From Ginglymostoma cirratum (taxonomy: Eukaryota): a stretch of DNA of 64,000 nt. The translations under genes were made by a program, and so were the position numbers. Shown one piece after another: positions 1 through 64,000 of the stretch. The stretch covers positions 19,345,199-19,409,198 of the forward strand of contig JAHRHZ010000009.1 of NCBI GenBank assembly GCA_024137785.1, read 5' to 3'. The stretch's first letter is position 1. Each line of letters opens with the position of its first letter. The notes beneath the pieces are model-generated. The model was not told the origin of the DNA, searched no databases, and saw only the letters and a program-made list of their open reading frames with translations.

Positions 1-220
1 ACCTGGCTCCATCCCCGCCTCTTCGACTTGTCTGCCTCCTCTCCACCTATCCTCTCCTCTATCCATCCTCTATCCGCCTCCCCCTCTCTCCCTATTTATC
101 TCAGAACCCTCTTCCCCTCCCCCATTTCTGATGAAGGGTTTAGGCCCGAAACGTCAAGTTTTCCTGCTCCTATGATGCTGCTTGACCTGCTGTGTTCATC
201 CAGCCCCATGCTTGTTATCT
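1..220 (+). mobile_element. Penelope-like element 3' end (young family A, hammerhead-bearing pLTR), short arm ending at GTTATCT
   Basis: Pyrimidine-rich 3' region, then CTGATGAAGGGTTTAGGCCCGAAACGTC and TTTTCCTGCTCCTATGATGCTGCTTGACCTGCTGTGTTCATCCAG. Near-identical to copies at 37962-38520 and 58158-58336. Confidence 0.8.
124..159 (+). ncRNA. Minimal hammerhead ribozyme motif (PLE type), intact core
   Basis: CTGATGA 128-134, extra A, stem II GGGT/GCCC with loop TTAG, GAAAC 148-152, GTC 153-155. Stem I ATTT/AAGT (one GU). Stem III is only the palindrome ACGT. Confidence 0.75.
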
Positions 221-1690
221 AGTTGTTGATGAGGACTGTCAGTGGCTATCAATGGGTAGTGTGAAATGGTCGGCTATGTGATAACAAGGCCTGGTGTATG
301 GGGTAAGGGACTGGAACATGGGAGAGTTTAGGCCCTAAAATTATTGAACTCAATATTGAGTCCAGAGGACTTGCAGGCTGCAAGAGAAAAATGAGGTGTT
401 GTTCTTCCAGCTTTGCTGGAAAACTGTTACAAGCCTGAGATAGAGATGTTGACCAGGGAACAGGGTGGTGTGTTAATGTGGCAGACAACAGGTAGCTCAG
501 GGTCTTTGTTGTGAGCAGAACGTAGATGTTCTGTGAAGCAGTCACCCAGTCTATGCTTCATTTCCCCAATGTAGAGAAGACCACATTTTGTGAGCAGTGA
601 ATGCAGTAGACTAGATTCTGGGGAGTGCTGGTGAAGTGTTGCTTCACCTGGAGGGTATGTTTGGGCCTTTGGATGGTCGGGAAGGAGGAGGTAAATAAGC
701 AGGTGTTTCCCCTTTGGTGGTTACAGGGGAAGGTGCGATGAGGCTGTGGGACGGTGTTGGGGGTGAAGGAAGCATGGACCAGGGTGTCCCAGAGGGAACG
801 TTTCCTGTGGAAGGTGGACAAGGGAGGGGAGGGGAATATGTATCTGGTGGTGGTGTCTCGCTGGAGGTGGCAGAAGTGGCGTCTGATGATCTTCTGGATG
901 TGGATGCTGGTGGGATGGTAGGTGAGGGTAAGGGGAACACCATCGCTGTTGCGGGTGGGAAGTGAAGGGGTGGAGGCGGAAGTGCAGGAGTTGGGTCAGA
1001 CCTAGTTGAAGGCCCTGTCGATAACACAGCTGGGGAATCCTCAGTTGAGGAAGAAGATGGACTTTCGGAGGCTCCCTTTTCAAAGTTGGCCTGATCTGAA
1101 CATACGCCACGGAGACAGAGGAACTGAAAGAATTTGATGGAGACTTTACCGGAAGCAGTGTGTGAGAGTGTATAGCCCAGGTAGCTGTGGGAGTCAGTGT
1201 GTTTATAGTGGATATTAGTGGCCAGTCTATCCCCAGAAATAGAAACAGAGATGTCCAGAAAGGGAAGGGAGAAGTCAGAGATAGACCAGGTGAAAGTGAG
1301 GGCAGGATGGAAAATGGAAGTGAAATCAATGGACTTTTTCAATTCTGGACGAGAGAGGGAAGCAGCACTGATGATATCATTGATGTATCAGAGAAAGAGT
1401 TGTGGGTGGGGGCCCCAAATAGGACTGGAACAAGGAATGTTTCACGTGCCCCGTGAAGAGGCAGGCATAACTGGGGCCCATGAGGATACCCATGGGCAGC
1501 CCTCTGACCTGAAGAAAGTGAGAGGAGTTAAAAGAGAAGTTGTTGAGGGTGAGGACGAGCTCGGCAAGCGGAGGAGGGTGATGGTGGATCGGGACGGTTC
1601 ATGGCTTTTCTCGAGGAAGAAGCAGAGAGCCCTAAGACTCTCCTGGTGGGGAATTAATGTGTAAAGGAATTGCATGTCCTTGGTAAAGAG
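221..1690 (-). mobile_element. Degenerate Penelope-like element, RT plus GIY-YIG endonuclease, 5'-truncated
   Basis: Minus-strand translation gives PMGILMGP, YIND (1376-1387, decayed YIDD), FHPALTFTWSIS..LPFLDISVSI..TDSHSYL, NLVYCIHCS..CGLLYIGE and KLEEQHLIF. Frameshifted. Confidence 0.9.
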
Positions 1691-3399
1691 ATCGAAAGAT
1701 CTCTTTACAAGATTGAAAACTCACCGTAAAACTACAGATTCTCCTCATTGGCTGAGTAAAATTCTTTGAGGCAGATGTGCACTAAATTAAGGTCATGCAC
1801 GTTATTGATGGTTCCTCTATGACAAGATCTCACTTTATGACAAACCTGGGAAGGATATTAACCCAAAACTGCCAGAGCAAAAATGGTGAAATTTGCCTGA
1901 AATCACCAATTCTGCCTCCAAATGTGGCATTTCTCATTTTTACAGGGCCAGGAGTGAGGTCCGGCTGAGCTTTGTGCACGTACAATTTGCAGGGGATAGC
2001 TGGTCATTTAACCAGCTGCCTCCAGTGAAGTGGAATTTTCTCAAACTGTTTCACGGGACTCAGAGTGGATTCAGGCCGAGTCAGTCCAGATTTGCTTGGA
2101 TGGCTAGCGTACCCTTTTGGAGCGGTAAGGTCTCCTTATTAGATAAGGTCTGAAAACACCTTTGGAGGGGTCAGTCACTGTTAGAAGTACTCAGGGTAGT
2201 GGTAGGAATGAGTGGGGGGTGCTATTCTTCGGAGTTATTAACACTGGAGAAGTGTATGCCTAAAGGACACATAAATCCTTTGAAACTATTAAGTTGTCAG
2301 CAATATTTCAGGACCTGTCAAGAACTGTCAAACCTGTCAAGTGTCAGAACTGTCTAGCAGTGTCAAACTTGTAAAGAATGTTTAACTTGTCTAGACCTGT
2401 CAAAATGTACTTTTTTTTAATAAATGAGGTTTTTTTTCAATAAATTATAGTCCATACTATAGAACTTTAAGTATTAGAACTGTACTTTTTTTCTCCTGTA
2501 TGCATGGATACCAGTGGGTGCTTGCCTAATTAGTATGGTAGGTGGGGAAAGGGGGTAAAAGGTGCCAAAAGTTGACATTAAGTTGGAAAGTAGGCAAAAG
2601 TTGACGCGGGGGATGAATAGAGGTGCACAGGGGAACAGGGCTCTAAGGAGCCATGGAGGTGGATAGGGGTCAATAGGCGGCATGAGTTCATGCAAATGGG
2701 CATACCAAGTTTGTGGGGCTGGAGGGGGAATGAGAAGTTTGTGAGAGAAGAGAGCATGGGAATTTTGAATTTTTATTCTTTCATTTTAATTGGAGGACTA
2801 TGTTGGGCCCTTGAGGCCCAGGTCCATCTCATAATCCAACATCTTGCTCAGCTTTACCTGGGTTGCCTGGCCCAACTTACAGTTCAGCTAGCCTGTTTTC
2901 CAACCCCACACTCTCCGCCCCCCGGACCAAAATGGGGAGTGCGCTGCCTATTTTTAAAGGAAACTTTTGCAAGGCCTGTAAACTTTCCATCTCTATGCTC
3001 CCGACCTGAGAACAAAACTTAGGTCAGTTGATTTTATTTCTGAAAACACTAGCTGCTTTTAATTCTTACTCATTTAACCTCGAAGAAGTCCATTACACAG
3101 TGAAGGGATTTAATGATTAATGATACTATCCAAGATATTGAGAGATGAGGTCTCTGTAGCACAGATGCTTTAAAATAATACTTTTCTGACATTGTGGCTG
3201 TGAAATTCCATGGGGGATGTGCAAATTTCCAATTTTAACTTTGGTGCAAAAATGTGTGAAATCCACAAAGGAGATTCATAGGCATTTTAGCCTCAGAGGC
3301 ACAACAAACTATTAGAATGAGCTTTTATCCCAAAACAATGCTTTTGAGGTGTGCGTGACGTAATACAACAATTCTGCAAAGGCTTCTTCAATAATACTT

Positions 3400-3630
3400 G
3401 TCAAACTGGTGACTTTTGAGGGCACAGAAGAACTAGAGAATACCACCAACCACAGATTTCCCTCCAAGTCATGAAGTGCCCTGATTTGGGACTGTAACAC
3501 TGTTCCTTTGTTTTTTGGGTCAAAAACTTTGAAATCCCTTCCTAAAAACACTGTGGGTGTACCTGTACTACACACATTTAAACAGTTCAAGATGGCAGTT
3601 CATTAACATCTAATCAAGGGTATTTTGGGG
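3400..3630 (+). mobile_element. 3' fragment of CR1/L2-group LINE
   Basis: Similar to the 3' ends of the LINEs at 7600-7810 and 23750-24335 (CCCTCCAAG.., TCCCTTCCTAA..ACTGTGGGTGTACCT, GTTCAAGA.GGCAG). Confidence 0.6.
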
Positions 3631-5134
3631 TTAACAAGATCTAAGTCGATATTTGCTTTTACCCAGTGCACACCAAAGTCATCGGTGTCTTTATCAGAGA
3701 AGACGCCAGGGAGACCTCAGCAGATTTTCAGTCGTGTTCTGCCAGTACTATTTCAGTCCCACGAAGTCCCTTGTAATTGAATGTGCTGTGTTTAACCAGC
3801 AGTCCCAAAAGCCAGGGGAACCATTAATCCTTTATTAAAGGTAAGAGGTTGTGACACATTAAAAAGTATGTTTACCTGAGACAGAATAATCATCAGAATC
3901 CTTAACCACCTGACAGTTTGCAAAAAGACTTGTCATTAGAGGAGGTGGTCCAGTATTCTAGACAAGATGATAAAAGAATCAAAAACCAGAAGAGATTGTA
4001 GGAAACTCAAAGGCTCAGTCTAAGTCCATTGATTGGCTAGGCCCAAAGTTGTTCACCTCCTCCCAACAAAAGGTCCAGCAGGTGTGGAGACAGGGTGAGG
4101 AACATCAATTTGAAATAATGGCATTGTGGTGTAAGAAGGCAACACCGACTACAGGGTCAAGCAGTAGGAGTTGCCCATTGTTTTTATTGGGACAGAATCA
4201 GTCATTTTCAGCACTCCTTAATTCAAGATCATTACTTAAATCAAGTAGATCCACGTCTGCATGATGAAGAGTACAAGAAATTAAACAGGAAATGTGAAGA
4301 AAAGAATGGAAATTACACACATTCTTGGTTACTTGAAAATCATTGACATTTTAGAAGTAGTTGATGGTCTAGGAAGTATTTTTAGTCAGACAATTTAAAA
4401 GGAAAGAATTGTGATACTGAATTTTGTTTCAACTCATGAGCAACTGTTGCTGCACTGCCTGACTCCTTGGAACAATTTGACATTTTACATCTTCAACAAG
4501 CAGGCATCAATATTCTGGGTCATGGAGGTGATAAGCTTTGTATTAGAGGTCATTTTGCAGCAACACATGTGTATGATGGTAAAGCTATTAATAAGCCTGT
4601 TTATACTTAGAGAATAAGAATAGATCCTTGTTACATTGGCAAATGTGCATTCTACGAGTCTCTTACAACAAGGCACAGAGATTGATGTCAAGATAATGTC
4701 GACATTTCAATTTGTGATGAATTACCTCAGTCTCTTCAGGAGTATGAGCTGTCATACCAAGAAGAGTGGACAACGCTTTGTCAAGATTTACCTCAACGTT
4801 TCCAAGCAACTGAATTTTTACACTAGAAGATTGAATGAACTTCTGTCAACAATTGCTGCAGCTTTTCCAAGAGTTTGACCAGATTAGTGATAGTCTTCCC
4901 AGACAGGGGAGACACCCAGTGGGTGAACCAGTGGATGTGGTACTAACAGGCCCAGTGTCAGCATTTCAGGATCTAAGTCCTGTGGTATCTGACCCTCCAG
5001 TCGCAAATGCGGTACGCTGAGTGGCCAATTCACCTTTCCTGAGATCCCCAGCATCATAGATGCTAACCTTCAGTCAGTTTGATTCACTCTATGTAATATC
5101 AAGAAGGGCTTTGAATGCAGCAAAAGGTATCGTC

Positions 5135-5308
5135 TCAGCAAAGGCATAATGTTTGGCACTATTCTTAATTCCTGTCTTAAGACTTATTTTCTTGTCTTGT
5201 TCTAAGTTAACGTGAATGGTGCCATGTATGTATGGCGAAGGTACACACTTTCCACTGTATTTTTACATTGAATACACATGACAATAAATAATTCAATTCA
5301 ATTCAATT
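5135..5308 (+). mobile_element. LINE 3' end with (ATTCA)n tail, Rex1/Babar-like
   Basis: TTTCCACTGTATTTT..TACACATGACAATAAA followed by ATTCAATTCAATTCAA. Interrupts the host LINE. Confidence 0.5.
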
Positions 5309-5584
5309 TATTCTGTCAATAATACTGAAGACTTGAGCTCCGAAATAAACACATCTCTAGCCAGGCTGTTCACTGCTAGAAACTGCGACTTACCCAACAA
5401 TATAGAACATTGCTTAGGTATATTCTGTTCATCAAAGTTAGGACTAATTCAACTTGGCTTCTGACTACCCTTTTAGTTTATTTTCAATCGTCGGTGAAGT
5501 TATGGAAGGTATCATCAAAGTGCTGTTAATCATCACTTACTCAACAATTAGCTGGCTCACTGCCATTTAGTTTTGTTCAGCCTG

Positions 5585-5803
5585 ATAATAAAAGCAAAGC
5601 ATTGCAGATGCTGGAAATCTGAAATAAAAACAGAAAGTGCTGGAGAAGTCTAGTAGAATGTATGGATAGAGAAACTGAGTTAATGTCTCAAATTCAATAT
5701 GACTTCTGACATGGGTCTCAAAGAAAAGACATATTTGACTCTGCTTCTCTATGCACAGATGCTGCCATAGCTGTTGAGTTTCTACAGCACTTTCTGATTT
5801 TTA
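5585..5803. mobile_element. Old PLE-derived inverted (hairpin) insertion
   Basis: TGCAGATGCTGGAAATCTGAAATAAAAACAGAAAGTGCTG arm mirrored by CAGCACTTTCTGATTTTTAT. Decayed centre. Confidence 0.6.
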
Positions 5804-5935
5804 TGCCACTCAGGTCCGGATCTCATTATAGTCTTGGTCCAAACATGGACAAAAGGCCTGTACTTAAGAGGAGAAGTGACTGCCATTAACACCAAGCCAG
5901 CATTTTGTCAAGAGTGGCATCAAGGAGTCGTAGGA

Positions 5936-6943
5936 AGTGATGTGCTATAAGGATTCGGTGCTGGGTCCATGGCTTTTCATCATTTATATAAATGCTTTCG
6001 ATGTGAACATAGGAGGTCGGTCAGTAAGTTTGTAGATGACACCAAAATTGGAGGTGTAGCGGATAGCGAAGAAAGCTACTTCAGAGTACACCAGGACCTT
6101 GATCAGATGGGCCAATGGGCTGAGGGCTGGCAAATGGAGTTTAATTTAGATAGATGTGATGTGATGCATTTTGGAAAGGCAAATCAGTGCAGCACTTATA
6201 CATTTAATGGCAAGGTCCTGGAGTGCGTTGCTGTACAAAGAAACCTTGGAGTATAGATTCATAGTTCCTTGAAAGTGGAGTCCCAGGTAGACAGGATAGT
6301 GAAGAAGGTGTTTGGTTTGCTTGTCTTTATTGGTAAGTGCATTGAGTATAAGAGTTGGCAAGTCATGTAGCAGGTGTAAGGGACAGTGGTGAGGCCACTT
6401 TTGGAATACTGCGTTAATTCTGGTTTCCCTGCTCTAGGAAGGATGTTGTGAAATTTGAGAAGGCTTTGAAAATATTTACAAGGATGTTGCCAGGATTGGA
6501 GAGTTTGAGCTGTAGGGAAAGGCTGAATAGACTGGAGCTATTTTCCCTGGAGTGTCAGAGGCTGAGGGGTAACCTTATAGATGTTTATAAAATCATGAGG
6601 GACATGGATAGGATGAATAGCCAAGGTTGTTTCCCAGGGGTGGAGGAGTCCAAAACTAGAGGGTATAGGTTTAAGGTGAGAGGGAAAAGACTTAAAAGAG
6701 ATCTAAGGGGCACTTTTTAGCGCAGAGGGTGGTGAGTGTATGGGATGAGCTGCCAGAGGAAGTGGTGGAGGCTGGTACAATTACAACATTTAAAAGTCAT
6801 CTGGATGGTTATATAAATCAGAAGGGTTTAGAGGGATATGGGTCAAATGTTGGCAAATGAGATCAGATTAATTTCAGATATCTTGTCAGCATGGACGAGT
6901 TGGATCAAAGGGTCTGTTTCCCTGCTGTACAGTTCTATGACTC
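5936..6943 (+). mobile_element. CR1 (HER1-like) LINE, 5'-truncated
   Basis: SVLGP, SKFVDDTKIGGV (6029-6040), WQMEFN..C.VMHFG, FSLE..RLRG.LI.VYKIM, CR1 3' UTR ending TCTATGACTC. Has stops and frameshifts. Confidence 0.9.
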
Positions 6944-7914
6944 GACAACTGGAATGAATTAGAATGTGGGGGGGGGAGGAGTCTTTCTCTGGTTAGATAC
7001 ATAACAAGCACAAACAGGATGGCTGTGGTTGGTGGAAGTTAATCATCTCAGGCAAAGGACATCCCTGCAGGAGTTCCTCATATGACATCCTAGGCCTAAC
7101 TATCTTCCACCCCTTCACAAATTTTTTTTTTCCTCCATCATAAAGTTAGAGGTGAGGATATTCAATGAGGAATGCATAATGTTCAGTACAATTGGGCTCC
7201 TCAGATACTAGATCAGACTGTCTCCAACGCAGTAAGATCCAGAAAACATCTCGTCTTTAGCTTTTAAGTGGCAATGACCATCTTCAACAAGAGATAATCC
7301 AACTATTGCCCTTTGCCTTTACAATTTCTGAATCCCTGACTATCAGCATCCTGTGGTTTACATTTAACGAGAAACTGAACTTGATTGGTTATATAAACAC
7401 TGTAGCTATACTAGCAAGTCGAAGATTAGAAGTTCTGCCTGTTTGAACATACTTAATACCATCAACATATACTCCCTCCACACCATTGTACTTTGAAACC
7501 AGTGTGTGTACTATCTACAAGATGCACTGCAATAATTCACCAAGGCTCATTACACAACACCTTCCAAACTCACAATATTTAGCAATTAGTTTGGACAGGG
7601 GCAATAGGTAATGCAAACACCATCAACTTCAAGCTTCGACCTAAGCCACACAACATCCCTTTTTGGAACTGTATTTCCATTCTTTCACAGTTGCTAGGTC
7701 AAAATCCTCAAACTCCATCTCTAACAACATTGTGAGCATTCATACATCCAAATATTACAGCGGTTCAGAAAGGCAAGTTACAGCAACCTTCTCAAAAGCA
7801 ACTACAGATAACATCTAAGACAACATTACAAATCTTACTCTTTGCATTTAAGCTGTTGAAAGGTCAATTCAAAGTCAGCCCACAGACCTTTACCTTTCAA
7901 TGTCAAATGAAAAC

Positions 7915-8020
7915 TGAAAGAACTGAGGATGCTGTAAATCAGGAACAAAAACAGGAGTTGCTGGAAAAGCCCAGCAGGTCTGGCAGTATCTGTGAAGAAA
8001 AAAGTCAGAGTTTTGTTTTT
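7915..8020 (-). mobile_element. Old PLE 3'-end fragment
   Basis: GAACTG.GGATGCTGTAAATCAG..GCTGGAAAAGC.CAGCAGGTCTGGCAG.ATCTGTG, related to 43820-43995. Confidence 0.55.
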
Positions 8021-9157
8021 GTACCTTTCTATCCCAGTTTGAATGATGAGGAGAACATTGGGTCCATCGCAACATTTGAATCTGTGAACAACAAACTTTG
8101 AGGGGAGATCATGAAGTTGCGGGTATTTGTATTTCAATATTTTGTATTAATTATGTCGGAAAATACTTTCAGTTAGTAATGTTAGAATCTGAGAATATAC
8201 TGGGGGAGAGATGTTATGATAGGGTATAATGAATGTGCAGATGATCTTCTGAGGTGTGCTGTGATGTAACTGTGACCTCAAGGTTCCTGTGAGAGCAACC
8301 TAGGGCAGAAATACCTACTGCATGACCTTCAAGTGTACTAATTAATTAAATGTGTTTGACGAAATACCTTGAGATTTAACCTGAGCTTATCTGAACAGAT
8401 GAACTCATAATAATGAAGGTGTTATTTAAATGCATGACATTGTTGTTGAATCTTTGGTGCCATCACTTCTCATCTGTGGAGTGCACAAACTTTGTTAACT
8501 CTTACATTTTCCAATGCTGTTTCATTAACTCTTATGTGTAACCTCTCATATTTCTGAGACGCCACTTTGCATTTACCAACAGTGACATCTAACACTTGCA
8601 AAATAAAAGGAAAGTGCCTAAACTCGATGTTAATGATTGTATTTGCATACTGTTTGCAGTCTAACAGTGCCGGTTTCAAATCAGGATAAATTACTTACAA
8701 TGCAACATGCTGTTCTCCAGGTGAAATAAGAATAATTTCTGATTTTTACAGAAACAAAACTAGGAAGAAATTATGGTTTACTTTCCAAAATGTTTCAAGG
8801 TTACTCATCCATCACTGGCACACATTGGCTGCACTACATCGCTTCACAGTACGTACATAATAGAATCCTCAGTTTGCAGTCTAGATGTTCAATGTGGCAT
8901 CAGGGTGGCATAATCCAGATCAGAAAGAGGAAATAGCTGCAAAGTTTGTCTTTGTGCTTATTGGGTCACTGATGGCCTAACGGAGTCATTAAAACCTCTC
9001 TCAAGGAGAATTAGTTAGATATTGATCCATCCATTTCTGTTGGAAAGGATCAAACAAAGGAGGTTTCAATTTCGTTTTTATATTTTTGTTCTGAAGGTCA
9101 CTTGTTACATTTTGTACTCGACTTTTATTGCATATGAATGTATAACATGCAGTATCT

Positions 9158-9590
9158 GGGTTAGAATTCTACCTTTGGAGACTTGAAGTTGATATCCTAG
9201 CCTGGACACCTTGGTCTGAATGGCCTATTTCTCTACTGTAGTGACACTTTGACACTATTGTGCAATACTGAAGGAGGGCTGCATTGTCAGGAATACCATG
9301 TTTGAGATGAAGCACAACACCAAGAAATCATCTGATTAACTTTCAAATGGCTGTAATTTAACCATTCTCATTGTTTTGAAATAGTGGGTTCGGTGATAAT
9401 TGGTTCACGCAATATTTGTAGACCAGTCAGTGTCAATGATTATAGAGTCTTTACCACATTGCTGCTTGTGGGAGCTTGCTGTGTACAAAGTGCTTTCATG
9501 TTTCCTAGGTTACACCAACCTCAATAGTATTTTATTGGCAGTGAAGCCTGTAAGGTGCTTTTGAAAGTGAGATAGAAATGTAAGTCTTCC
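9158..9590 (+). mobile_element. Ancient Deu-domain SINE (SacSINE1/AmnSINE1-like)
   Basis: CACATTGCTGCTTGTGGGAGCTTGCTGTGTACAAA core and tail ending TAGAAATGTAAGTCTT. Heavily diverged. Confidence 0.55.
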
Positions 9591-10997
9591 TTTTGTATTC
9601 AAAGCCATAACCAAAACAGGTGGGGACACAATATCTATAATTAATGAATTTAAGTTTTTTTTTTAGCTTTTGCTTATGTGATGGAATGGTTGAGAAATTG
9701 AGATGGAGGTTCTGATGGAAGATCAAGGAGATGATTTTATGAGAAGGAGAAATCTTTATGAGATCAAGAATTAGTTTTCGTATGTATTGATTGCTTATTC
9801 TTCTAAGAAATGTCAGAAATTCAGCAATACACTTGCCAGATAGCAATTTAAATGGTATGTATACGGAATGTGTTATTTTTGCTGGTTAACCAACATTTTA
9901 AATTTACGATGGTTACAACAATTACCCTTTCAACACAGAAAGCTTGATGTTGTCAACAACAATAACTTGCATTTATGTGCCACTTTTGGGAATTTGCAAA
10001 GTACTCACAGCTGTTGAGTCCTTCTGGGATTTGTGCTGCAGGCACATACTTAAAGCCCAGGTCAAACACTACCGGCTAGGAATAGCTTTCACAGTAAATG
10101 TAGTGGGAAGAAAATGAAAAAGAAACACTTTGTGGGCAGAAAGGTTGTATAGGGGGCACTCTACTAGAAATGGAATCCACAATCATAAATGTATTACCAC
10201 TTAATATCATCCCCTGTCTGAGAGACTGTCTCAGTAACTGGCTGTGAGAATGAAGCTACAGGGGTTACTGCATTAATGCCATATCAACTTAAAATGCCGT
10301 CCGAAGGAATGCTACTCTGTCCCTATTAAGTGAAGTAGGGTAATATCATGCTAGTGTTGAATCAACCCCTGATGCCTTCTCCAACATTCAATAAAATCAT
10401 ATTTGATTTTTGACTTCAATCTATTTTCCATACTATCCCCATATCACCTGATTCCATTAATATCTAAAATGGTGCAGACATTTTGTGTGCTCATGCGTGT
10501 GTTATTTATGAATCTGTAAACCCCAACTTTCAGTCTTTAGAGAATTTGCAATACCATGCTCTAGCTTGTGTATGGTTTAAGTGTCATCAGGTCTAAGGTA
10601 GGGTACAAATGTGTCTTTCAGTGTTGAGAAACATAACCAACATTGAAGATTGATCAACATTGAACTTGATCAAAAAAATGTACTGTGAACAAATAGTAGT
10701 AGGAGCTAGAAGTAGTGCTGGTGCACTCATTCACTTTCCATTCAGTAGAAATTGACTAAAGCAGATGCCATAAGACCATATTTTAAAACTTCTGGTACTT
10801 GTGCACCTTCAGTGCCCTAAAGCTTAATCTCTAGTATCTCTTTTCAACACTCTGCCAATCTACTTCTCTTTCTGCTTTAAAACTATTAACAAACATTTGA
10901 CAACTTGTCACAATATCTCCTTATCTGTTCAGCGTCAGATTTTATCACATAATCATCGTTTAAAATGCTCTGGGAGTTTTGTTAGTGTGTCTATGTA

Positions 10998-11390
10998 GTG
11001 TTCTTTATGCCTACAAAACATTCCAAAGCACTTTACAGGTAATAAATATTTCTGAAGCACAGAGTTACTGAAGTAAAGCAAGAAATGTAGCAACTAATTT
11101 GAGAACAACTGAATAACAAGTGGAGAAATTTTTTTATGGTGTTGATTTAGTGATAAATATTGGCAAGGACAAATGAAATAACTTGCCTGGTCTCTCACAA
11201 GATAAATCATTGAGACTTTTTAGATTCCCTTGAGGGAACAGATGCGACCTCAAGTTACCATCTCAACTGGAAGACAGCACTTCTAACAATAAACCACTGA
11301 TGTAACAGCCTTGTTCATTGAACTAAAATGTTTGGAGTGGGACTTGCACCTCTGTTTTATAGGTGAAAATGTTACCAACTGACTAAGCCA
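10998..11390 (-). mobile_element. Ancient Deu-domain SINE
   Basis: CCAAAGCACTTTACAG.., GATAAATATTGGC.AGGACA, AAGACAGCACTTCTAACA, TGGAGTGGGACTTG (reverse B-box region). Confidence 0.55.
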
Positions 11391-12144
11391 AGGTTGAACA
11401 TTAATAAATAAATTGTTTAAAGCAGGCTTTTTGATCATCAGTTTCACAGCCTCACCCAACCTCCTGATTCAGCGTACAGCAATAGTCATGGTCAAGTATT
11501 CTTTTAACCCAACATCTTGATTTGACACCACTGATGGCAATTTCTAAAATATACTACACCCCATTTCTCCACTCCCCGTATGCAGTGTAAGCTTTATTGA
11601 ACAGCAGACTTGGTTCCCACTCTTTCTTCAGGGAAGAAAGTCACAGACAATGAAAAATTTCAATTTCCTGGCAAGAGACTGAGAATTCTGCTCATCCCTA
11701 CACATCTTCTCCCACTCTGCTGGTGCCTGATTGAGAATACTGACACACTGCTCATAAATCAGCTGATGCCATTACTGAGAGAAATTGACAGTGCTATAAA
11801 TGTTACATTCCAGTTTTTTTCTTGCACTGCCATAGAGACAGGCTTTATCCAGTGGTACTGCAAAGAAAATTATTATAATTTATTTTCTTTACTTTCTCGT
11901 TATGGTTGGACGATAGGTCAACCCATAAATCATGTCTCAGTAAAATCATTTTATTTCTTGCATAATTTAATGGTGGATGGTGCAAGTCATTATTTGATGG
12001 TGAAAATTATTATATAAAATTGATGAATAAGGAGATATATAATAATGAGGCAATAAATAAGGAAAGATAAAGAGTGCATTGATATCACTGATATCACTGA
12101 TTCATTTTAACAAAATACCAGCTTATAAAATAATCGTGTGGTCC

Positions 12145-12815
12145 TTTCTTACATGCTTTACAGGCAGATAGTACTATACAAATGCATCAGGGTAACAGAA
12201 CAGAGTGCACAATACAGTGTTACAGCCGCTGAGAAGGTGCAGGGAGAGATCAACATTACTACTAAAAAGGTCCATTCAAAAGTCAGATAACAGCAAGGAC
12301 GAAGATGTTCTGGAATCTGATGGTATACAAACTTTTATATGTTCTACCTGATGGAAGAGGGTGGAAAAAAGTATACTCGGGGTGGAACAGGTCTTTGTTT
12401 ATGTTGGTTACTTGGCTGAGGCAGCGGGAAGTCTAGATGAGGTCAATAAATGGGATGTGGTTTGCCTGATGGACTGAGTTGTGTTCATGATTGTCTTTAA
12501 TTTCTTTTGGTCTTGGGAAGAGCAGTTGCCAGAGTACATTGTGCAGATAGAATGTTTTCTATGGTACATTACTATAAACACTTATGAGTCTTTATGGACT
12601 TGCCAAGTTTCCTTAGCCTCCTGAGGAAGCAGTGCAATTGCTGTGCTTTCTTGACTGTAGTGCCACTGTGGGTGAACCAGGAAGATTGTTAGTGATCATC
12701 ACACCCAGGAGCTTGATGCTTTGTACCATCTCCACCTCAGCACCGTTGATGCAGACAAGAGCATGCCATCCACTCTGCTTCCTGAAGTCAATGACCATCT
12801 CCTTTGCTTTCAAAC
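12145..12815 (-). mobile_element. Rex1/Babar-like LINE 3' part
   Basis: ORF 12613-12855(-) contains KAKEMVIDFRK..INGAEVEMV.SIKLLGVMITNNL, typical of the post-RT region. Confidence 0.7.
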
Positions 12816-13760
12816 ATGCATTTGTAATGCTAAGGCATACAAGGCTATGAGCCAAGTGCTGGAAAATGGGATTACAATAGATAGGTGGTTGTTTTTGACT
12901 AGTACAGACTCAATGGGCTAAATTACCTTTTCCTGTGCTGTAGACCTCTAAGGCCCTGTATTACAGAACCATGGTAGATTAATGGACCAAACATACAGAT
13001 CAGTAATATACTGAATGGCAGAAAAATCTGAAGGGGATAAATGACCCACTCCAACTCCTATGTTGTTAATTTCCTATGATTGTTGCCCAAACAACAACAC
13101 TTTTCACAATTACAAACCTATGTTTGAACCTGAAAAGATCTTTGCCATCACAATAGAGAATGGTTTATTTTCACCTCCAGATCTCACTTTGGAAGCTAGT
13201 CAAGCAGAAAGCCATAAAAGTCCAAAGCTTGAGCCTAGGTAATGTAGCTCCCAGCTGGTTTGTGGTTGCAGCATAAAAGTAATTGTTCCTAATTTGGGAC
13301 ATATTGACAGTAAATAGGGCCACCCACTCAAATCATAGTGACAGCTACCACTAGAGACGAACGGATTGCCGTGATCAACTTGAAATGCTTTTCAGTTATC
13401 ATGGTCAAAGCGTGCTGTTACATGTTGTCATGCTGTAGTTCTTCCATTCGATAGCATAACGTGTAATGATTGATGACATTATGTGTAAAAAAGGGAAAAT
13501 AATCTACTATTCCACAGCACTGACAAATTTCATGCTTATAAATAAGATGGGTTCCCAAAAGTCACAACTGGTAAAAGCCACCAAATCACAATAATATAAA
13601 AAATAATGAGGCAAGATTCCAAGTTTCATTTTTTTTTCAAACAAAATACATGTGTTTTATTCTCAGGATTCACATTTGAATACTGTACTTTCAATTTTCC
13701 TATAGGTTTCCAAGGAAAATCTCCATTTTTATTATGTTATTGTGTATCATAAATTTGCAA

Positions 13761-13912
13761 AGTCAGAAGTCACACAACACCAGGTCATAGTCCAACAGAT
13801 TTATTTGAAATCACAAGCTTTCAAAGCGCTGCTCCTTCATCAGGGGAATAACAGGTGAACTTGGTGTCGTGTGATGTCAGACTTTGCCAGTTCAACATCA
13901 GCACCTCCACAC
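13761..13912. mobile_element. PLE family B inverted mini-insertion with 13-bp TSD
   Basis: CATAAATTTGCAA at 13748-13760 and 13913-13925. Arms AGTCAGAAGTCACACAACACCA and TGGTGTCGTGTGATGTCAGACT. Right arm has an extra tail ending CACCTCCACAC. Confidence 0.75.
13812..13845 (-). ncRNA. Minimal hammerhead motif, family B
   Basis: Minus strand CCTGATGA-A-GGAGC-AGC-GCTTT-GAAAGCTTG. Stem II has two GU pairs. Stem III is the palindrome AGCT. Confidence 0.6.
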
Positions 13913-14039
13913 CATAAATTTGCAAGACTAGTTGTCAGTTTTCTTTTCTGTATGCTTAATTAATTGGATAGCTCGAGCTCAAATTCTATAAAAACCGGTG
14001 TTGGGTTGGAAAAAGAAAATCATTTCAACATTTTCACAC

Positions 14040-14400
14040 AATAACCTTCCTTTCTAAATCTCTCCGTCTCTCTTTCTCTCCGTCTGCCTTTAAGGCAATC
14101 TGCAAAATCTACAAACATTTAATCATTACTAATTATCTCTCCAATTTGTTCCATGACTACAACCCTCCTCTTGCTTTGCAACCTTCTTCAACCCTTTGGG
14201 CTCTCTGTACTTCTATAATTCTGGCCTCTCGTGCATTCCTGACCTCCATTGCTCTATCTTGCCTTCAGCTGCCAAAGTGCAACTTGGATTTCCTCCTTAA
14301 ACCTGTCTACCTTTCTGCTCTGTCTCTCTTTCGTTAAAACTATTCTTAAAGTGCCTGCCGTCTTCAGCCAACCCAACAAAATGTCTTCATGCGCTTGGAT
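14040..14400 (+). mobile_element. L2 LINE 3' fragments
   Basis: CTAAATCTCTCCGTCTCTC..TTTAAG, CTACAACCCTCC, GCCTTCAGCTGCC, CCTTAAACCT motifs shared with 30300, 37020 and 50600. Confidence 0.55.
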
Positions 14401-15944
14401 GTCATAAAGTTACTATTTGTCATTGTCGATATCCATTTTTATCTGAGTGCTCTTCAGTGAGATGCTTTGAGTTTTTTAATGTTCTTTCTTGGATTTGGCA
14501 ATCATTGGTGATGTCAGTATTTATTGTCTATCCCTAATTGTCCTTAAGGAGATAGTGGTGAGCTGACACTTTCAACCATTTCTGTTTAAGGAACCAAATA
14601 ACTAAAAATTATCATTGTGAAATCAGAACTAACAAGATCTGAGAATTAATGAGACAACATCGAAAGTAACAATAAAACAATTACATTAAGATTTTAAGTT
14701 CCATTATTGCCGTGCAGTCCAATATTACTAATCTTAAAGTTAATTACATGAGACCAAAAATGGAAATCAGATTAGAGTTGACAAGACAAATCAATACCTG
14801 AACTGATACTGCAAGATGTTGAATGTGATAATGTTGACAAGGAAGGAAACCTAAATTCTTGTGTTAATTTTTAAGCTCAGAGGAAAGGAGAAGCAGAACA
14901 TTCAGAGATAGACTGATATTTTATTATGTCATTGCCTATTTTCCTGTTCATAAACTTCAAAACAAAATGGTTAACTGTAGACACTGACCTGTTTTATAAT
15001 GCATCATATTGCTATATGCCTAGCTATTTATTGGGATCAGGGATGTCAGTTTTTGTGAAATACACTACACGACACTGCAGTAATGCAAGTGTGCAGTTGA
15101 TTCATGTTTTACTTGCAGAAGTGAAACATACCAATTGGGCAAGTAGCAAAAATGAAACCTTCATCTTTTTGTTTTCATTTTAATATTAAGAATTTTCAAA
15201 TGAAATCTTTGTCAAACTGTGACATTGAAATGCCATTTGAATTTGATTGCTTAGCACCTCCTTTAAAATAGAAGAGGAAACAATTTCATGTTAGTCTACA
15301 AGCATTAGTATCCCTGTCTCTGAGACAAAAATTCTCAGTTCAAGTCCCATTTCAGGGTATGATGACCAAGGAATGTGCATTCATAACATGGCTAGACCTG
15401 TCAAACCTTTCAACATATGCCAATGTAGAGTGAGAGGGATTCCTGGTTAGCTTGATAGAAAGAAATGGAACCTCTCTCATCACTATCCATATTAAAAATG
15501 TAAATGTAAACATATGTGTTGCCACAGCAACAGCTTTACTGGTTGACCGGATAGATGGCCAATGTAGATCAAACTTGTGCTAACAGCATAGGGTTCAATC
15601 CTTGTTCCACCTTGGTGAATTCTGCGTCCTTCCCCTATTCACGATGCAATGGGTTAAATCTGCCTGAAGGCAGAGAACTTGAGAAGAATACACAGTGTCA
15701 AATGTTGATTTTTCTGCCATATAACATAATTAGGAATAGGGAAATTCTGCAGAACGACTTTCTGTCTGCAAATTTTAATAAATTGAAACTTTCAGCCTGT
15801 GTTGCTTAATATTCTCCAAGATCGGTCATGAATGCAGAATTGGAATATTTTCCCCTTTAACATTTTGCATATGTAATTTCAAGCCCTCAATTTCAAATGA
15901 GTAGAAAGCTTAGACTTTCATATATGCACACTCACGTGTACATA

Positions 15945-16570
15945 CATAAGACTATAAGTCAACAAGATAAAGAAGTGGATGAGGACATTCAGCCCATCAA
16001 ATCTGCTCTGCCATTCGATCATGGCTGATTTGTATCACAACGCTGTTCACATGCCTATTCCCTTCAACATTTGATCCACTTACGAATCAAGAACCTATCT
16101 ATCTCTGTCTTAAATACACTCAATAACTTGGTCATTCAGCCCTCTGTGGCAATGGGTTGCACAGATTCACTACCCTCTGACTGAAGAAATTCCTCCCAAT
16201 TTCATTTCTAAAGGGTCATCCCTTCACTCTGAGGGTGTGCCCTCAGGTCCTAGTTTCTCCTACCAGTGGAAGCATTTCTCCACGTTTACTCTATCCAGGC
16301 CTCTCGTTATTCTGTAAGATGAGATTGATTCAATGAGAAGCCCCCCTGACCCCGACACCCCAGTCATCCTTCCAAACTTCACGAATTGCAGACCCAGAGT
16401 CCTCAACCGCTTCTCGTATGACATACTCTGGGCCCCTTCCAAACTCAACACATCCTTCCTCAGATACAGGGCCCAAAAGTGTGCGCAATATTCCCAATGC
16501 AGTCTGATCAGAGCCTTCTGCAGCCTCAGCATTACATCCCAGCTTTCGTATTCTATAATTCTCTTGCTGA
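15945..16570 (-). mobile_element. CR1 LINE 3' fragment
   Basis: ORF 16260-16589(-): LIRLHWEYCAHFWALYLRKDV..SYEKRLRTLGL..RGLDRV, plus CR1 3' UTR. Confidence 0.85.
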
Positions 16571-16788
16571 GTTCTGCAAACAAAAACAAAATTTATTGCA
16601 GCCCCTGAGTTTAGTTTTCATGATAGCTAGTCCCTGTCAGATGATTAGATTGTATGTCATGGTAATCATAACAGTCATATGTTCTGTGCAGTCATTTATG
16701 GTTTTATTACAAGGAAGCCCCACGTTTGCTGCATTGGTTTTCATGGCAATACATCTGAACATTCACAAACCCAGTCTTAGTTAATCCT

Positions 16789-16990
16789 AGAGATAATAGG
16801 AACTGCAGATGCTGGAGAATCTGAGATAACAAGGTGTAGAGCTGGATGAACACAGCAGGCCAAGCAGCATCAGAGGAACAGGAAAGCTGACGTTTCGGGC
16901 CTAGAAGGGTCTAAACCTCAAACGTCAGCTTTCCTGCTCCTCTGGTGCTGCTTGGCCTGCTGTGTTCATCCAGCTTTACACCTTGCTATC
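16789..16990. mobile_element. PLE family A hairpin mini-insertion with 14-bp TSD
   Basis: TCTTAGTTAATCCT at 16775-16788 and 16989-17002. Roughly 80-bp inverted arms meet inside the hammerhead (GACGTTTCGGGCCTAGAAGGGTCTAAACCTCAAACGTC). Left arm has the extra tail. Confidence 0.85.
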
Positions 16991-17617
16991 TTAGTTAATC
17001 CTGTATGGAGAGCACAAAGTGGTTGCTCAGATGTAACTGGAATCAATGGATGTATGTGCTATTTTAACCTAATTTGAAACCATTCATAAACCACTGATTT
17101 GCACGGAATTAAAATTAGGTGCTACCTTTATTTAACATTTTACCAGATGCGTCATGTCAAATATTCAGACTTCATTTTGTTTTAAGCATCCTGGGATGTG
17201 AAAGGCATCTATAAATTCAAGTTGATATTCTTTACGTCTGATAATTACTGTTATTTTTATCATTCCAGAACATGTAAATATGACATAAATCTCCAAAAAA
17301 ATGTTACAATTATTGTATTGGAACAATCTAATGAACCTCACCATATCTTGTCAATATGTTCAATAGCAAAATTAGATTATTGTCTCCTAAGTTTACCCAG
17401 GAATTTACATATAATTCGGAATTATGTTATTTGAATTTTCAAACGTAGACCTTTCTGAGCAACTTTGGCAAATACCAAAAATTTGGGAAAATTACTGCAG
17501 ATGCTGGAATCAGCTTGAAAATAGAAAATGCTGGAGATCACAGCGAGTCAGCTCTGCTGACTAGAAATGTTAGCTTGCTTTCTCTCCAAGGATGCTGCAT
17601 GACCAAAGGTTTGATGC

Positions 17618-18422
17618 TGTCACGTAACTTTGCATGTTATTCATTCATCCTGAAAAGAATTATAAAACATTGCAGAGCAAAAGGAAACCACTTGGATCGT
17701 GGTGGTCAAATGACCATGGGCCCAAAATTGGACATTCTAAATTGATCCACAGATTGAGAAATCAGACCTGACAGAAAATTGGACAAACTAAACTGACAAC
17801 CAGCCAATAGCTATCAGCTCCAGAGTACAGTGATCAAGATCAAACAGATTACAAAGGTTCAAGAGGAACCAGTTACAACCAGCCCAACAGCTGTAAAATG
17901 AAGAATAGCCAATGAGATGCTCTGGTGTCTTGACAGCCTGAGCATGTGCACATCCCAACATAGCAACAGTGATGGGTGTTGGCATGATCCCATTGGATGC
18001 TTTGATCACAACTCATCACCCCATTGGCTAAATGAAAGGTCTGGTGTGAGGGGGCTAAGAACACACACTTGGACTCTATCCCTCAGTGAAGATGCAGTGA
18101 AGACTTGGAGAAGACTGATGTCAGAAGGCCATACGGTAACCCAAGAAGACCCAGGAGAAGATCCACTCTGACGTGCAAGACCCACATTCATGGAAGAGAA
18201 CCATCCTTATCTTGGAGGGGACAGAGTTTCCAATGGCCTAGCTCAAACACATGGATCATTGTGGGTTATATCCTTTCTCAGACGGATAGAGCCAGATAAA
18301 GAGTAAATATTGTGGAAATTTGGCACATAGTGCTCACATAGTGTTTTAAAAAATAATATTTTGTTCATAAAATTGGTTTGAACCTCAAACTGAACTCTGT
18401 CTCATTGTCTATCTCGCTGACA
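17618..18422 (+). mobile_element. Probable solo LTR
   Basis: Begins TGTCA, ends TGACA. Four CCAAT/ATTGG boxes (17800-18030) and an AT-rich 3' part. No TSD seen. Confidence 0.45.
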
Positions 18423-19959
18423 AAACTACTTGCTTTTTAATATTTAAACTGGTTAACTTGTCCAAAGCATGGACAACACCATCATCTCTGTCCTGTTTCA
18501 CTTAACTGCCCTTTACTTAGAACTCTGTGATTATTTTTCCATGTTTTTTAGAAACCAAGCTAGGTGTACTTAATGTTGCCTGTTGATCCATGTATCAGGT
18601 GATACCTCTGTATGCATCCCCCTTCATAAGGATAAGGCTTCAAGGAAAATAATTTTTTTTTAAGATGTCTATATCCTCAATGTTAGTTACTTCATTGATA
18701 TGATGGTTGATGTCCAGATTATAATAACATTAACAACCAGGGAGTCAATTACTGTTCTGGTTGAGATGGGTCACTTATATACCTGTAGTTAAGAAGTCAA
18801 AGCACTAAACCATGGTTTGGCACATAATTGCCAAGCACCTGTCTTGAGTCTGAAAACTGAAGATGATCCTGTCATTGTACAGAACTGTTAAAATCTATCC
18901 TTTCAAGAACTTTCAGTTTGGTTCTGAAATACGGTTTTCACATCACATTACATCACATCACGAGATTTTTGGCACCAAAGTAATATATATCTGTATCTGT
19001 GGATAAAAACAATTATGTGAGGTATTATGCAATGAACAGTGTGAAAGCAGGGATTAGTTAAATGGAGGCAGACTACTGCACATTTTGGAAATGGGAATTA
19101 TAAGGTAAAAAGCTGGAAGTTTGAACTTAAACTGTAGTTTCTGGAGAGAGAGAAATAGAGTAAATGATTTAGACTGTAAATGATTCATTGATTTATGTGG
19201 GGTTTTGGAGACTTCACGTGATCCTACACAGACCATTGTGGGCCTTTAGATAATTCAATGTTTATGAGGATAAAGTTTTTAGAAGGATGTTCATACTATA
19301 AAATTGGGGCTGGAGGTTTTCTTCAATCAGAGTTTTAACTGTTAAAATTATTGCATTTTGTTTGGATGAGAGTAAAATGCATAATTCTCAAACCTACCTA
19401 ATTTCTGTTTTAAGATGTTTTGAGCCAGAAACCAACTTACTCTCAGGAAGTCAACTCATCTTAACATGAGTCTTAGACTTATATTTTTGCTTCCAAGTTT
19501 TTGTGCTAGTCAGATGTGTTATACAATGGTGTATATTCCAAACAAGAAAAACCTGTAACTTTAAGGCAGTTACACCTTGGCAGGATTTGAGATATTCGAG
19601 TATAAAGTCAACCCTTTGCCTTACTTTCAGTTATCGTCTGTGTAATAGAGACAGGGTACTGCATTCAATCTGTCAGCTATGTACAATTTTATATTGTGCT
19701 TACTTTTGTTACTCTATAAGTAATTCTGTGAGATTGAAGCCATCTAAATAGTTAGTGTTGCTAATAAACTTCAAAATATCTGACTCAATAAGAATCTTAA
19801 TCTCTATAGTATGCGTTATCATAAAATAATACAGTACAGAAGATTCTCTTCAGCCTATTGGGTCCGCACTGATAAGAAGCCTCTTCTTCCATGCTCATCC
19901 TGCTTTTCATTACCTAGCCATAGCCTGTAAATTTTAAAAGGTTGAGAGTTTTCACACGT

Positions 19960-20330
19960 CAACTATCCTGACTGAAATGGCACCCAAATATGGTACAGTA
20001 AACACAACATAAGCTAAGTATTTAAATAGATCCATGTATTCAGTTTATCATCACAAATGTCAAAATGGATTCTTGAATTGAACACATGAAATCATTTACA
20101 TGGTTGAATCAGATTGACCATCTATAAATGGTCTGCCAGCATGCAAGGATCTGCATTTTATCACAATCATTAAGGTGACAAATGCATTTGTTACAGCAAT
20201 AAAGATTCCAAATTGCAATATCGAGTTTATCCATCACCTGACTCAACTTTACCCAAACAGGTATGATGCTATGGAGAAGTTTAAAGTTAATGAAGTATTA
20301 CATCTGAAAGATGACTCCAAACCAAGCATT
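19960..20330 (+). mobile_element. Gypsy pol remnant (protease end / pre-RT), left piece
   Basis: One frame from 20097: YMVESD*PSINGLPACKDLHFITII...YPNRYDAMEKFKVNEVLHLKDDSKPSI. Confidence 0.6.
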
Positions 20331-20833
20331 GTCCATAATAGTATTGGTAAGTGACCAGCCCACAGTCCTTGCAGAGGTGAAGGCCCATCTTCACATTAAG
20401 AATAACCTCCATTGTGTTTTCTGGCATGATCACCATGCTCAATGAGACAGACTTTAAACAGATCTAGTAACTCAAGGCTGAGCATCCATGAGGCACTGTA
20501 GCCATCAAAAACATCAGAATTGTACTCCAGCGCAATCTGCAACCTCATGTCCAAGCATATCTCCCACTCTACTCTAACCATCAAGCCAATTGAAAGTGCA
20601 GTTAGGCATGCCAGGATCAGCTCCACGCATATCAAAAAATGAGGTGTCAACTTGATGAAGCTACCAAGCAGGACTACTTGCATGCCAAACAGCGTGTGAT
20701 AGACAAAGCTAAGTGATTTCACACCCTCCAGATCAGATCTAAGCTCTGCAGTTTTGCCACATCCAGTCATGAATAGTGCTGGATTTATATAGCTCACTGG
20801 AGGAAGTGGCTCCACTAGTATCCCCAACCTTAA

Positions 20834-21357
20834 GAGAACAAAGTATAAAGTACAATATGGCACAGGAACATGCCCTTTAGCCCTCCAAGTCTGCGCCGCC
20901 ACATTTTGCCCTTCCATTCTAAAACTGTCTTCGTTTACAGGATCTGTATCCCTCTTTTCACTTCCTATTCATGTATTTGTCCAGGTGCTTCTTAAATGCT
21001 TCTATTGTGTAGGCGTTCACCATCTCCTCTGGCAGTGAATTCCAGGCACTCATCACCCTTTTAGTGGAAAAACTTGCCTTGCACATTTCTTTTAAACTCC
21101 TCCCCACACCACCACCTTGAACTTATTTCCCCTGTAGTAATTGACACCTCCACCCTGAGAAAAAGTCCCATACTTTCCACTCTATCCATGCCATTCACAA
21201 TCTTAACTTCTACCAGGTTGCTCCTCAGCGTCCTATGTTCCAATGAAAACAAACCCAATGTATCCAACTTTTCTTCATAGCTAAAATTCCACATACCAGG
21301 CAACATCCTGGTAAACCTTTTCAGTATCGTCTCCAAAGTATCCACATCCTTCTGTTG
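20834..21357 (-). mobile_element. CR1 LINE 3' fragment nested in LINE
   Basis: ORF 21061-21390(-): KDVDTLE..KRFTRMLPGM..FSYEEKLD.LGLFSLE.R.LR..L.EV, plus 3' UTR. Confidence 0.85.
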
Positions 21358-22620
21358 GAAGAGTCCAGATAAAAGATAAGGCTGAAACATTTGTAGCTAT
21401 CTTCAGACAGAAGTGGCAAGTGTATGATCCATCACGGTTCTGCTCCAGTGGTCCCCAGCATCACAGATACAAGTCTTTGGCCAATTTGATTCACTCCATG
21501 TGATATCAAGAGACAGTTGGAGCTATTGGATATTGCAAAGTCTGTTGGGCTTGACAACATTCTGACATTAGTACTGAACACTTGCACTTTAGAACTTGCT
21601 GCTCCCCTAGCCAAGCTTTTCCAGTACAGTTACAACAAAGGCATTTACACAACAATGTAAAAAAATTGCCCAGGTATGTCCAGTACACAAAAGCAGGACA
21701 TATCAAACCCAACCAGTTACTAGCCCATCGATGTCCTCTTGATCATCAGTGAAGTGATGGAAGGTATCATCGACAGTGCTTTCAAGCAACTCTTCAGCAA
21801 TAACTTGCTCAGTGATACCCAGTTTGGTTCCCACCAAAGGTACTGAGCTTGTGACGACATTACAGGTTTGATTCAAACATTGACAAAAGACCTGATTTCC
21901 AGAGGTGAGGTGAAAGTGACAGCCCTTGGCATCAAGACTACATTTGACCAAGTGTGGCACCAAGGAGCCTAAGCAAAACTGGAAACAATGGATATCAAGG
22001 GGCAAATTCTCATTATTTGCAATCTTACTCGGCACACAGCAAGGCAGTTGTGATTTTTGGAGGTCGGTCATCTCAGATCCAGGACATCTCTGCAGGAGTT
22101 CCTTAGAATAGTATCCTAGGCCCAGCTGTCTTCAACTGCTTCATCAACGATCTTCGCTCCATCAGAAGGTCAGAAGTAGGGACGTTTGCCGATGATTGCA
22201 CAATATTCAGCACCATTGGCGACTCCTCAGACACTGAAGCAGTCCATGTTCAAATGCAACAAAATCAGGACAATATCCAAGCTTGGGCTGACAAGTGGCA
22301 AGTAACATTTGCACCACACTATACCAATCAGTGACCATCTCCAATAAGAAATGGTTTAACCTCTGCCCCTTGACATTCAACAGTGATACATCACTGAATG
22401 CCCTACTATCAATATCCGAGGTGTTACCACTGATCAGCCACTCAACTGGACTCACCACAGAAATACAGTAGCTATAACATCAGATTGGGAGCAAGGAATC
22501 CTGTGGCGAGTAACTCACCTTCTGACTCCCCAAAGCTTTTCTAAGGTTTTGGAGTAGATCTGTAGCTCGGGTTGTGGGTGTTGAGGTTGGTTGGCTCGCC
22601 GAGCTGGTTTGTTGTTCCGC

Positions 22621-22660
22621 AACTGTTTCATTACCGTGTTTGGGAACATCCTCAGTGCAG
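22621..22660 (-). ncRNA. Decayed hammerhead motif, family C (left arm)
   Basis: Minus strand CTGAGGA-TGTTCCC-AAACAC-GGTAAT-GAAAC-AGT. Cleavage triplet region mutated. Confidence 0.45.
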
Positions 22661-23391
22661 CCTCTGATGAAGTGTCGGTCTGTTTTCTCGCCTGGTTTTT
22701 AAACTCTGGGGTCCGTTGCGATGGCATGAGTCACTTCCGGGTTTCCTCTGTAGTGGAATGTATATGGGGCCGAGTTCAATGTGTTTATTAATAACATGCT
22801 TCATGGAGTGCCATGCTTCCAGGAATTCTCATGCTTATCTCTGCCCAGCCTGTCCTAGGATCTTGGCGTTGCCCCAGTTGAAGTCGTGGTTCTCCTTGTC
22901 CATGTGGATTGAGATGAGTGAGTATTGGTTGTGTCTTTTTGTAGCCAGCTGGTGTTCATGTATTCTTGTTGTTAGTTTCCTTCATGTTTGTCCGATGTAG
23001 TGTTTCTCCAATGTCATCTACAAGATCCCCTGCAGAGACTGCGAGAAACACTACATTGGACAAACATGAAGGAAACTAACAACAAGAATACATGAACACC
23101 AGCTGGCTACAAAAAGAAACGACCAATACTCACTCATCTCAATCCACAGGGACAAGGAGAACCATGACTTCCACTGGGACAAAACCAAGATCCTGGGACA
23201 GGCTGGGCAGAGACAAGCACGAGAATTCCTGGAAGCAGGGCACTCCATGAAGCATGCTATTAATAAACACATTGATCTCAACCCCATATACATTCCACTA
23301 CGGAGGAAACCCGGAAGTGAGTCAATCCATCGCAACAGACCCCAGTGTTTAAAAACCAGGCAGGAAAACACACTGACGCTTCATCAGAGGC

Positions 23392-23432
23392 TGCACTGAG
23401 GATGTTACCAAGCACGGTAATGAAACACCTGC
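23392..23432 (+). ncRNA. Decayed hammerhead motif, family C (right arm)
   Basis: CTGAGGA 23396-23402, stem II GTTACC-AAGCAC-GGTAAT, GAAAC 23422-23426, then ACC in place of GTC. Confidence 0.5.
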
Positions 23433-23883
23433 GGAAAAACAAACCAGCTCGGTGAGCCAACCAACCTCAATCCCCAAAGCTTGATTAATGAAATCAGGAG
23501 TGTGATGGAATACTCCCTACGTGCCTGAATAGGTGCAGCCCCAAAGCTCAGGAAGCTTGACACCATCTGGGACAAAGCAGGCTGCTTGATTCGCACGACA
23601 TCCACAAGTATACACACCCTCTGCCATTGACATTCAGTAGCAGCATGGTGTACAATTTACAAGATGCCCTGCAGAAATTCACCAAAGATCCTTAGACAGC
23701 AGGTTGTAAGCCCACAACCACTTCCTTCGAGAAGAATAAAGTCAGTAGATTCATGGAAATAACACCACCCGCAAGTTCCCCTCCAAGCCACTCACCAAAA
23801 TATATCACCATTCCATCACTGTCGCTGGGTCAAAATCCTGGAATTCCCTTCCGAAGGGCATTGTGTGTCAAACTACAAAATAT

Positions 23884-24195
23884 GGGGCAGCACGGTGGCT
23901 CAGTGGGCTGCACTGCCGCCTCACAGTGCCAGGGACCTGGGTTCGATTCCAGCCCCAGGTGACTGTCTGTGCAGAGTTTGCACATTCTCCCTGTGTCTGC
24001 GTGGGTTTCCTCCGGGTGCTCCGGTTTCCTCCCACAGTCCAAAGATGTGCAGGCTAGGTGGATTGGCCATGCTAAATTGCCCATAGTGTTCAGGAGTGTG
24101 TGGGTTATAGGGGGATGGGTCTGGGTGGGATGCTGCAAGGGTCGGTGTGGACTTGTTTGGCCAAAGGGCCTGTTTCCACACTGTACGGATTCTAA
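23884..24195 (+). mobile_element. HE1-type V-SINE
   Basis: A box TGGCTCAGTGG, B box GGTTCGATTCC, V-domain GTGGGTTTCCTCCGGGTGCTCCGGTTTCCTCCCACAGTCCAAAGA, CR1-like tail GGGCCTGTTTCCACACTGTA. Confidence 0.92.
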
Positions 24196-24339
24196 TAAAT
24201 TTCTAAAAAAATTTCTTCTAATGGATTTCAGTGGTTCAATAAGGCAACTCACCACCACATTCTCAAAGGCAACTAGGGATGGGCAATTAAAAATTCTGGC
24301 CATTCCAAGAAGTCCATGTCTTATGACTGATTTAAAAAA

Positions 24340-24425
24340 GAGCCTCTCAGAAGTACAGCATTCATAAGCTAGAACTCTCAAACTGGAATTGAACTTTAGG
24401 ATACAAAAGAACATCATCTGGGTTG
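24340..24425 (+). mobile_element. Gypsy pol remnant, right piece
   Basis: ASQKYSIHKLE, frameshift, then LKLELNFRIQKNII. Continues the left piece as expected for ..KPSID-APRK.SIH..LK.EL..M...II. Confidence 0.5.
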
Positions 24426-25870
24426 TTGCAGCTTAGTTGCCCCTATAAACCCTATATATGTAGGTTCAAATCCAAAGTAATTGAACGTTAATAACATGAT
24501 GCCCAAGCAATGCTCTTTCCTTGAAAGAGTTTAGCCCTGAGTTCTTAGGCACTAAGAATTTTTCCAAGCTCAATACCAAAAATGGATGTTGGTCCATACG
24601 TCTTTTTCCAGAGTCACAGGAGTTGACATCTTTTTGAATACCTTTCTGTAGTGACTGTAATGAGGTCAGCCAGCTGGACATCATAAAATATGAGTCCCCT
24701 GATTGGGGCTGTTAAACTAGTCAAATCGGGGAACCCCGGCTGACAGGCAAAAAGAGGAGTGTCAGAAGTAAACAAGAATGTGACACAAGCCTCCATCACA
24801 GCAGCAAGGAGACATGGTCTTTTAAAGTGTAAATAGTGGGGATACCAAAATAATTAGCTAATTAATTAATTTGTTCATTCATTCTTGAAATATGACAGGT
24901 ATGGCATGATAGGTGATGTGTTGCTGCTGCAGCATATGGTAGATGCTGGACTCCAAGGTGATCCAGGGAGAATGCATTTGTAGTAAATGTTTGTAGCTTG
25001 ATAAATTTGTATCTGAATTGAGGAGATGGAGTCTGAACTACAGTCATTTTGTTGTGTAAGAGATGTGAAAAGATACCTGGACACTTTGCTCCATGAAGTT
25101 GTCATATCCCTCAAACTAGGTCATTCAAATTTAGTCTATGATCAGGGACAAGAGGGCGTGTATGCAATTGAGGCAGGATTAGAGATCAAAATAGTTGCTG
25201 TTAGAGGACCCTCAGTCCATGCATTTGTCCAACAGTTATGCGCGCGAGAGTGGGGACTGTAAGTAGGTTGAATGAACTGACCATAGTACCAAGGTACAAA
25301 GAGCATTTGAGCGGTGGGGAGGAAATAGGAACATAGCAATGGTCAGCACAATATAATTAGGGGAATAGACACCTTTCCAAAACTGCAGGAGATTATTTTC
25401 CCCTATCTGTCCTATCAGTCAATCCCCCATCCAGCAAGCAAACCTATTATCTGCCTGCAGTTATTAATGATTGCCCTTCACATTGTGCATAGATTAGTGT
25501 GTGGGAAATCTAATGCTTTCTTATAGCCTTCATGACATGCCCACTCATTTTCCTTCATTCTCCCCCAGCTATTTTCTCCCCTCCTCATATGATCTCTCCC
25601 AGCCCCTTACTGATGATAATTGATCTTTCCCTCCAACAACACTCCCACCTCTCTGCTCCAATGTTGGGTTGCAGCAACATGCCAAAGATTTAGGTCCCAG
25701 CTGTTCTCAAGAGTGAGCTAGCATAATTTCAATTTTGCCAGCCATCAGGTCTTGCCATTAAATTCAGAAACAGCTGAGGAGGAACCAGTTTTCTTCTTGT
25801 CACAATGCAAAAACAAAATTTGCATTCTATCCCTACTTTTCTGTAAATAATAGAGCAATTACCTCTACGT

Positions 25871-26562
25871 TATGCCTAAATGAAGGAACACCAACTCAAA
25901 CAATAACTTTACCTACCCAACACTGCATGAATTGACCACTAAATGACCTAAGTCCAACTTTACAAATAATGAAATTTGTTGAGCTGAAAATCAGCATGAA
26001 GAAAATCAAAGTTGCCTGTGTGAGAATTAGCTCTAAATTTCATTGATAACTTCAATATCCTATGGTTTCCTGAGTAAACTGAATTTGCAATGTATCTCAA
26101 AACAACTAGTTAAATAAAGAACAGACTTCTTGCAATATCCCTTGAATGAAAGGCAACACTTAATTTGTTTCCAAAGAACGAATTGGCCTTGATTTATTTA
26201 AGGAAAATATCCATGAACCGATATATTTTCTGAAAGTGTTTCTTTTGCAATCAATTTGAACATAACTTTTGTAGATGCAACCTTGTGGGAGGAGAAATTC
26301 ATGATATTTTTCTTTACCAAACCCTTATACATTACTGACTGAGTTTTATTTGGCTGAAGCAAATAGAAGGAAGACCTGGGTTGTATGCCCATGTTCATAT
26401 GGTCCTAAAGTCCAGAACAGAGATAATGAAAAGTCTGCATTACGCAGTCCACAGCAAAGTGATCGCACCCACGCTGGACCTCAATGAAAGATTCTCACAA
26501 AAATCTAGTAATTTCTAGTATATGCCTAAATGAAGGAACACCAACTCAAACAATAACTTTAC
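25871..26562 (+). repeat. Perfect 42-bp direct repeat, 650 bp apart
   Basis: TATGCCTAAATGAAGGAACACCAACTCAAACAATAACTTTAC at 25871-25912 and 26521-26562. Confidence 0.95.
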
Positions 26563-26744
26563 AAATAACTTTACAATAACAAAAATCTAGTATATTGCGG
26601 TATAGCTTTCCCATTTCCAAATGTTGATTTGAATATGACACCAGGTCTAGGGGCTCTCCAGATATATAATAGCCCCATGTCAGCAAGCAGTGTGAGTAGC
26701 AGCATTGAAGGATAATCATCAAAAGCAAAATAGGAAATAAATTA

Positions 26745-27305
26745 AGATAAAACATTGTGGAGCTGGATGAACACAGCNNNNNNNNNNNNNNNNNNNNNNN
26801 NNNNNNNNNNNNNNNNNNNNNNNNNNNNNNNNNNNNNNNNNNNNNNNNNNNNNNNNNNNNNNNNNNNNNNNNNNNNNNNNNNNNNNNNNNNNNNNNNNNN
26901 NNNNNNNNNNNNNNNNNNNNNNNNNNNNNNNNNNNNNNNNNNNNNNNNNNNNNNNNNNNNNNNNNNNNNNNNNNNNNNNNNNNNNNNNNNNNNNNNNNNN
27001 NNNNNNNNNNNNNNNNNNNNNNNNNNNNNNNNNNNNNNNNNNNNNNNNNNNNNNNNNNNNNNNNNNNNNNNNNNNNNNNNNNNNNNNNNNNNNNNNNNNN
27101 NNNNNNNNNNNNNNNNNNNNNNNNNNNNNNNNNNNNNNNNNNNNNNNNNNNNNNNNNNNNNNNNNNNNNNNNNNNNNTGACGTTTTGGGTCGAGACCCTA
27201 AACGTCAACTTTCCTGCTCCTCTGATGCTGCTTGGCCTGCTGTGTTCATCCAGCTCCACAATGTTTTATCTCAGATTCTCCAGCATTGGCAGTTCCTACT
27301 ATCTC
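26745..27305. mobile_element. PLE family A hairpin mini-insertion with 15-bp TSD, spanning an assembly gap
   Basis: TAGGAAATAAATTAA at 26731-26745 and 27306-27320. AGATAAAACATTGTGGAGCTGGATGAACACAGC is the exact reverse complement of the right arm. Confidence 0.85.
26778..27177. other. Assembly gap (400 N)
   Basis: Run of 400 N. Confidence 0.99.
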
Positions 27306-29324
27306 TAGGAAATAAATTAAACTGTTTACCTTTCACTTTTTGCAAATTTAACAGGAGGTGATCTAGAGTTTGGGGTACACACGTTAGAAACGGAAATATC
27401 ATACACATACTTAAAGAATGATAATCCCTAATATGTTACAAACAATAGAGCTGCTTTTCTGAAAGAGCTCCACATTTCTGGTAGGTGATTCTGATCAAAG
27501 TTCCTTCACTAATGCCAGCGTAATATAAATCTAACAGTTCTGACCATCAGAAAGATGTTCAGGGGAAATCAAATCACATGCCTTTTATCATGGTAGCAGC
27601 TAATTAATCTGTGGTTCAAATGTGCAGCAGCATATATAGCCATTTTGACAGCTCCTGTGAAAGAATCGGTAGGTAAGTATAAGGTTAGGATGTCAGGTGA
27701 GAACAGTTTCAAGATGCCGTGTCGGTAAGTCCCAAAGTCCCAAATGGATAAGATGACAGCAAATAGGGTGCCAGGTGGATAGGGTGCAAGGGCACAGAGG
27801 CAGGAGGTCGGGTGCCAGCTGAGTGATGGAGTGTTTAAGGTAGGTCGGGACAGGGGTTGTATATGGTTTCATGGAGAAGGAGGTGCCACGTCCAGCAAGG
27901 GTCTAGGGTGATAGTCATGTCCAGTAATAGATTTCTAGATAGAAAGAGACTGTCAGGTCCTATGGGCAAGAGATAGATGAAAAGTCCCAGGAGGCACCGA
28001 ATTGCTTGGTCTTGGAGGAAGTGGGTAACAGATCCTGGGATCAAAGGGAATGTCAGGTCCCTGGGGGGGACAAGATGGCATCAGGTTCTGGGATGGGGGT
28101 GAGGTCCGATGGGTCAGGGTGGGAGAGATGGAGGTGGGAACTAGTAAGGAGTCTCCTGAAAGTGTAGTTAGGAGTGTGTGTGGCAATTAGCAGTGGAGGA
28201 GAAAGTGTGTGCTATGAGTTTAATAGCTGTCAGAAGATAGACTGTGTATTTAATTGTTTAATGTTTCCTCGTTAACTATTAATAACCGCAGCAGAACACT
28301 CCAGGATTCCAATGTGCAGGGGAATTCCCCTTTTGGAATCTTCTATATCGTGGGTAATTCCCTCAGAATCTTGACACGCATCTCCCAGCTATGCTGCAGA
28401 AATAACTGGCCATTGGAAAATCTGGGTCTGTGGAACTTTAAATCAAATTAAAAGATAAAAGCACTCCACAAATATCAAATAAATTTTTCAGATCCAGGTT
28501 TTTAGCAATAATTATAAACATTATGTGCCATTAAATTCCTTACACCTGTTTGCATGGTGTAGAAATTCCAAAGTACACTGTATTTTATAGCAGTTTAAAT
28601 CATCGCATAAAGCAGAATTTTCATCAGTTCAGTGATTTCTGATTGAAATCAATTTGAGATGACTGCAACAACATGCCTTCTGGGGAAACTTGGAATCACC
28701 AACAGCAGCTTCGAGGATTTCTCTGTTTAACTGTGCATTTGTGAACGCCAAAAGTTGCAGTCAGTTTGAGAGGAATAATCACAGCTTTGATGCGACAAAA
28801 TACCAAACATGTTCAAGGGTTTTTTTGCATAAGACTAATCAATTCCGTTAAGATGTACAATTGAATCAAAATTTGGTTTAGATTTGTAGTCTGATGTCGG
28901 GTATGCTCACTGAGTGAACTAATGATGCTTGACAAAGTGCCATAAAAAATAATAAAACATAATATTCAAAGTCGCTCAGAAACTAATTCAGTACATGTTA
29001 TACATGCATATTGGTTTAATTGGTGTTTAAAATTTTGAATTTTTCTTTTTCACTATTAAACACTTTTTAATCTTTGGTTCAGCTTTGAGAGAATTACTTC
29101 CCTGAAATATCATGTCATTTGTACAAGTTTTCAGGGCAATATAGCTTAAAGTACCAGTCACACAGAAAGCATGGTAATTGCTTTACACCTCTGATTTTAG
29201 GCTGGAAGGTGGTCATTTTATGAAAACCTTTTTGTTTAATATTTTTAATTTTGTTCAGTATCAACAAAACAACAACTGAAGCATTTTACAAAAGAGGCAA
29301 ATGAAAGAATATCTTTTGTTTTCG

Positions 29325-29550
29325 CAAAGTGATAATTTAGAGTCTCAAATGCACTGCCTGGAGGTGAGGTGGAGGCAGGTTTAGTTGAGGCATTCAACGG
29401 GGAATTGGGTAATTATTCCAATAGAAACAATGTGCAGGGTTACAGGTAAAAAGGCAGGAGATTGGAACTAAGCTTAAATGGTTAGAGAGCTGGTGCATGC
29501 AGGATGGGCTGAATGGTCTCCATCTGTACCACAACAATTCTGTAATTCTG
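29325..29550 (+). mobile_element. CR1 LINE 3' end
   Basis: AATGCACTGCCTG..GGTGGAGGCAGGT..GAGGCATTCAA..GATGGGCTGAATGGTCTCC.TCTGT and (ATTCTGT) tail. Confidence 0.7.
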
Positions 29551-30299
29551 TATCCATACAGCTGAACAAATTTTCTCAAGAACAATATGCTCTTTAGAGG
29601 AACACTTTACGGTGCTGCACTTTTCCGTCGTCTGATTGTTTATCATAAATTGTCTAGAATGAAAATTTTATCATCATCAAACATAACATCAATCTTAAAG
29701 GAAAATCTATTTTCAACTCAATAAATACGTTTGCTTTAATGAGTGACAACAGTAAACCCACGCAAGGAATAGCAGAAATTGATATAAGTTTCCACGGGGA
29801 AGTTTATGTGAATAGATCCTGCACCAGTTTCAATTTTACAAGTCAAATGTGTGTTGAGGAGTTATATTCGTTATCCTCTAAGGGATGCAGAAGAACACAA
29901 TACGTAGACAACTGAGCTTTTATTAAAATATATACTGTAACTAGATTAGAATTGTCTTCATTTCAAGATGGGACTACATTATGTTTGTTGCATACATGCA
30001 GTTTGTCAGAGATGTTTACCAGGTCCCATCTATTACACCGACCAGGATTAAAACATGGTTTATTGTCGAATAAAGAGAATAGTACAAGTCTTCTCAGTTA
30101 AATCTCCATTAAATTAGCTTGATTCCCAGGGGAAGGGACACTGACTGACTAAATTATTTCAAAATGTCATTGCATTACCGGCCAAATATGTTCAAATACC
30201 TGCAAATCCCTAACAAAAGAATGGAAATATACTCAACCATACATCGAAGCTTGGAAGTTTCTTCAATTAAAATCTTAGATTGAAGCCCCTACTTAACAT

Positions 30300-30570
30300 T
30301 TTAAACTTTGTCAGCCTTGCAATATTCTGGGATCACTATACTCTTTAACTCAGTTCAAATTCCATTAAATATTTTCACCTCTCAACAGCATTCATATCTT
30401 TAGATGTTTCAGCTTTCAAACTTCCTCTGTAAACCTATTTGCCTCTCTTCCTACCATTAAGTGTCTCCACAGGTCCTGTCTTTTTGGTTAGTCTGACATC
30501 TTTACATATATAGTCCAATTTCAAATTCTGTTTGATAACATTCCTGTGAGATGCCTTGCTTTTGTTCAGA
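30300..30570 (+). mobile_element. L2 LINE 3' fragment
   Basis: CTGTTTGATAACATTCCTGTGAGATGCCTTG tail motif, related to 37020-37420. Confidence 0.45.
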
Positions 30571-32271
30571 AAGTGTTAAAAGGTCCCCATGCAGAAGTGA
30601 AAGTTCTTCTTGATGGAAGCCGAGCAAGAAAATGCCGTAAATTATTCAGTATTTATGACGCTTCCTTTTATTTTACAGGGAATGGATGTGCCTAAAAGTT
30701 GAATACGTTTTAAAGGACAGATGAGTCTGTTTACCATTCTAATCTATGTTAGACAGCAGTAGAGCAAACTCTAATATGCCTTAAGGTCAACTAATGGTAC
30801 AAAAGCAAAGATTTTCACGATTTTGTGCATAACCATTGTTTTGAGCTGTAACCCATTTAGCCATCAAGAAGAATCATGAGTCTATGTATCTGAAATAAAT
30901 TGGCTTTTATGATATGCCATTACTCATGAGTGCTCCGATAAAATTCATTAGTACCGTTTTGATGAAACAGGCTAATATCAGAAGGCTATAAGATCTGTGA
31001 ACATTGATGCAGAACACCGTCAGTGTATATAGATTGTAAAAGAGCACGTCATGTGCAATGATTGTTTATTGCCTCAGACTAAAATTTACTTTCAATCTAT
31101 CATGATACTTGTTTTGAGAATCTTAAGATATTAGGCTTCTGAGGTAGGTTGAAACATGTTTGGATACTGTGGCTGAGAAAATTCTAACACTGTTATCATC
31201 ATTTTCCTGCCTTTTTAAGAGCACTGAAGAAAGTCCATTAGATATCTCCAGAGTGTGAACTTCTGATGGCATCCCACAGGGTGAAAAGTTAACACTTCAG
31301 TGACATACAGCCATCTCAGTGAGCTAATCAGTCAGAAACAGCCTATACATGCATTAGATTAGAGACAAAACTCAGAGGCTCAGTTACCCCTCGTCCTGCA
31401 AACATCAGAGTTGGCAGATCAACAATAAGCAATATATGTGATTTGCACACTAAATGGGCTTTGTAGCTTTCAGATAACTGGCTTGTGGCTTAACTGTGCA
31501 TCACTGCACCTGGCACATTGCACAATGAATGCTTTTTGTTGCCTGAAGGTCATTTTTCTTCCCATCATTTCTTCTTTATCCATTATGTTTATAAGTTTAA
31601 TCACAGTGGGGACAATGGGAGTATTGGAATAGTCAGATAATAATGCACTTAGAAGGCTGTCAGTGTGTTGTCAAGTGAAGGAAGACAAAATGCAGACTGA
31701 TCAACAGAAAAGAATTGAGTAACCTAGTATTGTGGCTAATATTAGAATGTGGCACTTCTTAAAAATCTTCGCAGAAGGTACTTTTCAATGCAACGACATG
31801 CAAAGTGTTTCCTGCGAAGGCAGCAAAAATGCCAACAAGAGGCAATTACTTAAAAAGAGATGCATAATGTGAAGAAGAAAGAAAGCAGTCTAGGAGACCT
31901 GATAGACAATAAATTGAGGCTATCGCTATGAAACTTCATGGCAGTAGGTAAATCAAATCAGATAGCAGAATGCTATCAATATGTCAATAGCAAGCCAAAA
32001 TCATGAGTCAGTCATGGCACTTGATAAAACACGAGTACAATAACAAAAGCTTGTATGCATGGTTTGGGAAGTTTAATCAGATAGAAAACTTGACAATCTA
32101 CCAAAAAATGATATTTGCATCAGTGACTAAATATTGGTTGATGACGTTGATCTTTAAGATGTATACTAAAGGAAGAGAGATTGGTGGAGAGGTTTAGGGA
32201 CGGAATTCTAATTCTGGGGTAAAAGAATTTGGGGATACTCAAGAGACCAGAATTGTAGAGTCTCTAATTCA

Positions 32272-33205
32272 AGGAATGTGGAGCTGGAAAAGCTCAACAG
32301 GTTAGATAGCATCTGAGGAGCAGGTAACTCAATGTTTCGGGTCAGAACCCTTCTCCAGAACCGGGGAGCGTGAGAAAAGCCCAGAAATAAATAGAGGGAG
32401 GGGAATGGGGCTGGGGGGAAGGTAGGTGAGATGGGGATAGGTGGATGTAGTTAGGGAGTTATTGTGGTTGGTCAGCGGGAAGGGTGGAGTGGGTACGTGA
32501 ATGGGAAGATGGACATGTTGTGGGTAGAGAGATTTTGAAGCTGGTAGGGGGTTTTGTGGTTGGTCAGTGGGAAGAGTGGAGAGGATAGATGAGTCAGAAG
32601 ATGAATAGGGTGGGGAGAGGAGAGATTTTAAAGCTGGTGACGTCAATATTCGGACCATTGGGCAGTAAGCTCCCAAGGCAAAATATCAGGTGTTGTTCCT
32701 CCAGTTTGCATTTGGCCTCACTCTGACAGTGGAGCAAGCCAAGGATGGACATGTCACCAGAGGAATAGGAGGGGAAGTTAAATTGGCTGGCAACTGGAAG
32801 GTCAGGCTGGTTGGTGCATCCAGAGTGCAGATGCTCTGCAAACTTGAACCCGAGTCTGCGTTTGGTCTCCCCGATATAGAGGATATCACATCCAGAGCAA
32901 TAAATACAGTAGATGAGGTTAGATGAAGTGCAGGTGAATGTCTGCCAGATTTAGAAGGATTGTTTGGGGCCTTGGGCAAAAGTGAGAGGGGAGGTGTAGG
33001 GGCAGGTGCAGCACTTTGTGCAGTTGCAGGGAAAGGTGTGGTGGAGAAATTGGTGGGGAGTGCGGACCTGAAGAGAGAGTCGCAGAGTGAACAGCCCCTG
33101 CAGAAAGCAGGCAGGGGTGGGGAGGGAAATATCTTTTTGGTGGGGTCTGACTGCAGGTAGGAGAAATGTCAGAGGATGATGCGTTGTATTCGGAGGTTGG
33201 TAGGG
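32272..33205 (-). mobile_element. Penelope-like element 3' part (GIY-YIG plus decayed hammerhead)
   Basis: Minus strand FPCNCTKCCTCPYTS and NLIYCIYCSGCDILYIGETK (about 32860-32920). CTGGAGAAGGGTTCTGACCCGAAACATT at 32331-32358. Confidence 0.85.
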
Positions 33206-33209
33206 TTTT

Positions 33210-33850
33210 ATATCACATCCACCATGCACACGTATATCTGGAAGAGGATGCACATATTTGTATGCCTGTTCTACCAGAGGATTTTCAGGATTTTGTGAAG
33301 GCAGCACTGGTGATAACAACTCCAGTGATCTGAGGTCTCTGCAGTACATGGTCCATGTTTCTGTCGCATACAGGAGGGCTGCTCTGTAGACCATGAGCTT
33401 GGTGCTGAGTTAGAGATCACAGATTTCAAACACTTTATTCCCTGGGTGTCTGAAGGCTGAACTGGTACATTGGAGTCAACATTGCATTTCTTTATCAATG
33501 TCTGCTCGCACTGAGAGGAGGCTCCTGAGATATGGGAAATGGTCCACGATGTCCAGGGGATCACTGCAGATTTTACTGGTCAGGAAGTGGTGGCAATGTT
33601 GTGTGGCAAGAGGGGACTGGTTAAGAAGCTAATGGCAAGTATAATCATTCAGGTCCTTCCTTTGTCCACTCAAGAAGCCAGTTACACAGGTTTTGGAAAT
33701 AAAATTGATTTGGTGTTTCACGGGTGACCAGATTAGCGAAGTCCATCTTTCAGTGGTCTCAGAAATCACTGTCTCATTCCTTCTTACTGAAATCTCACAC
33801 TCACAGAGTGTGATTAAGGCCAACATGGAAGCAGCCAAACATTTGGTGCA
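33210..33850 (-). mobile_element. RTE-clade LINE fragment
   Basis: Minus strand VDHFPYLRSLLS..ADIDKE..RLQC.S.AF and KLMVYRAALLYATETWT.Y.RDL.SLE. Confidence 0.75.
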
Positions 33851-34877
33851 TTTCCAGAGTGGGAAAACTGACTTTGAAATTTTTAAGCACAACACTCAAT
33901 TTCTACTCAAGAAATCAGCAGGACACAAAACATTTTTTACTCATCAAGCTGTACCAGGATATCAGAAGTGCTTGCCTTTTAATTGCAGAAATCCTATGTT
34001 GCTGTAAATAATGGACGATTAATTCAGAATATATACAAATGAGATTACAGCTGGAAACACAGGCAGATGGTAATGAGCAGGTTAGTCCCACTGTGATTAT
34101 TTTAAATATTATTCAAGCAGCCTGATGAGTGACATCTTCATACAGATAAATCATGTTTATGCCAGCTTATTGCAATCGGTGTGCAAACTGCTTATGATAA
34201 GAGGAGCCCTGCAATAAAGTAGCATTAATGAATATGAAGCAATAAATTTATAATACTGCTTACCATCACCATCATTAGAGACTATTTTAGAAATCATTGT
34301 TTTACGTAAGAGGAGCATCATAGCTTTGTGATCTTCAAAATGCTGCTTTGGGACAGGACAATTATGTGTTGTCTTTTATTCAAGGTCACTCGGGCATGAC
34401 AGGTTAATGCTTTTTCCAGTCTGGGACCAATGTTCCAAATCTAGAGCAAAATGATGAGATGGAAGTGTCTTTCTCTGTCGGCTTGTGAAGATTGAGTGCA
34501 GAATGAGTTTAGGGGTGTGTCAGATGAGACTTAGTCTCACAGCACAGAGCAGTCCATACTTCACAGAAGTCATATATCAATCCAAGTAGGAAGGTGGAAA
34601 GGTGGCTTGTGCAGCAACATAACAGAACCATGAGGGAATAAAAACTGTGCTGTTAGGCAGCACTGTTAATATTATGTTTGAAGTTTAATAGCCTCACTCG
34701 GTATGGCTGCCGACTGCCAAAATGTGAATTTTTAAATAAAATATATTTGGTGTTGAATTAGTTGCAGTTTTTAATTTATAATGTTTATGTCTATTCTCAC
34801 CCTAGAGCTCATTGGCTCACTCCCATTCCAACGTCTCCAGTCACCTCCACCTTGTAAAATATCAGAGACTCTAAAAG

Positions 34878-35119
34878 GAGACAGAAAGGACTGCAGATGC
34901 TGGAAGCTAGAGTCAAAAAATGTGGAGCTGGAAATGCACAGCAGATCAGGCAGCATCCGAGGAGCAGGAAAGTCAATGTTTCAGGTCAGAACCCATCTCC
35001 AGGTCTGGGAAGGGTGAGGGAAGCCCAGAAATAAATAGAGGGAAGAAGTGGGGCTGTGGGAAGCGTAGGAGAGATGGCGATCGATGGATACAAGTAGGGG
35101 CTGTTGTGGTTGGTCAGTG
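34878..35119 (-). mobile_element. PLE family A-related 3' end
   Basis: GGACTGCAGATGCTGGA..GGCAGCATCCGAGGAGCAGGAAAGTCAATGTTTCAGGTCAGAACCC.TCTCCAG, then AGAAATAAATAGAGGG. Confidence 0.75.
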
Positions 35120-35246
35120 AAGTGATTTCACCCGATGAAGAAGCAGCACTCTGAAAGCTGGTGATTTCGAATAAGTCTGGAGAACTGTAACCTGATGACT
35201 GCAGACTTTGTCCACCCAAGTCCATCACCGGCACCTCCACATCATG
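35120..35246 (+). mobile_element. PLE family B 3' end with decayed hammerhead
   Basis: CCGATGAAGAAGCAGCACTCTGAAAGCTG...GACTTTGTCCACCCAAGTCCATCACCGGCACCTCCACATCAT, homologous to 13761-13912. Confidence 0.7.
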
Positions 35247-37019
35247 GTCATATCCAGCGCAAAGAAAAATCAACAGACATCCAGAATCAAACGCTGAATA
35301 ATTGGATACTGCATCCAGTCTTCAGCCCAGATTTTATTTCTTTTATGCTGAGTGGGGGAATCTTTAAAGCACTTAGTCTATTTGCAATTTGCAATGTTAA
35401 CACTTGATTGTTTTGAAGCAACAGGAGTATAGAAAGTGTAGGAGATTATTAAGAAAGTTAGTGCATGCCCAAAGGAGGTTTGTAAGTATATCAAGAAGAA
35501 GAGGTTAACCGAGAAAACAGTGGAGTACATTAGCAACAAAAGGGCAATCTGTGTATGGAGCCAAAGGTCATTGGTACTTTAGATCTGTCTTTAATTGTGG
35601 AAGGAAGGCGTACAGTCATTCTTCCAAATGCGTCCCCCTGTAAAAGTATATTCACATGATTCAGAAGCTAACTTCAAATATCACACAGTATCATTGTCAC
35701 ATATCTTTTGAGCATGCAGAGAATATACCAGAGCCTGTTTGATCATTTTAAATGATCTATTCCAAATAATGTTGCTGCACATGTTCTGGATTTTTTTTTG
35801 GTCCTTGTTCATGTATCATTTTTCATTAGGAATATCAGAAGGTTGCTTTGATCCTACGTTTTAATGAGAAAATTGAAAGACCCTTATGACTTCACCCACT
35901 TACATGTGAGTGCTCTCCAGTTATAATTCATTCCCTTTCATTCCTTTCAAATGATGGATGGTGCCTGACTTAAGGAGTTTAATTGATATATACAGATAAA
36001 AGCAAACTCGCACCAAATGGGTTATAAGTCCAACAGATGGAAATTTCTGAGTTTATTTTCAACCAAGAAGCTGACAAAATTTGCTTCAGTTTTTGCATGA
36101 AAACCATGTTACACCAGCTTGTCATTTCAAAGTGATTAAGGAGAAAGTAACATTCTTTTCATCTAACTTTGGTAAAACCATGTGCAAGTATCCAATATAT
36201 CATATTAAAATTAGTCAGCATTTAAGAAACTAATGAATGAAGCCATAAAGAAAGCATTGAAAATGCTTCATGTTTGACAAATGCAATGTAATTTTTCCTT
36301 CAAGAGTTGACTGTATTGATAAAGTGAGTGCAGTTGATGAAGCAGAGATAGATTTCCAGAAATGGTTTGATGAAGTGCCTGACAAGAGGCTTGTTAGAAA
36401 TGTACAGCCCTGTATTTTAATAGTAAATATAATAAGATAAAAAGCATGAGAGACAGAAAGCAAAGAGTTAAAATAAGTGAGCTTTGCAAGGTTCAATGTT
36501 AATAGTGTCCCTTTCTCTGGTCAAGAAGGTCCAGGTTTGAGTTCCACTCGATGATCATAGAGGATACATTCATAAGTGGACTAACAGGATTGATTGGCCT
36601 TCTAATATGCCCAATGACAGGTGGTAAGAGCAAGGGAGTTGCGTGGTCAATTGTCCTGCAGAGGGCACTTGCAAACCGTGACAACAATTTGATTACAAGA
36701 ATAAACAATCCAATGGAAGTCCTTAGCTAAAGCTGTGGAAATGAGGCTGGGACAAAAGGCGGGCAGAAAGATTCATGGTTGGTAATGGCTCAGTGCAAAG
36801 GTTAGAGTTAAGCCTATTATTGTTATCTGTTCGTATACCTTATCAAGATATGGACAAAACAGTAACTTCTTGGAATGAAATTAATTCATAGATGCCATTT
36901 CTCTGTTAATGCAGCTGGAGTGAAGTATACCATGATGAGATCATCCAGAACTCTGCTGCCTATTCCCTATTTTGCACCAACTCCCCCAACATGTGGACAC
37001 TGAACTATGCTGGCTCCCA

Positions 37020-37420
37020 GTCAAACAATATCTTGATTTTAAACTTTGTATTCAATTTTTCAATTCCTTCCAGGGTCTTGACCTCTGTTCAATGCCCTCC
37101 AATTGCACAATCCACCAAGTTCACTGTCCTCCTTTAATTCTGGTCTGATTGAGCATCCATGATTTTACTTGTTCCACTATTGACAGCATGTCTCCACTTG
37201 TCTCGGCCCCATGTTCTGGAATTCCCCTTCTTAATGTTTCCACCTCTTTACCTCACTCTCCTCCTTTGGAACATGTTTTAAGACCCACCATTTCTGCGAA
37301 GAATTTGATCATCTGACCTAATATCACGTCACGTGGGTCAGTCCCATATTTTATTTCAAAATGGTTCTGTTGAAACACTTTGGAACATTTATTTTGCAAA
37401 TATACCATAGAAATCTGTTA
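37020..37420 (+). mobile_element. L2 LINE 3' fragment
   Basis: CTTGATTTTAAA.TT.., CTGGAATTCCC.TTC, CTCCTTT..TTTAAGACC.ACC, GAAACACTTTGGAACATTT. Confidence 0.6.
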
Positions 37421-37961
37421 TTGGTGGTTGGACAATCAATATCCTGTTATTTATTGGAGAAGTACAGAGGGTGTATGCTTCTGGGGAGTCTCATGTGAAA
37501 ATCACGAATTCCGTTGTTAAGGATGACCATCAACAGAAAAGATTAACATTCCAGTGACTTGTCTTCTTGTATCTCCACTGCTAATGCAGGCACTGAAACT
37601 ACAGAGGTGTTGGATGAAAATGAAATAGATCTAATTGATTTTTCATTGCATTTTAATAGCTCATTAGCAAACAGACTCACTGTCTGCTTCTGCATTCCCT
37701 TCGCTGAAAGACCGTTGGCAGTAATTCCACCCAATTTATTTCTGGTGGATACAACCACAGCATATATCCTGCTTACAATGATAGCTTGTAAGAGTTTGTA
37801 ATGTAAGAACTCTAGCAAATTTGTCAAACATAATTTGCCTTTAACAAAACCACGTAGACTGTTTACATTAAACTTTTCTAAATGTCCTACCATTTTCTTT
37901 AAATAATGAAGTATAGCATTTTCCCAATGACAGATGTTAAACTAACAGACCTATAGCTTTC

Positions 37962-38520
37962 AGAGATAAAAGGTACTGCAGATGCTGGAGAATCCGAGAT
38001 AACAAGCATGGGGCTGGATGAACACAGCAGGTCAAGCAGCATCATAGGAGCAGGAAAACTTGACGTTTNNNNNNNNNNNNNNNNNNNNNNNNNNNNNNNN
38101 NNNNNNNNNNNNNNNNNNNNNNNNNNNNNNNNNNNNNNNNNNNNNNNNNNNNNNNNNNNNNNNNNNNNNNNNNNNNNNNNNNNNNNNNNNNNNNNNNNNN
38201 NNNNNNNNNNNNNNNNNNNNNNNNNNNNNNNNNNNNNNNNNNNNNNNNNNNNNNNNNNNNNNNNNNNNNNNNNNNNNNNNNNNNNNNNNNNNNNNNNNNN
38301 NNNNNNNNNNNNNNNNNNNNNNNNNNNNNNNNNNNNNNNNNNNNNNNNNNNNNNNNNNNNNNNNNNNNNNNNNNNNNNNNNNNNNNNNNNNNNNNNNNNN
38401 NNNNNNNNNNNNNNNNNNNNNNNNNNNNNNNNNNNNNNNNNNNNNNNNNNNNNNNNNNNNNNNNNNNNAAACGTCAAGTTTTCCTGCTCCTATGATGCTG
38501 CTTGACCTGCTGTGTTCATC
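37962..38520. mobile_element. Young PLE family A inverted insertion with 16-bp TSD, spanning an assembly gap
   Basis: CAGACCTATAGCTTTC at 37946-37961 and 38521-38536. Arms are exact reverse complements and both run into the gap at the hammerhead AAACGTC. Confidence 0.88.
38069..38468. other. Assembly gap (400 N)
   Basis: Run of 400 N. Confidence 0.99.
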
Positions 38521-40754
38521 CAGACCTATAGCTTTCTACTTTTTGTCTCCCTCCTTTCATGAACAGAGGCATCATATTAGCATTTTTTGAGTCCATTCGA
38601 ATGCCCCAGGAATGCAGTGCCTATTTCAACCAATACATTTACTATTTCCACAGTTACTTCCTTTAAAACCTATGGATGCGAGCTATAAATCCTGGTGGAC
38701 TTTCTGCTATTAGTTTGTCCCATTAGTTTGTCAAAAATGTTGCCCCTTGTGATAGAAACTGTTACAAGACCTTTCCTCCCATTAGTACCTTATTATCTGA
38801 TATCGTTGGGATGTTTATAGTGTCCTGAGCTGGAAAGACTGATGTGAAATAATGGTTTAGATTATCTGCCATTTACTAATTCCCTGTTATCAATTCTCCA
38901 ATTGCATTCTCCAAGGGTTCCATACACACTTTAGCCACTTCCTTTGTTTTAATATATAGAAGCTCTTGTTGTATTCTTTCCCAACTTATTTTTATAATAA
39001 TTTTTTTCCCTTTTTCCTAACTTTTTAGTCACCTTTTTGACATGGATTTATTTTATGCATTATGGAATAGCTACTTAAATGACTGCCACTGCCCATCTAC
39101 TGACTTTCTTCTTAGTCTATTTTCCCAACCTATTCTAGACAACATTGTATTTTTATACCTCTGTAATTGCTCATATTTAAGTTCAGATGTGAGCTGCACT
39201 GTCTCAAACAGAATTTAAAATTCTGCCATGTCTTGATTGCTATCCCCAAGACGATGCTCAACTGTAAGATCTCTTATTAATCATACATGATTATATAATA
39301 TAAAATATAAAACAACCTGTTGATACATAGGTTATACAACACATTGTTCCAAGAAACAATTCCTGATGCAGTCTACAAATCTGTCTTCCATGTTACTGTT
39401 GGCCATTTGATTTATCCAGTCAATATGCAAATTAAAATAATGCGTGACACAATACATGCCTCCATTATTTCCTGATTTATACTTTGCTCTACAGAGATGT
39501 GAATCGTTGGAGTCTATAGACAACTCCCACCCATGCCCTCTTTCCCTTGTTATTCCCTATTTCCACCCAAACTTATTCCATGTCACAATCCATTCCACCC
39601 ACATAACTACTCACCACACTGATACTTTCCTTTTTTAACAGCAGTACTATACCTCCTTTGCAGTTTTGGCTATTTTTCCAGAAGGTCAACGCCGTTAACT
39701 ATTGACTTTCCAGTTTTGGACACATTGTGTCCACGTCTCTGTAATTGCCATCGAGAAATATTCATTTAATTCTATTCATGCCATTACTCCTTTATAATTT
39801 TACAAATGCAGCATGCAGTCAAATAAAGATCCTTAAGCTCAGGCATTCTAATTGGTTCTAATTTCTGCTGCACTCTTTTATTATCTGTTTTGTTCTTCCT
39901 GTGAGACTTTGATTATTGTTTGCCTCTTCACTCCTCAATATCTCTCCTCCCTTGTTTCTTTTTGATTTGACTTTCAGATTCCCTTCAATTGAACTGTCCC
40001 CACCATTAATTAGTTTAAAGCCTTATCTAAAGTCCAGTTTTCTGATTCACCTGGACAATGAATCAACAACTCTCTTCAGTACTGGTACTAATGCCCAATG
40101 AATCAAAACAAATTTCTCCCGCTCAATCTTTGAGCATTTGATCATTTGTCTCTTTGAACATTTATCTCTCTAATCTTATTTAAACTATGCCGACTTGCAT
40201 GTGGTTCAAGTAGTAATAATGACAGCATTACCTTTGTTCTGCTTTTTGATTTAACACCAAGGTCCATGCATGGCAATAACTTCCAGAACCAAAAGTCAAT
40301 GCTACGATCTATGTCAGCAAGCTCCACGCAGAGCGACTGTGCATGTGCGCAGCTTAGAGAGGACATTGTGTATAATTCCTCAACAGAGCCACTTTCCTAG
40401 TCTGACCAATATTTTTGACATCCATGTGTACCATAACAACTGGAACCATCCTCTCCAAATCCAAGTTCCTTTCTAGCTCAGAGAGAGAGGAGAGAGGTCC
40501 TTAACCTTCACACCACATAGGAAACTATGCTGCAGAGAACATTATCTAATCTCCTGACTATTCTAACCCCTACTACAGCTACAATTCTCTTTTCCACCCT
40601 CATTTAAATGGTGTTCTGTGCCATGGTGCTTTGGTTAGTCCACTCAACATCCATGCAATCTGTGACATTATCCACATTTGGAGCAAGAAGTTCAAACCTA
40701 TTTGGAAATAGGGATGACTCAGGGTCTTCAAAAGCTAAACCCTGGATCCCAACC

Positions 40755-40957
40755 AAAGATAGTAAGAACTGCCGATGCTGGAGTCAGAGATAACACAGTG
40801 TGGAGCTGGAGGAACACAGCAGGCCAGGCAGCATCAGAGGAGCAGGAAAGTTGATGTTTCGGGTCAGGAGAATGCTGCTGACCCGAAACATCAACTTTTT
40901 CCTGCTCCTCAGACGCTGCCTGGCCTGCTGTGTTTCTCCAGCTCCACACTGTGTTAT
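40755..40957. mobile_element. PLE family A-variant hairpin mini-insertion with at least 11-bp TSD
   Basis: CCTGGATCCCA at 40741-40751 and 40958-40968. Arms meet at GATGTTTCGGGTCAG-GAGAATGCTG-CTGACCCGAAACATC. Confidence 0.85.
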
Positions 40958-42109
40958 CCTGGATCCCAGTACCTGCTTCACTCCCAGTCACTCTCTCCTC
41001 TCCCTGATCATGGATCCCTCCTGTCACTGTAGCACTTCACATGCAGGCTCATTCTTCACAGTCTGCTTCACTGTGATACTGATTGCTGCACACTCCTGAT
41101 AGTATGATCTACAAATGCCCTCATCACTGTCATCATTCCCTCAGTGACTGGGTACAACGAAGCACATTTTCATACTTGACTTTCCTACTTTCCCTGGGAC
41201 TCTATTGACTTCACTCTGTTAGGCCCCTTTGTAATTATTAACCAAATTTTCAGAATTGACTGCGCCTCATACCCTCGACTGACTTGATAGGAGTCAACGA
41301 GCCATGAAATGGCTGTTTGCATGTCTGCACAAAAATGTCCTTTATCGATTTATAAATGTGTGGCAGCCTGTGCACACAAAACAATGTGGCAAAAACATGC
41401 ACAGATGAGATATCCACCAACTTCAAACTAAAGGGCTGAATGCCCAAAGTGGTGGCTTAATTATCTGAAAGCAGTTATTACAATATGGTGAGGCTAATGG
41501 CTTATCAATGCCAAGGCGTATGGCTGACGGGTCAAGGAGGTCGGTGGCATGTGGAGACTTTGTTCAGAAGAAGCAGTTGGATGATAACCACGATAGGCAT
41601 TCAGTGAGCTGCAGTCAACACGTGTCCATTCTGTTTTACCTGTTTGGTTTTGCGCTGTTTAGTTCCTTGCTGGAAGGGAGAACTGGAAGGGTGGTGCAAA
41701 ATGGAAATGTTGGGGTGCTAATGATGTGCAATTACATGGAAATAAGTTAGTCATCACTCAAGAGCAGGATTCTGAAATCACTATTCATAACTTGAAGGGA
41801 AAATAGTGTGAGTTCTCTCAACATTGAGAATTTGATTTTTTTCCTATTCTTGTCCTATTTATTCACCTTATTTGCCATTACTCTAGACACACCGCTGGGG
41901 GAAAATTCCGCCATAAACTCTGTACCTGACAGGTTTCTGATATTTATGCAGAGATGAATTGAAAAAGAATTTCACTTCTAATTGGAGTCAATGATAATAA
42001 CTTATCAATCTAAATTGAAGAGAAAATTTTGGCAAAATTACTTTGAACAGAGAGATTATGAGTCAGTATTGTGCCATGTAAAGCAGTTAAGGCTGAATCC
42101 TTCGTATAT

Positions 42110-42470
42110 TTGTATGTGCTCTTTTCACAGCCTGTAGGCACTTTACAGCTAAATAAGTGTTTTTGAAGTGCAGTCACTGTTGTCATTAAAGAATGTGGCT
42201 GTGAGTTTGCATATAGCTCCTGTAAACAACAATGTGATAATGAGCAGAACATTCTGTAAAAGTGATGTTGGTGGAGGGATAATGTTGACCAGAAAATCAT
42301 GAATAATTCCTCTGTTGGTCTGCACAGTCTGTGATACCTTGGTTGAGTATTTTTATCTGAAAACTAACATCATTAGCAGTACAGCAGTGCCTTACCATTA
42401 TACTCAACCTGGATTATAAAATCAAATCCTTGGTGTGGTAGGACTCGAACACATAACTGTCTGATGCAAA
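42110..42470 (-). mobile_element. Ancient Deu-domain SINE
   Basis: GGCACTTTACAGCTAA..TTTTGAAGTGCAGTCACTGTTGT, GATGTTGGTGGAGGGATAA, GGACTCGAAC. Confidence 0.55.
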
Positions 42471-43819
42471 GGCAGCCCGCTCAAATGACGAGAAGTGTTT
42501 TGATATTATTTCCTTTATAAAGTGATTGTTTATTAATGCCATCTGAGTAGGATCATTTGAAAAAGAATGCTCACGAGAAACAAAAACTAGTTTTAGATCA
42601 CGTTGGATTTAAAATATTTGTTTTTTTAATTCCTTGTCTGAAAGTCAAAGATGCCATGAGAGACGTGAAAATTGAATGTGTTGTTTAAATGAGAGGATGG
42701 CAATATCGTTTGGACACATCTTTCATCACCAGCAAGTTATACTCATTTGTCATATTCAATACTGACCTATATCTGCAGAAATTAGCACAGCAGTCCATGG
42801 CTTGCTACATGATCACATCTTTTTCCTGTGTTCACTGTCTCGAAGGAATTCTCTATTTGTTCAGCAACTGCATACAGTTTGAACAAATTTCATAAACCTA
42901 GTCCTTGACTTGTTTGGCAACTGCTTTCTCAACAGATATGGCTGAGTGGAAAGAATAAATCTAATCTTTAAATGATGAAGTACATGTAGGTCATGTTGCA
43001 AATACTGAAGAGAGAATCTTGGCAATCCAAGATAAATAGCTTACTGCTATAGTAAAGTTACTTTTCCTTAGTAATTCTTATTCTGATTATTTTACATTTG
43101 CAATAATTTTTGCCTTTTGAAAGATTTTAGATTTGGAAGTCATCAGTTTCCTTTACTTCATTTTAAATCAGTCAAAATTACAGCTTTTTAAAATGTCACT
43201 TATGTTGCCTGTATTTGAATTGTGATCGTCTGAATTTTAATAAAACCTAACAGGGGAAAAGAAAATGTTTTAACTGGCATCGCTATTCCCACAGGATTGA
43301 AAAAGTTATGTGATAATATTTTCAGAAAGAAACCATTTGAGGCACTGGTCTGGATGTAATTCTAAAGATAGTGTTGAGTTGCTAAAAGATGAGCTTTACA
43401 TATCAGCTATGTAGGTCAAGAGAATTGGGATGCTTCATCTTTGAAGAAGCAATCTGCTTATGCAGCACTTTTTAATTGTGCTTTCTTTCCTTGCTTTCTC
43501 ATTGCAGTAAAGTGGAAAATTAATAACTTTGGTGATATAGAACTATATTATGTAGAGCTTTATACATCTTTTAAATTGGAGGTATTCGGTTTGATCATGT
43601 GGCAAAATTATAGCTTAACTTACAAAATCATAAATAATGAGTCCATTTGCCTTGAAATTTCACTCTATGAATATTAATGCCAATGTCCTGTTTTGTCCTA
43701 TTTTATTGAGTGGGTTATTCTCAATGGATTGAACGGCATCATAACAGTGGACAGAGGAATTTCGGAGGAAGGCGTTCAGTATTTTTACATGAAGGACATT
43801 ACAGGATCTTTTATCATGA

Positions 43820-43997
43820 GAGAAAAAAAACAGAAATTGCTATAAAATCCTAGCAGGTCTGGCAGCACCTGTGGAGAGAAGTCAGAGCTATGTTTCAGGT
43901 CCAGTAACCCTGAAGAAGTCCTGAAGAAGGGTTACTGAGATTTTCCAGCAACTTTTGTTATTGTTTCAGTTTTCCAGCATCTGCAGTTCTTTCATTT
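43820..43997. mobile_element. Older PLE hairpin mini-insertion
   Basis: Inverted arms around CAGTAACCC..CTGAAGAAGGGTTACTG, with tail TTCCAGCATCTGCAGTTCT. Confidence 0.65.
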
Positions 43998-44264
43998 TTT
44001 TTGTCCTTTATAATGTGGTTTGATGCCACAATTATGAGTTTGGCTTCAAGGGGAGGGCAAAATTAATTGTCTTCAGGCTCAGACTTAAAACTAATGCTAC
44101 TTATTAAACATTAGGCATGCATATACTAAGCTCTGGGAAATCCTCATGAGGGAAGACCCAATGTATCTTTTTCTTGTGCTTATGTCTATGTATTTTTTCA
44201 ATCTTTCTATATCAGATAATTCTAACACCATCCAAACTATGCTATTTATGCTCAGAGATGTTAA

Positions 44265-44613
44265 TTCATTCACGGGATGAGAGTGTTGCTGGCTTGGCAA
44301 CATTTATTGCCCACCCCTAATTGCCAAGAGGGCAGTTAAGAGTCAACCACATTACTATGGATCTGGAGTCACATGTAGGCCAAACCAGGTAAGGATGGCA
44401 GCTTCCTTCCCTAAAGGACATTAGTGAACTAGATGGGTTTTTCCTGAAAATCAACAATGGATTCATGGTCATCATTAGATTCTTAATTCCAGATATTTAT
44501 TGAATTCAAATTCCACCAACTGCCATGGCGGGATTCAAACCCGGGTCCCCATAACATTATCCGGATCTCTTGGTTAACAGTCCAGCGATAATTCCACTAG
44601 GCCATCGCCTCCC
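44265..44613 (-). mobile_element. tRNA-derived SINE sharing its 3' tail with the CR1/L2-group LINE
   Basis: Minus strand GGGAGGCGATGGCCTAGTGG (A box), GGTTTGAATCC (B box), tail GGCAATTAGGGGTGGGCAATAAATG..CATCCCGTGAATGAA. Confidence 0.85.
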
Positions 44614-47600
44614 CTGTGCTGAGCCATGAAATTGTTGGAAGGTTGCTATTGAGTCCTGAGCCTTAAGTAAAACAATTCTGAAAGCCTTTCCTTGCCTACT
44701 GTTAAATTTGATTAGCAGTCATATACACACTCTCAAATGAGTTACTTAACTTACTCACTGTTACAACACTTACTGCAAATGTTGGCCTTATTTCTCCACA
44801 TCCTTCCAATGTCTTTGACTTGATTTACCTCTTTCAATAGATAGATCAGGAAAATCAGAAACCAGGTATAATAACAGCGTTGGTAATTATTCTTAGCTCT
44901 GCTTAGATTAGAGATTCAGCTGATCCAGCAGTTTGACTACACAACCTGAACGGGTAGTAGGAACCAAGAGATCCATTGTAGGTGCAGTCACATTGTGGCA
45001 AATTGCCGGAGATGTCTGATTTTGTTCCACCTGAGAAAGAGGTCCTGCAATAAAGATAACTAGGTTCTCTGGGACAATCAGATGGGACAATCAGAACTGA
45101 AGTCCCTCATCCCATTGCTATTCTAGTAAACCTTCTCTAAAGTGTTCACATTCTTCCTATATTAGAATTGCACAGCATCAGAAGCTCACCGGTGCACAGG
45201 TAGAAGGAGATCAACACTTCAACAGATAAGTCAAATCCTTACCGGCTATTGAGAGGACAAACAGTACTCTGAGGTCCATGTGTGACAGAAATTTATGGTA
45301 CCTAAACTCAATGTGTCCGCAGGCCTTTCAGCAAGCACAGACCCTCCAGGCAGTTGCGTGACTTAGAGGGAACATTGATAGAGAGGCAATATATTCTTTT
45401 AAAGAAATCTAAAAACTAATTGTTATGACCACTATGATACAACGTTGTATGAGCTAGTTGGACGTTTAATCGCCAGAAGGTAGATTGGCTGCTACTATCT
45501 TCTTTTTAGCTTGATATCTCAGTAACTACTTTGTCTAGTGTCGCATTGGAAAACTACTTGGCAATCTATTGAGAACAAGCTCATGTCTTAAAAAAATGCA
45601 GTTTCTTATAAGATGGCAAGGATAACTAAGTACAAGTAAAATTGTGATCAATATTGGTAGAAGCTTGATTGTCCTGTGGTTTGTTCTCTGTTGTTTTAAA
45701 CTAATTAAACACCTTCCACCATTTGAATAAGATTGAGGTCAAGGTGCTCAGTCATGCTCAAGAGTGAGACTTCTTGATTGCGAGGTGTTTACGCATTCTC
45801 TAGTCTTCTACATTATTGATATTGCAAAGGTGCTTGTAACATGTCATTAACCTGAAGGGATATAATCCCCGACCATGTTTCTGCACTGTTGCATACTGTA
45901 AACAGTGTTTCTCTACCTATGGTATGTGACGTGATAATATAACATTTACCTCAGGATCAAGCTTAAAATTAATAAAATATCCAATTACATAAGCCACTTC
46001 CTGTCAAAATAAATTGGTTGGATCACGAATTTGCGCAGGAATACATTGAATGTGTCTTTTGTTGCCATCATTCATGTCTTTGTTTGAGTAGTTATTTGAC
46101 CTGTTACTGCCCCATAAATTTGCCTTATATCTGCACATCTCCTTTCAAGAGTATTAGGTGGTTCTTAGATTAAAGTAATTGTGAACAGCTTGTAGAACTT
46201 AATCAAAAGTATCTATATCATACAAATTGCTTTTGCAAGTCATAATGATTAACAAAAAAACCCCAATTAAATACAAAAGTGTGATTACTTGTTCAGATGT
46301 GGATTGCGCGTTGAATTTAGAAGCAATTCTGTATCTTAAGAAATTATTTTCCTAAGAAAACCAATTCTGTATTCTATTTGGTCCTTCACTGAAATTAAAT
46401 CTACCAGGCAGCGCTTTTTTCTGCTGCCTTTTCTTTCTAATGTGATTATTTTGTTCTTCATACTTTAAAATTTTTGAATTCCAAAGTGTCTCAATTCTGC
46501 TTTATTTCTTTGCATAAAATACTTTTAAAAATGCTGTACAGCAATGATGTTTTATGTTCATTTTATTAAAGGCTTTTAACTGGACATTACAGCAAGGCTG
46601 CTTCTGCATATTGCTATTTTGGAGGGTTTTCCCCATCATGGTGGTTGAAGATGGAGGATTTCCACGCTTTGTGGTTAAAGTAGAGGATGCCTGCCTTTCA
46701 TGACCAAATAAATGACTCTCTGTGCTCTTTAATGGCATTTCCAAATAAATCCTGCCGCCTGTGGTCTTAAAGATGAATCCTGTTTGCTTAACAGCTTCCC
46801 CAGATGATTTGCACTGTCTGTAGTACTTCCAATACCACTTACTTTACTATTTTAATAAACATTCCCATTTGCTTCAATGCCTTCTCTGAATGAAATCTGA
46901 TATCTGCGACCTTAATACCTTCTTCCCATGTTAACCACAGCTCCAATTATGCATTTCCCACTCTTAATATGCCCTCAATAATCTCTTCATTTTCTTCTTC
47001 CATTAGACTTTGGCTGCTTTCGACTTTTAAATTGCCTCTTTACTACATTTATTCTGGTATTGCAACATTCCTAATGTTGCAATCTCATTTTAAATTACTT
47101 CTATAGCACTTGATTTCCTTTACTGTAGCCAAACGTCAAAGTGGCTGTCTGCAATGGTAGCAACACTGTTTTTGAGCTGTAAGTATTTCTTTTATACTCC
47201 TATTATTTTCAGCCTAAAATTACACAGTATTTCATGAGGTTTCTTCTTGCCAACAGGGATTTTAACTTCACTCATGGAACCTCTGATGTCCATTTGCTCC
47301 CTGTGGCTGAACTGTGATTTGATCTTCTCCTACAGTACGTCAGTACCCGACACAATCTGTAGCTGCCAGCTGTGACTAGTGTTCCAGTTCCATGTAACTT
47401 CTATCTCACACTTCTGCACTTGCCAGACTCTGAATTTCTTTTTAATGATGACAGCAGATTCTTCCTTATTGGATCTTGCCATGAGTTTGCTAGCTGCAGG
47501 CTGTTTGATTGTTTAACTCTTTGCACTGCAAGCACTCTGTCCTTGTCCATCGTAAAGCTGTAATCGGCAATCTTTCTCAGCTTTATGGAATTCAGTCCGC

Positions 47601-49649
47601 ACAGTGAAATTGATTTTCAGTCCTCACCATTGTCTACCATCTGTTGCAGCTAAACTAAATCTTCAGACAGCCACTGCTAGCACCATGTTGTCTGATCTAG
47701 TGGGACTCGTCGTCGCCATAAGGCAGCTTTGCTGCTACCTTCCTTCTTTTAGATGGTGGTCTACGGGACCCTCTTTCTCTCATGTGGTAGAGGGAAATGA
47801 CTAGGTGGACAAGGCTCCTCTCATAAACAAGTTGTAACTTATTGCCTGGTAACAATAAGGTGCAAGTTACTTTGGTATGATAGATATTGTTACATAGACA
47901 ATGCAAAGGTATAATGGCATGTCTGTCTATTTTGAGGTCTGGAACTGTTCTGTGTTTTCCCATCAAGTCCTCAAAAAATCTTCAGATTTAATGGAGCTTA
48001 ATTCAGTCTTCAGTGTTAACCTTTTCAGAGCCATTGCCTTATACATCAATTATCTGTCTACCAGCCCCATGGAGAAAAAAGATTACATTTGGTGAAGCTC
48101 TGGCATTTTGAAGCTAAACGTACAATTAATTTAAAATCATGGGAAACAGAAAATATAAGATGCGTATGCGCACTGTAACTAGTACAGTCTGGAAATCTAA
48201 AGTCAGGAAACAGCACTTAACCAGAAACATTTTGAGCAAACCTCATGATTCACCAGTAGAATATCCAGGCAAGTCGGCAACAACAAACCACCAGCCACAT
48301 CACATCATCATGCATGTTCTCAGGCCAACTCAAGGCACCACTTTAGTCCCTTAGTGCTTTTCTTTGAAGCTCAGAGACACAGATGGTTTGCATGTTTCTG
48401 CCAGATCGCACATGACCCAAACATATCTCATACGTCTGCATGGGATGCAAGTAATGGCTGTTAGGTTACATTTTTAGCAGGACGCATTGTGCAGTTACTT
48501 GGAGACTGTCAATCTCTGCAGCTTGCATTCCTTGTTAGTGCAAAGGGACAGGCAGGCTGTTTGTCAATGTGGAGAGAACAGAACAGCCAAGGGAGTATAC
48601 GTTTTGCTGTGTTCTGCCAGGCTGTATCAATGTCACACTTGTAACATTCCCCAGCAGCTTTTATGGAAAACCCAGTGTATGCCCTTCAAACATATAGGCA
48701 AGGGGACAGGCACTAATTAGCGTGGTAAAGGGTGAGGGGGCTACAGGACTACAGTCAGGAGGTACCAGCTCAGTTGGTCAAAGGGCTTGTCTGATTTCAG
48801 CTGAAGCAGTCGGTCACAGTCAGTTAGAAGCTTGGTCATTATCAATATCTGGAAATTCATATCCTTTCAGTCTGGAGATTGGCACATGGTCAGTCCTACA
48901 GGCCATGTGCACCAAGATAGGTCAGTCAGGGAGCTGTGGAAGCATCAGCCAGAGCAGTGGGTGAATTTTTCCTGTAATGAGACAAAAGAAGGGATTAAGT
49001 ATGATGGAAGTGGATGGAAGAGCAGTTACTGGTGATACAGGAGCAGGCAGGGTGGTGAGAACCTTCTTACTGCACTGCTGCGTGTTCCTTTAAACCTGTA
49101 ACACAGCAATGACACGGGCCACTATCTGTACCAAGACTTCTGGTGGCATCTGGTGACTTCTAACAGCAGTCAGCAGGATAAAAGATGGTCTGCATCTCTA
49201 CCAAACCTCCACGAATCACTTTCAAGACTTTGTCCATCATGTGGCCTGTAAGCTTTCCTCTCTGGGCTATGCCTTCAGTGACAGCAGTTGAGCTCTACAT
49301 CTTGATGGCAGCTTCTGGTTTGCAGCATCTGAAGTGGTTTGTAGCTGTTGAAAACTTCTACTGTTTTCTTGTATGTATATTCTGAATAAGTAGGACAACA
49401 TCATCCTGCTTTCTGTCTGTCACATCTACTTTCCACCTATTGCTGCATGGTATTTTATCGGTAGATCCTGCTTCTGGCTTAATTACTACGATGTTATACT
49501 TTCTGTGACAACTTCCATACCGCTCTGATGCACTACTGTGCCATGGCTAAAACTTCAATTAAAAAAGAAGCTACTTAAAGGATGCAACTAAATAAGGTGA
49601 TATTGTCATTATTTTATATGTGACAGGTCCCCATACCACAAAACACATT

Positions 49650-49930
49650 TAATAGAATCATATGGCCCCAAAGGAAGTCATTCAGCCCATCTTGCCTGGG
49701 TCAGCTGTCTAACAGTTAGGAACCCTCCTCTTTTACTATAATCCTGTAAATATTTTGTTTTCGAGCACTTATCCATTGTCTTTTAAAGAAACTCTTTGAA
49801 CCTGCTTCCACTATCCTTTCATGCAGCAGATTTAAATTACATCAAGTTACTAAATAAAAAAAAAATCTCCTCACCACTCCCTCCACCATGACTTTTCTTT
49901 TTGCCAATTATCTTACGTTTGTGTCCTCTG
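49650..49930 (-). mobile_element. Old CR1 3' fragment
   Basis: ATAGAATCAT..AGGAAGTCATTCAGCCCATC, TGCTTCCACTATCCTTTCA.GCAG. Confidence 0.55.
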
Positions 49931-50599
49931 AATGCGGCCCCTTTTTTAATATATTTGAAATATAGTTTAATATATTTGGTGCTGTTTGAAAAATAATGAG
50001 GTGCAATTCTCCCCAAAAAATATTTTCCTATATATGAAACAAATGTCTGCAATTACAAGGATTCATAAAATAGTTTATGATACAATTACAAAGTAATCAG
50101 GATTGTAAAATTAAGTATATATATTCTTTAAATGGCATTCAATAAGTGAGGTACATGATAGAATCATGCCAAAGAAACTATTGCAAATAATTTGGAAATG
50201 GAAATTGCACGTCATTCTGCAAGCCTAATGATATTTTTTCTGGTACAAAGCATAGATGGATTCACCATAGATAGTGTGATAATTGAAGAACTGCAGCAGG
50301 AAAGACACTGCTTCCAAAAGTTGAAAATAAGGGTCACAAAGATACTTCCTTTAGTCCCATTTTAATTTCAATTAAAGCTTAATTCACCAGCATTCTGATT
50401 ATCGGGATAATGTTTAAATCGGAAAATTTTCTTTAAAAAAATACAAGACTTTTTTTTAACACTAAAAATTTTGAAAGAAAGAACTATTGTTTTCCGAACA
50501 ATTAAGCTCCAATATTGCAAACAATTAACAAATATTTTCTATTGAATTTCTGGAGGAAACTTTCAAAACTTTCACACCATGTTTGAATCAGGCCCAACA

Positions 50600-50810
50600 C
50601 TGGCTAAACCTCTCCACCTCTCTACATTTAGGTCTGTCTTTATGATACTTATTCAAACTGATCTCCTTAAGCAAGCTTTTTTTTCCCCTTTTAATCTTTA
50701 GTTATAATATATCCTTATGTGGCTTTAGTGATGCATTTTGTTTTGTAATACTGTTATGTAATACCTTGGGACTTTTTACTACATTAAACAAGGGATACAA
50801 AGGCAAGCGA
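50600..50810 (+). mobile_element. L2 LINE 3' end
   Basis: CTAAACCTCTCCACCTCTCTAC..CAAGCTTTT..ATATCCTTATGTGGCT..CCTTGGGAC.TTTTACTACATTAAA. Confidence 0.6.
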
Positions 50811-53800
50811 TTTTGTTGTTGTTGCTGCCAGAATCAATGGGCTACGTGATCGAACACAACAACCATAGACTCATTCGTGCCATGCTGACTACCAGACAAC
50901 GCAAATGAGCTCAATATTCCTGAGATGCATAGAAAAAACTGTATGTACGCTCAATAATGGATCAATCTTGGTAAATTAAATGTCATCCAGCCAGCTTACC
51001 CATTAGTACTATTGTAGTGCAATGGCAGTGTCCTTAACTCTGAGTCGAAAGGCCTAGGTCCAAGTCCCACTTGCTGTAGAGATGTGTCATAACAGGTCTT
51101 AACAAATTGATTAGAAATAGCTATCCATTATGATGCAAACCCATGCTTTAACTTCTTTTAGATATTGTTTCCTACAGCGAGATAAAAATGTGGTTCAACC
51201 TCAGAAACACTGGAGTACATTTTCTCATTGGCGTTATTTTTATACAAGGTTTAATGGAAAAGGGGTGCTGTTGGGACTAAAGTAAAAGGTGTCAGAAATA
51301 ATTTTTCCCTGGGATGTGTACTTCTGATCTCATTAACTCAAGTATATTTGCAAATACTTGTCAAGGTTGTCTTGTTCTTTTTATGGAGTGAACTTTTGCA
51401 AGATATTCCTAGGAAGGTTTTGGTTAAGTATGACCTTCTAGTTGTTGTATTTCAAATCCCAGAATACAATCCACTCTGCCCTTCAAATGTTCCTTACCAC
51501 TATGCTTACCCCTGTAAGACATACTGTTTTCTGTATTGCACCAGTGATCCCAGAACAGAAAAAGGCCATTCATCCCACTGAATTCAACCCATCTCTCCGT
51601 AGAGTGATCTGTAGTGTAAAGAGTTCATGCAAATATGTAAGTATGATAGGCTACATTATCATTGGGAATTGGTGTATAATCCATGAATATTTAGAGATAG
51701 TTCTCTCCAGCTGCCTTGTGGTGGAAGCAAAGTCTTGTCTGATTGCATAGTTAGTATTTGGCATGTTTGAATAAACTGTACTGTTTGCTAACAACCAAGA
51801 TTCCTGCAATTTTTATCAATCCTTTTCCAAATGTGACCAAACTATCAGCAGATAATCCAGTCTGTCCCATTCCCCCACTTTATTCCTGTAGCCAGTAGGT
51901 TTATTTTGCTGAAGTGCCCATCCCAGTTATTCTTTGAAATCACTGAGCAATTTGACTTCCACTGCCCAAGTAAGGAGCAAGCTCCAGGTCATCACTGCGT
52001 AAAAATCACTGCATCTCTTGCACAAAGTTTTAAATCTGTACCTGGAGGTCCTTGTATCATCTATTAATGGGATACCTACATTTTATCTACCTGATCTAAA
52101 CCTGTCATAACCTTGTCCCCTTTCAGTAAACCTCCCCTCAATCTCCTTTGCTCCAAGAAAAAAAAACTGCTGGTTTATCCAACCTAGCCTTTAGAGCTTG
52201 ACATTATGAAGTCACAGTTTCTGAGTAAATCTCTGAACTCTAAATCTAGATAGGGCTAAAGAAAGAATTGAGTAACATATTGCTTCAAGCTGAATTAAAA
52301 ACTTTACGTAGTGGGACAGACTTATACAAAAGTTAAAAGAAAGGGTGGTACATATCTCCAAACACCAAGAGACAAAGGAAGAGGTTAATGAGGTATTAAA
52401 GGTCTTTAAAAATAAATCATCAAACTTTTGCAGGCTCCTACTGCATTGAATACAAACAAATGTGATGCTTACTCCCAAACATGATAGTAGCACAGACGTA
52501 AGCAAAGAACAAACCATCTATTTTGTATGAATACTGATTAAAATAGAACAAATTAACCAAAAAAGTGTAAAGCTCAGCTACCATTTCAAAAAGACCAAAC
52601 CTCGTTTCACCAGTCATCTGAACTACTTTAAGGAAATTGGCTGTTGACCCTTGTAACAATTATAATGTGGCATCCAAAATACTTTCCACCAATAGTATCC
52701 ATGAGACAGTTTATTTAAGCTTTGAAAGTGAGATTTCAGATACATCCTCAAATGATAAAATCCACACAACAAAGAGATAGTCAAATTATACGATGGTGGA
52801 ATCATAACATGGGAAACCACGCAAAGTCTTTAGATTATTCAGAGAAAATACAAGTGATCCAGGAATCTGAACTGAAGATCGAAAGACACAAGTTTAAATC
52901 CCAGCATGGCAATTGGGGTATTTTAAGACAATGGAGAATTATTAATGATCAATTAGAGAATTACTATTGTAATGTTCTCATTTAATGGCAGAACTGGCTT
53001 AAGGGGTTGAGTGGCCTACTGTTTTTACGATCCTGTGAGATTAAAGCAAACCTTTGGAGTTCCAAATTGACAGAACAGACCTTGGGTGTAAGTGAAGCAG
53101 CAGGGCATGCAGTGAACTGATCTCACAAAGGAAAGTCACTCAGTGAAGTAAATTGGCAGCATTCTGAGCATGTGGGAGTTGCCTGTTGTTAAAAGTGCAT
53201 GGTCTGACAATCTTAAATGAGCAGTCTTAAACTAATAGCCCACTGCTCTTATAACTATTCTGTGGCTCAGAAGAGAAATACATTCTGCATCAAATTCTTA
53301 ATCTTCTTAAGGAGATTCTAAATGGAAAGCAGATAGAAAAATAAATTCTTGTATTTCTATAGCTCCTTTCATGACATTAGGACATCCCAAAATGAATTGC
53401 AGCCATTGAAGTAGGAAAGTAATCTTTGTGAAGAAGTAATGAAGCAATTTTTGAAGATTTTTGGCCTACCCATTAGACTTCTATAGCTTGAATGAGAAAT
53501 GTGAAAGACTTAGCAATGAGCAAATTTGCACAATCGAAAATTTTGATTCAGCAATTTTAAGAGGAATAAACTGCATCTATTTTTCAATGATTTTAAGGCA
53601 ACGAAAGTGATCAAAATTGAAAAAGCTGATGAGTCCTTTCATGGCATTCCTGATTCTACAACTACAATATTCTTCCTCGGCTCAGCTGTCATTTCATCGC
53701 TGTAACCCATAGTAGTGACAGTATGAGCTGAGACTCATAAATTCTTCCCTTATGTTATTTCCACCACCCACTCCATGGATCAGCAGGTGTATGTTACAGT

Positions 53801-53864
53801 ATACTTGAGGAGTCCAGGTTACTATGGCAACATTCAAATGTACACGCATGCTGTAGTCTGGATC

Positions 53865-54078
53865 TATGGCTGGTGATAGTAGAGTCTCAAACGTTCCATC
53901 CCGCTCTTGCTGCCTGCCATTGACTTTGTTGGAAGATTGTGCAGGCTGATAATCAAACTGTTTGCTTGTGTTATGAATGCATCATGCATAACATTGCGCA
54001 TCATTCTTGGAGTGGGACTCAAAACCAGAACTTCTGGCTCAGAGGTAGGGAAATTACACATTGCGCCACAAGACCTCC
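53865..54078 (-). mobile_element. tRNA-derived SINE (old family; relatives near 15290, 36500, 51010)
   Basis: Minus strand GAGGTCTTGTGGCGCAATG..CCCTACCTCTGAGCCAGAAG.TCTGGTTTTGAGTCCCACTCCA..GCATTCATAACA. Confidence 0.55.
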
Positions 54079-54589
54079 TCAAGTGAGCGTGAGAGACACA
54101 GAATTACATATAATGTTCAGCTCTGAAGAAGGGCTAAATAACCCGACTGATCATTGTCAGTGTTTATGCTCTATGTAAGCCTCTTCTCACTCCCTTTCAA
54201 CTCAATTTATCAGCAAAACCTTCTCATACTTTCTCTCTCTTGCTCTTGTCTTGTCCTTAAATAAATCTGTGTTTGTCGTCTCAACTATTTCTCCTGGTAC
54301 ATTATTTCCACAGTTTGTGGTCAATAAATTTCTTCTAAGTTACTTGCTTTATTTCACAATGACTATCTTGTATTTATGGCACCTGGTTTTGTTCTTACCC
54401 AACAGTGAAAAAATCTTATTAAACTCCTTTATAATTTTAACATCTTCTACTGAATTATATCACAGCTCTAAAGAAAAGAGCCCAGTGTGTTCTGTCTTTA
54501 CCACATAGATGTAACTTTAGTCACGAAATTATCTTGTAAGTGTTTTTTTGTCACATGGTTTCCAGTGCCTTTTTATTCTTGTTTGAAAT

Positions 54590-55020
54590 TGAACAATAGA
54601 GCCCCTCAAGTATTGAGTATTTCTATTGGTGTAGCATTAAGATGATACAACTTACTGTGTGGAATCATTGGAATATCTCTATTGGATGCATATCACCCCA
54701 CTAGCTTTTGTTTCCCCAACTCCACATTACTTTTCTGAATGCAAGCTTGAGAAACAGAATTTTAAACTTTTCTCCTGGCATTCAAAGCCTTCCGAACTCA
54801 ACATTGAGGTCAATAACTTTAGATCATAAATAACCCTGCCATTATCTTGATCAATATGTTTTCTTTCTTGTGTATTTTTACTGGGTTGTTTCTTTTTCTA
54901 CTTCAGCATGATGCATTCAGATGATTTTTATGTAGCTGTTCATGCGTTTCCTGGACATAACACGTTGTTTTTCCTGTACACATTACCCCTGCTTTTTGTA
55001 TCAGGAAATTTGATGCCAGT
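54590..55020 (+). repeat. Ancient PLE endonuclease C-terminal fragment, copy 1
   Basis: Aligns with 58851-59300. AATGCAAGCTTGAGAAACAG..ACTCAACATTGAGGTCAATAACTTTAGA matches the KLEEQHLIF..GLNIEFNNFR end of the PLE at 330-415. Confidence 0.7.
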
Positions 55021-56959
55021 CAATTTTTTTTGACGTTCACATTGTTACAGCACTAACTATAGCTTTAATCCCCTTCGTAAACTCTCCTTCATACACACAA
55101 AAAATTGAATAGGGAAACTAGATTATTGGCAAAGGTGAAAAAACTGGTAAGTCAGTTCAGTGGTCTTTTGCTTCCTTAGGAAATATTAACATTTATTTAA
55201 AGTGCTCCTTGATTTTGTTTCACATTAAATCCCTTTTTCACAGGTCTTTTATACCTTCCACTAGTTGGGTTAAATCCAATGTAGAGATGATCCATCTTCA
55301 GCTGGCCAGACCCTTGGTGTTCAGGTGCATCTATTTCTGGAAGCTTCCACTGGCTTGAAAGAAGTATAGAATTGCTGATTCATTTGAAAAAGTGTCATTG
55401 ATTTATCAATTTAGAAGTCACATATTTCAGGAGCTGCGATAGAAAAAGTTATTGATTTTCATCAGGTTTTAATTGAGTATAACTGCAGAGAACAGGCAGC
55501 CACTGAGCTGGAAGAAGATCTGCACACTTTTTTTCTCTCTCACTCTTTGTGTCATTGCAACATTTCCAGCTCCAAGCTGCTCAACCAGCTGAGAACCAAT
55601 CAAATTGATGTTAGCAAGCAAAAGTTCTCCGTCATCGATAACTGTAACTATTCCATAGACCAATCAACTTCTTGTTGCCAACAAGAGATTCACCAGTATA
55701 CGAATTCAGCTCTAGATTGTTTTCAATCTCAACTTTAATTGCTGTTTGTTCAAACAATTGTTTCCATATTGCCTGCCATGGGTAATAGGTTAATTTCTTT
55801 TGAGAGCTCCAGACACGCTTTAAATTACTGGTTTACAAAGCACTTCTTTCTCATTTCAGTCCTCAGATTGCAAAAAAACACAAAAATACAAAGACACGGT
55901 TCTTACATTTTCTCCTCCTACGGCACTACAGTAGATGTCAAGTATAGCATGCCCACATATTCCAGCATGTCAGTGCGAAGAATTCCACCAGGATTCTGTT
56001 TTGCATTGCAAATTATATCCCAAAATGAGGAAAATGGGTTTGGTCGACAGTAAGGTCCCTAATCCTTACAAGGAAAATCGAGGACAATAGGTTTTCAATG
56101 CCATCATATTTGCACATAAACTATACTGACAGATATTTTTGGTGAGATTTACAAGTTGATTTTGTAAGATGTCACAAGCTAAGATATTGTCAGCTCTCCT
56201 ATAGATGTATATGAGTCAGTAACCATGATTGGGACTGGAGCTGCTTAAGCAGTCACACTGCCTGATATCACTTTGTTTACTATCCACTTCTTCCAAACAT
56301 ATAGGATGGTGCAATTCCCATGAAGAAACTTGTTGGAACCAGAAAGAGGGCTCAGGGAACCAAACTGCCAGTAAAAAGTAAGTGAAAAAATAAAGCCATT
56401 ATCAAATCATTACAACAGATTAAACTTTATGCTACTTAAGAAAGACTTTCACTTCTACAGCACTTCTCACAACCTCAGGATGTCCTAAACTACTTTACAG
56501 CCAATTGAATAGTTTTCTGATTTATCCTCAGTGCTGTAATCTGGGAAACATGGCAGTCAATCAACATGAGACTGATAACAACCTAATTATTTGGTTTTTT
56601 TTGAGTCACATTAGTTGAGGGATATCAATATTATCCAGTTTGCAGCATTGTTTAAAGTAAAATTTGATCCAAGGAGTGGAAGATATAAAAGACTAGTGAA
56701 AAAGGGATCTGATGTGAAATAAACTCAAGGAACACTAAATAAATGCTAATATTTCCTATTTTGGGATGTTTAATATACTGAGTCAGCTCATAAATACTTT
56801 ATCAGGGTGCCAAATTTCTGACAAAAATATGAGTATGTTTAATTATGTGTCTAAAATAGTCATACAAACCTGTTTCATTCCTGACAGAATTAACACAATT
56901 TCTCTCACAGGATGTTTACAATTGAACCGAATTTACAGACATTGACGGGGAATTAAAAA

Positions 56960-57175
56960 AGGTAAAGTCACCATAATCTTGCCAGACCTTAGGGCTACTC
57001 TCCCATTAGAGAGAGACAACGAGCACATGTTAACCTGAGGGTGACCACACCTTGGGCTAGGAGAGAGGTTGAGAAGGAGAGTCCCTCATGTTAACCTCAG
57101 TCAGTACAGGAATTGAACTGATACCATTGGTATCACACTGCATTGCAAACCAGCTCTCTCGTCATTGACCTAAAC
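56960..57175 (-). mobile_element. tRNA-derived SINE (another old family)
   Basis: AAAGTCACCATA.TC..CAGACC.TAGGGCT.CTCTC..AGGAATTGAAC (reverse B box)..CACTGCATTGCAAACCAGC. Confidence 0.5.
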
Positions 57176-58157
57176 AATACCATAGGGAATTAAAGCATAA
57201 GGCTATTACAGTTATTTCCATTTATGCAATGTCCTAATTAATGGTTTTGATTGCTTGTAATTGGATTATAAAACATTATATAACATGGAGTTTCTGCTCA
57301 GTTATGTTTTATCTTCAATGCAAGCCAGCCAAAATAGAGCAAAGGAGAGCAAAAGATTGGATAATTTCAAGCTCACATATGTGCAATACAAATCCAGTTT
57401 CCCTAATTTTTAGCAGTTTTTTTTAACGGAACATTGCAATAGCTACCAATTCCACCCACTAAACTGACCTAACCCCTGATTTAATTAATTGCCCTGGTGC
57501 ATTTCCACTCCTTGTAGTCATTCGTAGGCATCCAAATGGGCTCCAAAAATTGAGCTTTTGAGTAGGTGCAAGGATGCCAACACAATACTTGAAAATCTTT
57601 TGAGTAATGTTAAATTTGATAAGAATGTTACCTTTGTCTTCTCATGCCTAGTGGTATATGAAGCAGAGCAACGTCATGCTTATGTCTGTTTCTGTTACTT
57701 GAATTTCATGGACCAGGTCACCAGCTTGAGGCTGCAGCTTTTGCTGGGTTGGGGGTACAGATACTTACCAGGAAACCTTCCCACGCTTTCCACCTTCATG
57801 GCCTTCTTCCATGGTCATCAAGTCAAGGAGTGGGCCTCAAACCTGCTAAGAGACAATGACAGTAATAACTGCACCATAAGACCTCCATAGAACCTAACTA
57901 CCGTGCTCCAATATAACGTTTAAACGGCTTAGTATAATGTTATTTTCAATTATTTAAAATTACTAACAGACACCAGTTAAAATATTTATTTCTATGAATT
58001 CATTATTAGCTGCATTAATGAAACCACAGCAACTTACCACAAATATATCAATGAATACTTTTAAATCAAACATTTGTCAAAAAAAAAACATTCTAATAGC
58101 TTCCTGATGGTGCCAGTTCAAGACAAACCTTATGGTTGGCAGAATGAAAATTATATC

Positions 58158-58336
58158 AGAGATAAAAGGTACTGCAGATGCTGGAGAATCCGAGATAACA
58201 AGGTGTAGGGCTGGATGATCACAGCAGGTCAAGCAGCATCATAGGAGCAGGAAAACTTGACGTTTCGGGCCTAAACCCTTCATCAGAAATGGGGGAGGGG
58301 AAGAGGGTTCTGAAATAAATAGGGAGAGAGGGGGAG
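58158..58336 (-). mobile_element. Young PLE family A 3' end with tail
   Basis: Near-identical reverse complement of 84-220 plus the tail AGAGATAAAAGGTACTGCAGATGCTGGAGAATCCG. Confidence 0.85.
58255..58290 (-). ncRNA. Minimal hammerhead ribozyme motif, intact core
   Basis: Minus strand ATTTCTGATGAAGGGTTTAGGCCCGAAACGTCAAGT, identical to 124-159. Confidence 0.75.
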
Positions 58337-58850
58337 TTGTTGAGGAGCAGTTGTGATAAATAAAGAAGAAAATTCCCAAAGCTAGAGTAAACCTGGAAGT
58401 AAACTACTTATGGATTGTCAATTGTTCCAGACAGCTGGAACTCCTTCCCTTGCACCAGAATACATGAGTTTGACAAGGCAAATAGACACATTCATTTTAA
58501 CACACAGTCCTAGACAATGGGTTATATAAACTAAAAATAGTTACATTGATAGGCTGTGTTACAAAAGTATTACCCTTCTCTTGAGACACAAGTATGTGTA
58601 AAGTTGTCAACCTCGTTTTGTATGTCCTTGTTAGATGCTGAACCAGGGTTAGTAATAAATGATTGAGCGTGTTAATACAGAAATTTAAAAGTAAATTCCA
58701 AATAAAACTAATAACCAAAAGGTCGAAAATTTGAATTTGTAAAGGTAAGTTATTAGAATTCTGATAAAGACTGTATCAAATGCACTGATATTTAAGATTA
58801 GAATAATTCAATATTATATAATTATTAGAAAACACTGGAACACTAATACT

Positions 58851-59480
58851 TGAACATTAGCGCCTATGAAGTTTTGAGTAGTTTTGTTGTATACGATTAA
58901 GATGATACAATTTACTATGAGGAATCATAGAGGAAATAAGGAATATCTCTATTGGATGCAGTCCTGTATCACCTCACTAGCTTTCTTTTTCCCAAATCCA
59001 CATTCCTTTGTTCAATGCAAGCTCGAAAAACAGAGTTTCCAACTTTCATCATGGCATTCTAGAGCGTTCTGGACTCAATGTTTAGGTCAATAACTTTAGA
59101 TCGTAAATTCTGCCACTATCTTGATCAATATGCTTTCTTTCTTGGTGCATATTATTATTAGCTTGTTTCTTTCTTCTGCATGGTACATTCAAATGATTTG
59201 TATGTAGCCATTTATGCATGTTCTGGACACAACCTTTGTTTCTTTATTATATCTATTACCGCGCTTTTTAGCTTTACCATCATGAAATTTGTTAGCCAAT
59301 CTCTCCTGTCCTCCATGCTGTCACAGTGCTACCCTCCTGTTTTTTGTGGGTCCTATTGACTTAAAATTTCTTTCATTTCAGATCTGATGAAATGTCATTG
59401 CAATCTGAAAATTTAACTCTGCTTCTCCCTCCACTGATGCTGCCTGACTTGCTGAGTATACCCAGACTGTTTTGTTTGAA
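58851..59480 (+). mobile_element. Ancient PLE 3' part, copy 2, with decayed hammerhead
   Basis: QCKLEKQ..GLNV*VNNFR, then CTGATGAAATGTCATTGCAATCTGAAAATTT and GATGCTGCCTGACTTGCTGAGTA. Confidence 0.7.
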
Positions 59481-61377
59481 TTGCAAACTCCTGCTAACAT
59501 GTCCATCCTCTTGGCAGCCAGTCTGCCCTGTCAACTGGATAATGAATAGACCCCTTGGGTAGAATTTTCATGTGGAATCTCTGAACCCCACTGTCAGAAT
59601 CAGGCGGGGTCAGAAACTAACCATGTGAAGAATGATTGGCCTTAAAAATTAAGTCCAGCGGAGGGATCTCCCAGGAAGGACCGCTACTGTGAAAGCAGCT
59701 GCAGGGTACCAAAGCAGGTAAGTGAGAGTGCCTCAAAACAGAGGCCTTTTGTCTCCAATTTATGTGACGTAGTTTATTTTTTAAAATGTGGTCTCATAAC
59801 CACAGTTGAGGGAGAGGTAGGGCAGAAGGAGCGTGTAGCGGGGGTAGATCCTTGACAGAGTTGCTTTAGAGTGCCTGCTAAATCCAGGCAGTCAAGAAGG
59901 CTCTCTAGGTTTGACAGGAGGCCTGGCCCCTGATCTATTACCACAAAGCCATCTCCAGACAACTAAATTCCCACAGCTGCTGTCTCCAGTGTTAGGGAAG
60001 ACAGCTGGATAATCCCATATTACCTCCAATAACAGACAATAATAGGCCCTTAGCCCAACCAATTGATCACACAGTGCTTACCTGCCTCCAGGGTAATGAT
60101 GTGGGCCAGAATGGATCCAGGAATTCACGAGCCAACTGTGAAATTCTGTGCCCACCTGCCCGCCCATCTACTCTCATCCCTCATTATCTAATTGGATATT
60201 TCCTAACTATGGTTTAAATTTTCAACCCAGAGACAGAAAAGAATCGAGGATGCTGCCAGGTGTAGATGCAGGCGGAAGGAAAGTCCTACACAGGCATCTA
60301 GCACTTGTCCCCAAAGTTTAAAAGTAAAGAACAAACCATAAAGCAACACTCCAGCCCTCGCCTCTAAGTCCCTCACATCACCACACTGTCCCATGCTCCA
60401 TCAGTGCTAACACATGTCACCTCATGCTCCAAACCCCCTGCCCCCTGCCCACACTTGTGAGGTTCCTTGGAAGGTTTAATCATGTTGAAGATGCAATATG
60501 ATTATTAGCTTTTTCTGTAACGATGCAGAGACATTCAACCTCGTTTAATGTTCAGTGATGGGTTTGTTGAAGTGACCGCATTCTCACTCATGAAGTACGC
60601 ATTAAGAATTTGATCCCTCATTCCAGATAGCTCCAGCTCGAAGTCCTGGATTAGCACTTAATGAGACGCTGGTGTCTGCCAGGCTGTGGGAGCCTATACA
60701 TCCCACTCCAGCTATTTATACAGAAATGATTGAAGCTGTACAAAGAATCTTCACTCCATACATTTTCATTGCATATACACACACACATACTAGTAATTGG
60801 CATGCAAATTTCTCCATTACTAAGGTAGGAGCTTGTAAGTACAAATAAAGTCAGCAGTAAGTGGTGGAATTGAATGGAGCCTATGGATGTGGCCATGCTG
60901 TCAGGGGCAGTCAGGTGGGATAGGACAAATGTACATGTGTCTGATCCTCGCCAGAAAGAAACTGTCCTTTACTTAATTGGAGGCAAAAGGACCTGACATG
61001 GACATCCTACATACTGACAGTGGGATATATGTTAGACAAATGAATGAAGGACTTTAGACGATTATCTCTGATCTAGTGTGGTCTCAGGAATTTATTGGAA
61101 TTCTCATGGGCCTTCTGCCCCTTTGGAAGCTGTTCAGCCAAACTCCTCAGGTTCGTCTGCATCCTTGTACTGAGTGGGAGTCCCTTGCTATCAGGCACTC
61201 AGTGCCCAATTGAAGGGCAAGATATCAGAATGGGGAGATGGGGATAAGATTGAAAGTCACCTCTCTGCCCTTGTATCTGACCCCACTCCTCTGTGGCAAC
61301 TCTCCGCCCACAAACTCAGCCAACTGACCTCTCTCCAGGGATCTAGTGACAATTCCTGGTGAAGGTCACACTGTAAT

Positions 61378-61690
61378 CATAGAAACTTTACACTGCAGAA
61401 GTGGTCATTTGGCTCATCAACCTGCACTGATCCTCCAAACAGCATCCCACTCAGACATGTCTCCCCACCTTATGCCCTTAACCCTGCATTTCCCATGGTT
61501 AATCCATCTATCCTGCACATCTCTGGACACTATGGGTAATTTAGCATGGCCAATCCAGCTAATCTGTACATCTTCGGACTGTTGGAGGAAGTCAGAGTGC
61601 CTGGAGGAAACCCATACAGACACAGGGGAATTGTAGTCAGGTCCCTGGTGATGTGAGACAGCTGTGCCAACCACTGAGCTACTGTACCAT
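61378..61690 (-). mobile_element. HE1-type V-SINE (older, internally deleted)
   Basis: AATTTAGCATGGCCAATCCA..CATCTTCGGACTGT.GGAGGAA..GGAGGAAACCCA.ACAGACAC..AACCACTGAGC. Confidence 0.85.
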
Positions 61691-62656
61691 CCTATAATAA
61701 CAGCAGCAGCCACCCCTACCTTCACCAGTCTTGCTGGTAATGGAGAGCCGCCAGCCTCCTTGATTTGCAGCAGTTTTCCGTGGTGGGCCTGACCAGGGCC
61801 TAGATCAAGTGGTAAACACAATGCTATCCATTACCTGCATGATTGCTTTAGAGCAGTATTCACCCTTCGACTTATTTGTGATCAAAGCAGTAAGCAAACA
61901 TGAACAGCAAAATCATACAAAAGGGAAATCCCCCCATTCTGATTTACTCAATGCAAATGAGGTAAAAGCCAGAGATCACTGTTTTAAAGTTTGTGCCTTC
62001 CATTCATGTTCAAAATTTTTTTTTTACAGGATTAATTTAACTGATTGCGATCATTGTAAATCAGTGCCCAAGTATAATTCTTTTCTCCAGCACTGGTTTC
62101 ATGTTTGAGGGTAACATTTTGCTTCAAATCTGTCTGGACGTCTTGAATGAGGAAATGGCAAAACTATCATAATCTTTTCTTTAAACAGAAGCCATTGCCT
62201 CATGAATTATGGGTGAGCCTTCCAAAACTTCTTTTTCCCTCTGTATTTTTATTTGCTCTCTGAATTCATTCAATGTGAAAGCCTGAATGCCAATGATGCA
62301 ACTATGGAACTGTTTGCCATGGGAATGAGACATCAGCATTGCTGTAAATTAAATGGCAAGAAGACTGAATTATTCTGGATGACTGCTTGGCTAATAATTT
62401 TTTTTCCTGAAAATGTCTGCCTGATCATTACTTCACCTAATGCCTTCAGTGATTTCATCACATCTTATTGGTTGAAGTATACATGTTGAACAGGACTCTG
62501 GGGATAACTTCCTGTTTTTATTCAATCTCGTGCCATCAGATTATTTTAACCATGTGAAAGAACAAACCAAGTCTGAAAGACAATATCTCTAGTAGTGCAA
62601 CAGACTGAGTGCCAGCACTGATTGTATGTTCAAGTCTTGGAAGTGGGCCTTAAAGT

Positions 62657-62855
62657 CATCGAGTCGTAGAGTTGTGCAGCACAGAAACAGACCTTTCGGT
62701 CCAATTCATCCATGCTGACCAGATATCCTAAATTAATCTAGTCCCATTTTCAAGCATTTGGCCCATGTCTCTTGAAAGACTTCCTATTTGTGTCTCCAAA
62801 CAGATGCCTTTTAAATGTTGTAATTGTACCAACCTCCACTACCTCCTCTGGCAGA
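62657..62855 (-). mobile_element. CR1 (HER1-like) 3' end
   Basis: GAGTCGTAGAG.TGTGCAGCACAGAAACAGACCTTTCGGTCCAA.TC.TCCATGCTGACC, reverse complement of 6760-6943. Confidence 0.8.
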
Positions 62856-63760
62856 TGAGTCTTAAAAACAAACACTTAGCTGATCAATGGAAAACTGACA
62901 TTCCCAGCTATGAGTAGCTCCAAAAATGAGGTATCTCCAAGGTCATCTATGAAATTTCACTGTCTGCTTGTTTTTTCTTGGGATGAACTCTGATTTCCAG
63001 AGATGTTTATACTTTCACAGACGGTCAGTGGTGAAAGTTCACAGTTAGTTTTGTTTTAGATGAACTCTAGAGCCATTCTCAGACTTCCCGTACGGTCTCT
63101 CCCGAAATTCCTGCTCTCTCTCTTTCCTTCTATTTGGAATATGGTTTTTTAATTTGTTTTAAAGTTCCAAAAACAGAGCAAAATCTTATAAAAAAACAGT
63201 AATTACTGCTCCAAGAAACCTAGAAAATCACCTCCAGCACTGGGGAAAAAAGGAGCAGCTCTTACATCCACAGTTCTCTCCTATCCATAATTTTGGAAGG
63301 TCTTTGGGTGGAATTTTTTTTTCTTGAAATGAAGAGTGGTGTAGTACAAAAGTGAGGGGTTGTGGACACAGGTTGTCCTGAGCAGTTATGTTCTCAATGT
63401 AAATACATTCAATGGTAAAACACTCATTTTTGTGACCAGCAAGTTCTGAAGCCCATCTGTACGTCCCAGGCTTAAACATCAGGACAGCATTTCACCTCTG
63501 CAACCCAGTGGCATCACTCAATTTCAGCTCATCATCCCCACTCACACGTGGACGTGTCAGCGATTAGACAAAAGCAGCACAACACTTTCGTGATGCATCA
63601 GTAGAGGTTCTCCTGAAGGCTGTCCAGGAAGGAAAGCAAGTTCTTTTTTGTGTGGGTGACAACAAGGAACCATCTTGTTTCCTGACAAAGAAGCATGGAC
63701 ACAAGTAACTGGTGAGGTCAGTGCTTACGGGTGGCTTAACAGAACATGGTATAAAGACTG

Positions 63761-63909
63761 AGATAACAAGGTGTAGAGCTTTCTGAAGAAGGGTCCAGAC
63801 CCGAAACGTCAGCTTTCCTGCTCCTCTGATGCTGCCTGGCCTGCTGTGTTCATCCAGCTCTACACCTTGTTATCTCAAATTCTCCAGCATCAGCAGTTCC
63901 TACTATCTC
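63761..63909. mobile_element. About 150-bp PLE family A mini-insertion with 15-bp TSD
   Basis: TGGTATAAAGACTGA at 63747-63761 and 63910-63924. A 20-bp inverted stub AGATAACAAGGTGTAGAGCT precedes a full plus arm with tail. Confidence 0.88.
63781..63812 (+). ncRNA. Minimal hammerhead motif, intact core
   Basis: CTGAAGA 63783-63789, A, stem II GGGT-CCAG-ACCC, GAAAC 63803-63807, GTC. Stem I is weak (about 2 bp). Confidence 0.65.
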
Positions 63910-64000
63910 TGGTATAAAGACTGACTTTTTACTGATCTGTATCTTTAATATTGGGTTGAAATTGTGATTGAAGAAAAAAATGGTATTAAAGACATTGGTT

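Follow-up and report, generated by a model that had tools for sequence, protein, structure and literature searches.

Lopsided Penelope-like hairpins in Ginglymostoma cirratum pair a tailed with a tail-less 3′ end

Seven lopsided hairpins in the window (the whole 64,000-nt stretch of Ginglymostoma cirratum DNA analysed here) are real, shortened copies of Penelope-like elements (PLEs) in the published layout, and they probably do not represent a new mobile-element class. That layout, an inverted truncated copy with a TSD and a one-sided tail of 30–40 bp, has been described as general (PMC3846280, PMC8557442). Two-strand cleavage and two internal reverse transcription (RT) start sites that bound the tail have also been published (PMC11167929). 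The window adds the pairing of a long with a short end in 7/7 hairpins, a loop that can lie on either arm, apexes within the hammerhead in five of the six that are visible, and a slight overlap of the short ends with the target. Long and short pairing within one insertion was not found as a mechanism in the PLE literature examined, and older Penelope papers may contain such a model. The literature search returned no shark-specific account of such hairpins and, judged by title and start of abstract, no paper on PLEs and ‘twin priming’.

Hairpins and their flanking repeats

The seven hairpins fall into families A, B and C, and are listed with their flanking direct repeats; two older ones, found by eye, follow.

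13748..13925: family B hairpin; short arm 13761–13849 (sense on −), filler of ~8 nt, long arm 13858–13912 (sense on +) with tail 13888–13912; repeat 13748–60/13913–25, 13 bp
16775..17002: family A hairpin; long arm 16789–16903 (sense on −) with a 35-nt tail, short arm 16904–16991 (+); apex within hammerhead stem II; repeat 16775–88/16989–17002, 14 bp
22527..23482: family C hairpin; long arm 22539–about 23010 (sense on −) with a 42-nt tail, short arm about 23012–23470 (+); apex inside the ORF; hammerhead-like motif and 3′ end of a GIY-YIG frame in each arm; repeat 22527–38/23471–82, 12 bp
26731..27320: family A hairpin over a 400-N gap; short arm 26745–26777, then the gap; long arm to 27306 (+) with a 34-nt tail; repeat 26731–45/27306–20, 15 bp
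37946..38536: family A hairpin over a 400-N gap that hides the apex; long arm 37962–38068 (sense on −), short arm 38469–38523 (+); repeat 37946–61/38521–36, 16 bp
40741..40968: family A hairpin; long arm 40752–40870 (sense on −), filler of ~7 nt, short arm 40878–40958 (+); apex in hammerhead stem II; repeat 40741–51/40958–68, 11 bp
63747..63924: family A hairpin; short arm 63759–63781, 23 nt (sense on −); long arm 63781–63910 (+), beginning at the 5′ edge of the hammerhead; repeat 63747–61/63910–24, 15 bp
43807..44017: older hairpin; short arm on the left and tailed arm on the right, meeting at an apex inside the hammerhead, where there is a short filler; TSD of 14 bp, decayed to 11/14 matches
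17474..17613: older hairpin; tailed arm on the left; right arm shorter, its start lying in hammerhead stem II; TSD of 12 bp, decayed to 10/12 matches

An earlier note, made from the letters alone, described the seven as head-to-head inverted 3′ ends with TSDs of 11–16 bp, and this holds: exact direct repeats of that length, from which the TSDs are inferred, flank 7/7. They are more frequent than chance, with 11 or more shared letters in 6 of 5,000 random pairs of 60-nt windows. Scanned blind, the window yielded 21 inverted pairs within ~1.5 kb, among which a flanking repeat scoring at least 11 was present in exactly the seven hairpins (null 5/293). Each of these repeats abuts one arm and sits 25–42 nt from the other, and no symmetric TSD-bounded hairpin was seen among the 21 pairs. 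The two older hairpins escaped the scan. A further candidate at 5587–5805 was dropped, its TSD being absent.

Arm ends, apexes and other copies

A terminal tail is present on one arm and absent from the other in all seven TSD-bounded hairpins, as the earlier note had stated, and in 9/9 when the two found by eye are included. If the two ends of a hairpin picked their sites with roughly equal odds and no link between them, 7/7 would have a probability of 0.007–0.008, the sample being seven (or nine) hairpins in one window. The tail measures 32–37 nt in family A and 42 nt in family C, in agreement with the proposed values of about 35 and 42 nt. The 30 nt proposed for family B needs amending, since the tail is 25–26 nt at 13761, where 6 nt are missing from that copy, and 31–34 nt in the copy at 35118–35241.

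Family A long ends lie +98 to +101 from the putative hammerhead cut site. Five of six short-end junctions (220, 16789, 26745, 40755 and 63761), exactly the proportion first reported, are at TATC(T), at +64 to +67 relative to the same site. A short arm stops upstream of the fixed site in one of the seven hairpins (37962, ~17 nt ahead of the usual site) and in the extra hairpin at 17488. The short ends run 3, 1, 3, 1, 3, 3 and 0 nt into the TSD, a sum of 14 that was reached by 16–107 of 400,000 simulations, each TSD being taken at its greatest possible length and the 13761 anchor being placed by hand.

All six visible apexes differ, or eight counting the two extras. The loop, meaning the arm that reaches further 5′, is on the tail-less arm in three of the six (13761, 16789 and 22539), on the tailed arm in one (63761) and ambiguous in two. 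Filler bases are present at 13761 and 40755. In five of the six, at least one arm ends within hammerhead stems I–II, at −33 to −14, and the junction of hairpin 26745, in stem II, is clean. Because that apex is visible at ~27187–27198, hairpin 26745 is ~190 bp rather than 560 bp; position 220 represents a single junction only. Of five family A pairs, three have the partner arm as best match, one has it tied and one has it second. The five gap-free hairpins have arms that are 83–92% alike or carry private changes.

A minimal type I hammerhead in the pLTR, a feature of EN+ PLEs, is predicted to be present. The core CTGATGA–stem II–GAAAC is intact at 128–152 and 58262–58286 (two matches against 0.52 expected, weak on its own), and putative variants in families B and C were recognized by eye against the descriptor of PMC4209133. 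Rfam returned no hammerhead and nothing at gathering score, only sub-threshold miRNA-type matches on the hairpins, and a clean hammerhead fold was not recovered by MFE folding or co-folding.

Further copies in the window are as follows.

1..220 (+): family A tail-less 3′ end; intact hammerhead core 128–152; partner beyond the window
221..1690 (−): decayed Penelope-like ORF (RT and GIY-YIG frames); left end approximate, from the junction; right end by eye
32270..33200 (−): older A-type copy, tail-less 3′ end joined to a GIY-YIG frame (32594–32950)
35118..35241 (+): family B long arm whose tail lacks the 13761 deletion; arranged head-to-head with 34878–35117, an older long arm of A type
58158..58336 (−): tailed family A long arm standing alone; intact hammerhead core 58262–58286

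Solo arms thus exist without partner or TSD (58158, 34878 and 32270): no TSD was found on searching 32270..33200 or the 34878–35241 pair, and neither an inverted partner nor a TSD at 58158..58336. The 32270–33200 copy is alike to 1–220 at 121/170 nt and to the ORF at 221..1690 at 69% over 403 nt. In family A, RT is linked to a C-terminal GIY-YIG endonuclease, as in EN+ PLEs. The RT frame at 1025–1384 has relatives at 64–73% with PF00078/PF26215; the GIY-YIG frame of 32270–33200 matches PF01541 at E=0.03, below the cut-off, with an Atlas score of 0.95 and the family on 42% of members. A GIY-YIG-like frame in the family C hairpin, from which RT is absent, matches PF01541 at E=0.0067, also below the curated cut-off. 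Family B is represented in the window by 3′ ends only, linked to no ORF. In one set, 5/7 frames had no Pfam match, and solved structures gave no match for the family C endonuclease or family A RT frames. Judged by their endonuclease motifs, family A may be Neptune-like and family C Poseidon-like. A pattern scan for more copies gave one chance match in unrelated DNA (L001) among viral contigs and none among metagenome contigs.

Copies in a relative

Independent contigs of a relative diverged by ~5% (runs X1, X2 and X8) were compared with the window up to 23020, which takes in one arm of the family C hairpin; run X13 contributed one matching read. They contain the 13761 hairpin with its apex (13815–16007, X1 and X2) and both junctions of the 16789 hairpin (X1 and X2). 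The relative thus carries both insertions, and empty sites were not observed. In X8, a contig breaks off within the TSD, at 16783, leaving 27 letters unmatched; this could reflect an empty allele or an indel, and it was not scored as an empty site.

Loose ends pile up at both fixed ends, the first pile being at 16789 in 732, 748 and 575 contigs of X1, X2 and X8. The second, at 16823 (597 contigs in X2, 520 in X8; not among the six rows listed for X1), could also draw on subfamilies whose tails have diverged. Among the matches listed (18 of 13,440 loose-end rows and 15 of 2,751 joints), there is no pile at the B long end or the C ends. The relative's contigs depart from the 16789 hairpin at 16899 (399–530 contigs) and 16903 (308–471) into ordinary upstream element sequence, and 2,751 different joints were recorded. 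One joint, 16877 to 16945/6, recurs at a depth of 49–322 in 1–3 contigs, against ~8–20 for single-copy contigs; the sides of such recurring joints are only 20–27 nt and were flagged as unreliable. Joints running tail to tail, 16789/16822, were recorded too.

Probable paired priming and its alternatives

The hairpins are strongly 5′-truncated PLE insertions, and probably arose by priming from both nicks at different fixed RNA sites and head-to-head joining of the cDNAs. The element's enzyme would nick both target strands 11–16 bp apart, the RNA would be copied from two fixed sites 32–42 nt apart, one for each nick, and the two short copies would be joined head-to-head through end-joining repair. 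We infer that the two sites act together in a single event, that the hammerhead often stalls synthesis and that the hairpins are dead ends. One RNA stretch is copied into both arms, which would require either displacement of the first cDNA or a second template copy, supplied by the other pLTR of a tandem transcript or by a second RNA bound to a dimer.

The dual-strand priming at two fixed RNA sites put forward in the earlier note fits the data, with parts of the mechanism already shown in vitro for PAc, the Poseidon element of Anolis carolinensis (Frangieh 2024, PMC11167929). There, cleavage and extension occur on both strands, the tail spans the interval between two internal positions at which RT begins, and the RNA template is uncleaved; here, 5/6 hairpins extend 5′ of the cut site. 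The PAc long end lies 85–92 nt past the ribozyme cut (from +26 and +111–118), compared with ~100 nt in family A, 81 nt in the B copy at 35118 and 83 nt in family C. The PAc paper reports no strand preference and no target–RNA homology, whereas here the ends are paired and the short ends overlap the target, mostly by 1–3 nt. Since the PAc start sites are the same on top and bottom strands, strict pairing is left without a reason; paired site use giving hairpins is not described in the text examined. A bolder form of the mechanism, less likely than not, is offered tentatively: an obligate pair of sites, one per strand, served by an asymmetric dimer with 1–3 nt of primer–template pairing, the hammerhead being the main cDNA stop, such that genomes would be strewn with 150–250 bp hairpins recording the full integration reaction in at least three unrelated families.

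Fold-back or self-priming, in which cDNA or antisense RNA folds on a palindrome and is copied into a hairpin that endonuclease trimming leaves with a one-sided tail, was proposed with antisense RNA for rotifer Penelopes (PMC3846280), and the tail has been put down to ‘EN-mediated resolution’ (PMC8557442). The nearly identical partner arms, the arm ends within the natural palindrome of stems I–II in five of six apexes and the clean 26745 junction agree with it. We nevertheless consider it unlikely. Its simple form fails because a copy of a tail-less strand cannot gain a tail, and neither cDNA fold-back nor a strand-fixed trim covers loops found on both the tail-less and the tailed arm. Fillers at two apexes, a family C apex within the ORF and the in vitro origin of both ends as RT start sites on sense RNA (PMC11167929) also speak against it. 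Alternatively, the template might set the pairing, one nick priming on the internal pLTR of a tandem transcript, where the tail is the ORF start, and the other on the tail-less terminal pLTR. The tail is indeed pLTR continuing into ORF (PMC3846280), partial tandems are the norm among PLEs (PMC8557442), the shared stretch in both arms requires two template copies, and tail-less copies occur in the window (220 and 32270). We rate this reading as quite improbable, given that PAc uses both sites on RNA with a single pLTR–ORF junction (PMC11167929); no full tandem source element (pLTR–ORF–pLTR) is whole in the window.

The MITE-like non-autonomous class suggested in the earlier note, copied from master hairpins, finds no support and is very improbable, because each visible apex is distinct and the 16789 apex is not shared by the relative, whose other copies continue upstream beyond it. 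Partner arms also resemble each other more than they resemble other loci. Non-autonomous PLE derivatives are known (PMC8557442; bioRxiv 10.64898/2026.07.22.740005), and the few apex-like joints recurring at high depth could be multi-copy hairpins, but their sides are short and unreliable. Assembly artefacts at repeats are barely credible: two of the seven hairpins (26745 and 37962) do span gaps with identical arms on both sides, yet the other five are gap-free with diverged or privately changed arms, the TSDs are exact in all seven, and the 13761 apex and both 16789 junctions recur in the relative's independent contigs.

In LINE-1 twin priming, cDNA synthesis begins from each of the two nicks of a staggered cut, giving a head-to-head inversion inside a TSD; there the second site varies and the pieces do not overlap, whereas here both sites are fixed and the arms copy the same RNA stretch. 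EN+ PLE insertion units (PMC3846280, PMC8557442, PMC2377424) share with the hairpins head-to-head inverted 3′ ends, a tail on one end, a TSD, a palindrome at the inverted junction, a hammerhead in the pLTR and trouble in short-read assembly, and the inverted 5′-truncated copy with one-sided 30–40 bp tail and TSD recurs here in 7/7. Our units differ in halves cut to 23–480 nt, leaving a bare hairpin, in TSDs of 11–16 bp (8–10 bp in the rotifer case) and in apexes that cluster in the hammerhead. Schistosoma PLE remnants, with minimal hammerheads on opposite strands 100–700 bp apart, have a similar size range and inverted ribozyme-bearing ends; they are mentioned in passing, in one sentence that covers neither TSDs nor tails (Cervera and De la Pena 2014, PMC4209133). 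Non-LTR retrozymes (bioRxiv 10.64898/2026.07.22.740005) are likewise short, non-coding, PLE-derived and hammerhead-bearing, but they are direct tandem repeats, every unit carrying a hammerhead, rather than asymmetric inverted pairs, and self-comparison of the window revealed no tandem array of these ends. MITEs, also short inverted units inside a TSD, have symmetric ends that abut a TSD of fixed length and are uniform in size, whereas each hairpin here is asymmetric, offset on one side by 25–42 nt from a TSD of 11–16 bp, and has its own apex. A self-propagating family would repeat one junction and one length at many loci with different TSDs; here 6/6 apexes differ, and a few low-copy recurring joints remain.

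The hairpins bear on how PLEs complete integration and on why inverted copies with a one-sided tail are left behind. They give rise to gaps in assemblies and can be mistaken for MITEs or microRNA hairpins. Abundant and minimal, they are the simplest countable products of the reaction, in which end pairing, loop arm, apex position and primer overlap can be scored, and counts over thousands of loci would separate paired priming from fold-back.

Seven paired insertions and their ends

All seven insertions described in the earlier note are present in the window as head-to-head Penelope-like 3' ends with putative TSDs of 11–16 bp, and exact direct repeats flank each of them (7/7):

13761, family B hairpin, 13-bp direct repeat
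16789, family A hairpin, 14-bp direct repeat
22539, family C hairpin, 12-bp direct repeat
26745, family A hairpin, 15-bp direct repeat
37962, family A hairpin, 16-bp direct repeat
40755, family A hairpin, 11-bp direct repeat
63761, family A hairpin, 15-bp direct repeat

Direct repeats of at least 11 were reached by 6 of 5,000 random window pairs. Scanned blind, the window yielded 21 inverted pairs spaced up to ~1.5 kb, among which a flanking repeat scoring at least 11 was found only at these seven (null, 5/293); in each, the repeat adjoins one arm and lies 25–42 nt from the other. Every hairpin joins one tailed (long) arm to one tail-less (short) arm, a pattern with a probability of ~0.007 if each end took its site independently and at roughly even odds. 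The two assembly gaps of the window, of 400 N each, both fall within hairpins (26778-27177 in 26745; 38069-38468 in 37962); the apex of 26745, the inner join of its arms, is visible right of the gap, giving a unit of ~190 bp.

Arm ends were numbered with 0 at the final base of the GUC-type triplet in the hammerhead. The fixed short-arm stop claimed for family A in 5 of 6 junctions is confirmed at +64 to +67, with long ends at +98 to +101; the exception, at 37962, ends ~17 nt earlier than the usual site. Proposed tail lengths hold for families A (32–37 nt) and C (42 nt), but the B tail at 13761 is only 25–26 nt because it lacks 6 nt found in another B copy, at 35118-35241, whose tail is 31–34 nt. 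The longer B tail also appears in the loose-end consensus at 13758 of organism A, a relative whose sequencing runs were compared. Two copies of a TATCTC-like motif, 35 nt apart, lie at the short and long family A ends (for example, 16789-16830) and may mark the two start sites; families B and C have no comparably clear end-motif repeat. Overlap between short end and TSD amounts to 3, 1, 3, 1, 3, 3 and 0 nt in the seven hairpins, a total reached in 16–107 of 400,000 simulations, which suggests brief primer–template pairing.

Element identity and related copies

Sequence comparison ties the family A ends to a Penelope-like ORF. Positions 1-220 are alike at 121 of 170 nt to the end of an element at 32270-33200 (score 119; shuffle maximum 54), which bears a GIY-YIG frame and is itself alike at 278 of 403 nt to a decayed element at 221-1690, the RT frame of which has relatives at 64–73% that carry PF00078/PF26215 (six proteins, out of 411 candidates). 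In family C, a GIY-YIG-like frame is represented by its 3' end in both arms (E=0.0067, short of the curated threshold), and its first matches in Atlas are unnamed clusters; family B has no ORF link within the window. Minimal hammerhead-like motifs were read by eye in families A, B and C, and Rfam detected no hammerhead in them. Related copies are as follows:

43807-44017, older hairpin of the same build, decayed TSD (11/14), found by eye
17474-17613, older hairpin of the same build, decayed TSD (10/12), found by eye
58158, 34878 and 32270, solo arms without partner or TSD, found by eye
~7899-8021 (stretch 7899-8030), older related solo tailed arm, 8-bp flanking repeat, found by eye
5587-5805, older related inverted pair without TSD

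The partner arm is the best match in three of five family A pairs, tied in one and second in one, as expected if each pair came from one event. Young family A copies (1-220, 37962-38523 and 58158-58336) are near-identical (72/72 and 138/143 alike), and the 9-mer that follows position 220, where the first of them ends, is found again at 58335-58343, where the 58158 copy has its 5' break; this is probably a coincidence. At 34878-35241 an A-type tailed arm stands head-to-head with a B tailed arm, with no TSD found, suggesting either nested insertions or a mixed-family event. A 1.6-kb stretch at 55150-56790, unrelated to families A–C by self-comparison, has a 10-bp direct repeat at its bounds (9/10 alike) and inverted arms of 75–99 nt set 17–22 nt inside each end; it is possibly a decayed DNA transposon or other retroelement unit.

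Hairpins in a relative

Runs of organism A share 0.12–0.17 of the words of 13300-22400. Four runs were compared over 13300-23020, an interval that takes in three of the seven hairpins, with only one arm of C; divergence is ~5% (110 other letters in one 2,205-nt contig). One contig (13815-16007; X1, X2) holds the B hairpin with apex, tail and right TSD, and both 16789 junctions were also found (X1, X2). These are therefore old genomic insertions, and an assembly artefact is scarcely credible. No empty site was seen in these runs over this interval.

Among the loose ends listed (18 of 13,440), piles at 16789 (732, 748 and 575 contigs) and 16823 (597 in X2, 520 in X8; not among the six listed for X1) correspond to the long and short family A ends. 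Their loose letters are A/T-rich with low agreement, as expected of unique flanks, and the 16823 pile may include subfamilies that diverge in the tail. Several apex-like joints recur at depths of 49–322, with sides of only 20–27 nt, among the joints listed (15 of 2,751). However, other copies continue past the 16789 apex (piles at 16899 and 16903, 308–530 contigs, among those listed), and all six visible apexes of the window differ, which makes a self-propagating hairpin class very improbable; the MITE-like non-autonomous class envisaged earlier is disfavoured. Also among the joints listed, tens of single-copy-depth contigs connect a family A long end tail-to-tail with a short end on the other strand (16789 with 16822 or 16827; 23+11, 29+10 and 3+0 contigs); tandem duplication of hairpins, a different resolution of the double nick or one compound repeat might account for them.

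Origin of the paired arms

In five of six visible apexes (7/8 with the two older hairpins), one arm or both stop between −33 and −14, within hammerhead stems I–II and 5' of the cut site; this count is uncontrolled, as long palindromes may have disappeared from the genome or be missing from the assembly. Apexes there also fit self-priming at palindromes, an idea published in the Discussion of PMC3846280, and hence fold-back with endonuclease trimming. That route is nevertheless unlikely: the tail-less arm reaches further 5', carrying the loop, at 13761, 16789 and 22539 (the tailed arm does so at 63761; two are ambiguous), and copying a tail-less strand cannot produce a tail, which rules out simple fold-back of a cDNA. 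Filler bases at the 13761 and 40755 apexes likewise oppose it and indicate end joining. Both arms copy the same RNA stretch, requiring two template copies or strand displacement; pairing dictated by a tandem transcript is improbable. Retrozymes, in the available text of bioRxiv 10.64898/2026.07.22.740005, are tandem, whereas the hairpins here are inverted.

We consider that the hairpins probably arose by paired priming: a staggered double nick would let both target ends prime as a pair, cDNA synthesis would stall early and end joining would unite the two short arms. In LINE-1 twin priming the two arms do not copy the same stretch, unlike here. For PAc, the Anolis carolinensis Poseidon element, the available text of PMC11167929 reports that in vitro both strands are cut and extended, the template is uncleaved RNA and reverse transcription begins at two internal sites, which bound the tail. 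Of the programmed twin priming proposed earlier, the two start sites and priming from both target strands fit the data, but both had already been shown in vitro for PAc. More tentatively, pairing of the two start sites, one per target strand, might be obligate, with the hammerhead as main cDNA stop. In the literature searched, older papers lying outside its scope, we found neither a statement of such paired use nor a description of such hairpins in sharks. The window hairpins are real and cleanly read, but their architecture is already published, as is most of the mechanism proposed for them; what they add (pairing, loop polarity, hammerhead apex and primer overlap) is a modest, testable increment.
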